Below the pieces are notes generated by a model. The model searched no databases. It saw nothing but the letters and a program-made list of their open reading frames with translations, and was not told the DNA's origin. Both the position numbers and the translations under genes were made by a program. From positions 12,648,001-12,712,000 of the forward strand of contig OZ287753.1 of assembly GCA_965649765.1 (NCBI GenBank): a DNA stretch of 64,000 nt, written 5' to 3'. The DNA is from Bispira polyomma (taxonomy: Eukaryota). Shown here in pieces: positions 1 to 64,000 of the stretch. Every line of letters begins with the position of its first letter. The first letter of the stretch is position 1.

Positions 1-415
1 ATTTGACCCATGTACGAGGTGTCGCAGGTCTGAATAATTTGATGTAGGAGTGGAATGTCAATAATTCCCTTAATTTTGGCCCTAAAAGGGCAGTTTAGAA
101 CCATGGCGTTTTGGTAATAATTGATTCTGGGGTCTGCAAACGCAGACACGTCCAGGCCATACAAGGCCAGTTTTGCCTTGATTGCAGAGAGATAATTGGC
201 AATTGAAGGGGAAGTAACATGATTTACAACAAGGGCTTCTAAGCAGGCTAGAATAAGCAAGGGGGAAACTGACTGTGGTTTGATCTTAGAAAAACAACAG
301 TAGGCCAGGAAAACCCTGAACATGTTTGTGTAGATCCTTTCAGTGGCTGGTCTGAAAGCTTGGTGGGCTCTGTGTGAGGCCTGTGTAGCAATCTTCCTTA
401 ACTGGGAAGGTACAT
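1..415 (-). CDS. N-terminal part of the DIRS/Ngaro tyrosine recombinase (open to the window edge, no own upstream ATG)
   Basis: Hand translation: DVPSQLRKIATQASHRAHQAFRPATERIYTNMFRVFLAYC...SIANYLSAIKAKLALYGLD...; in-frame TAG at 456-458 upstream. Confidence 0.75.
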
Positions 416-559
416 CTGGAATTATATAGACCAATCTATGTTTAGCATGGTATCTCTAACCAGCACCCATTTGCGGTTTGGTATAAAGTGTAATAGTTTA
501 CTATCATTATCACTGGTAAGGTGCCATTTGGATAGCGACAGTGTTCAGTCTACCTAAGA

Positions 560-1990
560 TGTGAATAGTCTTAAAGGAAATGTCTACAGAGACCACTTCC
601 ATATATTCCTGGCCATTGCTGCCAGAGTTAAATCTTTGGTTTTACCGGTGTTGAGAATTGAGACCACAGCAGCGTCATCCCATTGAATTATGAGCCTTTC
701 CCTGCCCAAATAAATTTTCAGAGCCTAACAGCCACCAGGATGTTCACCATCTCCAGGTGAACTATTGTAAGATCCAAGTAACCAAGAAGAATTGCAAATT
801 TGTACACCTCATTGTTACACCGCCCTCCCAAACCTTGGAGCCAGGCATCTAGTTGTATGCAATCTGTGGTAGGTTCATGTTCAAAAAAGGCCTTGCCATT
901 GAATTTTGGTAACAATTTTCTAAACCAATTTACATCTTGATGAAATTCAGATGTGAGTTCTATTTTTGGGGTGACCCCCACTGACCTTAAGACTTCTAAC
1001 ATCCAGTTGAGAAAAACATGTGAGACTCTGACACATTTGGAAACGTATAATAACTTGCGAAGAAGTTCACTGCAGTTCACGCTTTGTGCAGTTTTGTCTG
1101 TTATGCCAGTCTTGAGTTAACGTTTTGATTTTTGTAAATTTTTCTTGGGGAAGTGATACCGTTAAATCTACCATGTTAACTAGGACGCCCAAGCAGATGA
1201 CTGCTGTACTAGGATGAACAATTTTTTTTCTCGCTAATAGCAAAACCCAGTTCTTGAAGTAAACTATGTAAAGTATCAAATGAGCATTTGCTTTCTGTGA
1301 TGTCACCATAGCCAATTACGTCGTCTATGTAATTTGTGACGTCATAACTCTGACATTTCATGATATACCTGACGCCATCAGTTAGCCGCTGAAAAATTGA
1401 GCTTCGGTGCCAGAAACTGAATGGCAGACACAAATCTACATAATACTTATCTAATTTGAGACCTAGGAGGTTATAATCAACTGGGTCCATATTTATGTGG
1501 CAAAATGTGCGACTAACATCAATTTTGTATAGTTGCGTACCACGGCCTAGTTTATAAATTTTGTTGGTAATAGTGTCAATTGTAGGTATCCAAGTGCCTG
1601 TCCTTAGCAACAGCTGAATTTACCGACTCCCCATGTGGAAAGCTGAGATCTATTATAACGCACGTATGTGCAGCCCCAGGCTTTTCCCGTGTCATAAACA
1701 GTGATATGTGAAGATTTTGTATGGGAACATTGTCAAGGGGTCCAACATAGCACCAAATTCGGTTGCTTCTTTAAGATAAGCTCGGACGTCATCCCGATAG
1801 TAAGTGGCCGACTGATAACGTGATAACTTACTATCTTGGTTAAAATCTAGATGAAAACCGTGTCTTATGAGGAAGGGTAACTGTTTGTCCCAATAATCCT
1901 TTAGATAGTTTTTGCTTTTACATATTCGGGTAATTGCAGTCTGCCTAATGGAATGAACCTATATTTATCAGTAGTTTGCAAGTTTCATTG
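560..1990 (-). pseudogene. DIRS/Ngaro reverse transcriptase-RNase H, frameshifted
   Basis: ORFs 1209-1610 (YIDD), 1067-1315 (CLGVLVN...SLPQEK) and 718-1080 (RNase H DA..G.GG and LE motifs). Boundaries approximate. Confidence 0.85.
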
Positions 1991-2786
1991 CTGGAAATGG
2001 GGATCATCAAATGCTTGTTCAATGAGTTCCCTATTTTTTGGTTGAATTTGAAGTTCTCGGTCATACTTGTCCGGATTGGTATTTGTGCTACTACCTGAGG
2101 ACGTTTGTAGCGGTTTGCCTCGGGTGTACTTATGGCTAGTGACTGGTTTTGCTATCATCCTTTGGGTGTCTGTGGCTATGTCACTGCAGAGAGTATATAG
2201 TCATTGTCACTGTCACCTAAAAGGGTAAACCTGTTATAGTATTTCCCATTCGCCTATTTGTGAGTGAACCTTTGTGATACTTCCTACACGAGTATTGTCA
2301 TTATGATTTGTGACCTCTTTATGGTCAGTCACACCGGTGTCCCTGTCACCTTTAACAAAGCTAACACATCTCAGAGGTTGTAATTTGTGAACTCAGTCTT
2401 GTGTTGTTTTTGACACAAGCTTTTGTGGGGTTAATTTGGGTGTATTCGTGTGAGTAAATGTTTTGTTTCTTGGATAATAGTCGGGGGTCATTGTTTGCGC
2501 TTTGTCACTTAGTTTGCCCCATGATTTTTCTGTAAACTTGGTGTTAGCACATTTAGACACATAGACATTATTTACATTGGTAGCAATACGACTGGGGGAC
2601 CCTTTCTTCAAGACATCTGCATACGACATATTGTTGAATTTGGCCCAATCAGTCCTCCAGTGTGTGCTACTTTGATGTACATATGTACATACATTGCAAT
2701 ACACAGTTCTACTCTGGTACAATTTGACATTATTTACAATGGTTTTCACCACACATTTTTCTTTTAACTGACTATTCCCTCCTGCC

Positions 2787-3521
2787 TTACAAGATATGCA
2801 AGCAGGCACTGGCACTTTTACCTTCCTCCATTTTGCAAAGTAATACAACGTGGCTACCTTTAGCTGAGGACCATGAAAAATCATGAGAATCTTCCATTAA
2901 ATCACTGAGATAGTCCAACATACTGTTTTTTGTCTCTACATTATTTTCCTCTCTAATTATGCTAGCAAATCCCTGGACCCATTGAGACATTGACAGAGAA
3001 TTGTAAGACACCCTAGACTTGTTTTGTCCACCCAGAATAAAGCTTTGTGGCCATGGAAGTTTCTGTTTTACCCACACAGCTTCGGTACCCCTACGTTGGG
3101 ACTTAAACGTACCTGAGTGGTTTATGGCAACCACCTCTTTCAAGCGTGAATCCACTGCTAACTGTAAGGTCTGTGATGATCTTAGCGTCATCGTGGGTAC
3201 CAGTAGTTCCTCCAGTGGCAATGTCGTCTGCTGCCCTGGATGAGTCTGTGCTGCACCCCCCAGACTCGAAGCCATGGACGAGAGCTGGGCTCCATGCTCG
3301 TTATGGTTGCTCTTCTGCTCCACTTTGGTCATACGACCACTCAATTCTCGTAACTCAGTCAATATTTGCAGATTAATGTCAGCAGAAGCTTAATGTTCCA
3401 TAGCCTGAGCAGAGTTCTGCGCCTCAGCTTGTATTTACTTAGCCATTTTACAGTTCTCGTTGATAGGTTTTTGGTGGCTATTACCGCAGTTTTCACCTTC
3501 ATATATTTTCCTAGAAGCCAT
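2787..3521 (-). pseudogene. DIRS/Ngaro gag-like ORF1, disrupted
   Basis: ORF 2787-3362 resembles ORF1 of lophotrochozoan YR retroelements; candidate ATG at 3519-3521. Confidence 0.7.
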
Positions 3522-4466
3522 TGTCTCTAGATAGAAATACACAGAATTTGGTGCTTTGATACGTGTGACTATACACAGGGACAGAATTTGAATTAAATCA
3601 ACAAATTAATACACTATGTGATTAGATTTTGATGTCATACGTCCCTTTGTTATAGCTCAAACAAACATATAGTCGCAAGACTCAAAGCGGAGTTACAAAA
3701 CTCTGGAACAGAGTAGCAGATCCGTCAGTAGTATTCAGTACATTCGGAGAAACTGTCCAGCACAATGTTTAATAGCATCATGTGTTTATAAAATAGAACT
3801 TGTGAAAAAAAAAGGTAAACTAAAATGTAAAATTGAAATATTTAAGATGGCGTTGTTGCCTTTTTGACGTCAATATTACAAGTGGGTATTTCTGTAAAAA
3901 AGCAGATTTAGATTAATTAGTTTATAGTTGGCCAATTGGCGAGTAGTTCAAGGGTTATGACCCCACATGTAAGTCTAACAAAATACTAATAGCTGGTAGC
4001 ACTGAACTAACTAACCCCTACAGGGCTACCCCGCACATTTCCCCTAAAATGTTATTATCCTTGTGGTAAGAAAAATACATTGCTCAAGGGCGTCCCAATT
4101 AGATATGCCTTTTAGTCCTGTTTTAGAAGAATATATAATAGTTTATTTTCGTAATAATAGTACATAAAAAAGAGATACAGATAGATACAGATGAATAGAA
4201 CAAACATATAAACATAATTACATATCATTATAAATAAAACTAAATGAAAAAAAATATATATACATATACTATTTCATTATAACTTACATCAATTAGTACA
4301 CACAAAATTAACATTCTTATAAAACTTAATGATGCTGTAGTACAACTGTGTGGCAATAGGATAATCATTCACAATCAAATGTAAAACAGAGTTGTGACAG
4401 ACAATTTTTAATTTCAATACTTTTCTGATACACCGTCTCCATCTGGTATAAAACAACTCAGCATCT

Positions 4467-4496
<30 letters not shown>
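4467..4496 (+). repeat. (G)30 homopolymer
   Basis: Counted directly. Confidence 0.95.
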
Positions 4497-4497
<1 letters not shown>

Positions 4498-4848
4498 AAA
4501 ATCCCACAAAACGCAACTAAATAGAGGCATACAAAAAGTCTTTAATAGCTGATATTTAACACCAAATGAAATCTCGTCAAACACAGAAAAAACATAATTT
4601 ACCATACATGTAAATTCATTTGTACAATTCACAATATTTAGATTGTTTGCATTATCTCCTATCAGTACACCAACATGCTTTTCATTTTTAGATAATTTAA
4701 TATAATTATTATTGAGTAAGAACTGTGTAGTATTTTATTTATCACCAAATGCAAGCACCTTTGTATTTTCTGTATTAAACACAATATCATACCCTTTACT
4801 AAAATTATCTGATATTTGATACATTTAATCAGTACCATAACATGTTGG

Positions 4849-5119
4849 TTTTTTTATTTTCATTTTTTTTTTTAATTTGGATGTTTAACGTCCACTCTAG
4901 TACCTGTTTAGGTAATATTGGGACGGGTAGTTGGAAACGCTGGAGGAAACACTGCATACAGTTGATCAAGGTTCTGCACTGAAACCAGTGGCCCACAGTA
5001 AGGAACTACCACCTTTCCCACATAGGCATCGACGGGATTCAAACTCACACCGCCCAGAGGTGAGAGACCAGTGATTGTGAAGCGCAATGCTTGCTAACCA
5101 CTAGGCCACCGCGGCCCCC
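4849..5119 (-). mobile_element. tRNA-derived SINE, full length, subfamily a
   Basis: Pol III A box TGGCCTAGTGG, B box GAGTTTGAATCC, A-rich tail; 14-bp TSD CCATAACATGTTGG at 4835-4848 and 5120-5133. Confidence 0.93.
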
Positions 5120-7561
5120 CCATAACATGTTGGGCTTAATAAAATGATATCATCTGCACAAACGAAGCACCCCATAAATTTATCACCAATATGGCAACCA
5201 TACTGAGATGCTTGCAGTGTTAACAATAATTCATCAATGTATATATCAAATAATATGGGAGTCCCTTGTTTAACACCATTATTTACAATGAATGGTCTTG
5301 AGAAACTATTATTCTATTTAACATACAGACACTCACTAGTATATAACAAAACAAAAAATTTACAAGAGAAAGGAGGCATACCTTTTTTTCTAAGCAATGT
5401 AAACAGCTTAATATAGTAAACTCTGTCAAAAGCATATATATCGATCAGGAATATGATAAATTCTGTAAGCTCTGGTCAGTGTTCAGTACAGAATAGCAAT
5501 AAGGTAAATCTAAATTTTAAAAACCATTTAAATGGTCTCAAACAAGCACATTTTGGAAGACCACTTTGCCATTTGTATTTGCTATTTGATTGCTATGTTA
5601 CTTATATTTGTTACTTTGTTTTGTAATTGCCATGCATTGTATTTTTGTTGGACTGTTTAATTTGTTTTAGCAATTGTGGACAGTTGTAAGTTGAATAATA
5701 AAAAGGCCAAAAGTAAAACGTATCGTGTATTTGTTAGTCTCTATATGTTTATTAGGGATGTTTTTATTGTATTAAGTGTTGTGTTAATGGTCAAGAGAAG
5801 TCAAATTGGTTTTATGAATTTAGTGTATAGATTAAATGAGTTTTCCACCTGGCGGTGCTAATATTCATTAGAATTCCACTCTTCAGTTTTTACATGCCTC
5901 TAATGTATACCAATGCCAAACAACACAAAAATACATAAAAGTTTTTTTTACATCCCACATTAAAAGCACTTTTATGTATGTGTGCATAGCAAGTCCACTT
6001 TGGGAGACTGCTAGTTCAGTCCAACCCTCACTCTACTATACACTATCTTAAGTTCCCTAGGGATTGCCAGGGCATTTTCCTCCCGTCTCAGTCTGTCCAC
6101 AACTATGTCCAATAACAGGATTAGGTACCTGGAACCCCTAAGCTTAACTAGCTATCCTCCATTGAACTCACATTTCTACCTGTGACATTGCCAACAATTG
6201 GAACCCGCCACCACCTCCTTTTTGCCACAGCAATACATACCTTAATTAGTGTTGGCTGTATATAAGGTTAGATAAGGGTTTGTACTGCTTTTTGGGGTTG
6301 GTTTCTGGTCAGGTGTCTTGCAGCGTGATGGCTGGACCTAGAGCCATGTTGAGGTGGGGGGGGGGGGTGATGCCTTCTTACTCTCTCCTTTAAGTTCACC
6401 ACTGGGGGTTCAAAAGGGCAAAAGAGGCAGTACTTCACCCTACTGGGCAACTAGGTACCACAGTCCTGGGGTCCTGCTGTTCCACATATTATCATCCTGT
6501 CTAAGGGCTAATTTTCTGACTTTGATGCATTTAATGATTAAATGTTGACTCTTGAAAAAGGTCAGGACTACACAACGTTACCATGCTCTTGTTTATAATA
6601 AAATATTAAAGTTTATCATTTTTCTGGGCATGATTGTAATAAAGATAAATATCAGAATTGCAACAGGGACGGAAAGTCAATGAATCTCAGTTGCTGTACA
6701 TACCCCACCCAGTAGGCTGGAATCATAATAGAAGGACCTAGGCATATTAGATATCACACTTGGCAATCAGAATGTATGGAACCTTTATAGCTTCTTAATG
6801 TCACCCTATTAATACAATGTCATTAGGCGGTTGGTAATGTTTATGTTGATCCATTTGGGAACGTTTGCCTTCGGTATTTACCATAGACTGGTGGTTTACC
6901 GCGAATCAGCACAGGTTCAAATTACAGGTTCAAATTGGGCCATTGTGATATGACCCCAAAGTTGGGATAGTTATTATATAGATAAACACCAAGTAATATT
7001 CAGGCCCGAGTACCAATTAAGTTTACATAATGTAATTGCCAACTAAAACAACATTTTTGAATAAAAATTGAAATTAAATTAAGAAAGCATCTTTAACTGT
7101 TTACTTTATTAACTGGTAAAACCCCCGCTACCACTACATTTTTTTTAATGCTACATTAATAATGTAGTGGCACTTCAATGGCAATGCATACTACTTGGGT
7201 TTTGTACTGACAATAAAGACAGAATATTTTGGATCAAGGTACTCACTACATTGCTTTTATTCAACGTCATTTAGGATCACATGTTAGTTTGTTTTTTAAG
7301 TTCTTGAATTTTTGCCACGTCACTTTAGCTTGCCGTTTGTTGTGTTCTAGCTAGTATCTATCAATACCTATAAGCCTGTATGTCAGAAATCAAATTTCAT
7401 TGTTTATGTTCCCATTCAAAACAGAAGTTATTCTCGTGTCAATGATGAAGATGGAAGTAACAGAAATAGTAGAAAATGTCTGATTTAAAACTAAAGTGAT
7501 AAAAATTCTACTTATGTAGTTTATGTGCTTTCTACTGAAGAGTATATGGGCCAACCTTTGT

Positions 7562-8830
7562 GGTTAATTAGGGCGAGAGACAAACAGTCATAGAGGTCAA
7601 AGTAGTTAATTAGGGCGAGACACAAACAGTCATAGATGTCAAAAGTAATTAATTAGGACAAGACACAAACAGTCATAGGGTCAAAAGTAGTTAATTAGGG
7701 CAAGACACAAACAGTCATAGGGTCAAAAGTAGGTAATCAGGGCAGGGCAAGACAGAAACAGTCATAGAGGTCAAAAGTAGCTAATTAGGGCAAGACACAA
7801 ACAGTCATAGGGTCAAAAGTAGATAATCAGGGCAGGGCAAGACACAAACAGTCATAGAGGTCAAAAGTAGTTAATTAGGGCAAGACACAAACAGTCATAG
7901 GGTCAAAAGTAGGTAATCAGGGAAGGGCAAGAAACAAACAGTCATAGAGGTCAAAAGTAGTTAACCAGAGCAAGACACAAACAGTCATATGGTCAAAAGT
8001 AGTTAACCAGGGCAAGACACAAACAGTCATAGGGTCAAAAGTAGATAACCAGGGCAAGACACAAACAGTCATAGAGGTCAAAAGTGGTTAATCATGGCAA
8101 GACAAAAACAGTCATAGGGTCAAAAGTAGGTAATCAGGGCAGGGCAAGACACAAACAGTCATCTATGTCAAAAGTAATTAATCAGGGCAAGACACAAACA
8201 GTCTTAGGGTAAAAAGTAATTAATTAGGGCAAGACACAAACAGTCATAGAGGTCAAAAGTAGTTAATCAGGGCAAGACGCAAACAGTCATATGGTCAAAA
8301 GTAATTAATCATGGCAAGACAAAAACAGTCATAGGGTCAAAAGTAGGTAATCAGGGCAGGGCAAGACACAAACAGTCATCTATGTCAAAAGTAATTAATC
8401 AGGGCAAGACACAAACAGTCTTAGGGTAAAAAGTAATTAATTAGGGCAAGACACAAACAGTCATAGAGGTCAAAAGTAGTTAATCAGGGCAAGACACAAA
8501 CAGTCATATGGTCAAAAGTAGGTAATCAGGGCAAGACACAAACAGTCATAGAGGTCAAAAGTAGTTAATCAGGGCAAGACACAAACAGTCATATGGTCAA
8601 AAGTAGTAGGTAATCAGGGTAACAGACACAGTCTTGGAGGTCAAAAGTAGTTAACCATGGCAAACACAAACAGTCATAGAGGTCAAAATAGTTAATCATG
8701 GCAAGACAAAAACAGTCATAGGCTCAAAAGTACTTAATCAGGGCAAGACACAAACAGTCATAGGGTCAAAAGTAGTTAATCAAGGCAATACACAAACAGT
8801 CACAGAGGTCAAAAGTAGTTAATCGGGCTT
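7562..8830 (+). repeat. Minisatellite, ~42-47 bp unit (GTAGTTAATCAGGGCAAGACACAAACAGTCATAGAGGTCAAAA), about 29 copies
   Basis: Direct tandem repeats without unique spacers; a 217-bp five-unit block is repeated at 8091 and 8308. Confidence 0.95.
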
Positions 8831-10505
8831 TCAACAAAACTCAGCTTTAACAAAATTGATCAGTATTTGTTATTTTTTTTACATAAACTATTGCATTATG
8901 TCAATAATATGTAAAGTGTTGTATATGAAAAAATAAAATATATTATACAATTTAAAAAAAAAAATTGCCTCTTAATTATCTCAATTTATCGAGATATTAT
9001 CTCAACAATTCACTCCAAAAAAGTTGGCCCTTGCAGGAAAAATATGATAAGGTTGGCCCTTGTACTTTTCCGTAGCTTTCTTATCTACGAAATGTTTATT
9101 CTTAAAATGCTTTGAAACGTCACAACTGTGTATGTTTTGCCACTCAGAATCACTGACTCAGTCATGTTCTTAACCAAATAAATCAATTCATTAATGCGAT
9201 GCCAGACTCGTGAGGTTAGGAACCAATCAATCAAATTCGCATGTTCAGGAATTCCGGAGATTCCTCAAAATATTATATCTACTACAATGTAAATCGTTTT
9301 TATGAGGTTTTAAAGCAAAAATTATGTGAAGAACAAATTATTGAAATAGCTTTTAGGGTGATTAAGCTAGGAGGTTATATTTTTATTTTTGTTTTTTGGT
9401 TTGTTCTCTAGCTTATGCTTTCCATACAGCTACTTCGAGATATGTGATCGCTTCAGCGGTCACTGACTCTTTGCTTTAAGAATGGTGGGCAAATCTAGCC
9501 AATATTTAGATTGACCAGGCAAATTTAAGATTTAAATTGTTAAAGTGCTTTACCATCTCAAGATTAGCCAGCAAAGCTAAAGCCTTCCTTAAGATTGGGT
9601 AGCAAAATTAGCTCATCTTAACATTTCTAAACTAACTTAAAATTTAAACTGCAGAATCGTAAAGTACATATGCATAGTAAGGTTGTAAGGGTAGAGGGTT
9701 AACAGCTGGTTAATCAGCAACAAGCAACCAGACTGGGTGTTAACCCACCCCGTAGCGTCCGGTGGCAAGGGGAGCAACTCCCTTTCACGCTTCATATGGT
9801 GAAGGGTGCCGTAGCCTATAGATATCCTATATTTTATTTCTACACTCCAAATTATTCACACATTGTACAAACATTATTTATTTGTAAAATAAGACCACCT
9901 TAGGAGTTTGAGGTAAGCATAAATTAAAGTATAGAATCTAAGTTTAATAAGTGAACCAAAGCTACGGTAACCATAACTTAATGTCTAACATATTCTATGG
10001 AACCGGAGCTAGAGTAACCTTAGCAGTTTAAGTTGGCAAAGCTAATCTTAAGTTAAGGTTAAAATCAGTTTTCTCTGAAATTTGAGATAGCCTTAAGATT
10101 TAATGAGAATGTTAATTTCAAGTTTGTAAAGTATATGAGAAAAAAACTCCAAAAACAGCAGTAAAATGAAACATAGAAACAGACACACCGGATAGCTAAA
10201 AACTAATTAAAATAGAGGTGCGGCAGCATGCTCAAAGCGTTGATCAGTTTGTAAGGTTCATCCTTTAAGCCCCCACTAAGCTCACTCATGCTTTAGAATC
10301 AGCTGCATAATACAGCCTACAATAGCACTAATCAGTGTGCTTTTGATATATGCATACACTGACAATATGTAAACTTATGTTTGCATTCTTTTACAGAACT
10401 GTCCAGAAGATTGCCGTCGTGATAGTGTTCGATTTTAACACTCGTGCTGGCCTCTTACAGACCATGGATTTGCTGAACCCAAATATTTGCAGTTAGCATG
10501 GCCCA

Positions 10506-10590
10506 GGCCCTTGGTGGTGCAGTGATAACACACTTGTTTCCCATCTCTGAGGTCTCGGTTTGAATCTCGGTCAGAGCTTTAAGTGGGAAT
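10506..10590 (+). mobile_element. Older tRNA-derived SINE head (longer copy at about 51568-51745 in duplicate B)
   Basis: TGGTGCAGTG A-box-like and GGTTTGAATC B-box-like motifs. The B copy continues with a body resembling the younger SINE (cttgaccaactagtatacactg). Confidence 0.55.
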
Positions 10591-12405
10591 CACCTCGTGA
10601 TTTGCCTCCAAAAGTATATATAATGGGGCAGAGCTTGCAAATCCAGACAGCTTTTATTGATAAGTCAACTGAGCAACATGATACCACAAAGGATAATAGA
10701 TGTTGCCCAAATTCTACAAGCGTAATTTGCATTTATGCAGTTACAATTACTTGCACTAAGAGATATTTGCATCTTGTGCCTCCATCGAGGAGCCCAAGAG
10801 AACCCAAGGGAACGCCCGGGTGAGACAAAAGATAGGTTCGTTCCACCAGGTGATTGCTCCGGGGCGACACTGAAGTAAGGGCAATTGGGAATGCAGATAG
10901 GGAATGAGGGTGAATAAAAATTTCAAGTAAAAATATAAAATGCCGTTGTGCCCTCTAAGAACCATTTTCATCAAGTAAAGCGTAATATAAATTTGCAATA
11001 CATATCTGATGTCATGTATATTGTAGATAAAATGGTACATATTTCAAAAATATACAGCGATCATAGAGAGTATTACATAGGGCAACACAATGTCATGACA
11101 GCATATGTATAATTTTTGTATCTTTTTTATGTAGTTCCTCGTCAATCAATTATCACAAATGACAATATATGAGTTTGGTAATGGAAGGATCATTGATGGT
11201 GTCTCTATGGTAAAAGCCTCCACTTTGTCCTTTTAATACCCTATGTCATAAAGTTACAGTCAGTACATAAAAATGGTACATCACAAGATCCGTAAATCAC
11301 CATAAAATTGATAGACAAAAAGTTGTGTGAATATATTGTGATCATATATCTTTTCAAGATTCCAAAATATAACAATTTATTTAACTTTCTTTTCAGAGTA
11401 GAAAATATGATGCCTTGACCATTATAGAATAATAATAAAAGATTAATGACAGAGTGATTACAAAGTAGCAGTTTCAAAATAAACCAAGAGAACAGACAAA
11501 TCAAGATTTGGAAATATTCACCTTTGGAAAATAAGTGATAGTTGTCATATTAAACATGTTAGTTTTCAGGAAACAATAGACCTTTTACCTTTTGTCTGCC
11601 TAAAATACAGCTGTATTTGCCAGCAATGGGGTTTTGAATCTATTGTAATCAAACAGGTGATTTTCATTATTTACCATATGCATTGTGTGACAACTTAGTG
11701 ACAAATTTCAGCAGACAATAAACTGGAAGAAGGTGCACAATCATTAGACATGCCAGCCATTCAGTCATATCATTTAAATATGAAAAGGTAATATACATTA
11801 CTAACATCATTTGCTGTAACATTGTCATTTTTATATACATCTATTTGACATTCCAGTGCAAAAAGCATGGATCTCAGTTTAAAAGCACCAACTATATACT
11901 GTTGAAATGTCGCTGTGGATTTTAACTCACAGAAAATAGTATGTCACAGGACAATAAACTTCATAAAAGACAGGGTTAAATGTCTTTTGGTTTTGTGTAA
12001 CTTGTTTGTTTTAGTAACTTATGAACACACAGGAACAACTGCTGAAGCAATTAGAACTACTAACTGTAACTGCCAATGTGGATTATGCCTTGATACTGAT
12101 ATTTACCTTATGTGTACAATGAGAGTTAATATTATACAGGAACTGTATGTTTGCCAACTGATCTTAGTTTCAGATATTTTAGATCACATGTAAACACTTG
12201 AACTGATGACGTGAACATATATTCCAAGTTCATTGTCACTGATTTGTGATAATGTATGATACACACTAGATGAAAGTGAAGTTTAAAATGATTATATTTA
12301 ACAAATTGGAATAAATAATAAACATGACAGTAAACTATTGACTATACATTGTGCTTGCTACCTTTTTTTCGAAACTAGTTCACTTACATAGATAGTTATA
12401 TTATC

Positions 12406-14475
12406 ATGGCACTAATATATCGTTGTTTACTTCAACTCACAGTCTATCTAGTAGTGTATTACATAAGTATCAATCATGTTGCCATTGGTGCTGAGACACA
12501 CTGTCTCCAGTATCACAAAATGAATATACACCCTAGGGCACTGTCATGTGATCCTGTAAACCCACCTCTTACAAACTATTCCAAGCCTGATTATATCTGG
12601 CCAGCCACATTCAATTCCTGTAGTAGTATTTCAGCCATTCAGTTGCTGATAGAGTCAGCGGATATCAATACCTTAGTGATTATTTACACCTCAAAGTACT
12701 CAACTTTAGTGTACAGTATGGAAATGAATACAATACTTCCTGTGGCAATGTATTCCATTGATACTGAGTTACAAAATGTCAATGTTAAAGCTAGTATTAT
12801 TGACACATTCTATAAACTCAACAACAAGAACCGTCAGGAACACTTTCTGCTAATTGGAGAAGCAGATTTTCTTATACGTGCTTTGCAAATAGTCAACTCT
12901 GTAGATGAAATGTTTAATCAACAAGGATATTTCACCTTTTTACATCGGTGGATTATTCTCACCCAGGACCAGAGTCTATTACATTTAGAAAAACATATAT
13001 CAAATATACAACACTTAACAGCAGTTACTGTATCACAGATGAACAGCTTCGTGAACATTTATGCAGCAATGTGGAAGCCTCATGGACGAAAGTTTGAGCT
13101 CATAGGTGATATATCAATGTCTTCTGAAATATGCATGTTAAGGTATATAAATAGTCAGATCACACTTTTTCCTAATGAAATGTATGGTTTCAATGGACAG
13201 TTGTTTATAGTTGCCACTCAGCTTTGGCCAGTCTATGTCATCTCTGAAGAGCACTATCCTAACAGAACTATGTATAAAGGTACTTTAATGGAACTTCTTT
13301 TTGTTGTAAGCCAATATCTTAATTTCACCTTTGAACTGATAATACCACCTGGTGGATATTGGGGAGGTAAAGTCAATGGCACTTGGAATGGGATTGTAGG
13401 ACTCCTACACACCAAAGAAGCTGATATCAGTGTTGGTACATTAACAATGACGCCTCAAAGATTAAGCGTCATGGATTTTGCTGAAATTCCTGTTGTGTTT
13501 GACACTCATGTGGCCATCTACAAACCACCACCCTCACTGCAAACCACACTGCATTTATATCTAACACCTTTCAGTAATACTGTTTGGCTAATGATTGTAA
13601 TGGTTTGGTTTGGAATAAGCTTATTTATTAGTGTTATTGGAACCATTCATACATACTGGATCAATGGACATATGCCAAGTGTGAGATTCCAAGTGTGCAT
13701 TATCATTGATACACTGTGGTGTTCATTTGCTTCATTTTTCACTCAGAGCATCAAGATTAAAAGGTTAAGAATGTCTACTTCCTGTTTATGGGGGACTTGG
13801 TGGCTGTTTGCCCTTCTTATTGTCATGGTGTGGTCTGGAAATATTATATCTTTCATCACAGTCAAACTACATCCAGATCTTATCTCTGGACTAGACTATC
13901 TAGCAAAGCAGAAAAAATTAAAAATCATCACTCTACCCAGTAGTGCTTTCGAAGAATTTTTGTTGACATCCAGTGACTCGTTGCTGCACCAGCTTGGTCA
14001 AATGGTGCTCTTGGCAAGGCAGGAAGAGCCTAAACTCTTAACAACTGATCATGATGGTCTCATGTCCAAGGTAAAAGCAGGTGGATATGTGTACTTTATA
14101 GATCAAATCACATTAAAAGATGAAGCATATAACAGTAACTGTTCCCTCACTATTATTCCCCAGAGCATTTATCCATTTGGGTATCATTTTGGACTACAGA
14201 AGAATTCCGCTTACCATCAGGTGTTCACTAAAGCAGCCATTAAAATCAATGAGGTAGGACTGTACAAATATTGGGTTGGAAGGTATTTGAAAGATGTAAA
14301 GGAACAGGCATGTATGAATGCCATGACATCACATCCACAGGAGTTTTTCTATCTTCAGACCATGCTCATTGGTTTTACCACGATGCTCGGGATAGCTGTT
14401 ATTATTTTTGGGCTGGAAAATATCATATATGTGATTAAAATGAAAGGAACGGCATATAGAAATAAAGAAGCTTAG
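12406..14475 (+). CDS. Intronless divergent ionotropic receptor (IR, variant iGluR family), 689 aa, intact
   Basis: Signal-peptide-like N-terminus; S1 WGGKVNGTWNGIVGLL...ADI...T.TPQR..MDF; M1 PFSNTVW; pore TLWCSFASFFTQS; M3 WWLFALLIVMVWSGNIISFITV; S2 GYHFGLQKNS; M4 and short C-tail; single uninterrupted ORF. Confidence 0.93.
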   Translation: MALIYRCLLQLTVYLVVYYISINHVAIGAETHCLQYHKMNIHPRALSCDPVNPPLTNYSKPDYIWPATFNSCSSISAIQLLIESADINTLVIIYTSKYSTLVYSMEMNTILPVAMYSIDTELQNVNVKASIIDTFYKLNNKNRQEHFLLIGEADFLIRALQIVNSVDEMFNQQGYFTFLHRWIILTQDQSLLHLEKHISNIQHLTAVTVSQMNSFVNIYAAMWKPHGRKFELIGDISMSSEICMLRYINSQITLFPNEMYGFNGQLFIVATQLWPVYVISEEHYPNRTMYKGTLMELLFVVSQYLNFTFELIIPPGGYWGGKVNGTWNGIVGLLHTKEADISVGTLTMTPQRLSVMDFAEIPVVFDTHVAIYKPPPSLQTTLHLYLTPFSNTVWLMIVMVWFGISLFISVIGTIHTYWINGHMPSVRFQVCIIIDTLWCSFASFFTQSIKIKRLRMSTSCLWGTWWLFALLIVMVWSGNIISFITVKLHPDLISGLDYLAKQKKLKIITLPSSAFEEFLLTSSDSLLHQLGQMVLLARQEEPKLLTTDHDGLMSKVKAGGYVYFIDQITLKDEAYNSNCSLTIIPQSIYPFGYHFGLQKNSAYHQVFTKAAIKINEVGLYKYWVGRYLKDVKEQACMNAMTSHPQEFFYLQTMLIGFTTMLGIAVIIFGLENIIYVIKMKGTAYRNKEA

Positions 14476-15008
14476 CACTACAGTCTTGCATGGTAGTTTA
14501 TCCATTACTTTGAAAATCACACTGTTATTCATTAAAAATGAAACATCTTTTATTCGTTTCCTCTTTTGATTGTATAATTATTTTCCACACTTTCAATTCG
14601 GAAAATCTTTTAGCCCCAACAATATTAAATTTTCCTACTATGTGTAGTATAAAATTTGTCAATAATATACTGTTTGTTTTTATTTACCTTCTTTTGTTGC
14701 GTTTGAACATTTGGGTGTGACCTGTACACCTGGCTAACTCTAATTTTCACCTGTAATTTTAACCGCCAACATAATCTCAAATATTCTCAGACTGGTAACC
14801 CCCAAAATACAATATTTTGATTCATTTTGGAAGATTTTGTAGCATGACAAGAGAAACATATATATTTAGATATTTATTCAATATTCTTCATGATAATACA
14901 AAATTACAATGGAAACAAAATAATTGTCACAAATTACACTACATAAGTGGTCGACATTAGTTGGGAGGAACATAAATTGAGACAGTAGTGTACAGTTTCT
15001 GTCTCAAC

Positions 15009-15426
15009 TGTTACATATAAGGACATTGTGGTGTGTTAAAGCAGAACCGGTCTAGTTAGTACTAATGATTCTTACACTCTGCTCGAGGGATCTATTTATA
15101 GATTTGGGGAAACCCCTAAGCTTCTAGAAGCTGGTTCTATTTTGTTTCTGTTGTTATTGAAGTTATCTTAATTTGTTTACATTTTTAATCTGGAACATTC
15201 TAGCAATTGTTTACATATTCCAGCAACTTTCTCTAGCAGTGGTATATATAAGGGTTGACAGCCTGGCCACAGAGTAGAGTTTATTGAGTTGGTGTGCTAT
15301 ATGAACTGCTATCAAATTATGTAATTGTTATTTTATTTGTTAAAAAAATTTGTAAAGTGAAACTTTTTTGTTACGACCTAAAAGCAACCGGTAATTGCTA
15401 CCGCGCTTGCTCCCGTGACCGTAACA
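15009..15426. mobile_element. Solo LTR (418 bp), probably Gypsy-type
   Basis: TGTTAC...GTAACA termini; 4-bp TSD CAAC (15005-15008, 15427-15430); internal TATATATAAG near 15243; absent from duplicate B. Confidence 0.88.
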
Positions 15427-15459
15427 CAACTTATGTCCATCCTAAGTAAAATTCACTTG

Positions 15460-16310
15460 TAGAAATGTCTAAAACAAATGGAAGGTGAAATCAAATCTTG
15501 TTCAAACGTTTGTCAGTTTGTTGACATTTTTACTGAATAGGCTTGCCCTTCTCTTTGACACACTAGCTCTTGCTTTATTAAGACTCTTTCGGTGGGTACA
15601 CTTCTGGCAAGAGGTGCTAGGCCTGTTTTGCAACCTTTGACAGCAAAGAGTAGAACAGCTTTTTTCTTCTTTAGATGGTTCTTCAGTTAAATAGAGTTCC
15701 ACTTCCTTTCTGTATTTTTATTATAATCTTATCTAGGAACAGAGTTTTCCTCAACCACTATGACATCTTCAATTAAACCAATCATAAACTTATAAATTTC
15801 CTTTGTGTTTCTTGGAGGTCTGTTTATAAACATTTTAGGCATCTAAACCATCATGATCCTGTTTAAGATTTGGGTGATCTGGTTAGTTATCCTGGGTTTC
15901 TTTTTAATGACCACATTTGGGTTATCTTGACGAAACTTAGTCTTGGCTGCCTCAAACAAAAGTTCCCTGGAACTTGCTTTCTCCTATGTCGACACATAAA
16001 ACACACATTGTACCAGGCAAGAAACTACTAAAAAATTTTGACCTGATCCTTTTGGTATCTTGTTTTTGAATTCAAATTAATTTAAACTTCCATTTTTTTA
16101 TAGTTATGTTGTTTTCTTCGCTGTCTGACAAAAAGGCTTGCAATTTTGCGAAAGTTGTGAGAACAAAGGGATGTGTAGTAATAGTAAATACCCTAGTGAA
16201 CATTACTTGGGATGGATCTGATTTGAATTTTGTGTTTAACATGGCTTTCAACATATTGTTCAGGTTATATCATGGTGAGGGGCCAGTTTTAGTGCTAGAG
16301 GAAAATAGTG
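15460..16310 (-). mobile_element. hAT (ZBED1-like) transposase remnant, C-terminal dimerisation region
   Basis: Minus strand ELYLTE..., SVPTERV, and VSKRRASLFSKNVNKL match the hATC consensus (SVP.ER.FS, S.RR..L...NV); homologous to 56310-56735. Confidence 0.7.
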
Positions 16311-16805
16311 TATGCTAGTTGGTCAAGCTTTTACACTGTTAATCAAGTAACTGCCAACTTTCCCACTTAATGTTCCAGCCAAGATTCAAACTGGGACTTT
16401 AGAGGTGGAAGGTGAGTGTGTTGTTACTTGGTTACTTGAAGTTGAGAGTAAGGAAAACATTATTAAAATTTCAATATTTCTGTGCGACCCCTTTTAACAA
16501 TAGTTTGACAGAAACATACTCCATAAATAGTTTTTGAGGTTATACACTTGTGTGCTACGTTAAAATTATCTTTCTTTGTACTTGTCATAGTTTAGTAGGT
16601 TTTCCACATTTTTACAGACAGAAGTAACTTAGTATAAGTTCAGCTTTATACACTAATTTTAACTTTACACTATTTTTAATAAGAAATTCGTACCAAAATA
16701 AGTCCTTCTCAACTGCTATTAGTTCCCATGTTATTAGCATTCTATCAGATCATCTCGCAATAGTTCTAATTGTAGATTACCCCGCCAGACTTCCTTGTAG
16801 CTACA

Positions 16806-17042
16806 CAAGCATTGCGCTTCACAATCACTGGTCTCTCACCTCTGAGCGGTGTGAGTTCGAATCTCGTCGATGCCTATGTGGGAAAGGTGGTAGTTCCTTA
16901 CTCTGGGCCGCTGGTTTTAGTGCAGAACCTTGATCAACTGTATGCAGTGTTTCCTCCAGCGTTTCCAACTACCCATCCCAATATAACCTAAACAGGTACT
17001 AGAGTGGACGTTAAATATCCAAATTCAAAAAAAAAAAAAAAA
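16806..17042 (+). mobile_element. tRNA-derived SINE, 5'-truncated, subfamily a
   Basis: Matches other copies from acaagcattgcgcttc to gtggacgttaaatatccaaattc plus poly-A. Additional 3' fragments at about 17191-17220 and 17508-17578. Confidence 0.9.
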
Positions 17043-17579
17043 TTCACTAATCTGCTTCACAGTAAAAAAAAAAAATCTGCATTCAGTTAGTTTTGTTAGT
17101 GATTACTATACTACCCTATATTTGTACACATATTTACATGGGTAGTCGATACTTAACAGCATTTTTTGTTTTGCTGTGTGATCAACGTGTGAGTGGACAT
17201 TAAATATCCCAATTCAAAACATTTATGGTTACTCAGTTACATGCGGCGGCCCTTGCAAAACATAAACATACTGAAGGTTAATTGAGGGTTTCTGCTCTTT
17301 TTGGGAGGAGGGGTAGATGCTAGTTAAGATTCATATTCCATTATGATGGTGTTTTTAGCCAAGAGATAAAAGTTAAATATAAGTAAAAGTAGGGGTGTGG
17401 TAGGGAAGTGCTAGACTGATTTCTGGTACTTGTTCATACTAAATGCGCAGGTAACCGCATTCGAGACGGTTAGGTGTTGGTGATTACTTGGGGCTGCATT
17501 TTTTGTGGCAGTGTTTCCTCCAGCGTTTCCAACTACACGTCCTAATATATTCTAAACAGGTACTAGAGTGGACGTAAAC

Positions 17580-19035
17580 AAGGAAATCCTGGCTTTAAGT
17601 GTAAACTGGAGCATACCTGGCGCCAAGTTATGTCTAGCATAATCAAGAGCAGGTACTGCGCTGCAGTTAACCGCTACAACCACATGTTGGAACTCTCCAA
17701 ACACAGCCAATACACTAAGGTTATTAATAGAAACCAGGATAACCCAAAGGCATTGTGGAATTCAATAAAGAAAATCCTCTACGGTAATACTTTCTGACTG
17801 CAAATCAGTGGCAGATTTGGCAAATATTTCTGGTAAATTTTTCTCACCAAAAATCACTAAACTCAGGTCCAGTCTGTCAATATCCTCCAAGACCTTACCG
17901 CACCAACCCACTATAAGTAACACTTTTGCCTCTTTCTGTACTTTGTCCGAGGAAGAAGTCCTTCAGCTTATCCAATCCTCCCCAATTAAATCCTGTGAAC
18001 TGGATTTAATCCCAACATTAATGTTAAAGGAATGTAGTGACAACCTTATCACACCCATTACTGGTATCATAAATGTTTCACTCCAGGAAAGCATTTTCTC
18101 GTCTTGTTTTAAAACTGCCTATGTTTCTCCACTTCTCATAAAACCCAACCTCAATAGAAACATCCTTAAAAATTACAAACCTGTATCCAATTTGAGCTAT
18201 ATCTCCAAACTCATTAAGAAAGTAGTGGCAAAATAATTAAATGACCTTATGGCCCACGAAGGAACCACAAATACACATCAGTCAGCATTGAGACACAATC
18301 ATTCAACCAAAACCGACCTGTTGAAAATTCAAAATGATATTGACAATGCTGTTGACAACGGGAAAGCAGTTGGACTCACACTGTTGGACCTATCTGCTGC
18401 CTTTGATACCATTAACCGTACTATCCTCTTTGATTGGGTGATTGATTGGTTTGGCATCGATGAAACTGTCCTTAGTTAGATTCGGTCCTATTCACTTCAT
18501 AATAAGCAAAAAAGTAAAATTGGCGATAATTTCTCAGAAGCTTTCTCCCTACCACATGGTATCCGACAAGGCTCTGTATTGGACCCTCTTCTTTTCATCA
18601 TTTCCTCTTCTCGAACACCACACTCCTCAGCAAAATAATATATTAGTTTAACGTCACCCACCACCTGTATGCTGATGACACACAAATATACTTAGCGCTA
18701 GATGCAAGAAACTTTCGCTCAAGCATTTCAGAGTTGGCAAAAAGCCTCGAGGCTGTGCAAACCAAAGCCACAAAAGAGAAAATTGGTAGGCGCTGTTTGG
18801 CATTGCGGCTCCTGTTGAATGGAACACACTCCTACACACTGTCAGATCACAAGATAAAATTACTGGTTTCAGAAGCCATCTGAAAACTAAATTGGCGTCA
18901 GACTGGCCTAACCCCTTCTTAGTCACCTTTCTCTTAGTAGATGCTTTCCTGGTAACGAACTTTGCTTGCCCCTTTTTGGATATCAGCGCCTTAGAGAATG
19001 TTTTGGCGCTATATAAATGTCTCAATTATTATTTT
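17580..19035 (+). mobile_element. L2-clade LINE remnant (RT, internal deletion, 3' end retained)
   Basis: KSCELDLIPT, NYKPVSNLSYISKL, LLDLSAAFDTI, QGSVL, LYADDTQIYL; 3' terminal AGCGCC...GGCGCT stem-loop followed by TATAAAT and an ATT-rich tail. Confidence 0.88.
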
Positions 19036-20164
19036 TATTATATTATATAGAGCATGTATGCTTGCAAGGTCAAGGTAAGGTGCCAGTTCACATTTTTTAC
19101 AATAACTGAAAGTAAGATGTCAAATTAGTATAATTTTTAAATCATTTTTTTTTTAACTGCGTTATAATTTTTTATGGAACCAAAAATTTATCGAACAAAA
19201 TTTTATATTTTCGGGTTCAAAATGGAGAACGGTGAAAAAAGACTGTCACTTGAAATTTTCATTTTGTTACAAAACGTTGTTTAAAACTAAAAACAATGAA
19301 CAGAAGATGAGTATGTGATGAGGTAAAGATTATATTTGTAAAATTTAACAAAAGTCGATTGTTTACTTCTTTCAATCCAACACATCATATCTTCCATTGG
19401 GATGGCCAACCATGACTATGTTGACCCGAGTTGTTACTGCACTAGTAACTATTTTTCCATTAAATATACATTTAATATGAATATACATTGTTTTGCATAT
19501 TATGATAACACATAGGAACATGAATCCCTACCCTGCATATTATGGGCATGAGGACATAATGTGGGCATACTCAAAAAATAATGTTTTCATTTTTTTAGAT
19601 AAATGTTTGCATTGAATTGCAAGATCATTTACAAATTTTTAATATTAAATGTTACATTATTATAGCACTGAATGACAACCATTATGAAAAAATTTTATGT
19701 ACCCACAATCTGCGTAAAAATGTTAAAATGCGTAAAGAACCAATAAAACTTTTTTAGTTTTACATAATTATCGCAAAATATTTATTATGAGACAAGGTAA
19801 TGAGAGGTGTAACTTCAAAAAAAAAATATATCCTATGTAAACATACAGTATAAAATTATAAAGTATTACCTTGTAACGATACTAAGACCATAGAAAATCA
19901 GGAAACTCACTACCACATCACCACTTTACCAATTTTCTTGCAAATCATTTCGTTTTTATTGATCAAATTGACAAGATCCAATCTGCCTTTATCCACAGTT
20001 TATCCTTGTTTTAAAATGACAGGATAATATGATAAACTAATATCACTGTTGCCTATTAACCTCCTCACAAATGATAAGCTGATAAAGTAAAGAATTTGGG
20101 TGTTACTTTTGAATCCCTCTTTTCCTTCAATGATCATATTTCTAATATATGTCGTTTCTGCTAT

Positions 20165-20575
20165 CTCTATATTCGCGACTTAAAGAAAATCAGAAAACAC
20201 CTTTCCGATCAAATTGCCATAGTCATAGCAAGAATCAATCCATAATCACTTGTGCAGAGTTGTGTACCGTGTGGGATTTTGCGTCAGTAATACTCCATTA
20301 CTGGAAATGCTCAATTGGCTAACTAGTACTCAAGTACCACATAATCTTCAAGACCAATGTTACTTCTAACCCTTTGTCTGCCCCCATATCTTGCCTCATT
20401 GTTGGTTTTTAACAGGCTTACAAGGGAAAACAGAATTTCAGATACCAGAACCCTGGATCCTATGGCCTTTTCCTATGGCACCAACCCTCTGGAATAATTT
20501 ACCAGCCAATATAAGATTCCACGAAACCCTTTCTGGTTTTATAAGCAACCATCTCTAAACCTTCGCCTACCCTCC
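20165..20575 (+). mobile_element. L2-like LINE 3' fragment
   Basis: Degenerate IRDLKKIRKHL, PLLEMLNWL and PTLWNNLPANIR motifs. Confidence 0.6.
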
Positions 20576-21490
20576 TCAGAATCCACCATCCAACATCTGT
20601 TTATGTCATCCGAAATGCAATATGTATATTTTTTAGATCGTCTCCTGAATCCTGAGTTGATGTCGACCAGGTGTATTCTATTTCTTTATTTCTTGATAAT
20701 TTGATTTTTTCATATGACAGAAATGGATGTTGGATAACAGATTCAGAAGCAAAATTTTAAAGGTATATTTGCTCCTTATGTTCAATTAATGAATGACGTT
20801 GTTTAATAAATTAGTCTGTTCAAGTTTACATTGGTACATCATATTCAGTAACTTATAAATATATACTACATTTATTCATCAAAATTATTATTTAGATTTA
20901 TATTAACATCAAATTGTATCGCCTTACATTTAACTATTATACCTTGTTTTTCTGTAACATACTTTGTTGTTGGGAACCACAAAACATTCAACAAAACATT
21001 CAACAATTGATATATTTACATCAGTCTATGCTGATTGGTTAGTCTCTCAATATGGCGCCTACAGGTGTTTGCTTACAGTGAAAAATGATGTCACTGGCTG
21101 GGGGCTATTGATTTTATATCAAATCTTATGGAAAGAGATGTTAGCTTTACAGCAGCACATGACACCACAGACAACTGAAGCTTTTGCATTATTAAATGTA
21201 GTTGTGTAGACTATGTGGTTGATTGGTATTAACTGAATAAAACTGTTTCAAAAGTAAGGATGCAATGATTGTGCTTTAAATAGTTATATGATTATTTTAA
21301 CCTGAAAAATTAACGTGAAAAATATAGATTAAACTAAAATATTTGTCCCACTATATAAATAAGAGCTAACTGCTGGACAAATAGAAGTTTGGATAATGAG
21401 TTTTACTGTGAAATCAAATGGCATACATGTTTACGTTATGAGACATATGATTGGTGTGTAGACAAATCAAGCTAGAATCAAATACTTACC

Positions 21491-23324
21491 ATGGCACTAA
21501 GGTGTTTATGTTTCTGTCTGTCTACTCTCTGTATCTTGGTACATCACATAACAATAACAACTTTTGCCATTGACATTGAGATCACTTGCTTGAAGGGTCG
21601 TAACAGTTGTGCACGCAATGATGCAGTGTCATGTGACCCATTGAACATATCTATCAAAAACTATTGCAACCCTTATTATACCTGGTCATCCACACTGAAA
21701 TACTGCACTAGTATTTCAAGCATTCAGTTACTGCTGAAGTCAGAGGATATAAAACAATTGGTGATAATTTACAGCTCAAAGTACTCTGCTTTAGTGTATA
21801 GCATTGCAATGGATACATCACTTCCTGTGGCTATGTACTCCACTGATACTGAGTCACAAACAGTTAGTGTTGCAGAAAGTATTACCGACACGTTCCATAC
21901 AATCAACAAAAACTATCAGGTGCACTTTCTGTTGATTGGAGAAACAGATTTTCTTATAACTGCATTGAAAATAGTTAATTCTGTAGATAAAATGTTTAAT
22001 CAACAGGGATATTTCATATTTTTGCATAGGTGGATTATACTAACCAATAATCAGAGTCTATTGCATTTAGAAGCACATGTAGAAGATATACAACACTTAA
22101 CTGCAGTTACTATTTCAGAGCAAAACAGCTATGCAGATATTTACTCAGCAATGTGGAAACCTCATGGCTGACAATTTGAATTCATTGGTAATATATCAAT
22201 GACTTCTGAAACATGTAGGTTGCACTTTATTAATAGTCAAAGTACATTTTTCCCCAATCAAATGTTTGGTTTCAATAGACAGTTGTTTAAAGTTTCCACT
22301 CAGCTTTGGTCAATCTATGTCTTTACTGAAGAAGACCATTCTAACAAAACTATTTATAAAGGTATTTTGATGGAAATTCATTTTAAGTCAACATCTGAAT
22401 TTTACCTATGAACTATTAATTCCACCTGGAGGGTACTAGGGCAGTAAAGTTAACGGTACTTGGAACGGGATTGTTGGACTACTGCACACAAGAAAAGCTG
22501 ACATCAGTTTGGCTACATTAGCATCCACACCTCAAAGATCAACTGCTTTGGATTTTTCTGAAATGCCTGTTGTGTTTGACACTCATGTGGCCATCTACAA
22601 GACACCACCACTATTGCAAAACACACTGCAGATGTATTTAAAACCTTTTAAAAAGAACGTATGGCTGTCTATTGCTGTGGTTTGGCTCGGATTAAGTCTA
22701 TTTATTGCTTTAGTTGATGCTATTAATGAATACTGGAGCCGTGGAAGAATGCCAAGTATAAGACAGTTTCTCTGTTTCCTCAGTGATGCACTGTGGTATT
22801 CGTTTGCTTCTTTCTTCAACCAGAGCATCCAGGTCAAAAGGTCAATCATGTCAAATTCATGCTTGTGGGGGGCTTGGTGGTTGTTTGCAGTACCTATTGC
22901 ACTGGTGTGGTCTGGTAATATTATATCTTTCATCGCAGTTAAACTATACCCAGATCTTATCTCTGGACTAGACTATCTGGTGCAGCACAAACAATACAAA
23001 ATCATCACACTCCGGAGCACTGCTTTTGAGGAAATGATCTTAACATCTAGTGACTCCTTACTGCACCAACTTGGTCAAATGATGCTGGAAGCTAGGCAGG
23101 AAGATCCAGAACTCTTAACACTGAGCCATGATGGCCTGATTTCAAAGGTAAAGGAAGGTGGATATGTATACATTATAGATGAAACCACATTAAAAGTTGC
23201 AGTGTACCACAGTAACTGTTCTCTGAGTATAATCCCTCAAAGTATAATACACATAATTAAATGTAGGTGGAACAAGACAAAGGTAGAGGCAGCAAAAGTC
23301 TGTACAGATTCTGCAAAATATTGA
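21491..23324 (+). pseudogene. IR pseudogene, paralogue of 39207-41291
   Basis: TGA at 22169-22171 (CGA in paralogues), deletion/frameshift near 22376, TAG near 22437, and an in-frame 255-nt deletion near 23243 removing late S2 and M4 (equivalent to 40956-41210). Confidence 0.92.
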
Positions 23325-25785
23325 AATAAATCACTATTTTAATTTCTTTAATGATTAGAAAAATAAAAGTGGATGGGCACAAACATCATTGAAACCTTAT
23401 TCATTTTAACCATTAATGTATTATGTGAAACACTAAACAGAAGGTTTCCCATGAAGAGGGCGGTGTTCAATGCGGCAAACAATTGAATTTTCCCATGTTA
23501 CTATTTGCAAGATTTTACTATCTTCTTTTGAAGCAGAAAGGTATTTAAACAGTTCCAATTTTACTTGAGTGGACATTCAAGTACTGTTAACGTTGAAATG
23601 TTGATGGTTCACCCTACAAGGAGAAGCATGGTTTACCTAGATATGAGTGTATTTTACAGTTGTCTGAATCAAAATATAATATCCGTCTTGTAGATTGGGC
23701 GATGGAAGTTGACATGTAGTTTGCAAAAGGTAAGCAACATGTCATCTAAGATTTGGGGTATGTTTAGAAAATGTAGTGATATCAGCCACTGAGAAACAAG
23801 AAGCTGGAACAGTTGACAATTGGCCTACAGATTCAATCCTGCTTTTGACACACTGGTAAAGCACAGTGAATAAAATTATAACTTTGTAAGTACTTAACCA
23901 TTTGTTATTATCGTGGCTCCTACAATTGACTGCACATTTTTAATTATTTTGATTGTGTAACCATTGTATAACTCTATATATCTGTAAGACTGACCTCAGA
24001 TAAAAATTGTTTAAATTTTAATGTCCGGGTCTCACAAAACTTGATGTGTGTTGTTGTTGTCTTTTTCCAATGGATTGATTACATCATTTATTATAACTGA
24101 CCATTATTTGAAAGTACAATAATTATTAGGACGTCATTATCCTCAATATCAAGAAGTTCTGTATTGTCTGTTTAACAATATTTTTAATAACATGAATAAA
24201 AGGAAAATAACATATATATTCGAATGAGAATTAAATATTTTGAACTTAGATTAACTTTTAATCTAAATTTCCAATAGGCATTTGCAATTCCGACAAGAGA
24301 ATATCTGCATGATTACTTAAATTAACGTGTTTGACTAAGCATTTCTTAAGCTTATTTAAACTTAAGGTTGTGTGAAATAAGCTAAAACCTTTATGTAGCC
24401 ATGTAGAATATTCTTCATATCTTAATTGTATGTATTGTCAAAATCCAGTTTAAAGTGATAACAGAATGCACTCCTTTATGATGGGGCAACTAAAAATACA
24501 GTTATTCTAAAATCTAAAACTGCTACTGTTGATAAAATAATTAAACTGGTACAAATTACAAATGTACAAAACCATGTTCATCTGATGTTATTTGCACCTG
24601 TGCTAAATTTCAGCTGTACTGTAACATTGTCTTTGCAACACTTAGGTCAGCTGCAAACCATATACTTTAGATAACTTTCTTGAAAGGCAATATCACTAGA
24701 TGGAAACGTTTAAAATCTACTATCAAACTGTATCCAATCTCGCCATTGTATAAGAGGTCATAGAAATACCAGTAGCATAACTGTTGGATGATTGCCAGAG
24801 TTGGAAGATACTGCTATAGTCCATTGGGTCAACTGTTATGAACATAAACTAACTCTGATGATTGTAGTGATCAATAGATAGTCATATAGTGAGAGAACTA
24901 AACAGTGTGTTGTACCACAAGAATTAGTCCTTCAACTTGACCTAAGCTCAGATTTCATTTCAAGTTTGCATCAGTACACAATGTCACTGCTGTACGAGGA
25001 ATTAAATGTCATTGTGAAAAGATGAAAGTCAAAATTAAACTAAGTATCAAGTCTACTATATAGATCTACAAGAGTGCTTTTTTATACAAGTGTAATGATG
25101 AAGCTGGACACTGATAACTATGGCATGCAGGTCTGTCTGAATGTCAGTTACAACCACAACTTTAAAATGTTAAACCCAATCTGATTGTAAACGTCTGAAT
25201 ATTTGACATTATAGATTTTCATAGATTTACTATGTACTCTGTACAAAGAAAATCAATGAAAAAATTCACTTGTATGTATCGAAAATTATTTTTATTTTTA
25301 AAAGTCTAACAATTGACTTCGTTATATAGTTAAGAGTTACTAAAGAACTGTTTTCAATTTTCTTTGAATAGTCTGCACAAATGCCTATAGCTTCAGATGG
25401 AAGGTGCACTGTATGCTTTTGTCCAAACACCTCTAAAATAGTAGATAGGGCACCAAAATCTGGATTGTTGCAGGAGGTTGTGCCCGTAATTTGTAGTATT
25501 AATATAATTAGTCATCTTAATTCTATAATGTTTTGGAAATCAGTATTTCAATATATCTTCAACCTGTGATAAATGCACTGTGCATTAATCACATCTACTA
25601 TAATTTATCTATACAAAGTATCAATAATGTATACATTAGTATAATAAAAAAATACTGTGTACGTAAAAATGTGCGTTGGAAGTTAATTTATAAAATTGCC
25701 TTTTTGTGTCTGCATAGATTAAAAAATACCACTGTACCTCACTAAATAAACCTCAGTGTGCAGGTGTAAATTTTTACTGTTTTAA

Positions 25786-26665
25786 GGGTTTAGTGACGTA
25801 AACACATAAAGCGATCGCCGATAATCACGTTATTTGTGCTGGAGCTTCTCTGAAACTGCACAACTTTTATTTTGTTGCCTTAAACTCGATTTATAAATAA
25901 CATATTTACATTTTTATGAGTAGAAATATTAAAGAATGACATCTATTTTAATTATATGCTAATTTATATATTTTACATGTCCTTTTGATATATATATATT
26001 GGGACACATAATACAGTGGCAGTGTGTAAAATGTTAACTAAAATGGGTAATATTTTCAAAGTACATGCTTCACAAACGTGACACAATTCATATATCAAGA
26101 AGGAATCAATACTGAAGTATTGTATCATGAGAAGAAAAAGGAAAACATTAGCATTATTTTGAATGAAATCGTTTTTCCAAAAAAGCACAAAAACACTGAA
26201 AATTTTAGAAAAACATTTAAGTTACACACTTCAAAACAGAAATATGTTTTGTATTCTTTGTTTACATAAAATAGGGAAACGTATTTAAAAATGTAATTTA
26301 TTCAAAATAAAATACATGTTTTCTACAGTTGTATAGCGTATAAAATGTCTTTATATATGCTGGATCAATACTCGTATTATGTCACAATAGAAAGGGCTCT
26401 CTCTGGGATTTGTTTACAAATATGACGTTCTACATAGATTTTCAAATTGTGTGACGTCACAACACAAGGATTGTTATATGGGTGTTTTGACAGTTTCGTA
26501 ACAAAGTATTACCCTTTTAAATAGTTTGGACATATAAAAATGGGTAAAAACCCTACTAAAGTGTACTTTTGAAGTCCTCATAGTTGTTATACAGACTAGA
26601 AATGATTCTCGTAAAAATAGCATGCTTTATGCCCGACCCGTTTATGTGTTTACGTTACTAAAGCC
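25786..26665. mobile_element. Non-autonomous DNA transposon (MITE) with TTAA TSD, Kolobok-like
   Basis: TTAA at 25782-25785 and 26666-26669; TIR GGGTTTAGTGACGTAAACACATAAA vs reverse complement GGCTTTAGTAACGTAAACACATAAA; no ORF. Confidence 0.85.
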
Positions 26666-26991
26666 TTAATCAAAAACTACAATATGTGTGGAGCCAGCAG
26701 AATAAATACTCAAAAGTAGGTTAATTGACTTATATAGAAGTAAATACTATAGTATTTGGGATTCTTCCTTCTGATCATGTTATTTTGGACTGATGGCGTT
26801 CATAATTTGACCACCTAAAGAAGCCTTGATCACCTTAATGTGAAGTCAATTTGAGCTAACCTTAAGTATTCCTAAGCTATAGAAATAAGTTTAGTGTCAT
26901 CTAACAAAGACTAATGTGTTATAGTAGCGCTAACTTGTGACAACAAATGTATAGTGTGTGTACCCAAACAAACATGTTTTAAATAAATGTT

Positions 26992-26994
<3 letters not shown>

Positions 26995-27025
<31 letters not shown>
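26995..27025. repeat. (TA)n microsatellite
   Basis: Seen directly. Confidence 0.9.
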
Positions 27026-27028
<3 letters not shown>

Positions 27029-27259
27029 TCTTTTCATATGCCTCCGCCTTACCTTATAACTGGGGTAATATATTGAAGTGAATTGTGGTCTTACTTGTCC
27101 ATAGGTTGTTTACACTTCAGCTTCATATATGGTTCTGCTTAAATCTCCCTCTCTTTTTTCCCCAAGTCTCGTCACCCCTGTTTGCAAACAACCCCAATCT
27201 CGCCGAAATCTCACGAAGTGCGAGACTTCACGCAAGATTGCCGATCGCGGCTCACTACA

Positions 27260-27273
27260 TTCCTCCATCTTCT
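27260..27273 (-). promoter_or_regulatory. Polypurine tract AGAAGATGGAGGAA
   Basis: Abuts the 3' LTR start TGTAGT. Confidence 0.8.
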
Positions 27274-27299
27274 ATGAAAGGTTTGTTGTCTATCCTTCA

Positions 27300-28312
27300 A
27301 GGTGAGGTAAGGTAGTGGATCCTATGAGGAGCAGCTGTAATCTCTATTTGATTAATTATCCTATGGGGAAGGGTTTTTAAATAAACTCATTACAGCTCAT
27401 GCTAAAGCTTAATTAGTCATTGGGCCATAATTTCAAGCAATGCAGTATAGTCTGATTCACAGAGGTTATTCTCCAATTTATTTTCAAAATCCAATACAAG
27501 TGAACAATAGGTTCCTTCATACACTAAAATATTACACTTTTGTCTGCCAGCTTCCCGAAAACCCAACGCATGGGATTATGGCTAAGTCTAGGGAAAGCTA
27601 GACAGTTTTTAGCTGATGCTCACAGAACTAGATCTAATGAGCTTTGTACAGGTTTCCAGAAAACATTTCTTATTTAGCGTTCCTCGCTTCCCGGGACACT
27701 TGCGTTGGAAACCTATTCCTTTCAGCACATTGTGACTGATGGCGAGGTATTTTTGATAAAGGCTTCCACACACTGGAGTTGTATGTGGTCTGTGGTTTCC
27801 TATGCAGCTCGTTAGATTCTCAGTTCCCGTATCCAACACGATTAACAAATAGCTTAGTACTCGCCAATGGATTAATGATGCGGCACAATTTGGTGGGCTA
27901 ACTGTTGGACAAGATGGTAGGTCATTTCCAGAAATCCAATATTGGAAATCCTTTATCAGAGCAAGATCTTCATCAGATATGGCACATTTGGTTTTGGGAA
28001 ACAATCTTCTTCTCAGCACTACTTACAAGAGTCTAAAGAAATGTACCTTTATTTCCTTCCTTATCAAGCCCTGCCTTTACCTTTCTTGGGACATGAGAGG
28101 TATAAACATCAAGCACAATAAAAGACAATGCCAACGCATCTTCCCTATTGCAATATTTGCCAAATTCATACTCCATAATATCCCATCGATGGAAGTCCTC
28201 TACAAGAGAGCGCTATGTCTGCTAATTTCAAATCATCCTCTCCTAAATAGTCACAGAAAGCCATCCTTATTTCCTCCTCAAATTTATCCCAGTCTACCGA
28301 TACATGTTCCAT
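27300..28312 (-). pseudogene. Disrupted accessory ORF of unknown function inside the LTR element
   Basis: ATG at about 28312 (MEHVSVDWDKFEEEIRMAFCDYLG...), frameshifted continuation and ORF 27609-28019; no gag/pol motifs recognised. Confidence 0.45.
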
Positions 28313-30105
28313 TTTAAACTAAAAGATTAAAGTATGTTTACTGAATCTGTGAAGAGATAATTCAACAAGATAACTTGCTAACTGTAATTATACCCACTTA
28401 TTTCAAGGTTATTATACCTCGTTTAACTAGTCAAGAATAACCCAAGTTAGATGTAGTAACTTAGCTAACTTACTCAAATTACTGAGTCATGCGCAACCCT
28501 TACAAAGTTATGCTAATAGCAAATCGTTCAAAAAAGTCACAAGTAACCTATTAAACCAATCACAAAGTTGTGACTTTGCTCCAGTTAAACTTCACAGTAC
28601 ACTTAGTATTGTTCACGACTCACTGTCAGTCTTGATTAGCTGTTGTTAATTATATGCTATTTAACACAAAAGTTCACCAGATATCTTAAATTGATAGCAA
28701 TGTTTTTATTTTAATAATAATTTTCCCAGTAAGAGTATATACTTTCAAGATTATTCCAGTCTGCAACTTTTCTTCTGTTATTTCCAAAAAGAAACCAAGT
28801 AGATATGTAACAGCTCTCAACAAGATCAGATTCACTAGAATGGCCAAAGTATTATCCAGGAATTTTCAAGTAAGACCAATTTTTACCACAAGATATAAGA
28901 TATAAACTCAACACCACAAAACACAATACTAATTCTTCCACCTACAATTCCATCTGGTTTAATCTAAGCAAACTGAAACTGAAAATACAATTGCGAGTCT
29001 AGACAATAACCTCTTCTAATTTGATAAAGAGTTATCTTAATTCAAAAACCTTCTACAGAATATGTCTGAAATCCTTGGCACAACTTTACAATCAACAGAT
29101 GTATATGTCTATAAGGTAATGGACACTGCCACTCCTATAACTATATTTATTTTATTTTTGTTTTCTCCCATAAATATAGCTAAATAAATAAACACCCTAA
29201 ACCAGTACAATTTATTTTATCGGAGCTTACGACAAACACCCTGGTTTATAATTTTGTACCAATACCCTAGATAGGTGCAAACCAATATTTGAGATATGGG
29301 TACACACAGATTTAGATACTGTGTATACGCTACAGCCAAATTATTTCACTAAGCAATAATGGAAAACAGTACCATAAAAACATCAGCAGATTATCGCACC
29401 GAATGAACAGTACAAGCGTCAATGTATTAATGTTATGGTAACAGTACAATGGGTTCCAATAGTTACTACAAACAGAAGGGATGACGCCTCCTATTTTTAA
29501 CTGTATATTTTACTGTCTGTCGCCACTAATTTCATTAATGTACCGTTTTATTAAATAGTATACTTCACCAACTGGGCTATGGTACCAAATAATCTATTTT
29601 CATTCACTGGTACTTCACCGCCAAGCACATTTGATATTGTAATATCTATTTGTAGACAAGATAAAGGATTAATTACCATCTGCTGTGAGTTCACTTTATT
29701 TGTTCATTAAATTCCAATCACAAGAAAGAGGAATGTATTACACCCCTTTCTGCTTAGGTATTTATAATAGTCCATTTTACAGCAGTCAAAAGTTTCAACT
29801 AAATCTCCTGACTAATCACAAATAATATAAATAATATTCCAAAAATACTATATATAAATTATATGTATTCAGTATACGGTATGTGAAGTAAAGGCACAGT
29901 AGCACAATAGATTGGAAGTACCACTGTCAGTACACAGAATACAAATATGTGCTGTTCACGCTTCACTGCACACAGCAATACACAACAATATTGAACAATA
30001 TTAAATAGAGTATAAAATTCACAGTTATACCAAAACTGTGGAAAGAAAAATATTTTCTCCTTTATTTTAGTTGGAACCACCAGATACCTGTGGAGTATAA
30101 GTAAT

Positions 30106-30123
30106 ATCCCACTTCTGGTACCA
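30106..30123 (-). promoter_or_regulatory. Primer-binding site TGGTACCAGAAGTGGGAT, complementary to a tRNA-Leu 3' end
   Basis: 1 nt from the 5' LTR; the + strand reads ATCCCACTTCTGGTACCA, the form of animal tRNA-Leu(UAA) 3' ends. Confidence 0.85.
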
Positions 30124-30310
30124 ATGAAGTGAAGAGTGGTCTTACTTGTCCATAGGTTGTTTACACTTCAGCTTCATATATGGTTCTGTTTAAATCTCCC
30201 TTTCTTTTTTCCCCAAGTCTCGCCACTCCCGTTTGTAAACAACCCTATTTTCGCCGAGCTCTCGCGAAGTACGAGACTTCGCGCGAGATTGCCGATCACT
30301 GCTCACTACA

Positions 30311-30640
30311 ATATTAATGAATAAAGTTAGAAAACCAGATTGGAAAATCTTCCTTGAAGATCGGATGCTTACATGTACGATAAAAAAATCTATTCAAATT
30401 TGTACACCATACAATCTTATCTGTGGTACAATTCACATATGTGCAAAACTACATTTTTCCAAGAGTGGTTTAGTAATGGAATATATTTGGTAGGAGATAT
30501 AATGAATTATGATGAGGATATATTAAGTAAAGAAGAAATGAAATTAAAATACAACCGTCAAATTAATATTTTTGATTATTTAACAAATAATGTGAGTGTC
30601 AAACCAAAATATAAAAGAAGGGTCCACTGTTTTATGTAAT
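30311..30640 (+). mobile_element. Tx1/L1-like LINE ORF2 C-terminal fragment, the apparent target of the LTR insertion
   Basis: YLWYNSHM...FFQEWFSNGIYLVGDIMN...EEMKLKYN..NIFDY; the frame rejoins across the ATAT TSD with about 27040-27073. Confidence 0.6.
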
Positions 30641-30779
30641 CTGATCTTATCTAACCTTTATAGCACTTAATCTCAGCCACATGAGACAAAAAAAAATCAT
30701 ATTTATAACTTCATATAGCTATTGGACATACAGTTGTCCATATTAAAGCCGGAAATGGTAAGGTAGGATCAGGTGAAAA

Positions 30780-31570
30780 ATCCTAGCTAAATAAGTAGGT
30801 TTTGAGCTTGTTTCTAAAACAAGTTAGTAAGGAGGCAGTAAAAATATCATGAGTGGATCATTCCACAGCTTAGGAGCATCATATAAAAAGCTATTGTTGA
30901 AAGACCTGTTTGAATTATGAAATGATGGTACAAAGGTAGATCGGGCCCACTACGTCCTGTATACAGTTGACATGTATATGGAGATAAATAAGGACTGAAA
31001 TATTGAGGGAGACCTGAATTAGGATATGTATAGATTAAAGTAGCAGTTTTAAACGGTGCCCTATATTCATATAAGGGAACCAGAAGAGGGTTTTTAAAAC
31101 ATAAATAATGTGAGTAAACTTGGACTTTCTCATTACTATCTGACCCAAACTGTTTTGAACATACTGCAACTTGTGCAGCTTAGTTGTGACCAGACAAAAA
31201 GAGAGTTACAGTCATTCAGACAACCTGCTAACCAGCGCATTTACCACCATTGTTGCAGGTACCACCTGACTCTTTCAACTGGATAAAACAATCCCTAGAA
31301 ACTGATTCAACATATTTAGCAAATGATAAATCAGGGTCGAAAGTAATTCCCAGGTTTCTTGCAGTATCAGCAGGGTGTAAAATGTTTTCCAAAATAGTTA
31401 CTGGAAAATGATTAGCCAAACTCCCACATTGTGACTTGGAGCCAAACAGATTCTGTTTTTTCCGGGTTAAGTTTCAACACAGTGTCACCCACTTGTGGTC
31501 GTTATTAAGGCAGCTTTTTTAGTTGTTAAATGCAGAAGTTACATTTCTATTTAATAAATGAACATACACT
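30780..31570 (-). mobile_element. L2-like LINE 3' fragment
   Basis: ARNLGITFDPDLSF, LNPEKTE, FKTATLIY, and SFLYDAPKLWN motifs. Confidence 0.75.
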
Positions 31571-32202
31571 TGTGAATATGTGGAATGAATGTATATATGT
31601 AAAATAGCATGATATATATACTTAAGCAACTTACATAGTTGTGCATATTTATGTACTTATTATTATATATTCTTATATTTCTTTTGTTATATGGACCATC
31701 ATGTTTATCTGAAATAAAGTTATTCCGTCAATCAAACACACTTGTGTATCATTAGCATAGAAATTATGTGTAGTGTATTAGGAAAAAAACAAGCCTCATT
31801 GCTGAGCCCTGAGGAATACCAAACTCTAACTGCTTGGAATCTCGATTGGACAGTGGCTTGGAAACCAAACCATGATGACAAACATCCAAGTAGTATGCTG
31901 GGATCACCTGAGTCAAAAGCAGCACCAGTGAGATGGGTTCAACTTTGGGTAAGGAAATGTGTCTTTCATTTTTATAAACAATAAAGCTGTACGACCACTT
32001 TTAAAAAAGTCCTTTCTTGTTCCGCCTTCTGTCCATCACACAATACCTCTAAACCAATCAGCTTAGGACACATGGTCAAACTGTGTATTAGGCCCCACAC
32101 TTGGGTGCCACATTGAAAAAAGTTTTAGACATTATTAATGATTTATACATATATGTGTCTTGATTTTAGTGTAACTTTGTTTTTATAATTAATACACACA
32201 CT

Positions 32203-34520
32203 ATGGGACGTGCAAAGAAGACACCCGGCAGTGTACCACAGTTCAAAAGAAAGACAGCTACAAAGAAAGTGAACAGGTATCATGGTCAGGTATCATTATC
32301 CGACTCTGTCGCACGTAATTTGCAAGTTCCTTAATCTGAAGCTACCCCGAATTATTCTATGTCAGCCGGATCTGAGGGACTATCTGAAGTCATGAGCATT
32401 TTGCGCAGGCTGGAAGCTGCCAACACCTCTATTAATAGACATTTAGACCAAGTTGAAGCTAAGGCCACATCTTCAATGAGTGCTTTGCATAACGGCCCCG
32501 CGTTTGCTACTACCTCGGCTCAGGCCTCACCATTACTACAGCCAGCAGATCCCCTACCACAGGCTGCGGCGATGCACACCTCTCATCAAGAATTTCAACG
32601 GAATGGCATAGTACCTAAACTAGACGTGCTAAAGTCGATGGCTGATGTGAATACAGCTGTTAACCAAAAATTGGCCGCCTATGACGCCAGACTTACCCAC
32701 TACCTTTCACAAGGTAAGCACCTATCCAGGCATAGATCCGGGCGATTTAATACAACAGACATATGCATCACTGAGCCACAGCGTCGTTGGCCCAATTAAG
32801 GATGTGTAAAAAAACGTCCTGCTTATGATGAGCTTTCTCTTTCCCAGTAGATGTCGGGTCAGTTATTCAACATTTCACAGATTTCTGATATCACGCTTAT
32901 GAAGCAAATGATCATGCAGGTCACATACTCACTGAGAGATGCGACATCTCTTCCTTGGCCCACAGTTACATCTACAAGGGCCCACAATTTGCAGGAGACT
33001 GAGAAGAACTGGATGGAGTGGGCAGACTCAACTCAGTGGGACATTAACAGGCTTAACATGTCACAGAGGGCGCTAGTTGCACAGAGTACTCAGAAACCAA
33101 AAGTCACCTGCAAATATTTTAACGTTGGATCGTGAAGTCACGACAGTGACCACGGCCAGTACCGTCATATTTGTTCTCATTGCTTTAAGCATCTCAACAA
33201 GGAGAGTAATCATCCAGAATTTAAGTGTGTGAAGGCTAACAGTGCTAAGGCCACAAGTTAGGGATGTGGTCGACTACCTGGACCACTGCCAAACACTTAT
33301 GTTGACTGTAGTTATAAAAAGTATAAGGTTGTTAACAGTAATTAGAAGTTTAGAAGAGACGATAGTATTAGTAGTGCTTACAAAATTGACTATAATTTAG
33401 AACTAAGTACTTTTGATAATTTAAATGAAAATATTATTCCCAAACATACAGACGATAAATGTAACAATGTGCATAATGTATTTGAGGAATCTGTTGATGT
33501 CATCAATCAACAGCTGGGCAGTGTTGCCTATGGTAGTGACTCTGGCATTAATACCAACACCACAGACCTTTATTATAGTGATCAAGGGGAAACTAGTAAC
33601 ACAGGGATGGGGAAAAATCATATAGGAGCTGATAGTTTTCAGAAAGAAAATATGGTTCATAATGGGCTCATAGAAGTTCCGAACTTTAGTTGTGTTTGTC
33701 GTGTGTCGGTGTTGGAACCACCTAGTTGCTTGATAAAAACCACTTATTATCCCATGGTACATTTGTACATTGAAGCTTCTGAAGCCATGTCGGGTTTTTA
33801 CTATGAATACCTTGATGGATATAATAATAATGTTCGCAGATATTCAGCTGTAGGGCAAATGCCCACTTTTCCAATAAACATTATGTACACATATAATACT
33901 TGGGTTGCTATAGATATGAACACAAACAAAATTGGTGGTTATAGCACTGACCAGTTGGAGGAAGCCAACTTAGTTTGGTCTAATCACAGTAAAGACATGA
34001 CATGCTTCAATGAGCACGGATGTGATTATACAGAACACATCTGCAACATAATTGATAAGCTTACAACTGTCAATTGTTATAATGATGTACATGCAGAGCA
34101 TGTTGACAAGGGTGAGGTCACCACCAATAAGGTGACCAAGGCTAGTATCACACATAGTCCTGTTTGTGGGTTAATGGATAATTCGGCCGACTTGTTTATT
34201 ACCGCACCCTCTTCTTCTGAAAACAATCAGATTAAGGACATTCATGATCACAATAAAACAACAGGTTTCATTAAACTTTCTGACACAAGTATTGAATTTG
34301 TGCGTCCTGACAAGGATTCGTTCCACATCAAATCTGTACAACACATCTGTGAAATTGCAGAGGTTATTAGGAATACAGGCATGCCAAATTATCAACAGAC
34401 TCATATACCAATCAAAGCGGATCTTAATATTCCAGCTTGGGAAAGAATTACTCGTGATCATACTGATAAATTGATTATACAATATATCAAGTATGGTTTT
34501 CCACTGTCTATTCAGGAACC
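32203..34520 (+). mobile_element. Second DIRS/Ngaro-type element, 5' half only (gag-like ORF with Cys/His fingers plus ORF2 truncated just before RT)
   Basis: RWPN*G...KRPAYDELSLSQ, DATSLPWP, CKYFN.G..H...H.C..C; ORF 33469-34530 ends in GMPNY...IPI..LNIPAWE....D...IQYIKYGFPL, the pre-RT motif of these elements. Confidence 0.8.
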
Positions 34521-35066
34521 TAGTTTATGAACGGAACCAGTCTGCTTCTTTGAAATGAGATGAACAATATGTTATGGACATCATCACTCACATTCATAGT
34601 AACATGACCAATCCGTTTGATGAGTCTACATCCAAACTCTATAATTATCAATTTATCCACTGGACTGCATGCTACATATGATTTTATGATTTCTTTAAAA
34701 GACACAGTTGCAAAGGAAAATGGAAGCTTTAAGAATTTTTCATAAGTGGCTATCAAATGATGACAATATAAGCTTTTATAAGACAATACACAAGTCTGGA
34801 ATCAAAATATGCAGTCACATGATAAACTCTTGCAGTAAAGAAAGACTTTCTTTGACCATTGGAGCCATATGAAGTCTTCTTGTCACCACTACCATATTTT
34901 ATAGGGTTTGGTACTTTCATGGTATTCAATTTAATTCACGTAAAGATATATAGCTAACACATTATGGTTGTGAGCCAAGTAGAAGAACTAGTGTCCTAGA
35001 CTTGTAAGCCGTAAGGTAAAGCTTTTATGGCAAATATGATTATTAAATCAATTTGATCACACAGCA

Positions 35067-35319
35067 GGGGGCCGCGGTGGCCTAGTGATTAACAAGCATT
35101 GCGCTTCACAATCACTGGTCTCTGACCTCTGGGGAAGCTCGAATCCTGTCGATGCCTATGTGGGAAAGGTGGTAGTTCCTCACTGTGGGTCGCTGGTTTC
35201 AGTGCAGAACCTTGACCGACTGTATGCAATGTTTCCTCCAGCATTTCCAACTACCCATCCTAATATAACCTACTAAAAGATACTAGAGTGGACTTTAAAT
35301 ATCCAAATTCAAATTCAAA
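35067..35319 (+). mobile_element. tRNA-derived SINE, full length, subfamily b
   Basis: A box and degenerate B box; (AAATTC)n tail; 14-bp TSD TTGATCACACAGCA at 35053-35066 and 35320-35333. Confidence 0.92.
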
Positions 35320-35891
35320 TTGATCACACAGCAAAGCAAAAAATGCTATTAAGTATTGACTACCCATGTAAATATGTGTACAAAAAAAGGGTAGTACAGT
35401 AATCACTAACAAAACGAACTGAATGTAGATTTTTTATTTTACTGTCAAGCAGATTAGTGAATTTTTTTTTTTTTTTTTTTGATTCACACTCAAACAATCA
35501 ATACGGGACTACAATAGTTTTTGTTTACTGCTGCCTACAATCTATTTCTTGGCACCTTGCATAACTATCAAAACTTTTGTCATTCGGGTTGTAATTGATT
35601 GCTTCCAGGGTCGTACAAGTTGTGCATACCATAACGCAGTGTAATCTGATTCATTAAAACCATGCCTCAATATCTATTCAAACCTAAGGGGAACAATAAT
35701 AATATGCTTCAATAGTACTTAAATTATTCAGTTACTGCTGGAGTCAGTGGATATAGAAAATAATTATTTACAGCTGAAAGCACCCGGCTTTAGTGTATAG
35801 CATTACAATGTTTACAATACTTTGTGTGGCAATGTACTCCACTGATACTAAGTAACACATTATCATTGTGAGAGTAAGTATTAGTGATATG

Positions 35892-36558
35892 TAGCTGTTC
35901 CACTGTCAAGATAGATTCGGAGCAGTCCCGATTTTGGGCACCCCAGACGTAATCCTGTCGCTCTACCAATTGATCATGATGATCTGGACAGTCAGGGTCG
36001 TAATCCTTGTAATCCGGGGATCAAATAACATGATCTGAACATCTTCAGAAAATGGGTCTTTGGGCCCGGATATTCGGGAGTAGCCCTGAGTAAACCTAAT
36101 GCCACCTCAGTTGATCTGGGTGTATTTCCCCCCCATCCCCTTAAAACAACAAAATAGAATCCTCATTGTTGTAAAGATCAACCTGGGTGGCTTTCCCAAC
36201 TGTTAAGATCAACTGTGGTGGTTCTCCTGATTGTTAAGATCAACTAGGTGGCTTCCCTAATTGTAAAGATGTTCTTTGGGGGAAAACATTTTACTGTCTG
36301 GAACATAAAAAAACTTTTTTACCCAAAACCCTAGACAAACAGAGGAGATCAGTCAAACAGGGTGTCACCCAGACTGATCTTTACAATTGGAGAGGGGGGA
36401 TTCCCTGGGGCCCGGTTATCGTAGTTGAATAGTTGGGTCCCTAAAGATCAGCTGGGGTGAAACGCTGGATTATTGTGGGCATTTTTAAATATTTTAAGTA
36501 TTTCTTGTCCTGGATCATAATCTGCCTTTCACGTCAGGATCTTGACAGTGGAACAGGG
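35892..36558. mobile_element. MITE with 18-bp inverted repeat CTGTTCCACTGTCAAGAT
   Basis: Inverted repeat at 35895-35912 and 36539-36556; internal AAGATCAAC repeats. Confidence 0.7.
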
Positions 36559-38876
36559 GCAATATCCAATATAATACCCTGTTCCATTATCAAGACTAGT
36601 CGGGAGAGGTGTTGATTGTCTTATCTTGGTCACTCAGGAGGCATAAAGGGTGGAGAATTTGCATAAATTTGAATGCAAATATCAAAAAGATAAGTCTGGT
36701 GGGCCCAAAGGATAAGTCTTAACCTTAAAAGGATAAGTTTTAACCCCACCACGATCAAGGTAAGTTTACCAGTCCTTCTGAGTTGCGACTCCTACTGCAA
36801 TTTTGGTCCTTGGAGTGGCCGATTTAAAAAGATAAGTCGATGGATGAAAAAGATAAATCTCATAAGTTCATCAAAATATATATCATTGGAACAAAAGATA
36901 GGTCCTTGGAAGGCTGCGACTGAGTGACCATGAAATATCGGCCAATAGTCACCCACTTGCAGAGGTTTTCAAACATGAAAACAAAAAATGAGTCTCACAA
37001 CCTCAATGACTTTCACGATTATGTCCCAGTGTATGGCCCAAATACATAATTGTAACCATCAGGGTCTTCAATTGGCATAGTGAAAGAGGGGTACTACATT
37101 CAACAAAAACCCTTGGGTACACTTTCTGATAATTCGAGTAACACATTTAGTTATAACTGCATTAAAATTATTTAGATAAGTTGTTTAACCAACAAGGATA
37201 TTTCTGCTTTTTACACCTGCCAGGTGGATTATTCTCACCAATGATCAGAGTCTATGCCTTTTAAAACACAAAAAGCAACTATGCAACGCTTATCAATTGA
37301 TCCTTTCATCAATTATTTGTTGAGTTAGAGCATCACGCTGCTGAGTTATATGACACCCACAGACCTGTGGCTCTACAAGTAGTCAATATATATGCAAATA
37401 AGTCTCAATTTAAAAAGGATCTAATCCATAATTCACGTTGATTTTATATCAAATACTATGGGCAATAATGGGCCCGGATATTCGGGAGTAGCCCTGAGTA
37501 AACCTAATGCCACCTCAGTTGATCTGGGTGTATTTCCCCCCCATCCCCTTAAAACAACAAAATAGAATCCTCATTGTTGTAAAGATCAACCTGGGTGGCT
37601 TTCCCAACTGTTAAGATCAACTGTGGTGGTTCTCCTGATTGTTAAGATCAACTAGGTGGCTTCCCTAATTGTAAAGATGTTCTTTGGGGGAAAACATTTT
37701 ACTGTCTGGAACATAAAAAAACTTTTTTACCCAAAACCCTAGACAAACAGAGGAGATCAGTCAAACAGGGTGTCACCCAGACTGATCTTTACAATTGGAG
37801 AGGGGGGATTCCCTGGGGCCCGGTTATCGTAGTTGAATAGTTGGGTCCCTAAAGATCAGCTGGGGTGAAACGCTGGATTATTGTGGGCATTTTTAAATAT
37901 TTTAAGTATTTCTTGTCCTGGATCATAATCTGCCTTTCACGTCAGGATCTTGACAGTGGAACAGGGGCAATATCCAATATAATACCCTGTTCCATTATCA
38001 AGACTAGTCGGGAGAGGTGTTGATTGTCTTATCTTGGTCACTCAGGAGGCATAAAGGGTGGAGAATTTGCATAAATTTGAATGCAAATATCAAAAAGATA
38101 AGTCTGGTGGGCCCAAAGGATAAGTCTTAACCTTAAAAGGATAAGTTTTAACCCCACCACGATCAAGGTAAGTTTACCAGTCCTTCTGAGTTGCGACTCC
38201 TACTGCAATTTTGGTCCTTGGAGTGGCCGATTTAAAAAGATAAGTCGATGGATGAAAAAGATAAATCTCATAAGTTCATCAAAATATATATCATTGGAAC
38301 AAAAGATAGGTCCTTGGAAGGCTGCGACTGAGTGACCATGAAATATCGGCCAATAGTCACCCACTTGCAGAGGTTTTCAAACATGAAAACAAAAAATGAG
38401 TCTCACAACCTCAATGACTTTCACGATTATGTCCCAGTGTATGGCCCAAATACATAATTGTAACCATCAGGGTCTTCAATTGGCATAGTGAAAGAGGGGT
38501 ACTACATTCAACAAAAACCCTTGGGTACACTTTCTGATAATTCGAGTAACACATTTAGTTATAACTGCATTAAAATTATTTAGATAAGTTGTTTAACCAA
38601 CAAGGATATTTCTGCTTTTTACACCTGCCAGGTGGATTATTCTCACCAATGATCAGAGTCTATGCCTTTTAAAACACAAAAAGCAACTATGCAACGCTTA
38701 TCAATTGATCCTTTCATCAATTATTTGTTGAGTTAGAGCATCACGCTGCTGAGTTATATGACACCCACAGACCTGTGGCTCTACAAGTAGTCAATATATA
38801 TGCAAATAAGTCTCAATTTAAAAAGGATCTAATCCATAATTCACGTTGATTTTATATCAAATACTATGGGCAATAA
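36061..38876 (+). repeat. Exact-looking tandem duplication of 1408 bp (36061-37468 / 37469-38876)
   Basis: No differences seen by eye; TG microhomology at the junction. Confidence 0.93.
36575..37093. mobile_element. Second, related MITE-like element
   Basis: Starts TACCCTGTTCCATTATCAAG (similar to the previous TIR) and ends GTGAAAGAGGGGTA; imperfect TIRs; internal GATAAG repeats. Confidence 0.45.
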
Positions 38877-39206
38877 TGCACCTTAGTCATTGCAGAATCT
38901 TTTGAGTTACTAATTGTAGTTGTATAAACTGTCAGCGTGGCTGCTTGTTTAACGTTTACCATGTGTGTGCATAAAAAAGATTGCAGTGACTATACTTTAA
39001 CAAATTATTTAATGATTTTTCATATAAAAACTTGACAGAAAGATATAGAATATCCGAATTTTGTTTTACAATCTAAGTACGAGCTAACTACTAGAAAAAT
39101 AAATGTTTGGGTAATCAGTTTTGTTTGGAGAGAGATGGTATGGATAGTGACACTATGAGACATATGATTGGCATATAGACAGATAAAACTAAAGTTCAAC
39201 ATAATT

Positions 39207-41291
39207 ATGGCATTTGGATATTTTTGTTTCATTCCGTCAACCATCTGTGTCTTGGCACATTACTTAACAATAAAAACATTTGCCATTGGGACTGAGGTCA
39301 ATGGCCTTCAGGGTCATAAAAGTTGTGCATGCCATAATGCAATGTCATGGGAACCATCTCTCAACAACTATTCAAACCCTGATTATAGCTGGCCAACTAC
39401 ACTTAAATGCTGCAATAGTACTTCAACCATTCAGTTATTGCTAGAGTCAGTGGATATAAAGAATGTAGTCATAATTCACAGCATAAAGTACTCTGCTTTA
39501 GTGTATAGCATTGCAATGGATACATCACTTCCTATGGCTATGTACTCCACTGATACTGAGTCACAAACAGTCAGTGTTAGAGAAAGTATTACTGACACCT
39601 TGCATACATTCAACAAAAACTATCAGGTGCACTTTCTGTTAATTGGAGAAACAGATTTTCTTATAACCGTATTAGAAATAGCTAATTCTGTAGATGAACT
39701 GTTTAAACAGCAAGGATATTTCACATTTTTGCATCGATGGATTATACTAACCAATAATCAGAGTTTATTGCATTTAGAAGCACATATACAAAATATACAA
39801 CACTTAACCGCAGCTACTGTTTCAGAGCCAACCAACCATGTAGATATTTACTCAGCAATGTGGAAGCCTCATGGTCGACACTTTGAATTCATAGGGACTA
39901 TATTAAAGACTTCTGAAACATGTAGGTTACAGTTTATTAATAGCCAGAGTACAATTTTCCCCAATCAAATGTTTGGTTTTAATGGAAAGCTGTTTAGAGT
40001 TGCTACTCAGCTTTGGCCAGTCTATGTCATTCGTGAAGAACATTCTCCAAACAGAACCATTTATAAAGGTACTTTTATGGAAGTTCTTCGCATTTTAAGC
40101 CAACATCTAAATTTCACCTTTGAAGTTATAATACCACCTGGTGGATACTGGGGTAGTGAGGTGAATGGCACGTGGAATGGTATTGTTGGACTACTGCATA
40201 CTAATGAAGCTGACATAAGTGTTGCTCCTTTAGCAATCACTCTTCAAAGATTGAACGCTATGGATTTTGCTGAAATCCCTGTTGCATTTGATACTCATGT
40301 GGCACTCTATAAGACACCACCTCCATTGCAAAACACATTGCAATTATATTTAAAACCTTTTAAAAATGATGTATGGCTGTCTATTTGTGTGGTTTGGATT
40401 GTATTTAGTCTATTTACTAGTTTAATTGATACTACTCATGAATACTGGATACATGAAAGAATGCTAAGTGTAAAACATATTCCCTGTTTTCTCAGTGATG
40501 CACTGTGGTATGCTTCTGGTTCTTTCTTCACCCAGAGCATCCAGGTCAAAAGGTCAAGCATGTCTACATCCTGCTTATGGGGGGCTTGGTGGTTGTTTTC
40601 CCTGCTTATTGTAATGGTGTGGTCTGGAAATATTGTATCTTTCATCACAGTCAAACTATACCCAAATCTTATCCCTGGACTAGACTATCTAGCACAGCAG
40701 AAGATATACAAAATCATCACTCTCGGGAGCACTTCTTTCGAGGAAATGGTATTAACATCCAATAACTCCCTAATGCACCAATTTGGTCAGATGATACTGG
40801 AAGCTAGGCAGGAAGATCCAGAACTCTTAACTCTGGCCCATGATGGCCTTTTATCAAAGGTGAAAGAAGGTGGATATGTATATATTATGGATAAAACTGC
40901 ATTAAAACTTGCAGCTTATAACAGTAACTGTTCCCTTAGTATAATCTCACAAAGTCTTTTTTCAATTGGGTATAACATTGGGCTGCAAAAGAACTCAGCT
41001 TACCAGCAGGTGTTCAATCAAGCTGCTATTAAAATCAGTGACCTAGGACTGTACATATACTGGGCTAAGCAGTATGAAAATGAGGTAAATGAAGAGGAAT
41101 GTATGAATGCTGTGCAATCGAATCCTTTGGAGCTTTACCATATACAGTCCATACTCATTTGTTTTGTCACAATGCTTGGGATAGCTTTTATTTTTCTTGT
41201 TATAGAAAATATAATATATGTAATTAAAAGAAGATGGATCAAAACATTAGCAGAGACAGCAAAATTGGGCAAAATATTAATAAATTATTAA
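39207..41291 (+). CDS. Intronless divergent ionotropic receptor, 694 aa, intact
   Basis: Same domain motifs as 12406-14475 (GTWNGIVGLL, T.QR..MDF, VWSGNIVSFITV, GLQKNS). ATG at 39207 aligns with paralogue starts and is preferred to the TTG at 39168. Confidence 0.93.
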   Translation: MAFGYFCFIPSTICVLAHYLTIKTFAIGTEVNGLQGHKSCACHNAMSWEPSLNNYSNPDYSWPTTLKCCNSTSTIQLLLESVDIKNVVIIHSIKYSALVYSIAMDTSLPMAMYSTDTESQTVSVRESITDTLHTFNKNYQVHFLLIGETDFLITVLEIANSVDELFKQQGYFTFLHRWIILTNNQSLLHLEAHIQNIQHLTAATVSEPTNHVDIYSAMWKPHGRHFEFIGTILKTSETCRLQFINSQSTIFPNQMFGFNGKLFRVATQLWPVYVIREEHSPNRTIYKGTFMEVLRILSQHLNFTFEVIIPPGGYWGSEVNGTWNGIVGLLHTNEADISVAPLAITLQRLNAMDFAEIPVAFDTHVALYKTPPPLQNTLQLYLKPFKNDVWLSICVVWIVFSLFTSLIDTTHEYWIHERMLSVKHIPCFLSDALWYASGSFFTQSIQVKRSSMSTSCLWGAWWLFSLLIVMVWSGNIVSFITVKLYPNLIPGLDYLAQQKIYKIITLGSTSFEEMVLTSNNSLMHQFGQMILEARQEDPELLTLAHDGLLSKVKEGGYVYIMDKTALKLAAYNSNCSLSIISQSLFSIGYNIGLQKNSAYQQVFNQAAIKISDLGLYIYWAKQYENEVNEEECMNAVQSNPLELYHIQSILICFVTMLGIAFIFLVIENIIYVIKRRWIKTLAETAKLGKILINY

Positions 41292-42929
41292 CCTAATTTG
41301 AATGAATAGACAACTAAAACTAGAAGAGCACCAACAATTTAATGCTTATTAATTTTCGACATTACAATATTATGTAAAGGACTTTCTTCATGAAGATGTT
41401 CACGGCAACAATTGAATTTGTATTACATATTTTTATGTGCTTTATTGATGCAAGGCATCTTCTAAAGCACAACAAACAAATCAATCAACCAATCATGCGT
41501 CCAACAACATAGCCTGGATCATCATCGGTAGGCAATTGTGTCTTCACATCTTGCCTAAGGATGTTATTTTGACAACAGATTCAATCCGGTTTTTCATTTT
41601 TTGAATTTGTCAGTACTTGACAAATTGATTTTTTGAAATAATATAGAATACAAAATGGGGTGTGCTGGGTCGTCAACTACACTCTGACAGGAAACTGATC
41701 AACACATTTGGTTAATGCCAGTAAGTGCAACAATACAGATTAGCTGTAGCAACTTGCCTTAAATATAAAATTTGTTAAGGTATTATTTTTTATGCATTAT
41801 AAATGACAAGGTCCCCAGAGAGGCTAGTTCTGTATCTTCATCCTCATAGGCTTTATTTTAGACCCCACTATTTAACCAGGGACTCCTGGTATGTTTGTTC
41901 TTGCAAGGGCAATGTCTGTCCATATCTTGCCTTTTTCGTTATGCGATTGTCATCTGTAAGACAATGGCATTACATTTGAACCCATTGCATTGTACCGTCC
42001 TAGAAAAGTTTGGGCCATGATATTTCATTCTGGTCTCTGTTGCCTGGTGCGCTTTGGGTGTTTGATGCAGGATTCAATGCAAACAGGTGTATAAATGGCA
42101 GTCAAGCCATAAACCAGTATTAGTCTTTGCACGGTATGTTTGCCTTGGTGATTGGTTGACAAAGTGCCCACGCTGGGGGTAAATCGTTAATATAAGGGGT
42201 TATATCAGGTTATAAACCACTAACACTAATATTTATGTATTAACATTTACATTATTTTTGTACATACTTTTTAATGTAAAATATGTTTTTGTAAAAATCA
42301 TATATTCGCTATTATTTCAAAGATGTACATGATACACTGATGTCAATAAAACTGTCACTTACGCATACGACAATTCAGGAACTTGTAAAAGTGTAAGTAA
42401 AAGTCCATTCCGAGAATATATTTATGTTAAAATTTGCTTGTTATATACATTTGAATAAAACTAAAGATTTCCGCTCGAGTTGAAATTTTTTTTATTTGGG
42501 TGTTGGAATTTGGTTCTAGAATCCTGGTCGTGACCTGGAAACCTTTGGATCTGCCTATACCTGATTGTGATAGTGCATGGTTTTATTGTAAATAGTAATA
42601 TGGTTCAAATACAAGTTCAGCAGGTGTATTTTAAGTAAATGGTTGTGCAACCTGGTGTGTTTTAATAAACTATTTATGTAATAACCATTATGCCATAACA
42701 ATTAATTATTCTGATCTGTTTCAGATTTCACCTCCACCTGTTCACTCATGAGAAGGCCATCTTTGTGATTTCCCACAGTTTAAAATTTGAGCAACATTCT
42801 GGCGCTAATGTAATATTTGTTAGTACTACCTTGAAAATGTTTCTAAACCTACTTTATTTTACAAATGTTAAACTAGTTTGTTGCTTGTGTTTTTAAATGT
42901 CAATGTATCACAAAAATACTTCAACAGAT

Positions 42930-43164
42930 TTGAACTTTTACCTTTGCAACATTGTAATTTTTATATTAGAATTAAGGCATTTGCTTTAAAATGAAATTTC
43001 GACAATTATTTATACCACGTATAGTGCTCATGTAGGCTATTAAATAAATTGAAACTTTTACCTTTGCAGCATTGTAATTTTAATATTGGGATTAAGGCAT
43101 TTACTTGAAAATAAAATTTTGACAAATATTTATATCACATATAGTACTCATGTAGGCTATTAAA
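42930..43164 (+). repeat. Two-copy tandem repeat, period about 120 bp
   Basis: ttgaacttttacctttgca...catgtaggctattaaa occurs twice. Confidence 0.85.
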
Positions 43165-44671
43165 TTTACTGATTTATTTACATTATTTATTATTACATTA
43201 TTATAATATTCTTGAACTGGTACCACTTTTGTCAAGAATGTGTCATGCATTGAATAACTTACATTTACGGTTCCGTGAATCTACAAATGACCAACATCGA
43301 TATCTATAACAAACTACCTAGCCTTACTTGTGAAGGAAATATCCTTTGTGGTCTTGACAATGGTATCTCCTATTGTATTTTGACCCTAATTATTGAAAAA
43401 TTGTAATGATGTGAAAACATGTTTAAAAAGCAATAAAACAATTAAAACATATGAAGAATATACACACAATACCGACAAATGAGTTTTAGGAACATTTTAT
43501 AACATTATTAACATTATTTAAGTGGGGGGAAATTCTTTTTTAAATGTTCTGGTCACTATAATAAAGAATTTATCTGTCTACCTTAGAATATTAAAGTAAC
43601 GATTTAATGCTAGCTTTGAATATTTACATATATATATATATTTATATATAGATACCTCACTTCAGACATATAAAATATATACCTCAGGTGTTACGCAAAT
43701 ACAGTGATAAAAGCAAGCAAACATGTTTCTTTGTCAACATTTAACTACCTGTTAACAATGTTGCATGTCATGTTGCATACCCTAACAATCTTTGGGTATC
43801 TTTACAAATAAACAAAGTTATCATATACATAAGATATAATAATAGTTGCACTCTAAAAACCTGCCTTTAATCCATGAATGTACATAGTAAGTGGTTTCAT
43901 AGTGTTATTCATGCATAATTAGCATACAATTTATAGAAAAAGGAATTATAACAATGCAATGCTGGAATTGTAAAAAAAAATTGACGATAACTTTGGAGAC
44001 TTAAACCTACCAAGAGGACTGGATCTAAAGCTCGTTCTCTGATGAAGAATCTCCCTAGTGAGTTTAGATTACTTGAAACACTTCTAGATTTAGTAAAAAG
44101 CTTAAAACCTATTTCTTAAAACTTGTCTAACCCACCCCTTAGTTCCCTCTGTGTACACAACCACATTCTTCCTTACGACCTTAGCTATGTTTTGGAACTT
44201 ATGTATTGGTTTACTGATTTAGCTGTTGCACTTTAAAAGATACATCACATCACTGAGACATGTTAAAAATCCATAATACAACACAATAATATAAAACAAT
44301 TATGCACATTGTAGGAGGTTCCATAACTCTTAATGTTACATAATTAATGTAAAATTTCAGATATCTTAAAAAACAGCGAGCTTTCAGTGGAATCTAAAAA
44401 TCTGTCTTTACTCCACAATATCATGTTTTAGTAAGTTGTTACATAATTCTTGCTGTTTCATAAATACCCATATGTTTAGGTTTACAATCTGAAAAACACT
44501 AGTCCATTATTTTCTGACATCGCACCAGTCCTGTCATGAGTCACCCGATATATTAAACACCATTTTAAGTCACCGATCTGAAAACACTTGTCCAAGACTC
44601 TCTGACTTGACGATTTTTTGCACAATGGAACTCAAAGATAAAGACACCCTGTAGGTTGAGAAGTACCAGAA

Positions 44672-44998
44672 ACACCACCTGTAATAGGTACACAAAATTA
44701 CATGCAGGGTTGCTTAAATTGGTTAAACACACCCCTTAAAAATTGAGAAAGATGGGATGTACAGTTTTAGGTCACCTAATACACCACCTATAATAGGTAC
44801 ACAAAACTACGTGCAGGGTTGCTTAAATTGGTTAAACACACCCCTTGAAAATTGAGAAAGATGGGATTTAAAGTTTTAGGTCACCTAATACACCACCTAT
44901 AATAGGTACACAAAATTACATGCAGGGTTGCTTAAATTGGTTAAACACACCCCTTGAAAATTGAGAAAATGGGATTTACAGTTTTAGGTCACCTAATA
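44672..44998 (+). repeat. Three-copy tandem repeat, period 109 bp
   Basis: Units start at 44672, 44781 and 44890. Confidence 0.9.
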
Positions 44999-46474
44999 CT
45001 GTAGTCACACCTCCAACACGCAAAGGGGGCATCTGATTTAACGATAATTGTTACATCCAAAATGTTGGCAGGGACATGCTTATTATGGTAAATAAATTTG
45101 ATATAGTACACCTTTCACATCAAATCAAATGCTCCTTTTTTGACATCCAACCTCAGGTTGTGATCTCCAACAGACCACCTACAACCATCCATTAGCAGTA
45201 GGTCTTCATAATTCTGAAGAATTCTTTAAAAGAATCGCTTGAGAGATTTCCGCTGTTCTTTAGTGGTCTTTAGTACTTGTAGGACCAGTTTAGTCAGAAG
45301 CAGGTTTTTCGCTTTCTTCACAAAAACCCTTTTTGACCTATCCTATATTGATGTTTGGTTCTGTTGTGACAGGTTTTAGTGGTTGCAGCTAATCCTAAGA
45401 AGCTGCCGTTCACATGAGTGTTTCTGACCTCAAACACTTCTTCGTGATAGGTCGCTAGCTAGTATTTGCTGGTTGTATGACCTACACTTTAGTATAAAAC
45501 TGCTAGGATTGGTGCTCGCAGACCATTCTTTATCTACTTGTTTTGTTTGAGTGGTATGTAATCCAATGTATGTTGTTGTGCTTCTTTGATCTTTAAAACA
45601 TATGATTGGGACGTATGATAGTCTGCAGCCTGCTTTCATCATCTTAATATGCTCGTACACACCAGTCACACACATTAGCAAGACCAATCCTTACAAATCT
45701 GAAATTGGTGGTACACTTTTACAGACAGGTTTGCCACTGATCTTAAGATTATTTGTACGGAAATCCCCACAAAAATGCATATGTGACTGTTACCACTCTC
45801 AGGTGCTCTTACATGTTTGAGATCATATGTGGTTTGTAGGAGATCAGAGCCTCTGTGTTACTGAGGTATATTTAGGCAATCCCTTTTCGTCAAGAGAAGT
45901 AAAAATTTAAAATATAATGGAACTAAAACAAGCTTTAGACATTAAGACATTTATCCTGAGGACAGTGTAGCATGCCTCAAAGGATGACAGTTCTTGTGCC
46001 GGAAGCTTCCATACAAAATACTGAACAAAATAACAATAGTCAAATATCTGATAATTAAATTAAAATGAGTTTAATCTTAAAATATATTTTGATGTATTTT
46101 TTTAGGTTTTACAGTTACAAAATTATATTCCAAATGATCAAAACTTTAGGGTACATCTACCATTTTGCTACCTTGTAATAAAGAGCAGAGCACTCAATAG
46201 CCACAAACGATTACTAGACATCCTGTGTGGTGCGCATCCCAGATAATATGCAAAAGAAAAGTCCAAAAGTAGGAGAGATTTGTGACCAAAGTTCTTTCGT
46301 AACCAGCAGACAAATGTTAAGGCAGAAATGTGAGTTGATACAGATGTGTTTTGAAGCCTGTTTTTTGAAGCCTGTAATCATTGTCTCAGTTTGAAAAATG
46401 GTGTGGGTGCTATTCCATCCCGTAGGTGCTGCAACTTTAAATTATTTTGAACTTGCTAGTTTTTTGGGTAAGAA

Positions 46475-46849
46475 GTCAGAGGTGGAGAGACGATTTCCTC
46501 TGGTGAGAGTCCTGACGGATAACATGGATAAGTAGGTTGAATTTTATAGGGAACTCAAGCAAAGGAATTGTAGCATACAATTCTGTCTAGTATATCAATC
46601 ACTCCCCTAGCTTGGAGAATTGAGAATTACAATTCATATCCTCAAAGTACTTTCCACTGGGTCAGAGGTGGAGAAACGATTTCCTTTGGTGAGAGTCCCG
46701 AGAGATAAAATCGATAATAAGTAGGTTGAATTTTATACGGAACTCAAACAAAGGAATTGTGGCATACAATTCTGTCTAGTATATCAATTACTCTCCTAGC
46801 TTAGAGAATTGAGAATTACAATTTATGTCCTCAAAGTACTTTCCACTAG
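46475..46849 (+). repeat. Two-copy tandem repeat, about 186 bp
   Basis: gtcagaggtggaga...caaagtactttccact at 46475 and 46661. Confidence 0.88.
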
Positions 46850-47749
46850 GGATGACCCAATGTATCTGCCTGTAACTGGTATAAGTACGGCCTCCCGGTC
46901 ATCTGCATTTCCCTAAGTAAGTGTGTCTGTCTCACTAGGCTACATTGGCAAACCCTCTGCTGCTAATACTTTACCTGAAACATGCCTTCCAACATTGACA
47001 ATTTGCCATCCTCGCCTGGATACCCAAAGGTACTAAATAGCAAGGGAAGTCACAGCAATACTAGAGTGCCCACTGCACCAACTAACTGGACTGTATGAGG
47101 ATTTCTGCCATCTGATGAGGATAACACAAAAATGTTATTCAACATAAAGAAAACTATTTCGTTGAGTGCAAGTAAAATTATGCTTGGCTACTTGATTGAA
47201 GCTAACAACTCCATTCCAATCAATACTATTATATTAGTAACAGTGCCTACCACTCACAAGTCAAGGACAACGAATCTATGACGGTGTAGATATTTTATTT
47301 AAAATATATATGTAAAATGGTGTAAAATATAAGTTCTAAACTACTGGCTATGTACAATTCGTTATAAAGTATACAATAATAAAAACTACACTCTTTAATA
47401 CTTAAGTTGAGGTCAGTGAAACTTTTCCAGTTAAAGGTTAAACTTAATTTCCACCTTAAGTTTGGACTTAAAAACAATTCTTGAATGTTCTTTTAAGGTG
47501 CTCTTAAACTAATTCCGAAACACCTACAGAAAGAAGTTTAAGGTGACCCTAACTTGAATTGTCACCCTAGTTGACCTAAACTGTGCCAGTTTAAGGTTAC
47601 CTATCCAAAAGTGTGGATTCTGAGTTTAAGCTACCAATATTTAAATCATTTGACCTTAACTTTTACAATGCTTTAGAATTTTTAACATAGAATATGTGAA
47701 GAAAGCCGCAAGTTCAACAAGTAGGGTTGGAAGCATTATCTGGCATTTA

Positions 47750-48120
47750 ACAATCTCTGGAAGGTGGTAGCCACTTCTGTAGTATTTGTACTAGTTTGGA
47801 TGTAAGTCTAGACGCAGTCCGACGTCCAGGTACCATGATCTTTGATTTGTTGTATTGGAACCTGAGCTTGGTAGGCCAACGTGGCACCTGAACATTGGAA
47901 CACGTGAAATGTATAGAAATTTGTTTTATAACCTCATTTCTGATTGATGCCCGAACTTTTCTTACCCTGGAATCAGTGACCACCTGCCTGCCAATCACTG
48001 TCATACATTAAAATAAAGGGTCATTCTTGGCCGGTGCATATAGCTTGAATAGGTTTTTCAATGCCCCATAACGACAAAATATTGAGGATCTCAATCTAGG
48101 TAGAATGACTATTATGATAC
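47750..48120 (-). pseudogene. DIRS/Ngaro tyrosine recombinase catalytic C-terminal fragment
   Basis: Hand translation: IPRL...NDPLF...TDSRVRK and FYTFHVFQCSGATLAY...IKDHGTWTSDCV*TYI (H-x-x-R site degenerate; HG.W and Y retained). Confidence 0.8.
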
Positions 48121-48149
48121 ATGAGTGGCGAAGGGCATAAACAGTTAAA

Positions 48150-48800
48150 AGTTAATCAGCAGACAGTCATAGGGATGAAAAGTAGTTAATCAGGGCAAGA
48201 CACTACCAGTTATAGAGGTCAAATGTAGTTAATTAGGGCGAGACACAAACAGTCATAGAGATCAAAACTAGTTAATTAGGGCGAGACAGAAACAGTGATA
48301 CAGGGCAAAAGTAGTTAATTGGGACAAGACACAAGCAGTCATAGAGGTCAAAAATAGTTAATTAGGGCGAGACACAAACAGTCATAGAGGTCAAAAGTTG
48401 TTAATTAGGGCTAGACACAAACGATCATATAGGTCAAAAGTAGTTAATCAGGGCAAGACACAAACAGTCATAGAGGTCAAAAATAGCTCATCAGGGCAAG
48501 ACACAAACAGTCATAGAGGTAAAAAATAGTTAATCAGGGCAAGACACTAAAAGTCATAGGGTCAAAAGTAGTTAATCAGGGCAAGACACAAACAGTCATA
48601 GAGGTCAAAAGCAGTTAATCAGGGCAATACACAAACAGTCAAAGAGGTCAAAAGTAGTTGATCAGGGCAACATACAAACAGTCATAGAGGTCAAAAGCAG
48701 TTAATCAGGGCATGACACAAACACTCATAGATGTAGGTCAAAAGTAGTTAATCAGAGCAGGCCACTACCAGTCATAGAGGTCAAAAGTAGTTAATCAGGC
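48150..48800 (+). repeat. Second array of the 43-bp minisatellite, about 15 copies
   Basis: Same unit and same 3' flank as 7562-8830. Confidence 0.95.
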
Positions 48801-49522
48801 TATCAACAAAAGTCAGCTTCAGCAAAATTGGTCAGTATTTGTCATTTTAATTACATAAACTATTGCATTATGTCAATAATATGTAAACTATTTATCAAGA
48901 TGTTATCTTAACAATCAGCCCTCCCCCCCCCCCCCCCAAAAAAAAAAAAAAAAAAAAGAAAAAGGAAAAAAGAAAGTTGTGCCCTTGTAAAAAAAAATAT
49001 AGAAAGGTTGGTCCTTATACTCTTTCGTAGCTTTCTTATCTACTAAATATTTATTGTTAAAATGCTTTGAAACATCACAGCTGTGTATGTTTCGCCACTC
49101 AGAATCGCCCACTCAGTCATGTTCTTAATCAAAGTAATCACTCCATAGTACCCCTGTGTCAGCAATACAGTGGTGTGATTTTATGAAATTGTTAAAATAC
49201 AAAAGATTCTGCCCTAAAATTATAGTAAAATGCATTTATTGCAATGCAAGACTCGTGAGGTAAGGAACTAATCAATGAAATTCACATGTTCGGGAATTCC
49301 GTAAATTCCTTAAAATATTATATCTGCCACTTTGTAAATTTTTTTTTTTTTGAGGTTTTAACTCAAAATAACGAAAAATTATGTGAAGAACAAATTTTTG
49401 AAATAGTTTTTAGGGTAATTAAGCTAGAAGGTTATATATTCATTTTTGTCTGTTGGTTTGCTATGTAGCTTATGCATTCCATACAGCCACTTTGAGATAT
49501 GTGATCACTTCAGCGGTCACTG

Positions 49523-49777
49523 GGGGCCGCGGTGGCCTAGTGGTTAGCAAGCATTGCACTTCACAATCACTGGTCTGTCACCTCTGGGCGGCGTGAGTTC
49601 GAATCCCGTCGATGTCTATGTGGGAAAGGTGGTAGTTCCTTACTGTGGGCCGCTGGTTTCAGTGCAGAACCTTGATCAACTGTATGCAGTGTTTCCTCCA
49701 GCGTTTCCAACTACCCGTCCCAATATAACCTAAACAGGTACTAGAGTGGACGTTAAATATCCAAATTAAAAAATTCA
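49523..49777 (+). mobile_element. tRNA-derived SINE, subfamily a, inserted after the duplication
   Basis: Perfect A and B boxes; empty site cactg|actcttt at about 9461-9472 in copy A; no clear TSD. Confidence 0.92.
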
Positions 49778-52700
49778 GACTCTTTGTTTTAAGAATGGTG
49801 GAAATTTAGCCAATACTTGACCAGGCAAAGTTAAGATTTAAATGTTGAAATTCTTTACCATCTCAAGATTGGCCAGCAAAGCCAAAGCCTTTCTTAAGAT
49901 TGGGTAGCAAAATTAGTTCATCTTAATATTTTTAAACCAACTTAAAATTTAAACTGTTGTAAAAATACCAAAAAATGTTTTACCCTCTAGCCCATTAAGG
50001 TTATCGAAATTCTAAGTTGGGATATAACAAGTACAATGTAATTTTGAGTTTTTTATTACTTACCAGATGTACAATTGAAATCCAGTGGCACTAAAACCTT
50101 TTTTCTGGAAGGATTCCCCTTGTTTGTGACGTCATATTGTGTCCACGTATTTCTAGTCAACTGGTCAGATTTGTCATTCTTTCTATCTTTTGCTTGCATT
50201 ATTTTTGCCACACTTTCAATAAAGCAATTGTTTAGCTACATAGCACTTGTAAATTTCGATACCAAAATAATGAAGTTACAAATATGTTAGCACATAAAGG
50301 CGATATTGAAAAGTTTTTGGGTCAATGGCCACCATGCCAGGTCTAAGTTGGATTTTTGAAATGTTCCGTAAACTGGAGCACTTACATATGGAGATGGAAG
50401 AACACATAGCTTCCCATATCCAACACCAGCAGCTCGAATGCTGAAGATTTAATATAGAGCATATGTTGGCCCCTCCTCATTTATCTCAAGCTTCAATCTA
50501 TGCATTATCACATAAACAGGCTAATAGATTACCGGTCTACTAACTATTGCAAGGTCATCTTATTAAACCTTCTATACCTAGTATTGATACTTGTCCGATT
50601 AAAATCATTTGAACCAATGGCTATTTATTCTAACAATGATACCCTACTGTGTTGGCTATAAAAATCTCAAACTTTTTAACCAATCAAATTGAATATTTTA
50701 TGTTTTTAGGTATATCAAATCTTTATAGACAGAAAATAGACAGTTCCTGAAAAAAAGTCTTTCTATTTCCAGAGAAAAACATCTATACACAGCACTACAT
50801 TCCAAAGTCATATGATGATTGACTTTGAAATAGACTAGCAGTTGATATATCCTATATTTTATTTCTACACTCTACATTATTTACACATTGTACAAACATT
50901 AATCATTTGTAAAATAAGATCACATTAGGAGTTTGAGATAAGCATAAATTAAAATATGGATTCTATGTTTAATAAGTGAACAAAAGCCACGGTAACCATA
51001 ACTTAATGTCTGACCTATTCTATGTACACCCGAGCTAGAGTAACCTTAGCAGTTTAAGTTGGCAAAGCTGATCTTAAATTAAGCTTAAAATCAGTTGAGT
51101 TTACCCTGAAATTTGTATATTTAAGGTAGCCTTAAGATTTGATGAGAATGTAAATTACAAGTATGTAAAGTATATGAGAAAAAAACACCAAAAACAGCAG
51201 TAAAATGAAATAGAGAAACAGACACACCGGCAAGCTAAAAACTAATTAAAATAGAGGTGCGGCAGTATGCTCAAAGTGTCGTTCAGTTTGTAAGGTTCAC
51301 CCTTTAAGCCACCACTTAGCTCACTCATGCTTTATAATCAGCTGCATAATGCAGCCTACAAAAGCACTAATCAGATTCCTTTAGATATATCCATACACTT
51401 TTTGACAATATGTAAACTTATTTTTGCATTCTTTTACAGAACTATCGGGACGATTGCCGTGGTGATAGTGTTTGATTTTATGTCACAGCTGTTGTACAAC
51501 ACTCTTGCTGGCCTCTGACAGACCATGGATTTGCTGAACCTAAATATTTGCAGTTAGCATTACCCAGGCCCTTGGTTGTGCTGAGGTCCCGGTTCGAATC
51601 TCGGTCGAGGCTTTAAGTGGGAATGTTGACAGTTACATGGTCACTAGTTTCCAGTGTCAAATCTTGACCAACTAGTATACACTGATTTTCTCAAACACTC
51701 AAACTGCCCATCCTGATATGACCTATAAAATATTTGAAAGTGCAATTAAAGCAGCTGCCACAGACATATGGGGAGGAGACCCCGATAATGCAGTCGGGAC
51801 CAATCCTTCGTATTTTACATTGATTCCAAAAAAAAGTGGGACATTTCTTGTCCCATGACTATAATCGTAGTGGTTCCTGACTGTAACTATAGATAGATAG
51901 CAAGGACCTATAGATCGAGACAGATCTGGGATTTGAATCGTAAGAAACCCAAATATTCTTCCGATTGACCAAGATAAGTCGTTATAACCAGTTACTATCA
52001 TAAAGATAGGTCATTTTCATCACTGATAGTTCGGTACCTTGTTCCTAATAGGTTGGGGCCTCCATCCCAAGTGCATGCTACTTTGATAAGATAGATCTTT
52101 CAACTTTGCAATCATGAGTCGTATGGAACCTCGCAATTTGCCTCCAAAACTATATATAATGGGGCAGAGCTTACAAATTCAGACAGTTTTTATTGAGAAG
52201 TCAACTGAGCAACATGATACAACAAAGGATAATAGATATTGCCCAAATTCCACAAGCGTAATTCGCATTTATGTAGTTACAATTACTTGCACAAAGAGAT
52301 ATTTGCATCTTGGGCCGGGTGAGACAAAAGATGGGTTCCTTCCACCAGGTGATTGCTCCAGAGCGAAAAATATATAATGGCGTTGTGCCGTTCAAGAATC
52401 ATTTTCATCAAGTGAAGCGTAATATAAATTTGCAATACATATCTGATGTCATGTATATTGTAGATAAAATGGTACATATTTCAAAAATATCCAGCGATCA
52501 TACAAAGTATTACATAGGGCATCACAATGTCATGACAGCATATGTATCATTTTTGTACCTTTTTTATGTAGTTCCTCGTCAATCTATTATCACAAATGAC
52601 AATATATGAGTTTGGTAATGGAAGGATCATTGATGATGTCTCTATGGTAAAAGCCTACACTTTCTTCTTTTAGTACCCTATGAAATAAAGTTACAGTCAA

Positions 52701-53836
52701 TACATAAAAAATGGTACATCACAAGATCCGTTAAATCACCATAAAATTGATAGTCAAAAAGTTGTGTGAATATATTTTGATATTATCAAGATTTCAAAAT
52801 ATAACAATTTCTATAACTTTCTTTCAGAGCAAAAAATATGATGGCTTAACCATTATAGAATAATAATAAAAGAATAATGACAGAGTGATTACAAAGTAGC
52901 AGTTTCAAAATAAACCAAGATAACAGACAAATCAAGATTTGGAAATATTCACCTTTGGAAAATAAGTGATAGTTATTATAATAAACATGTTAGTTTTCAG
53001 GAAACAATAGGCCTTTTACCTTTTGTCTGCCTAAATTACAGCTGCATTTACCAGCAATGGGGTTTTGAATCTATTGTAATCAAACAGGTGATTTTCATTA
53101 TTTACCATATGCATTGTGTGACAACTTAGTGACATATTGCAGCAGACAATAAACTGGAAGAAGGTGCACAATCATTAGACATGCCAGCCATTCAGTCATA
53201 TCATTTAAATATGAAAAAGTAATATACATTACTAACATCATTTGCTGTACCGTTGTCATTCTTATATACATCTAATTGACATTCCAGTGCAGAAAGCATG
53301 GATCTCAGTTTAAAAGCACCAACCATATACTGTTGAAATGTCGCTGTTGATTTTAACTCACAGAAAATAGTATGTCACAGGACAATAAACTTCATAAAAG
53401 ACAGGGTTAAATGTCTTTTGGTTTTGTGTAACTTGTTTGTTTCAGTAACTTATGAACACACAGGAACAATTGCTGAAGCAATCAGAACTACTAACTGTAA
53501 CTGCCAATGCGGATTATGCCTTGATACTGATATTTACCTTATGTGTACAATGTGAGTTAATATTACACAGGAACTGTATGTTTGCCAATTGATCTTAGTT
53601 TCAGATATTTTAGATCACATGTAAACACCTGAACTGATGAAGTGAACATATTTTTCAAGTTCATTGTCACTGATTCTTGATACTGTATGAATACACACTA
53701 GATGAAAGTGAAGTTTAAAATGATTATATTTAACAAATTGGAATAAATATTAACATGACAGCAAACTATTGACTATACATTGTGCTTGCTACCTGTTTCT
53801 CGAAACTAGTTCACTTACATAGAAAGTTATATTATC

Positions 53837-55785
53837 ATGTTAGTAATATATTGTTGTTTACTTTAACTCACAGTCTATCTAGTAGTGTATTACATTAGTA
53901 TCAATCATGTTGCCATTGGTGCTGAGACACACTGTCTCCAGTATCACAAAATGAATATACACCCTAGGGCACTGCCATGTGATCCTGTAAACCCACCTCT
54001 TACAAATTATTCCAAGTCTGATTATAGCTGGTCAGCCACATTTAATTCCTGTAGTAGTATTTCAGCCATTCAGTTGCTGATAGAGTCAGCGGATATCAAT
54101 ACCTTAGTGATTTTTTACACCTCAAAGTACTCAACTTTAGTGTACAGTATGGAAATGAATACAATACTTCCTGTGGCAATATATTCCATTGATACTGAGT
54201 TACAAAATGTCAGTGTTAAAGCTAGTATTATTGACACATTCTATAAACTCAAGAACCATCAGGAACACTTTCTGCTTATTGGAGAAACAGATTTTTTTAC
54301 ATCGGTGGATTATTCTCACCCAGGACCAGAGTTTACTACATTTAGAAAAACATATATCAAATATACAACACTTAACAGCAGTTACTGTATCACAGATGAA
54401 CAGCTTCGTGGACATTTATGCAGCAATGTGGAAGCCTCATGGACGAAAGTTTGATCTCACAGGTGATATATCATTGTCTTCTGAAACATGCATGTTACTG
54501 TATATAAATAGTCAGATCACACTTTTTCCTAATGAAATGTATGGTTTCAATGGACAGTTGTTCAGAGTAGCCACTCAGCTTTGGCCAGTCTATGTCATCA
54601 CTGAAGAGCACTATTCTAACAGAACTATGTATAAAGGTACTTTAATGGAACTTTTTTTGTTGTAAGCCAATATCTTAATTTCACCTTTGAACTGATAATA
54701 CCACCTGGTGGATATTTGGGAGGTAAAGTCAATGGCACTTGGAATGGGATTGTGGGACTCCTACACACCAAAGATTAAGCGTCATGGATTTTGCTGAAAT
54801 TCCTGTTGTGTTTGACACTCATGTGGCCATCTACAAACCACCACCCTCACTGCAAACCACACTGTATTTATATCTAACACCTTTCAGTAATATTGTTTGG
54901 TTAATGATTGTAATGGTTTGGTTTGGAATAAGCTTATTTATTAGTGTTGTTGAAACCATTCATACATACTGGATCAATGGACATATGCCAAGTGTGAGAT
55001 TCCAAGTGTGCATTATCATTGATACACTGTGGTGTTCATTTGCTTCATTTTTCACTCAGAGCATTAAGATTAAAAGGTTAAGAATGTCTACAGCCTGCTT
55101 ATGGGGGACTTGGTGGCTGTTTGCCCTGCTTATTGTCATGGTGTGGTCTGGAAATGTTATATCTTTCATCACAGTCAAACTACATCCAGATCTTATCTCT
55201 GGACTAGACTATCTAGCAAAGCAGAAGAAATTAAAAATCATCACTCTACGCAGTAGTGCTTTCGAAAAATTTTTGTTGACATCCAGTGACTCATTGCTGC
55301 ACCAGCTTGGTCAAATGGTGCTCTTGGCAAGGCAAGAAGAGTCTAAACTCTTAACAACTGATCATGATGGTCTCATGTCCAAAGTAAAAGAAGGTGGATA
55401 TGTGTACTTTATAGATCAAATCACATTAAAACATGAAGCATATAACAGTAACTGTTCCCTCACTATTATTCCCCAGAGCATTTATCCATTTGGGTATCAT
55501 TTTGGACCACAAAAGAATTCCACTTACCATCAGGTGTTCACTAAAGCAGCCATTAAAATCAATGAGGTAGGACTGTACAAATATTGGGTTAGAAGGTATG
55601 TGAAAGATGTAAAGGAACAGGCATGTATGAATGCCATGACACATCCACAGGAGTTTTACTATCTACAGACCATGCTCATTGGTTTTGCCACGATGCTCGG
55701 GATAGCTGTTATTATTTTCGGGATGGAAAATATCATATATGTGATTAAAATGAAAGGAACGGAATATAGAAATAAAGAAGCTTAG
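53837..55785 (+). pseudogene. IR pseudogene, recent duplicate of 12406-14475
   Basis: CAA>TAA at codon 10; deletion of about 68 nt near 54295; 2-nt loss near 54652; 43-nt deletion near 54770 between CAAAGA repeats. Confidence 0.93.
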
Positions 55786-56309
55786 CACTACAGGCTTGCA
55801 TGGTAGTTCATCCGTTACTTTGAAAATCACACTGTTATTCATTCAAAATGAAATAGCTTATATTTGTTTCCTCTTTTGATTGTATAATTGTTTTCCACAC
55901 TTTCAATTCGGCCAATATTTTAGTCCCAACAATGTTAAATTTTCCTACTATGTCTGCAATAAAATCTGTCAATAATATACTGTTTGTTTTTATTTACCTT
56001 CTTTTGTTGCCTTCGAACTTTAGTATATGACCTGTACACCTGGCTGGCTCTAATTTTCACCTGTAATTTTAACCACCAATATAATCTCAAATATTCTCAG
56101 ACTGGTAACCCCCAAAATACAATATTTTGATTCATGTGTGAAGATTTTGTAGTATGACAAGAGAAGCATAGATATTTATTCAATATTCTTCATGATAATA
56201 CAAAATTACAATGCAAACAAAATAATTATCACAAATTACACTACATAAGTGGTCGACATTAGTTGGGAGGAACATAAGTTGAGACAGTGGTGTACAGTTT
56301 CTGTCTCAA

Positions 56310-57104
56310 CTTGTAGAAATGTCTAAAACAAAGGGAAGGTAAAATCAAATCATTTTTACTGAATAGGCTTGCCCTTCTCTTTGACACACTAGGTCTTGCT
56401 TTATTAAGACTCTCTCGGTGGGGACACTACTGACAGGTGGTGCTAGGCCTGTTTTGCATCCTTTGACAGCAAAGAGTAGAACAACTTTTTTCTTCTTGAG
56501 ATGGTTCTTTAGTTAAATAGAGTTCCACTTCTTTTCTGTAGTTTTATTATAACCTACTCTAGGAACAGAGTTTTCCTCAACCACTATGACATCTTCAATT
56601 AAACCAATCATAAACTTATAAATTTCCTGTTGTGTTTCTTGGAGGTCGGTTCATTAACATTTTGGGCATCTGAACCTTCAGGATCCTGTTTAATATTTGG
56701 GTGATATGGTTAGTTATCCCGGGTTTCTGTTTAATATAATCAGCCACAGCCTTCGTTTCATTACTAACATTGTCAGTTTTAGCTGTAGAAATCTTAGGAA
56801 AGCCCCAGTGCACTCTAGTTTTCTCTATGTTTTCTGCAGTATGTTGGTGTGAAAACAATTTTGTTTCCAAGACATAATATGTCAGTTTCCAAGTCATTGT
56901 ATCATAGCTCTAAGTATTTAGGCTTGTCATGAGTGATAGCTATGTCATGCAGACCGCTGATCTCTGTCTTTAGTTTCATAACAGTTTTGGTAAAAAAGAT
57001 TTGGTAGTTGAGCAGTTATAGTTTGTCTTGTGGGGACTGTGTAATTAGGTTCAAATGCCTTAATCAGATACTCAAAATCATCTCCGCTAACAGTAGACAA
57101 GGGG
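56310..57104 (-). mobile_element. hAT (ZBED1-like) transposase remnant with internal deletions, cut off by the Maverick
   Basis: PLSTVSGDDFEYLIKAFEPNYTVPTRQTI, WKLTYYVLET...HTAENI, TDN.SN and the hATC tail. Confidence 0.82.
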
Positions 57105-57189
57105 AGTAGTAAGAGTGTATGTAAGATCGCCTACCGTATAATGTACGGGGCAATGGGCACGATCTAATCAGAACTTTTCATACCTCCGA

Positions 57190-57243
57190 GAGCTTTGTAA
57201 AGACAAGCACACAAGCCCGAGCTTTGTAAAGACGAGTACACAA
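57190..57243 (+). repeat. Subterminal 25-bp direct repeat (GAGCTTTGTAAAGACRAGYACACAA, two copies) in the presumed Maverick TIR
   Basis: Copies at 57190-57214 and 57219-57243. Confidence 0.75.
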
Positions 57244-57456
57244 TATACAAACGTATATTATACACATGAAATTTGTATTTAACCTAAATCTGAAAAACAT
57301 GGTCTTACTGTAACATTGAAGTGGGTACATATTGTCAAGGCAAAATAACTTTCACTGTACACAAAACTTGAACATCAAAAGAATAATGTATAATTTCATG
57401 GCAAAATCATTTTACTTGTAAACAAAACACTTATCATTTTATGTAACATTAGAATA

Positions 57457-58020
57457 ATGAGAACTGCACATTACTACAAATAAAGCCTGCAAGCTAAAAT
57501 ACAAATCTGTAGTAGTTGTGAAAAGATGCATGCTGGACAGACTGAAAACAAAGAATCAAAATCATCTAAATTTATTGGTTTATTTTCAAATCCATCAAGA
57601 CAAACTCATTGTGCTGACTCAGTTGTATATCCTGCTTCAAATACAGGGTTTACTAGTGGATTTTCGTTGCCAACATCTGTGTTACCACCCTAGAAACCAA
57701 AAGGATTTGCATTCGGTACACGCATTCAAGAATACGTACAGAAACAATGTTATAGCAAAACATATTATGATATTACAACTTATCGTAAATATGATGCTAG
57801 AATCAAATCCTACATTAATATGTGGCCAAGATGTCATCAAATCCATTCAGAAGCATTAGCTAAAGCTGGTTTCGTGTATACTGGTGAAGGTGATAAATGT
57901 GTATGTCCATGGTACAAAGTAATACTAACAGCATGGGAAGCTTTTGATGAACCATTTATTGAACACAGAAAACACTCTCCATTTTGTGAATTTATTTTGA
58001 TGTTATTTACTGCTCCTTAA
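57457..58020 (+). pseudogene. Maverick BIR-domain (IAP/survivin-like) gene
   Basis: ARIKSY..WP...LAKAGFVYTGEGDKCVCPWY...LTAWEAFDEPFIEHRKHSPFCEF; second Zn Cys is Tyr; two upstream in-frame stops after ATG 57457. Confidence 0.88.
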
Positions 58021-58024
58021 AATT

Positions 58025-58411
58025 ATGGAATACACCATTGATTGTGCTGACAACAAGAAATTGAAAATTGAACTAATCAATGATGAATACCACATGACAT
58101 TACACAGTGATAAAGGGATAATATCATTATGTGCCTCTAGATATGCAATGTTAAAAGGAAATATTGACAAACTTAGTGATTTATTAAAATGTGTTGACAA
58201 TAGTGTTGTTGATTTTAAAGTACATGTAGGTAATAATATTTACCCATATGTTAAATCACCATATAAATGTGTACAGATACGCTAGTTTAAGTATAATGTT
58301 GTACTGAATAAATGTTTACCTACAAATAATGGTATATCGTTAAAATTGATACAATGGTTACATTTGCTTGACATATTGAGAAATTGTGGCAAAAATTATA
58401 ATGTCAACTAA
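58025..58411 (+). pseudogene. PC4-like ssDNA-binding protein
   Basis: HVGNNIY..VKSPYKCVQIR*F...PTNNGISLKLIQW matches PC4 V.IR.F...PT..GISL...QW; one internal stop. Confidence 0.7.
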
Positions 58412-59544
58412 AGTCAAAAAAGATTATCTGCATAAGCTATATTTCTCATCAAGAAGTCCTGCTAGTTTTTCTTGCACCAGATAAATTATTATGTTACATT
58501 AAGAAAGCGGGTAAACACAAAATTACTAACTCAGAATTAAAGAAATGGTTAGCCACACAAGACAGTTATACTGCACACAGAAAAATACAGTATAAATTTA
58601 ATAGACCAAAAGTTATTGCCCCTACAAAATAGTATATGTATGATTCAGATACAGCATACTATCAATGATTGGCTACAAAAAACAATGGCTACAGTCATTT
58701 TTTACTTATGATTGATATTTTATCACATTATGTTTGGAAACATGCACTTAAAACTTTAACAGGGAAGGAAGTGTCTGTTGCACTGAACGACATTTTTAGT
58801 GTACAGAAACCAGATGTACCAAGGACGGATTCGGGTACAGAATTTAAATGTGAATGTAGCTAGAATGTTGCAAGAAAATGATATCAAACATTTCACCACA
58901 ACTGGTGAAACAAAAGCAAATTATGCTGAACGTGCCATCTAAACCATAAAATTAAAATTAGCAAAGTACATGACACAGTATCAAACCCATAAATGGTATG
59001 ATCAGCTTGACGATATGACAGAAAGCTACAATAATACATACCATAGAACAATAGAGATGTCACCAAACGAGGCATTACAAACAAAAGATAGTGTACTTTG
59101 GAATAAACAATACAAGGTTACAGATAAAGTGTCAAAAATCAAAACTGAAAGAAAAATGTTAAGCAATTGTATGCGAAAACTCCATACCATTACAAGATAG
59201 GATCTAGAGTGAAATTAAGTTCATTAAAGAAATCATTTCAAAAAGAGTATGATGAAAGGTGGACTAATAAAATTTTCACCATAACAGAGAGACACTTAAA
59301 TCAAGGAATACCAATGTACTCTTTTAAAGACTGTGGAAATTTACCTATTAAAGGTGACTTTTATGAAAATGAGTTACAATCTGTAATTATAGATGACAAC
59401 ACAGAGTATAAAATTGAAAAAATTGTAAATAAAAAGAAAACAATAAATGCGGTTAAGCATGTATTAGTGAAATGGCAGGGATGGAATAAGAAGTATAACA
59501 GTTATATTCCAGAATCAGATGTTAAAAACATTAAACAACAATAA
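58401..59544 (+). pseudogene. Maverick retroviral-like DDE integrase with C-terminal chromodomain
   Basis: LYF...SPASFS, KWLATQDSYTAHR, DSD, LLMIDILSHY, TDSGTEF, KANYAERAI, SYNNTYHRTIEMSP, and YKIEKIV...VKWQGW..KYNSYIP; multiple stops and frameshifts. Confidence 0.92.
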
Positions 59545-59574
59545 TTAAACACACAAGTGTATTCTACTGCAAAG

Positions 59575-59987
59575 ATGATACACCTGTTTTTAAACTGGAA
59601 AGATTCCACAGATACACACCCAAACAATGAACCATTTGATTTCACCGTTGAACTTCCAGAAAGCTTACAATTAACTGGATACTGGCAATGTGCACTTAGT
59701 GAATTTAAAATAGATACAAACATCATGGAAGACCTGTATGTCTTCACAGATATATGTACAGATAGTTATGTATTAGATAAAAAAAAAAACTACCTATACT
59801 GAGACAAGTAACCAAATCTGAGACTTTTTTGTCTCCATATATCATACAGATAAATCGCACAGATGTAGCTAGATTGAGAATATATATAAGAAATAGTGAA
59901 CTAGAAATACCATCATTCACTCCACTGTCATTAACATGTGCAGTCATATTTAGACAAGTAAAACGAATAAATGGTTACTGCATATAG
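59575..59987 (+). pseudogene. Maverick minor capsid (penton-like) protein
   Basis: DS...HPNN...DFTVELP..LQL.G.WQCALSE, LYVFTDIC.DSYV, LPILR; frameshift in the A-run at about 59778-59789. Confidence 0.78.
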
Positions 59988-60135
59988 AAAAAATGATAAA
60001 AGGTGAATTACCGTATGATCAATATTACATTGTGTCAGAACAAAGAGGAGCTGAGTCAGTAGAATTAATTACAACTACACAGTACAGCAAGCTCGTTCTG
60101 ATTTAAAACGGAAATTAAAACAGGCAAATACCATC
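59970..60135 (+). pseudogene. Small Maverick ORF remnant (possible core protein)
   Basis: Reads W.LHIEKMIKGELPYDQYYIVSEQRG...VQQARSDLKRKLK with a frameshift. Confidence 0.4.
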
Positions 60136-60136
60136 C

Positions 60137-61073
60137 ATACTAGATATTTTGTTACAATATGGTCATGATGTTAAAGAGTCACAGTTACAGAGTGAGATGT
60201 ACTTCAAAGATTCATCCGGAAGTATGGATGCTACAAATCCAGTAGCGGGTGGAAATGGTGGACTGTTAGATAGATACATGCTGAGTAGAACAAATGGTAC
60301 TGTTAGTATGGAAGGTCCAATACACATGGACATATGTCAACAAGATAAGGCAATTATTAATGGTGTTCCAATAACAACTAAACTGTACCCTACATTAGAT
60401 CCTTTTAGATTAATGGTGGACAGTGACAAAGAATATTTTTCAGGTTGAAATTATGGATGCCGTTTTAAAGGCTTGTCAAGTCGAGTTGAATTTACAACTA
60501 ATCCTAGCACACAACCAAGCATTTGATTTAAGTGATGCACTATATCCATTTTATAAAAGTGATATCAAAACATTTGGAATACCACAAGGAAATTACACAT
60601 TTTCTATAGAAGATCCATTTAATGGCCTGTCACCATCAAGTCTAATTGTTACTTTTGTAGCTAGTAATGCATATGCAGGAAGTTATAAGAGAAATTGGTT
60701 TAATTTCAATAACTTTGGTTTAACCTATTTAGAATTCTTGATTGATGGTGAAAGTGTACCCGGTCGACCAGATCAACCAGATTTTACAGATGGTGACTGG
60801 ACTGCAGCATACCTTAGTCTATTTTACAATCGTTACCCTCAAAATAGTGGTAATTTTATTACTAGAAGTGATTTCCCACATGGTTATTGTGTTTATGTGT
60901 TTAATATTGAAGACATAGTAAACAAAGAAATACTATCTAAGCAAAGGAAAGGTCACACTCGTATCCATATCAAATTTGGTAGTGCTCTAACTGAGCCTGT
61001 TACTGCATTAGTATATTCAAAATTCCCATCATTACTCAAAATTGATAAGACTAAGAATATTACATTAGCATGA
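60137..61073 (+). pseudogene. Maverick major capsid (double jelly-roll) protein, N-terminus deleted, one frameshift
   Basis: LLQYG.D.KESQL.SE.YFKD, EGPIHMDICQQDK.I.NGV, AYAGSYKRN.FNF, DGESVP, ITRSDFPHGY..YVF, G..RI.IKF..AL. Confidence 0.9.
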
Positions 61074-61519
61074 ATACTACCCAGATAGAAGAGTACGTGC
61101 TATGTGATGATTATATCAGACAATATTATGGTGGTGTGTTAGCAGTTGACCAGTTACCAGAAGTTGTAATACCACCCAAAATTTATGTCATCAATATAGA
61201 TCCATCACACAAACCAGGCAAACATTGGATAGGTGTTTTAATTCATGATAAACCAGAATATTTTGATTCACTTGCTAAAGAGGTACTGCCAAGAATTACA
61301 CAATTCTTAACACAAGATGTTGAATCCTATATGAAAAACTCGTATATACTACAGCACCATAGGTCTGATTCTTGTGGACTATTTGTTTTATTCTACTGTT
61401 ACTTTAGATGTAGAGGAAAATCATTACAAGAAATAGTTGATATGTTTGACCCATCCAATTTGGTGTATAATGAATGTATTGTGAAATATTTTTATAAAAT
61501 AACAAACAAGTGTGTATGA
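61070..61519 (+). CDS. Adenain-like (C5) cysteine protease, intact 149-aa ORF
   Basis: N.DP..KPG.HW, EYFDS, LQ...S.SCG (H-D-Q-C catalytic set); ATGA overlap with the capsid stop. Confidence 0.92.
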   Translation: MNTTQIEEYVLCDDYIRQYYGGVLAVDQLPEVVIPPKIYVINIDPSHKPGKHWIGVLIHDKPEYFDSLAKEVLPRITQFLTQDVESYMKNSYILQHHRSDSCGLFVLFYCYFRCRGKSLQEIVDMFDPSNLVYNECIVKYFYKITNKCV

Positions 61520-61532
61520 AACATTATGATTT

Positions 61533-61589
61533 TTTATTATCAATAGTACATCAATAGCATAGCATGTATAAGCTTAGACAATTAATAAA
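61533..61589. terminator. Opposed AATAAA polyadenylation signals where the two Maverick gene blocks converge
   Basis: TTTATT at 61533-61538 (minus-strand AATAAA) and AATAAA at 61584-61589. Confidence 0.5.
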
Positions 61590-61739
61590 CAAAGAAGTGT
61601 AAACTATGTATGAATATATATATTGTGTAACATTTGTTAAATAAACATACAATTGCAGTACTTTGGTGCAGTTCATGATTGTTATACATAAAATGATATA
61701 TACCAATAAAATGATTCATTTTTTTTTTTTTAATCAGAA

Positions 61740-64000: not shown

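Follow-up and report, generated by a model that had tools for sequence, protein, structure and literature searches.

Composition and duplication of the receptor array

The window, a 64-kb stretch of the Bispira polyomma genome, contains five paralogous genes (A to E), all on the + strand, of which two are intact, two are pseudogenes and one is a relic. A tree of the window copies divides them into two subtypes, (A,E) and (D,(B,C)), with support of 100/100, and a family-profile search of the 64-kb window returned no sixth copy. The earlier note had described the same five copies, in two subtypes and lacking coding introns, and on each of these points it was correct; A and C each consist of one open reading frame (ORF), with which a 5' UTR intron would be compatible. 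The region of the array is rich in mobile-element remains.

Copy A (12406..14475, +) is an intact single ORF for an ionotropic receptor (IR)-type protein of 689 aa, laid out as a signal-like N-terminus, an R2-only amino-terminal domain (ATD), S1, M1-M3, S2 and M4. Copy E (53837..55785, +) is a recent pseudogene of A, to which it is 96.7% identical, and is broken by a stop at 53864 (codon 10) and by frameshifting deletions of 68, 1 and 43 bp. The two genes lie in segmental-duplication units (7560..15908 with A and 48160..56735 with E, both +) that have ~8 kb of surroundings in common, including the same satellite of 42/43 bp (7563-8828 and 48163-48799), and the flanks adjoining the genes are 93-95% identical. 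These shared surroundings, which the earlier note did not cite, are the strongest evidence for duplication at the DNA level.

The second intact single ORF, copy C (39207..41291, +), encodes an IR-type receptor of 694 aa. Copy B (21491..23324, +), a pseudogene of the C subtype with about 81-82% identity to C, is interrupted by stop codons at 22169 and 22437 and has lost 5 bp near 22379 and ~250 bp internally near 23240. The 5' flank of B (21108..21474, +) is homologous to that of C (38846-39191) at 69% over 305 columns, the match running from 21177-21474 against 38895-39191 with a further 24 bp at 21108/38846, and the end of B with its 3' flank (23239..23429, +) is a 69% match to 41206-41378 of C. 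Both of the shared B/C flanks claimed previously (21110-21490 vs 38840-39206 and 23340-23490 vs 41300-41420) are therefore genuine matches, the former at 69% identity only and the latter shorter than claimed, with half of it in the coding end. Copy D was likewise rightly recognized as a relic, while its extent was underestimated. Its first part (35510..35890, +; about codons 3-130) is 74-75% identical to B and C and has SINE pieces immediately upstream (35067-35477); a second part (37095..37295, +; about codons 134-195), overlooked before, follows past a repetitive insertion of ~1.2 kb and is repeated, also unnoticed, at 38503-38703. This repeat lies inside an exact 1408-bp head-to-tail tandem duplication (36061..38878, 1410 identical bases), which is either a very recent event or an assembly artefact.

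Reads from three sequencing runs (two samples from one study, one of which may be the source of the window itself) fall in every one of 30 bins, including those of intergenic DNA. The contigs listed for these two samples span ~80% of the C frame without gaps, 40665-41054 falling outside the listed long pieces, and no stop codon in C occurs among the listed read differences, to which near-identical paralogues may contribute.

The multi-kb flanks shared by A and E, together with the B/C flank matches, bear out the proposed DNA-level duplication and support the conclusion that the copies spread by tandem or segmental duplication accompanied by gene death. Intron loss appears to be ancient and to lie at the base of the clade described below, and retroposition at the origin is likely, though unproven. 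An intron-bearing parent gene is not identifiable, and the 1.5 kb that follow each of A, B, C and E contain no stretch of ten A or longer, as expected if the event is old.

Architecture of the encoded proteins

The search for PF10613 and PF00060 that had been suggested for these genes placed both families above the Pfam cut-offs in A and C, in neither of which Pfam gave an ANF_receptor match. Both products have the S1 - M1/pore/M3 - S2 - M4 layout of the iGluR superfamily, and the ligand core predicted in an AlphaFold2 model (pLDDT 78) resembles iGluR cores (Z ~30, rmsd ~2 Å over ~250 residues). In profile-profile comparisons the N-terminal domain finds its only counterpart in the lower lobe, both of iGluR ATDs (probability 88) and of gastropod IR-like ATDs (probability 99.4), with reversed controls at 0.05 and 0.9. 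The N-terminal region has a median length of 257 residues in the clade to which A and C belong (n=21), against 410 (n=9) and 422 (n=12) in the groups compared. The ORFs might have been the final exons of longer genes with introns, but this reading was discarded because the hydrophobic N-termini start at the ATG, relatives are equally long and no upper-lobe exon is found in the window (best E 2.2).

The D2 segment spans 58 residues, versus 86 in two sequences that are presumably IR8a-like co-receptors, so labelled by a motif and by the D2 insertion, and the beam/CREL insertion of co-receptors is thus absent. Both intact genes have R, F and D at the glutamate triad, keeping the S1 arginine and the S2 aspartate with a phenylalanine at the S2 threonine site. 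The arginine is kept in 21 of 21 clade rows and stands next to pocket positions that are highly variable across the clade, while a threonine at the S2 site is found in three of the 21, compared with seven of 12 AMPA/kainate/delta rows. In the M3 gate motif, which is degenerate, all 21 clade rows have W where all 12 synaptic rows have Y. Conservation of a pocket residue can reflect a structural role and not ligand binding, as the available part of one recent study states (bioRxiv 10.64898/2026.09.30.755715). A and C lack both the features of the IR25a/IR8a co-receptors (full ATD, beam insertion) and those of AMPA/kainate/delta receptors (two-lobed full ATD, conserved M3 motif), and from their sequences the products look like IR tuning subunits. 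This assignment to the IRs is drawn from architecture and from exclusion from the synaptic clades, rather than from grouping with validated IRs.

The closest structural parallel considered is the tuning subunit IR75b in the cryo-EM structure of IR8a/IR75b, reported to have an R2-only ATD, no beam and a degenerate M3 (bioRxiv 10.64898/2026.09.30.755715, in the part available). A and C resemble it further in an open ligand clamshell that retains R and D/E, and in a non-canonical pore apex. They differ from IR75b in having no Pfam match to IR75A_N at E<=0.01; a lead to this family (score 0.89) came from the Atlas, which is made up of clusters of at least 50 members and returned only arthropod-dominated IR-like clusters, the family being present in 26% of the members of the cluster concerned.

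Phylogenetic placement and the wider clade

A and C fall inside a fully supported clade (100/100) of unnamed proteins of 640-740 aa, which joins gastropod IR-like and annelid proteins at 99/96; the nearest named relatives come from gastropods and annelids rather than from the arthropod IRs. The sister proteins, among them Patella, Elysia and Haliotis proteins (P0019, P0022, P0026), are full-length with an N-terminal region of ~410 residues, and although the databases label the gastropod ones 'glutamate receptor-like' or hypothetical, they are probably IRs. Grouping with AMPA/kainate/delta is rejected by the AU test (p=0.002), as is grouping with delta alone (4e-6) or with AMPA/kainate alone (1e-5). 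The trees have long branches, include only two named arthropod tuning-IR-like rows and contain neither IR25a nor NMDA, and a motif screen found no IR25a or NMDA sequence among the 210 proteins; the two IR8a-like rows sit at the base of the tree without resolution. The prior claim of an IR rather than a synaptic iGluR thus stands as regards AMPA/kainate/delta, in trees from which NMDA and IR25a are absent.

The description of the family as lineage-specific needs to be qualified. The clade, marked by its own N-terminal signature, takes in no fewer than 34 of the 210 proteins examined, with identities down to 22% and some of about 50-60% elsewhere, and A and C are separated from their nearest foreign relatives at 87/84 in one tree, whereas another supports a different grouping at 89/70. 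A database name was looked for in 21 members of the clade, all of which lacked one. Full-length relatives on very short contigs, possibly transcripts (646 aa on 2083 bp and 690 aa on 2209 bp), suggest that these genes too have a single exon, and relatives elsewhere are apparently also clustered, as judged solely by contigs of equal size (P0003/P0006; P0009/P0196/P0199). A single-protein scan of JGI metagenomes confirmed no relatives.

Selection, proposed function and comparison with known arrays

Synonymous divergence places the A/C split (dS 0.65) before that of B and C (0.34) and of A and E (0.055). Between A and C dN/dS is 0.32 (Fisher p=5e-25), falling to 0.17 in S1, a pattern indicating that the two sequences diverged under purifying selection. 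On the recent branches the synonymous/nonsynonymous counts of intact and broken copies are alike (8/18 in A against 11/19 in E, p=0.78; 38/67 in C against 40/73 in B, p=1.0). Since the intact copies were recently no more constrained than the dead ones, the present-day function of A and C is unproven.

The reading that is considered probable is a tandem array evolving by birth and death and made up of single-exon genes for IR tuning subunits, with a putative role in co-receptor-dependent chemosensing. Copies multiplied by unequal DNA-level duplication, in the order given by the dS values, and three of the five then decayed. By analogy with insect IR structures, no subunit would function alone; in sensory neurons each would combine 2:2 with a co-receptor of the IR25a type, and closure of the clamshell on a small polar ligand may open a cation pore. 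IR8a is reported to have originated in arthropods (bioRxiv 10.64898/2026.09.30.755715, available part), so that the partner of A and C would be of the IR25 type. More speculatively, the ligand might be a water-borne, non-glutamate compound of carboxylate or amino-acid-like type, and tuning might differ between A and C, which are unlike at pocket positions 341-343 and 510 (C numbering).

Several other explanations may account for these observations. IR-type subunits could detect temperature, osmolarity or internal cues, or have a role outside neural tissue like some of the intronless acetylcholine receptors of molluscs; this is unlikely, even though IRs are reported to mediate thermal and humidity sensing as well (bioRxiv 10.64898/2026.09.30.755715, same part), expression of some of the expanded intronless molluscan nAChRs is described as preceding formation of the nervous system or as belonging to immune and stress responses (PMC6896357, in part), and the full-ATD sister proteins recall the full-ATD arrangement of IR93a, because an invariant arginine amid variable pocket positions, combined with rapid gene turnover, better fits ligand-diversifying chemoreceptors. 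That the array is instead dying, with A and C as unused open frames whose low dN/dS records old selection only, is distinctly improbable. Three of five copies are indeed broken, the branch-wise ratios do not set the intact ones apart, the region is packed with mobile-element remains, and six of eight changed codons in C are nonsynonymous among the 40 of 368 read differences shown; against this, two frames of 2.1 kb are free of lesions where each sister has four or more, and, as a weaker point given the possible source sample and near-identical paralogues, the listed contigs cover ~80% of the C frame gap-free and no listed change creates a stop.

A shortened synaptic or GluD-like glutamate receptor is the least credible explanation and is largely refuted already. 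GluD2 and GluK2 are the best PDB sequence matches, in a PDB copy without any listed IR, and the R/-/D pocket pattern is common to GluD, yet all three synaptic groupings are rejected by the AU test, the R2-only ATD and the degenerate M3 depart from the synaptic pattern, and turnover of single-exon copies is ill-suited to synaptic receptors.

The array is probably a known kind of birth-and-death chemoreceptor array; the kind of cluster is familiar and the animal group is little studied. The divergent IRs of Drosophila and other arthropods are described as single-exon tandem arrays shaped by non-allelic recombination after presumed retroposition (PMC2924276, Croset et al. 2010, in part), and the present array resembles them in its single exons, tandem copies, pseudogenes and partial loss of the glutamate triad. 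It differs in that its nearest named kin are gastropod and annelid proteins and in the N-terminal signature of its own clade (34 of 210 proteins). Molluscan IRs are grouped as IR25 and IR-A to IR-D, with 7-22 exons in the annotated IRs of four gastropods and small tandem clusters in gastropods, according to the available parts of two studies (PMC12837371, PMC11682238); the array is like the gastropod proteins in its sister position in the trees (99/96 with an annelid row), homologous R2 lobe and tandem clustering, and unlike them in having a single exon and an R2-only domain in place of a full N-terminal region of ~410 residues. The intronless nAChRs of molluscs are ligand-gated channels that took the same route, retroposition (for the array only presumed) and then tandem duplication, but they belong to an unrelated superfamily with far larger expansions (PMC6896357, in part). 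Titles and the beginnings of abstracts yielded no description of intronless IR arrays in molluscs or annelids, and published sequence supplements may include the clade.

The published IR sets, in the parts of the sources available, are of small size, with 7-22 genes in a gastropod or bivalve and 28 over the spionid genomes, and the molluscan and annelid genes are intron-rich where their structure is reported. It is possible, and is put forward tentatively, that the clade is a so far undescribed subfamily of spiralian IRs, large and of old origin, which derives from full-length intron-bearing spiralian IRs and repeated the arthropod 'divergent IR' programme independently by losing all introns and the upper ATD lobe and by tandem birth-and-death expansion. 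Because none of the clade members checked bears a database name, it may provide a principal set of chemoreceptors in some mollusc or worm lineage that lacks annotation, missed in counts of ~7-28 IRs per species or group. If so, spiralians too would build large IR repertoires in the manner of arthropods, through a single-exon, fast-turnover clade, and losses of the R1 lobe and of introns could recur; each single feature has precedent, so that the surprise is moderate. Genes of a single ORF are easily cloned from genomic DNA, which makes ligand screening with IR25a straightforward.

Composition and growth of the array

The five same-strand paralogues recognized in the earlier note (two intact, two pseudogenes and a relic) are borne out by their reading frames, lesions and alignments; the array is thus confirmed, and its reading as ionotropic receptors (IRs) is largely supported. 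Two copies have an intact open reading frame, A (12406-14475, +) of 689 aa and C (39207-41291, +) of 694 aa; they are 64% identical to each other. Two more are pseudogenes: B (21491-23324, +), ~82% identical to C, carries a pair of early stops and deletions of 5 bp and ~250 bp, and in E (53837-55785, +), 96.7% identical to A, codon 10 is a stop and deletions of 68, 1 and 43 bp shift the frame. Copy D (+) is a relic that retains roughly the first 195 codons in two pieces, with ~1.2 kb of inserted repetitive sequence between them; an exact tandem duplication of 1408 bp provides a further copy of the second piece. This duplication (36061-38878) lies within an otherwise diverged stretch and may be an assembly artefact. 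The DNA tree of the 5' parts of the copies has the topology (A,E) versus (D,(B,C)), in agreement with the two subtypes proposed earlier. Because, relative to the intact copies, the pseudogenes show deletions but no more than small insertions, coding introns are absent from every copy, as had been claimed; the copies may have a 5' UTR intron.

The array spread by DNA-level duplication, and the common flanks uphold the earlier claim to this effect. A and E lie in segmental units of ~8 kb (7560-15908 and 48160-56735) with a 42/43-bp satellite common to both (upstream of the genes at 7563-8828 and 48163-48799) and gene-adjoining flanks 93-95% identical; between B and C, homology at 69% identity extends over ~300 bp on the 5' side and a short stretch on the 3' side. 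Synonymous distances of 0.65 (A/C), 0.34 (B/C) and 0.055 (A/E) indicate that the duplications occurred in that order. Short tandem repeats of 120 bp (42933-43165), 109 bp (44672-44999) and 189 bp (46475-46847) lie between C and E.

The array is an instance of a type already described: Drosophila has single-exon divergent IR arrays attributed to non-allelic recombination following presumed retroposition (PMC2924276), and the five copies are likewise single-exon and duplicated at the DNA level. Here we only infer retroposition; a poly(A) remnant (a run of at least 10 A) was looked for in the 1.5 kb following each of four copies and was not found. The loss of introns is probably older than the array. 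Intronless chemoreceptor families are described as a general pattern (PMC11526382), and mollusc nAChRs as products of retroposition then tandem duplication (PMC6896357). In contrast, four gastropods are reported to have 9-22 IRs each, in small tandem clusters, every IR with 7-22 exons (PMC12837371). IRs of molluscs and annelids are known, with sensory-organ expression (PMC4890853, PMC11682238, PMC11730519), and IRs lacking the amino-terminal domain (ATD) are reported in spionid annelids (PMC11730519). By title or opening of the abstract, none of the papers listed in the literature searches describes intronless IR arrays in spiralians.

Receptor architecture and phylogenetic placement

A and C have the architecture of IR tuning subunits. 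Both score above the Pfam thresholds for the two families that the earlier note proposed to check, PF10613 and PF00060, and neither has an ANF_receptor match. The AlphaFold2 model of C (pLDDT 78) superposes on iGluR ligand cores with Z ~30 and rmsd ~2 A over ~250 residues. In profile-profile comparison, with reversed controls scoring <1, the ~200-residue N-terminal domain pairs solely with the lower-lobe part (R2) of AMPA/kainate/delta ATDs (probability 88) and again with only the lower lobe of gastropod IR-like ATDs (probability 99.4; gastropod row short of ~50 residues); a six-frame search of the window found no exon for the upper lobe. Median length before S1, the first ligand-core half, is 257 residues in 21 rows of the clade with reduced N-terminus that includes A and C, versus 410 in nine sister rows and 422 in 12 synaptic rows. 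For the D2 segment, where the co-receptor beam is inserted, the clade has 58 residues, against 86 in two rows that we take to be IR8a-like from a motif and the D2 insertion. At the three glutamate-contact sites (GluA2 R485, T655 and E705), A and C have R, F and D; the R is retained in 21 of 21 clade rows, and adjacent pocket sites are highly variable. The gate motif of the M3 helix is degenerate in the same 21 of 21, with W in place of Y. The R2-only ATD, absent beam and degenerate gate motif are shared with the insect tuning receptor IR75b as described by cryo-EM, which is reported to pair 2:2 with a co-receptor; the beam of the latter is said to be conserved in spiralians (10.64898/2026.09.30.755715).

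A search of 1.84 billion representative proteins gave 4936 matches, of which the best 150 were taken. The closest proteins listed are unnamed ENA and Logan entries (38-60% identity). The N-terminal signature is common to 34 of the 210 proteins compared, A and C included. None of 21 clade members checked has a database name (~14 further members lay outside that check); among all relatives looked up, the nearest with a name are from the gastropods Patella, Elysia and Haliotis and the annelid Dimorphilus. These neighbours suggest that the window comes from a lophotrochozoan. The Dimorphilus protein P0198 (871 aa) apparently joins two IR cores in a single gene model, which suggests that IR genes lie side by side in tandem in Dimorphilus.

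Trees of the ligand and channel core were built from 136 of 161 proteins, then 61 selected from 210, then 37 of those 61 under a mixture model; they have long branches. Support is 100/100 for the clade, 99/96 for its union with Dimorphilus and the gastropod group, and 98/94 for its separation from AMPA/kainate/delta receptors. AU tests on 26 rows reject its grouping with AMPA/kainate/delta (p=0.002), delta (4e-6) and AMPA/kainate (1e-5). The clade lies outside these receptors in trees built without IR25a or NMDA rows and with just two named arthropod tuning-IR-like rows. Support for uniting A and C to the exclusion of their nearest relatives from elsewhere is weak (87/84 in one tree; a different grouping at 89/70 in the 37-row tree), and the family thus extends beyond this genome. 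The IR reading is largely supported by architecture and exclusion from synaptic clades, and its chemosensory and lineage-specific parts are unproven. The clade could coincide with a molluscan group among IR-A to IR-D; that it is an undescribed spiralian subfamily with independent loss of introns and upper ATD lobe is conceivable, if rather doubtful.

Selection and candidate function

Beyond the architecture, phylogenetic exclusion and duplication history demonstrated for the A/C family, there is a good probability that A and C are sensory-neuron tuning subunits. Each intact gene would encode a subunit that joins an IR25-type co-receptor in a channel of sensory neurons, where a small polar ligand, probably carboxylate-bearing and not glutamate, would shut the clamshell and so open the cation pore; partner, tissue and ligand are as we infer them. 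Differences at pocket positions suggest that A and C are tuned differently. A non-chemical or non-neural role is unlikely, and a synaptic role is very improbable given the AU rejection of all three groupings tested.

Past purifying selection on the family is evident from dN/dS of 0.32 between A and C (669 codons, Fisher p=5e-25; S1 0.17, second half S2 0.26, N-terminal domain 0.33). On the other hand, recent-branch polarized changes (synonymous/nonsynonymous) show no difference between intact and broken copies (A 8/18 versus E 11/19, p=0.78; C 38/67 versus B 40/73, p=1.0). This likeness indicates that B and E died late. That A and C function today is likely rather than proven, and we consider a dying array improbable. 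Read contigs from two samples of a single study (three runs), which may be the window's own source, span most of C gap-free, and the 40 of 368 read differences covered touch at least eight codons, with six nonsynonymous changes and no stops. At least five differences, E318R and H331L among them, are bunched at 40158-40198, beside the pocket tryptophan in S1 of C, and may represent either an allele or a near-identical paralogue.

Other elements in the window

A decayed Polinton/Maverick-like element (57400-63900) contains a BIR domain (57694-58020, E 2e-17), a chromodomain (59149-59544), a weak cysteine protease match (61055-61519) and NADAR fragments. Frames at 60119-61073 and 62582-63892 (-) are presumably capsid-like and DNA-polymerase-B-like, judged by eye; searches of these frames gave no supporting match. 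Broken frames at 700-3400 (-) and 32300-34800 (+) are retrotransposon-like, perhaps DIRS-type, the former with a weak RVT_1 match (1209-1619, E 4e-4). Five copies of a SINE-like element of ~250 bp, 88-97% identical, whose head resembles a tRNA and whose tail is rich in A, lie at 4868-5122 (-), 16806-17031, 35067-35317, 49522-49773 and 62119-62377, and the depth of read contigs suggests that the element occurs in very many copies.
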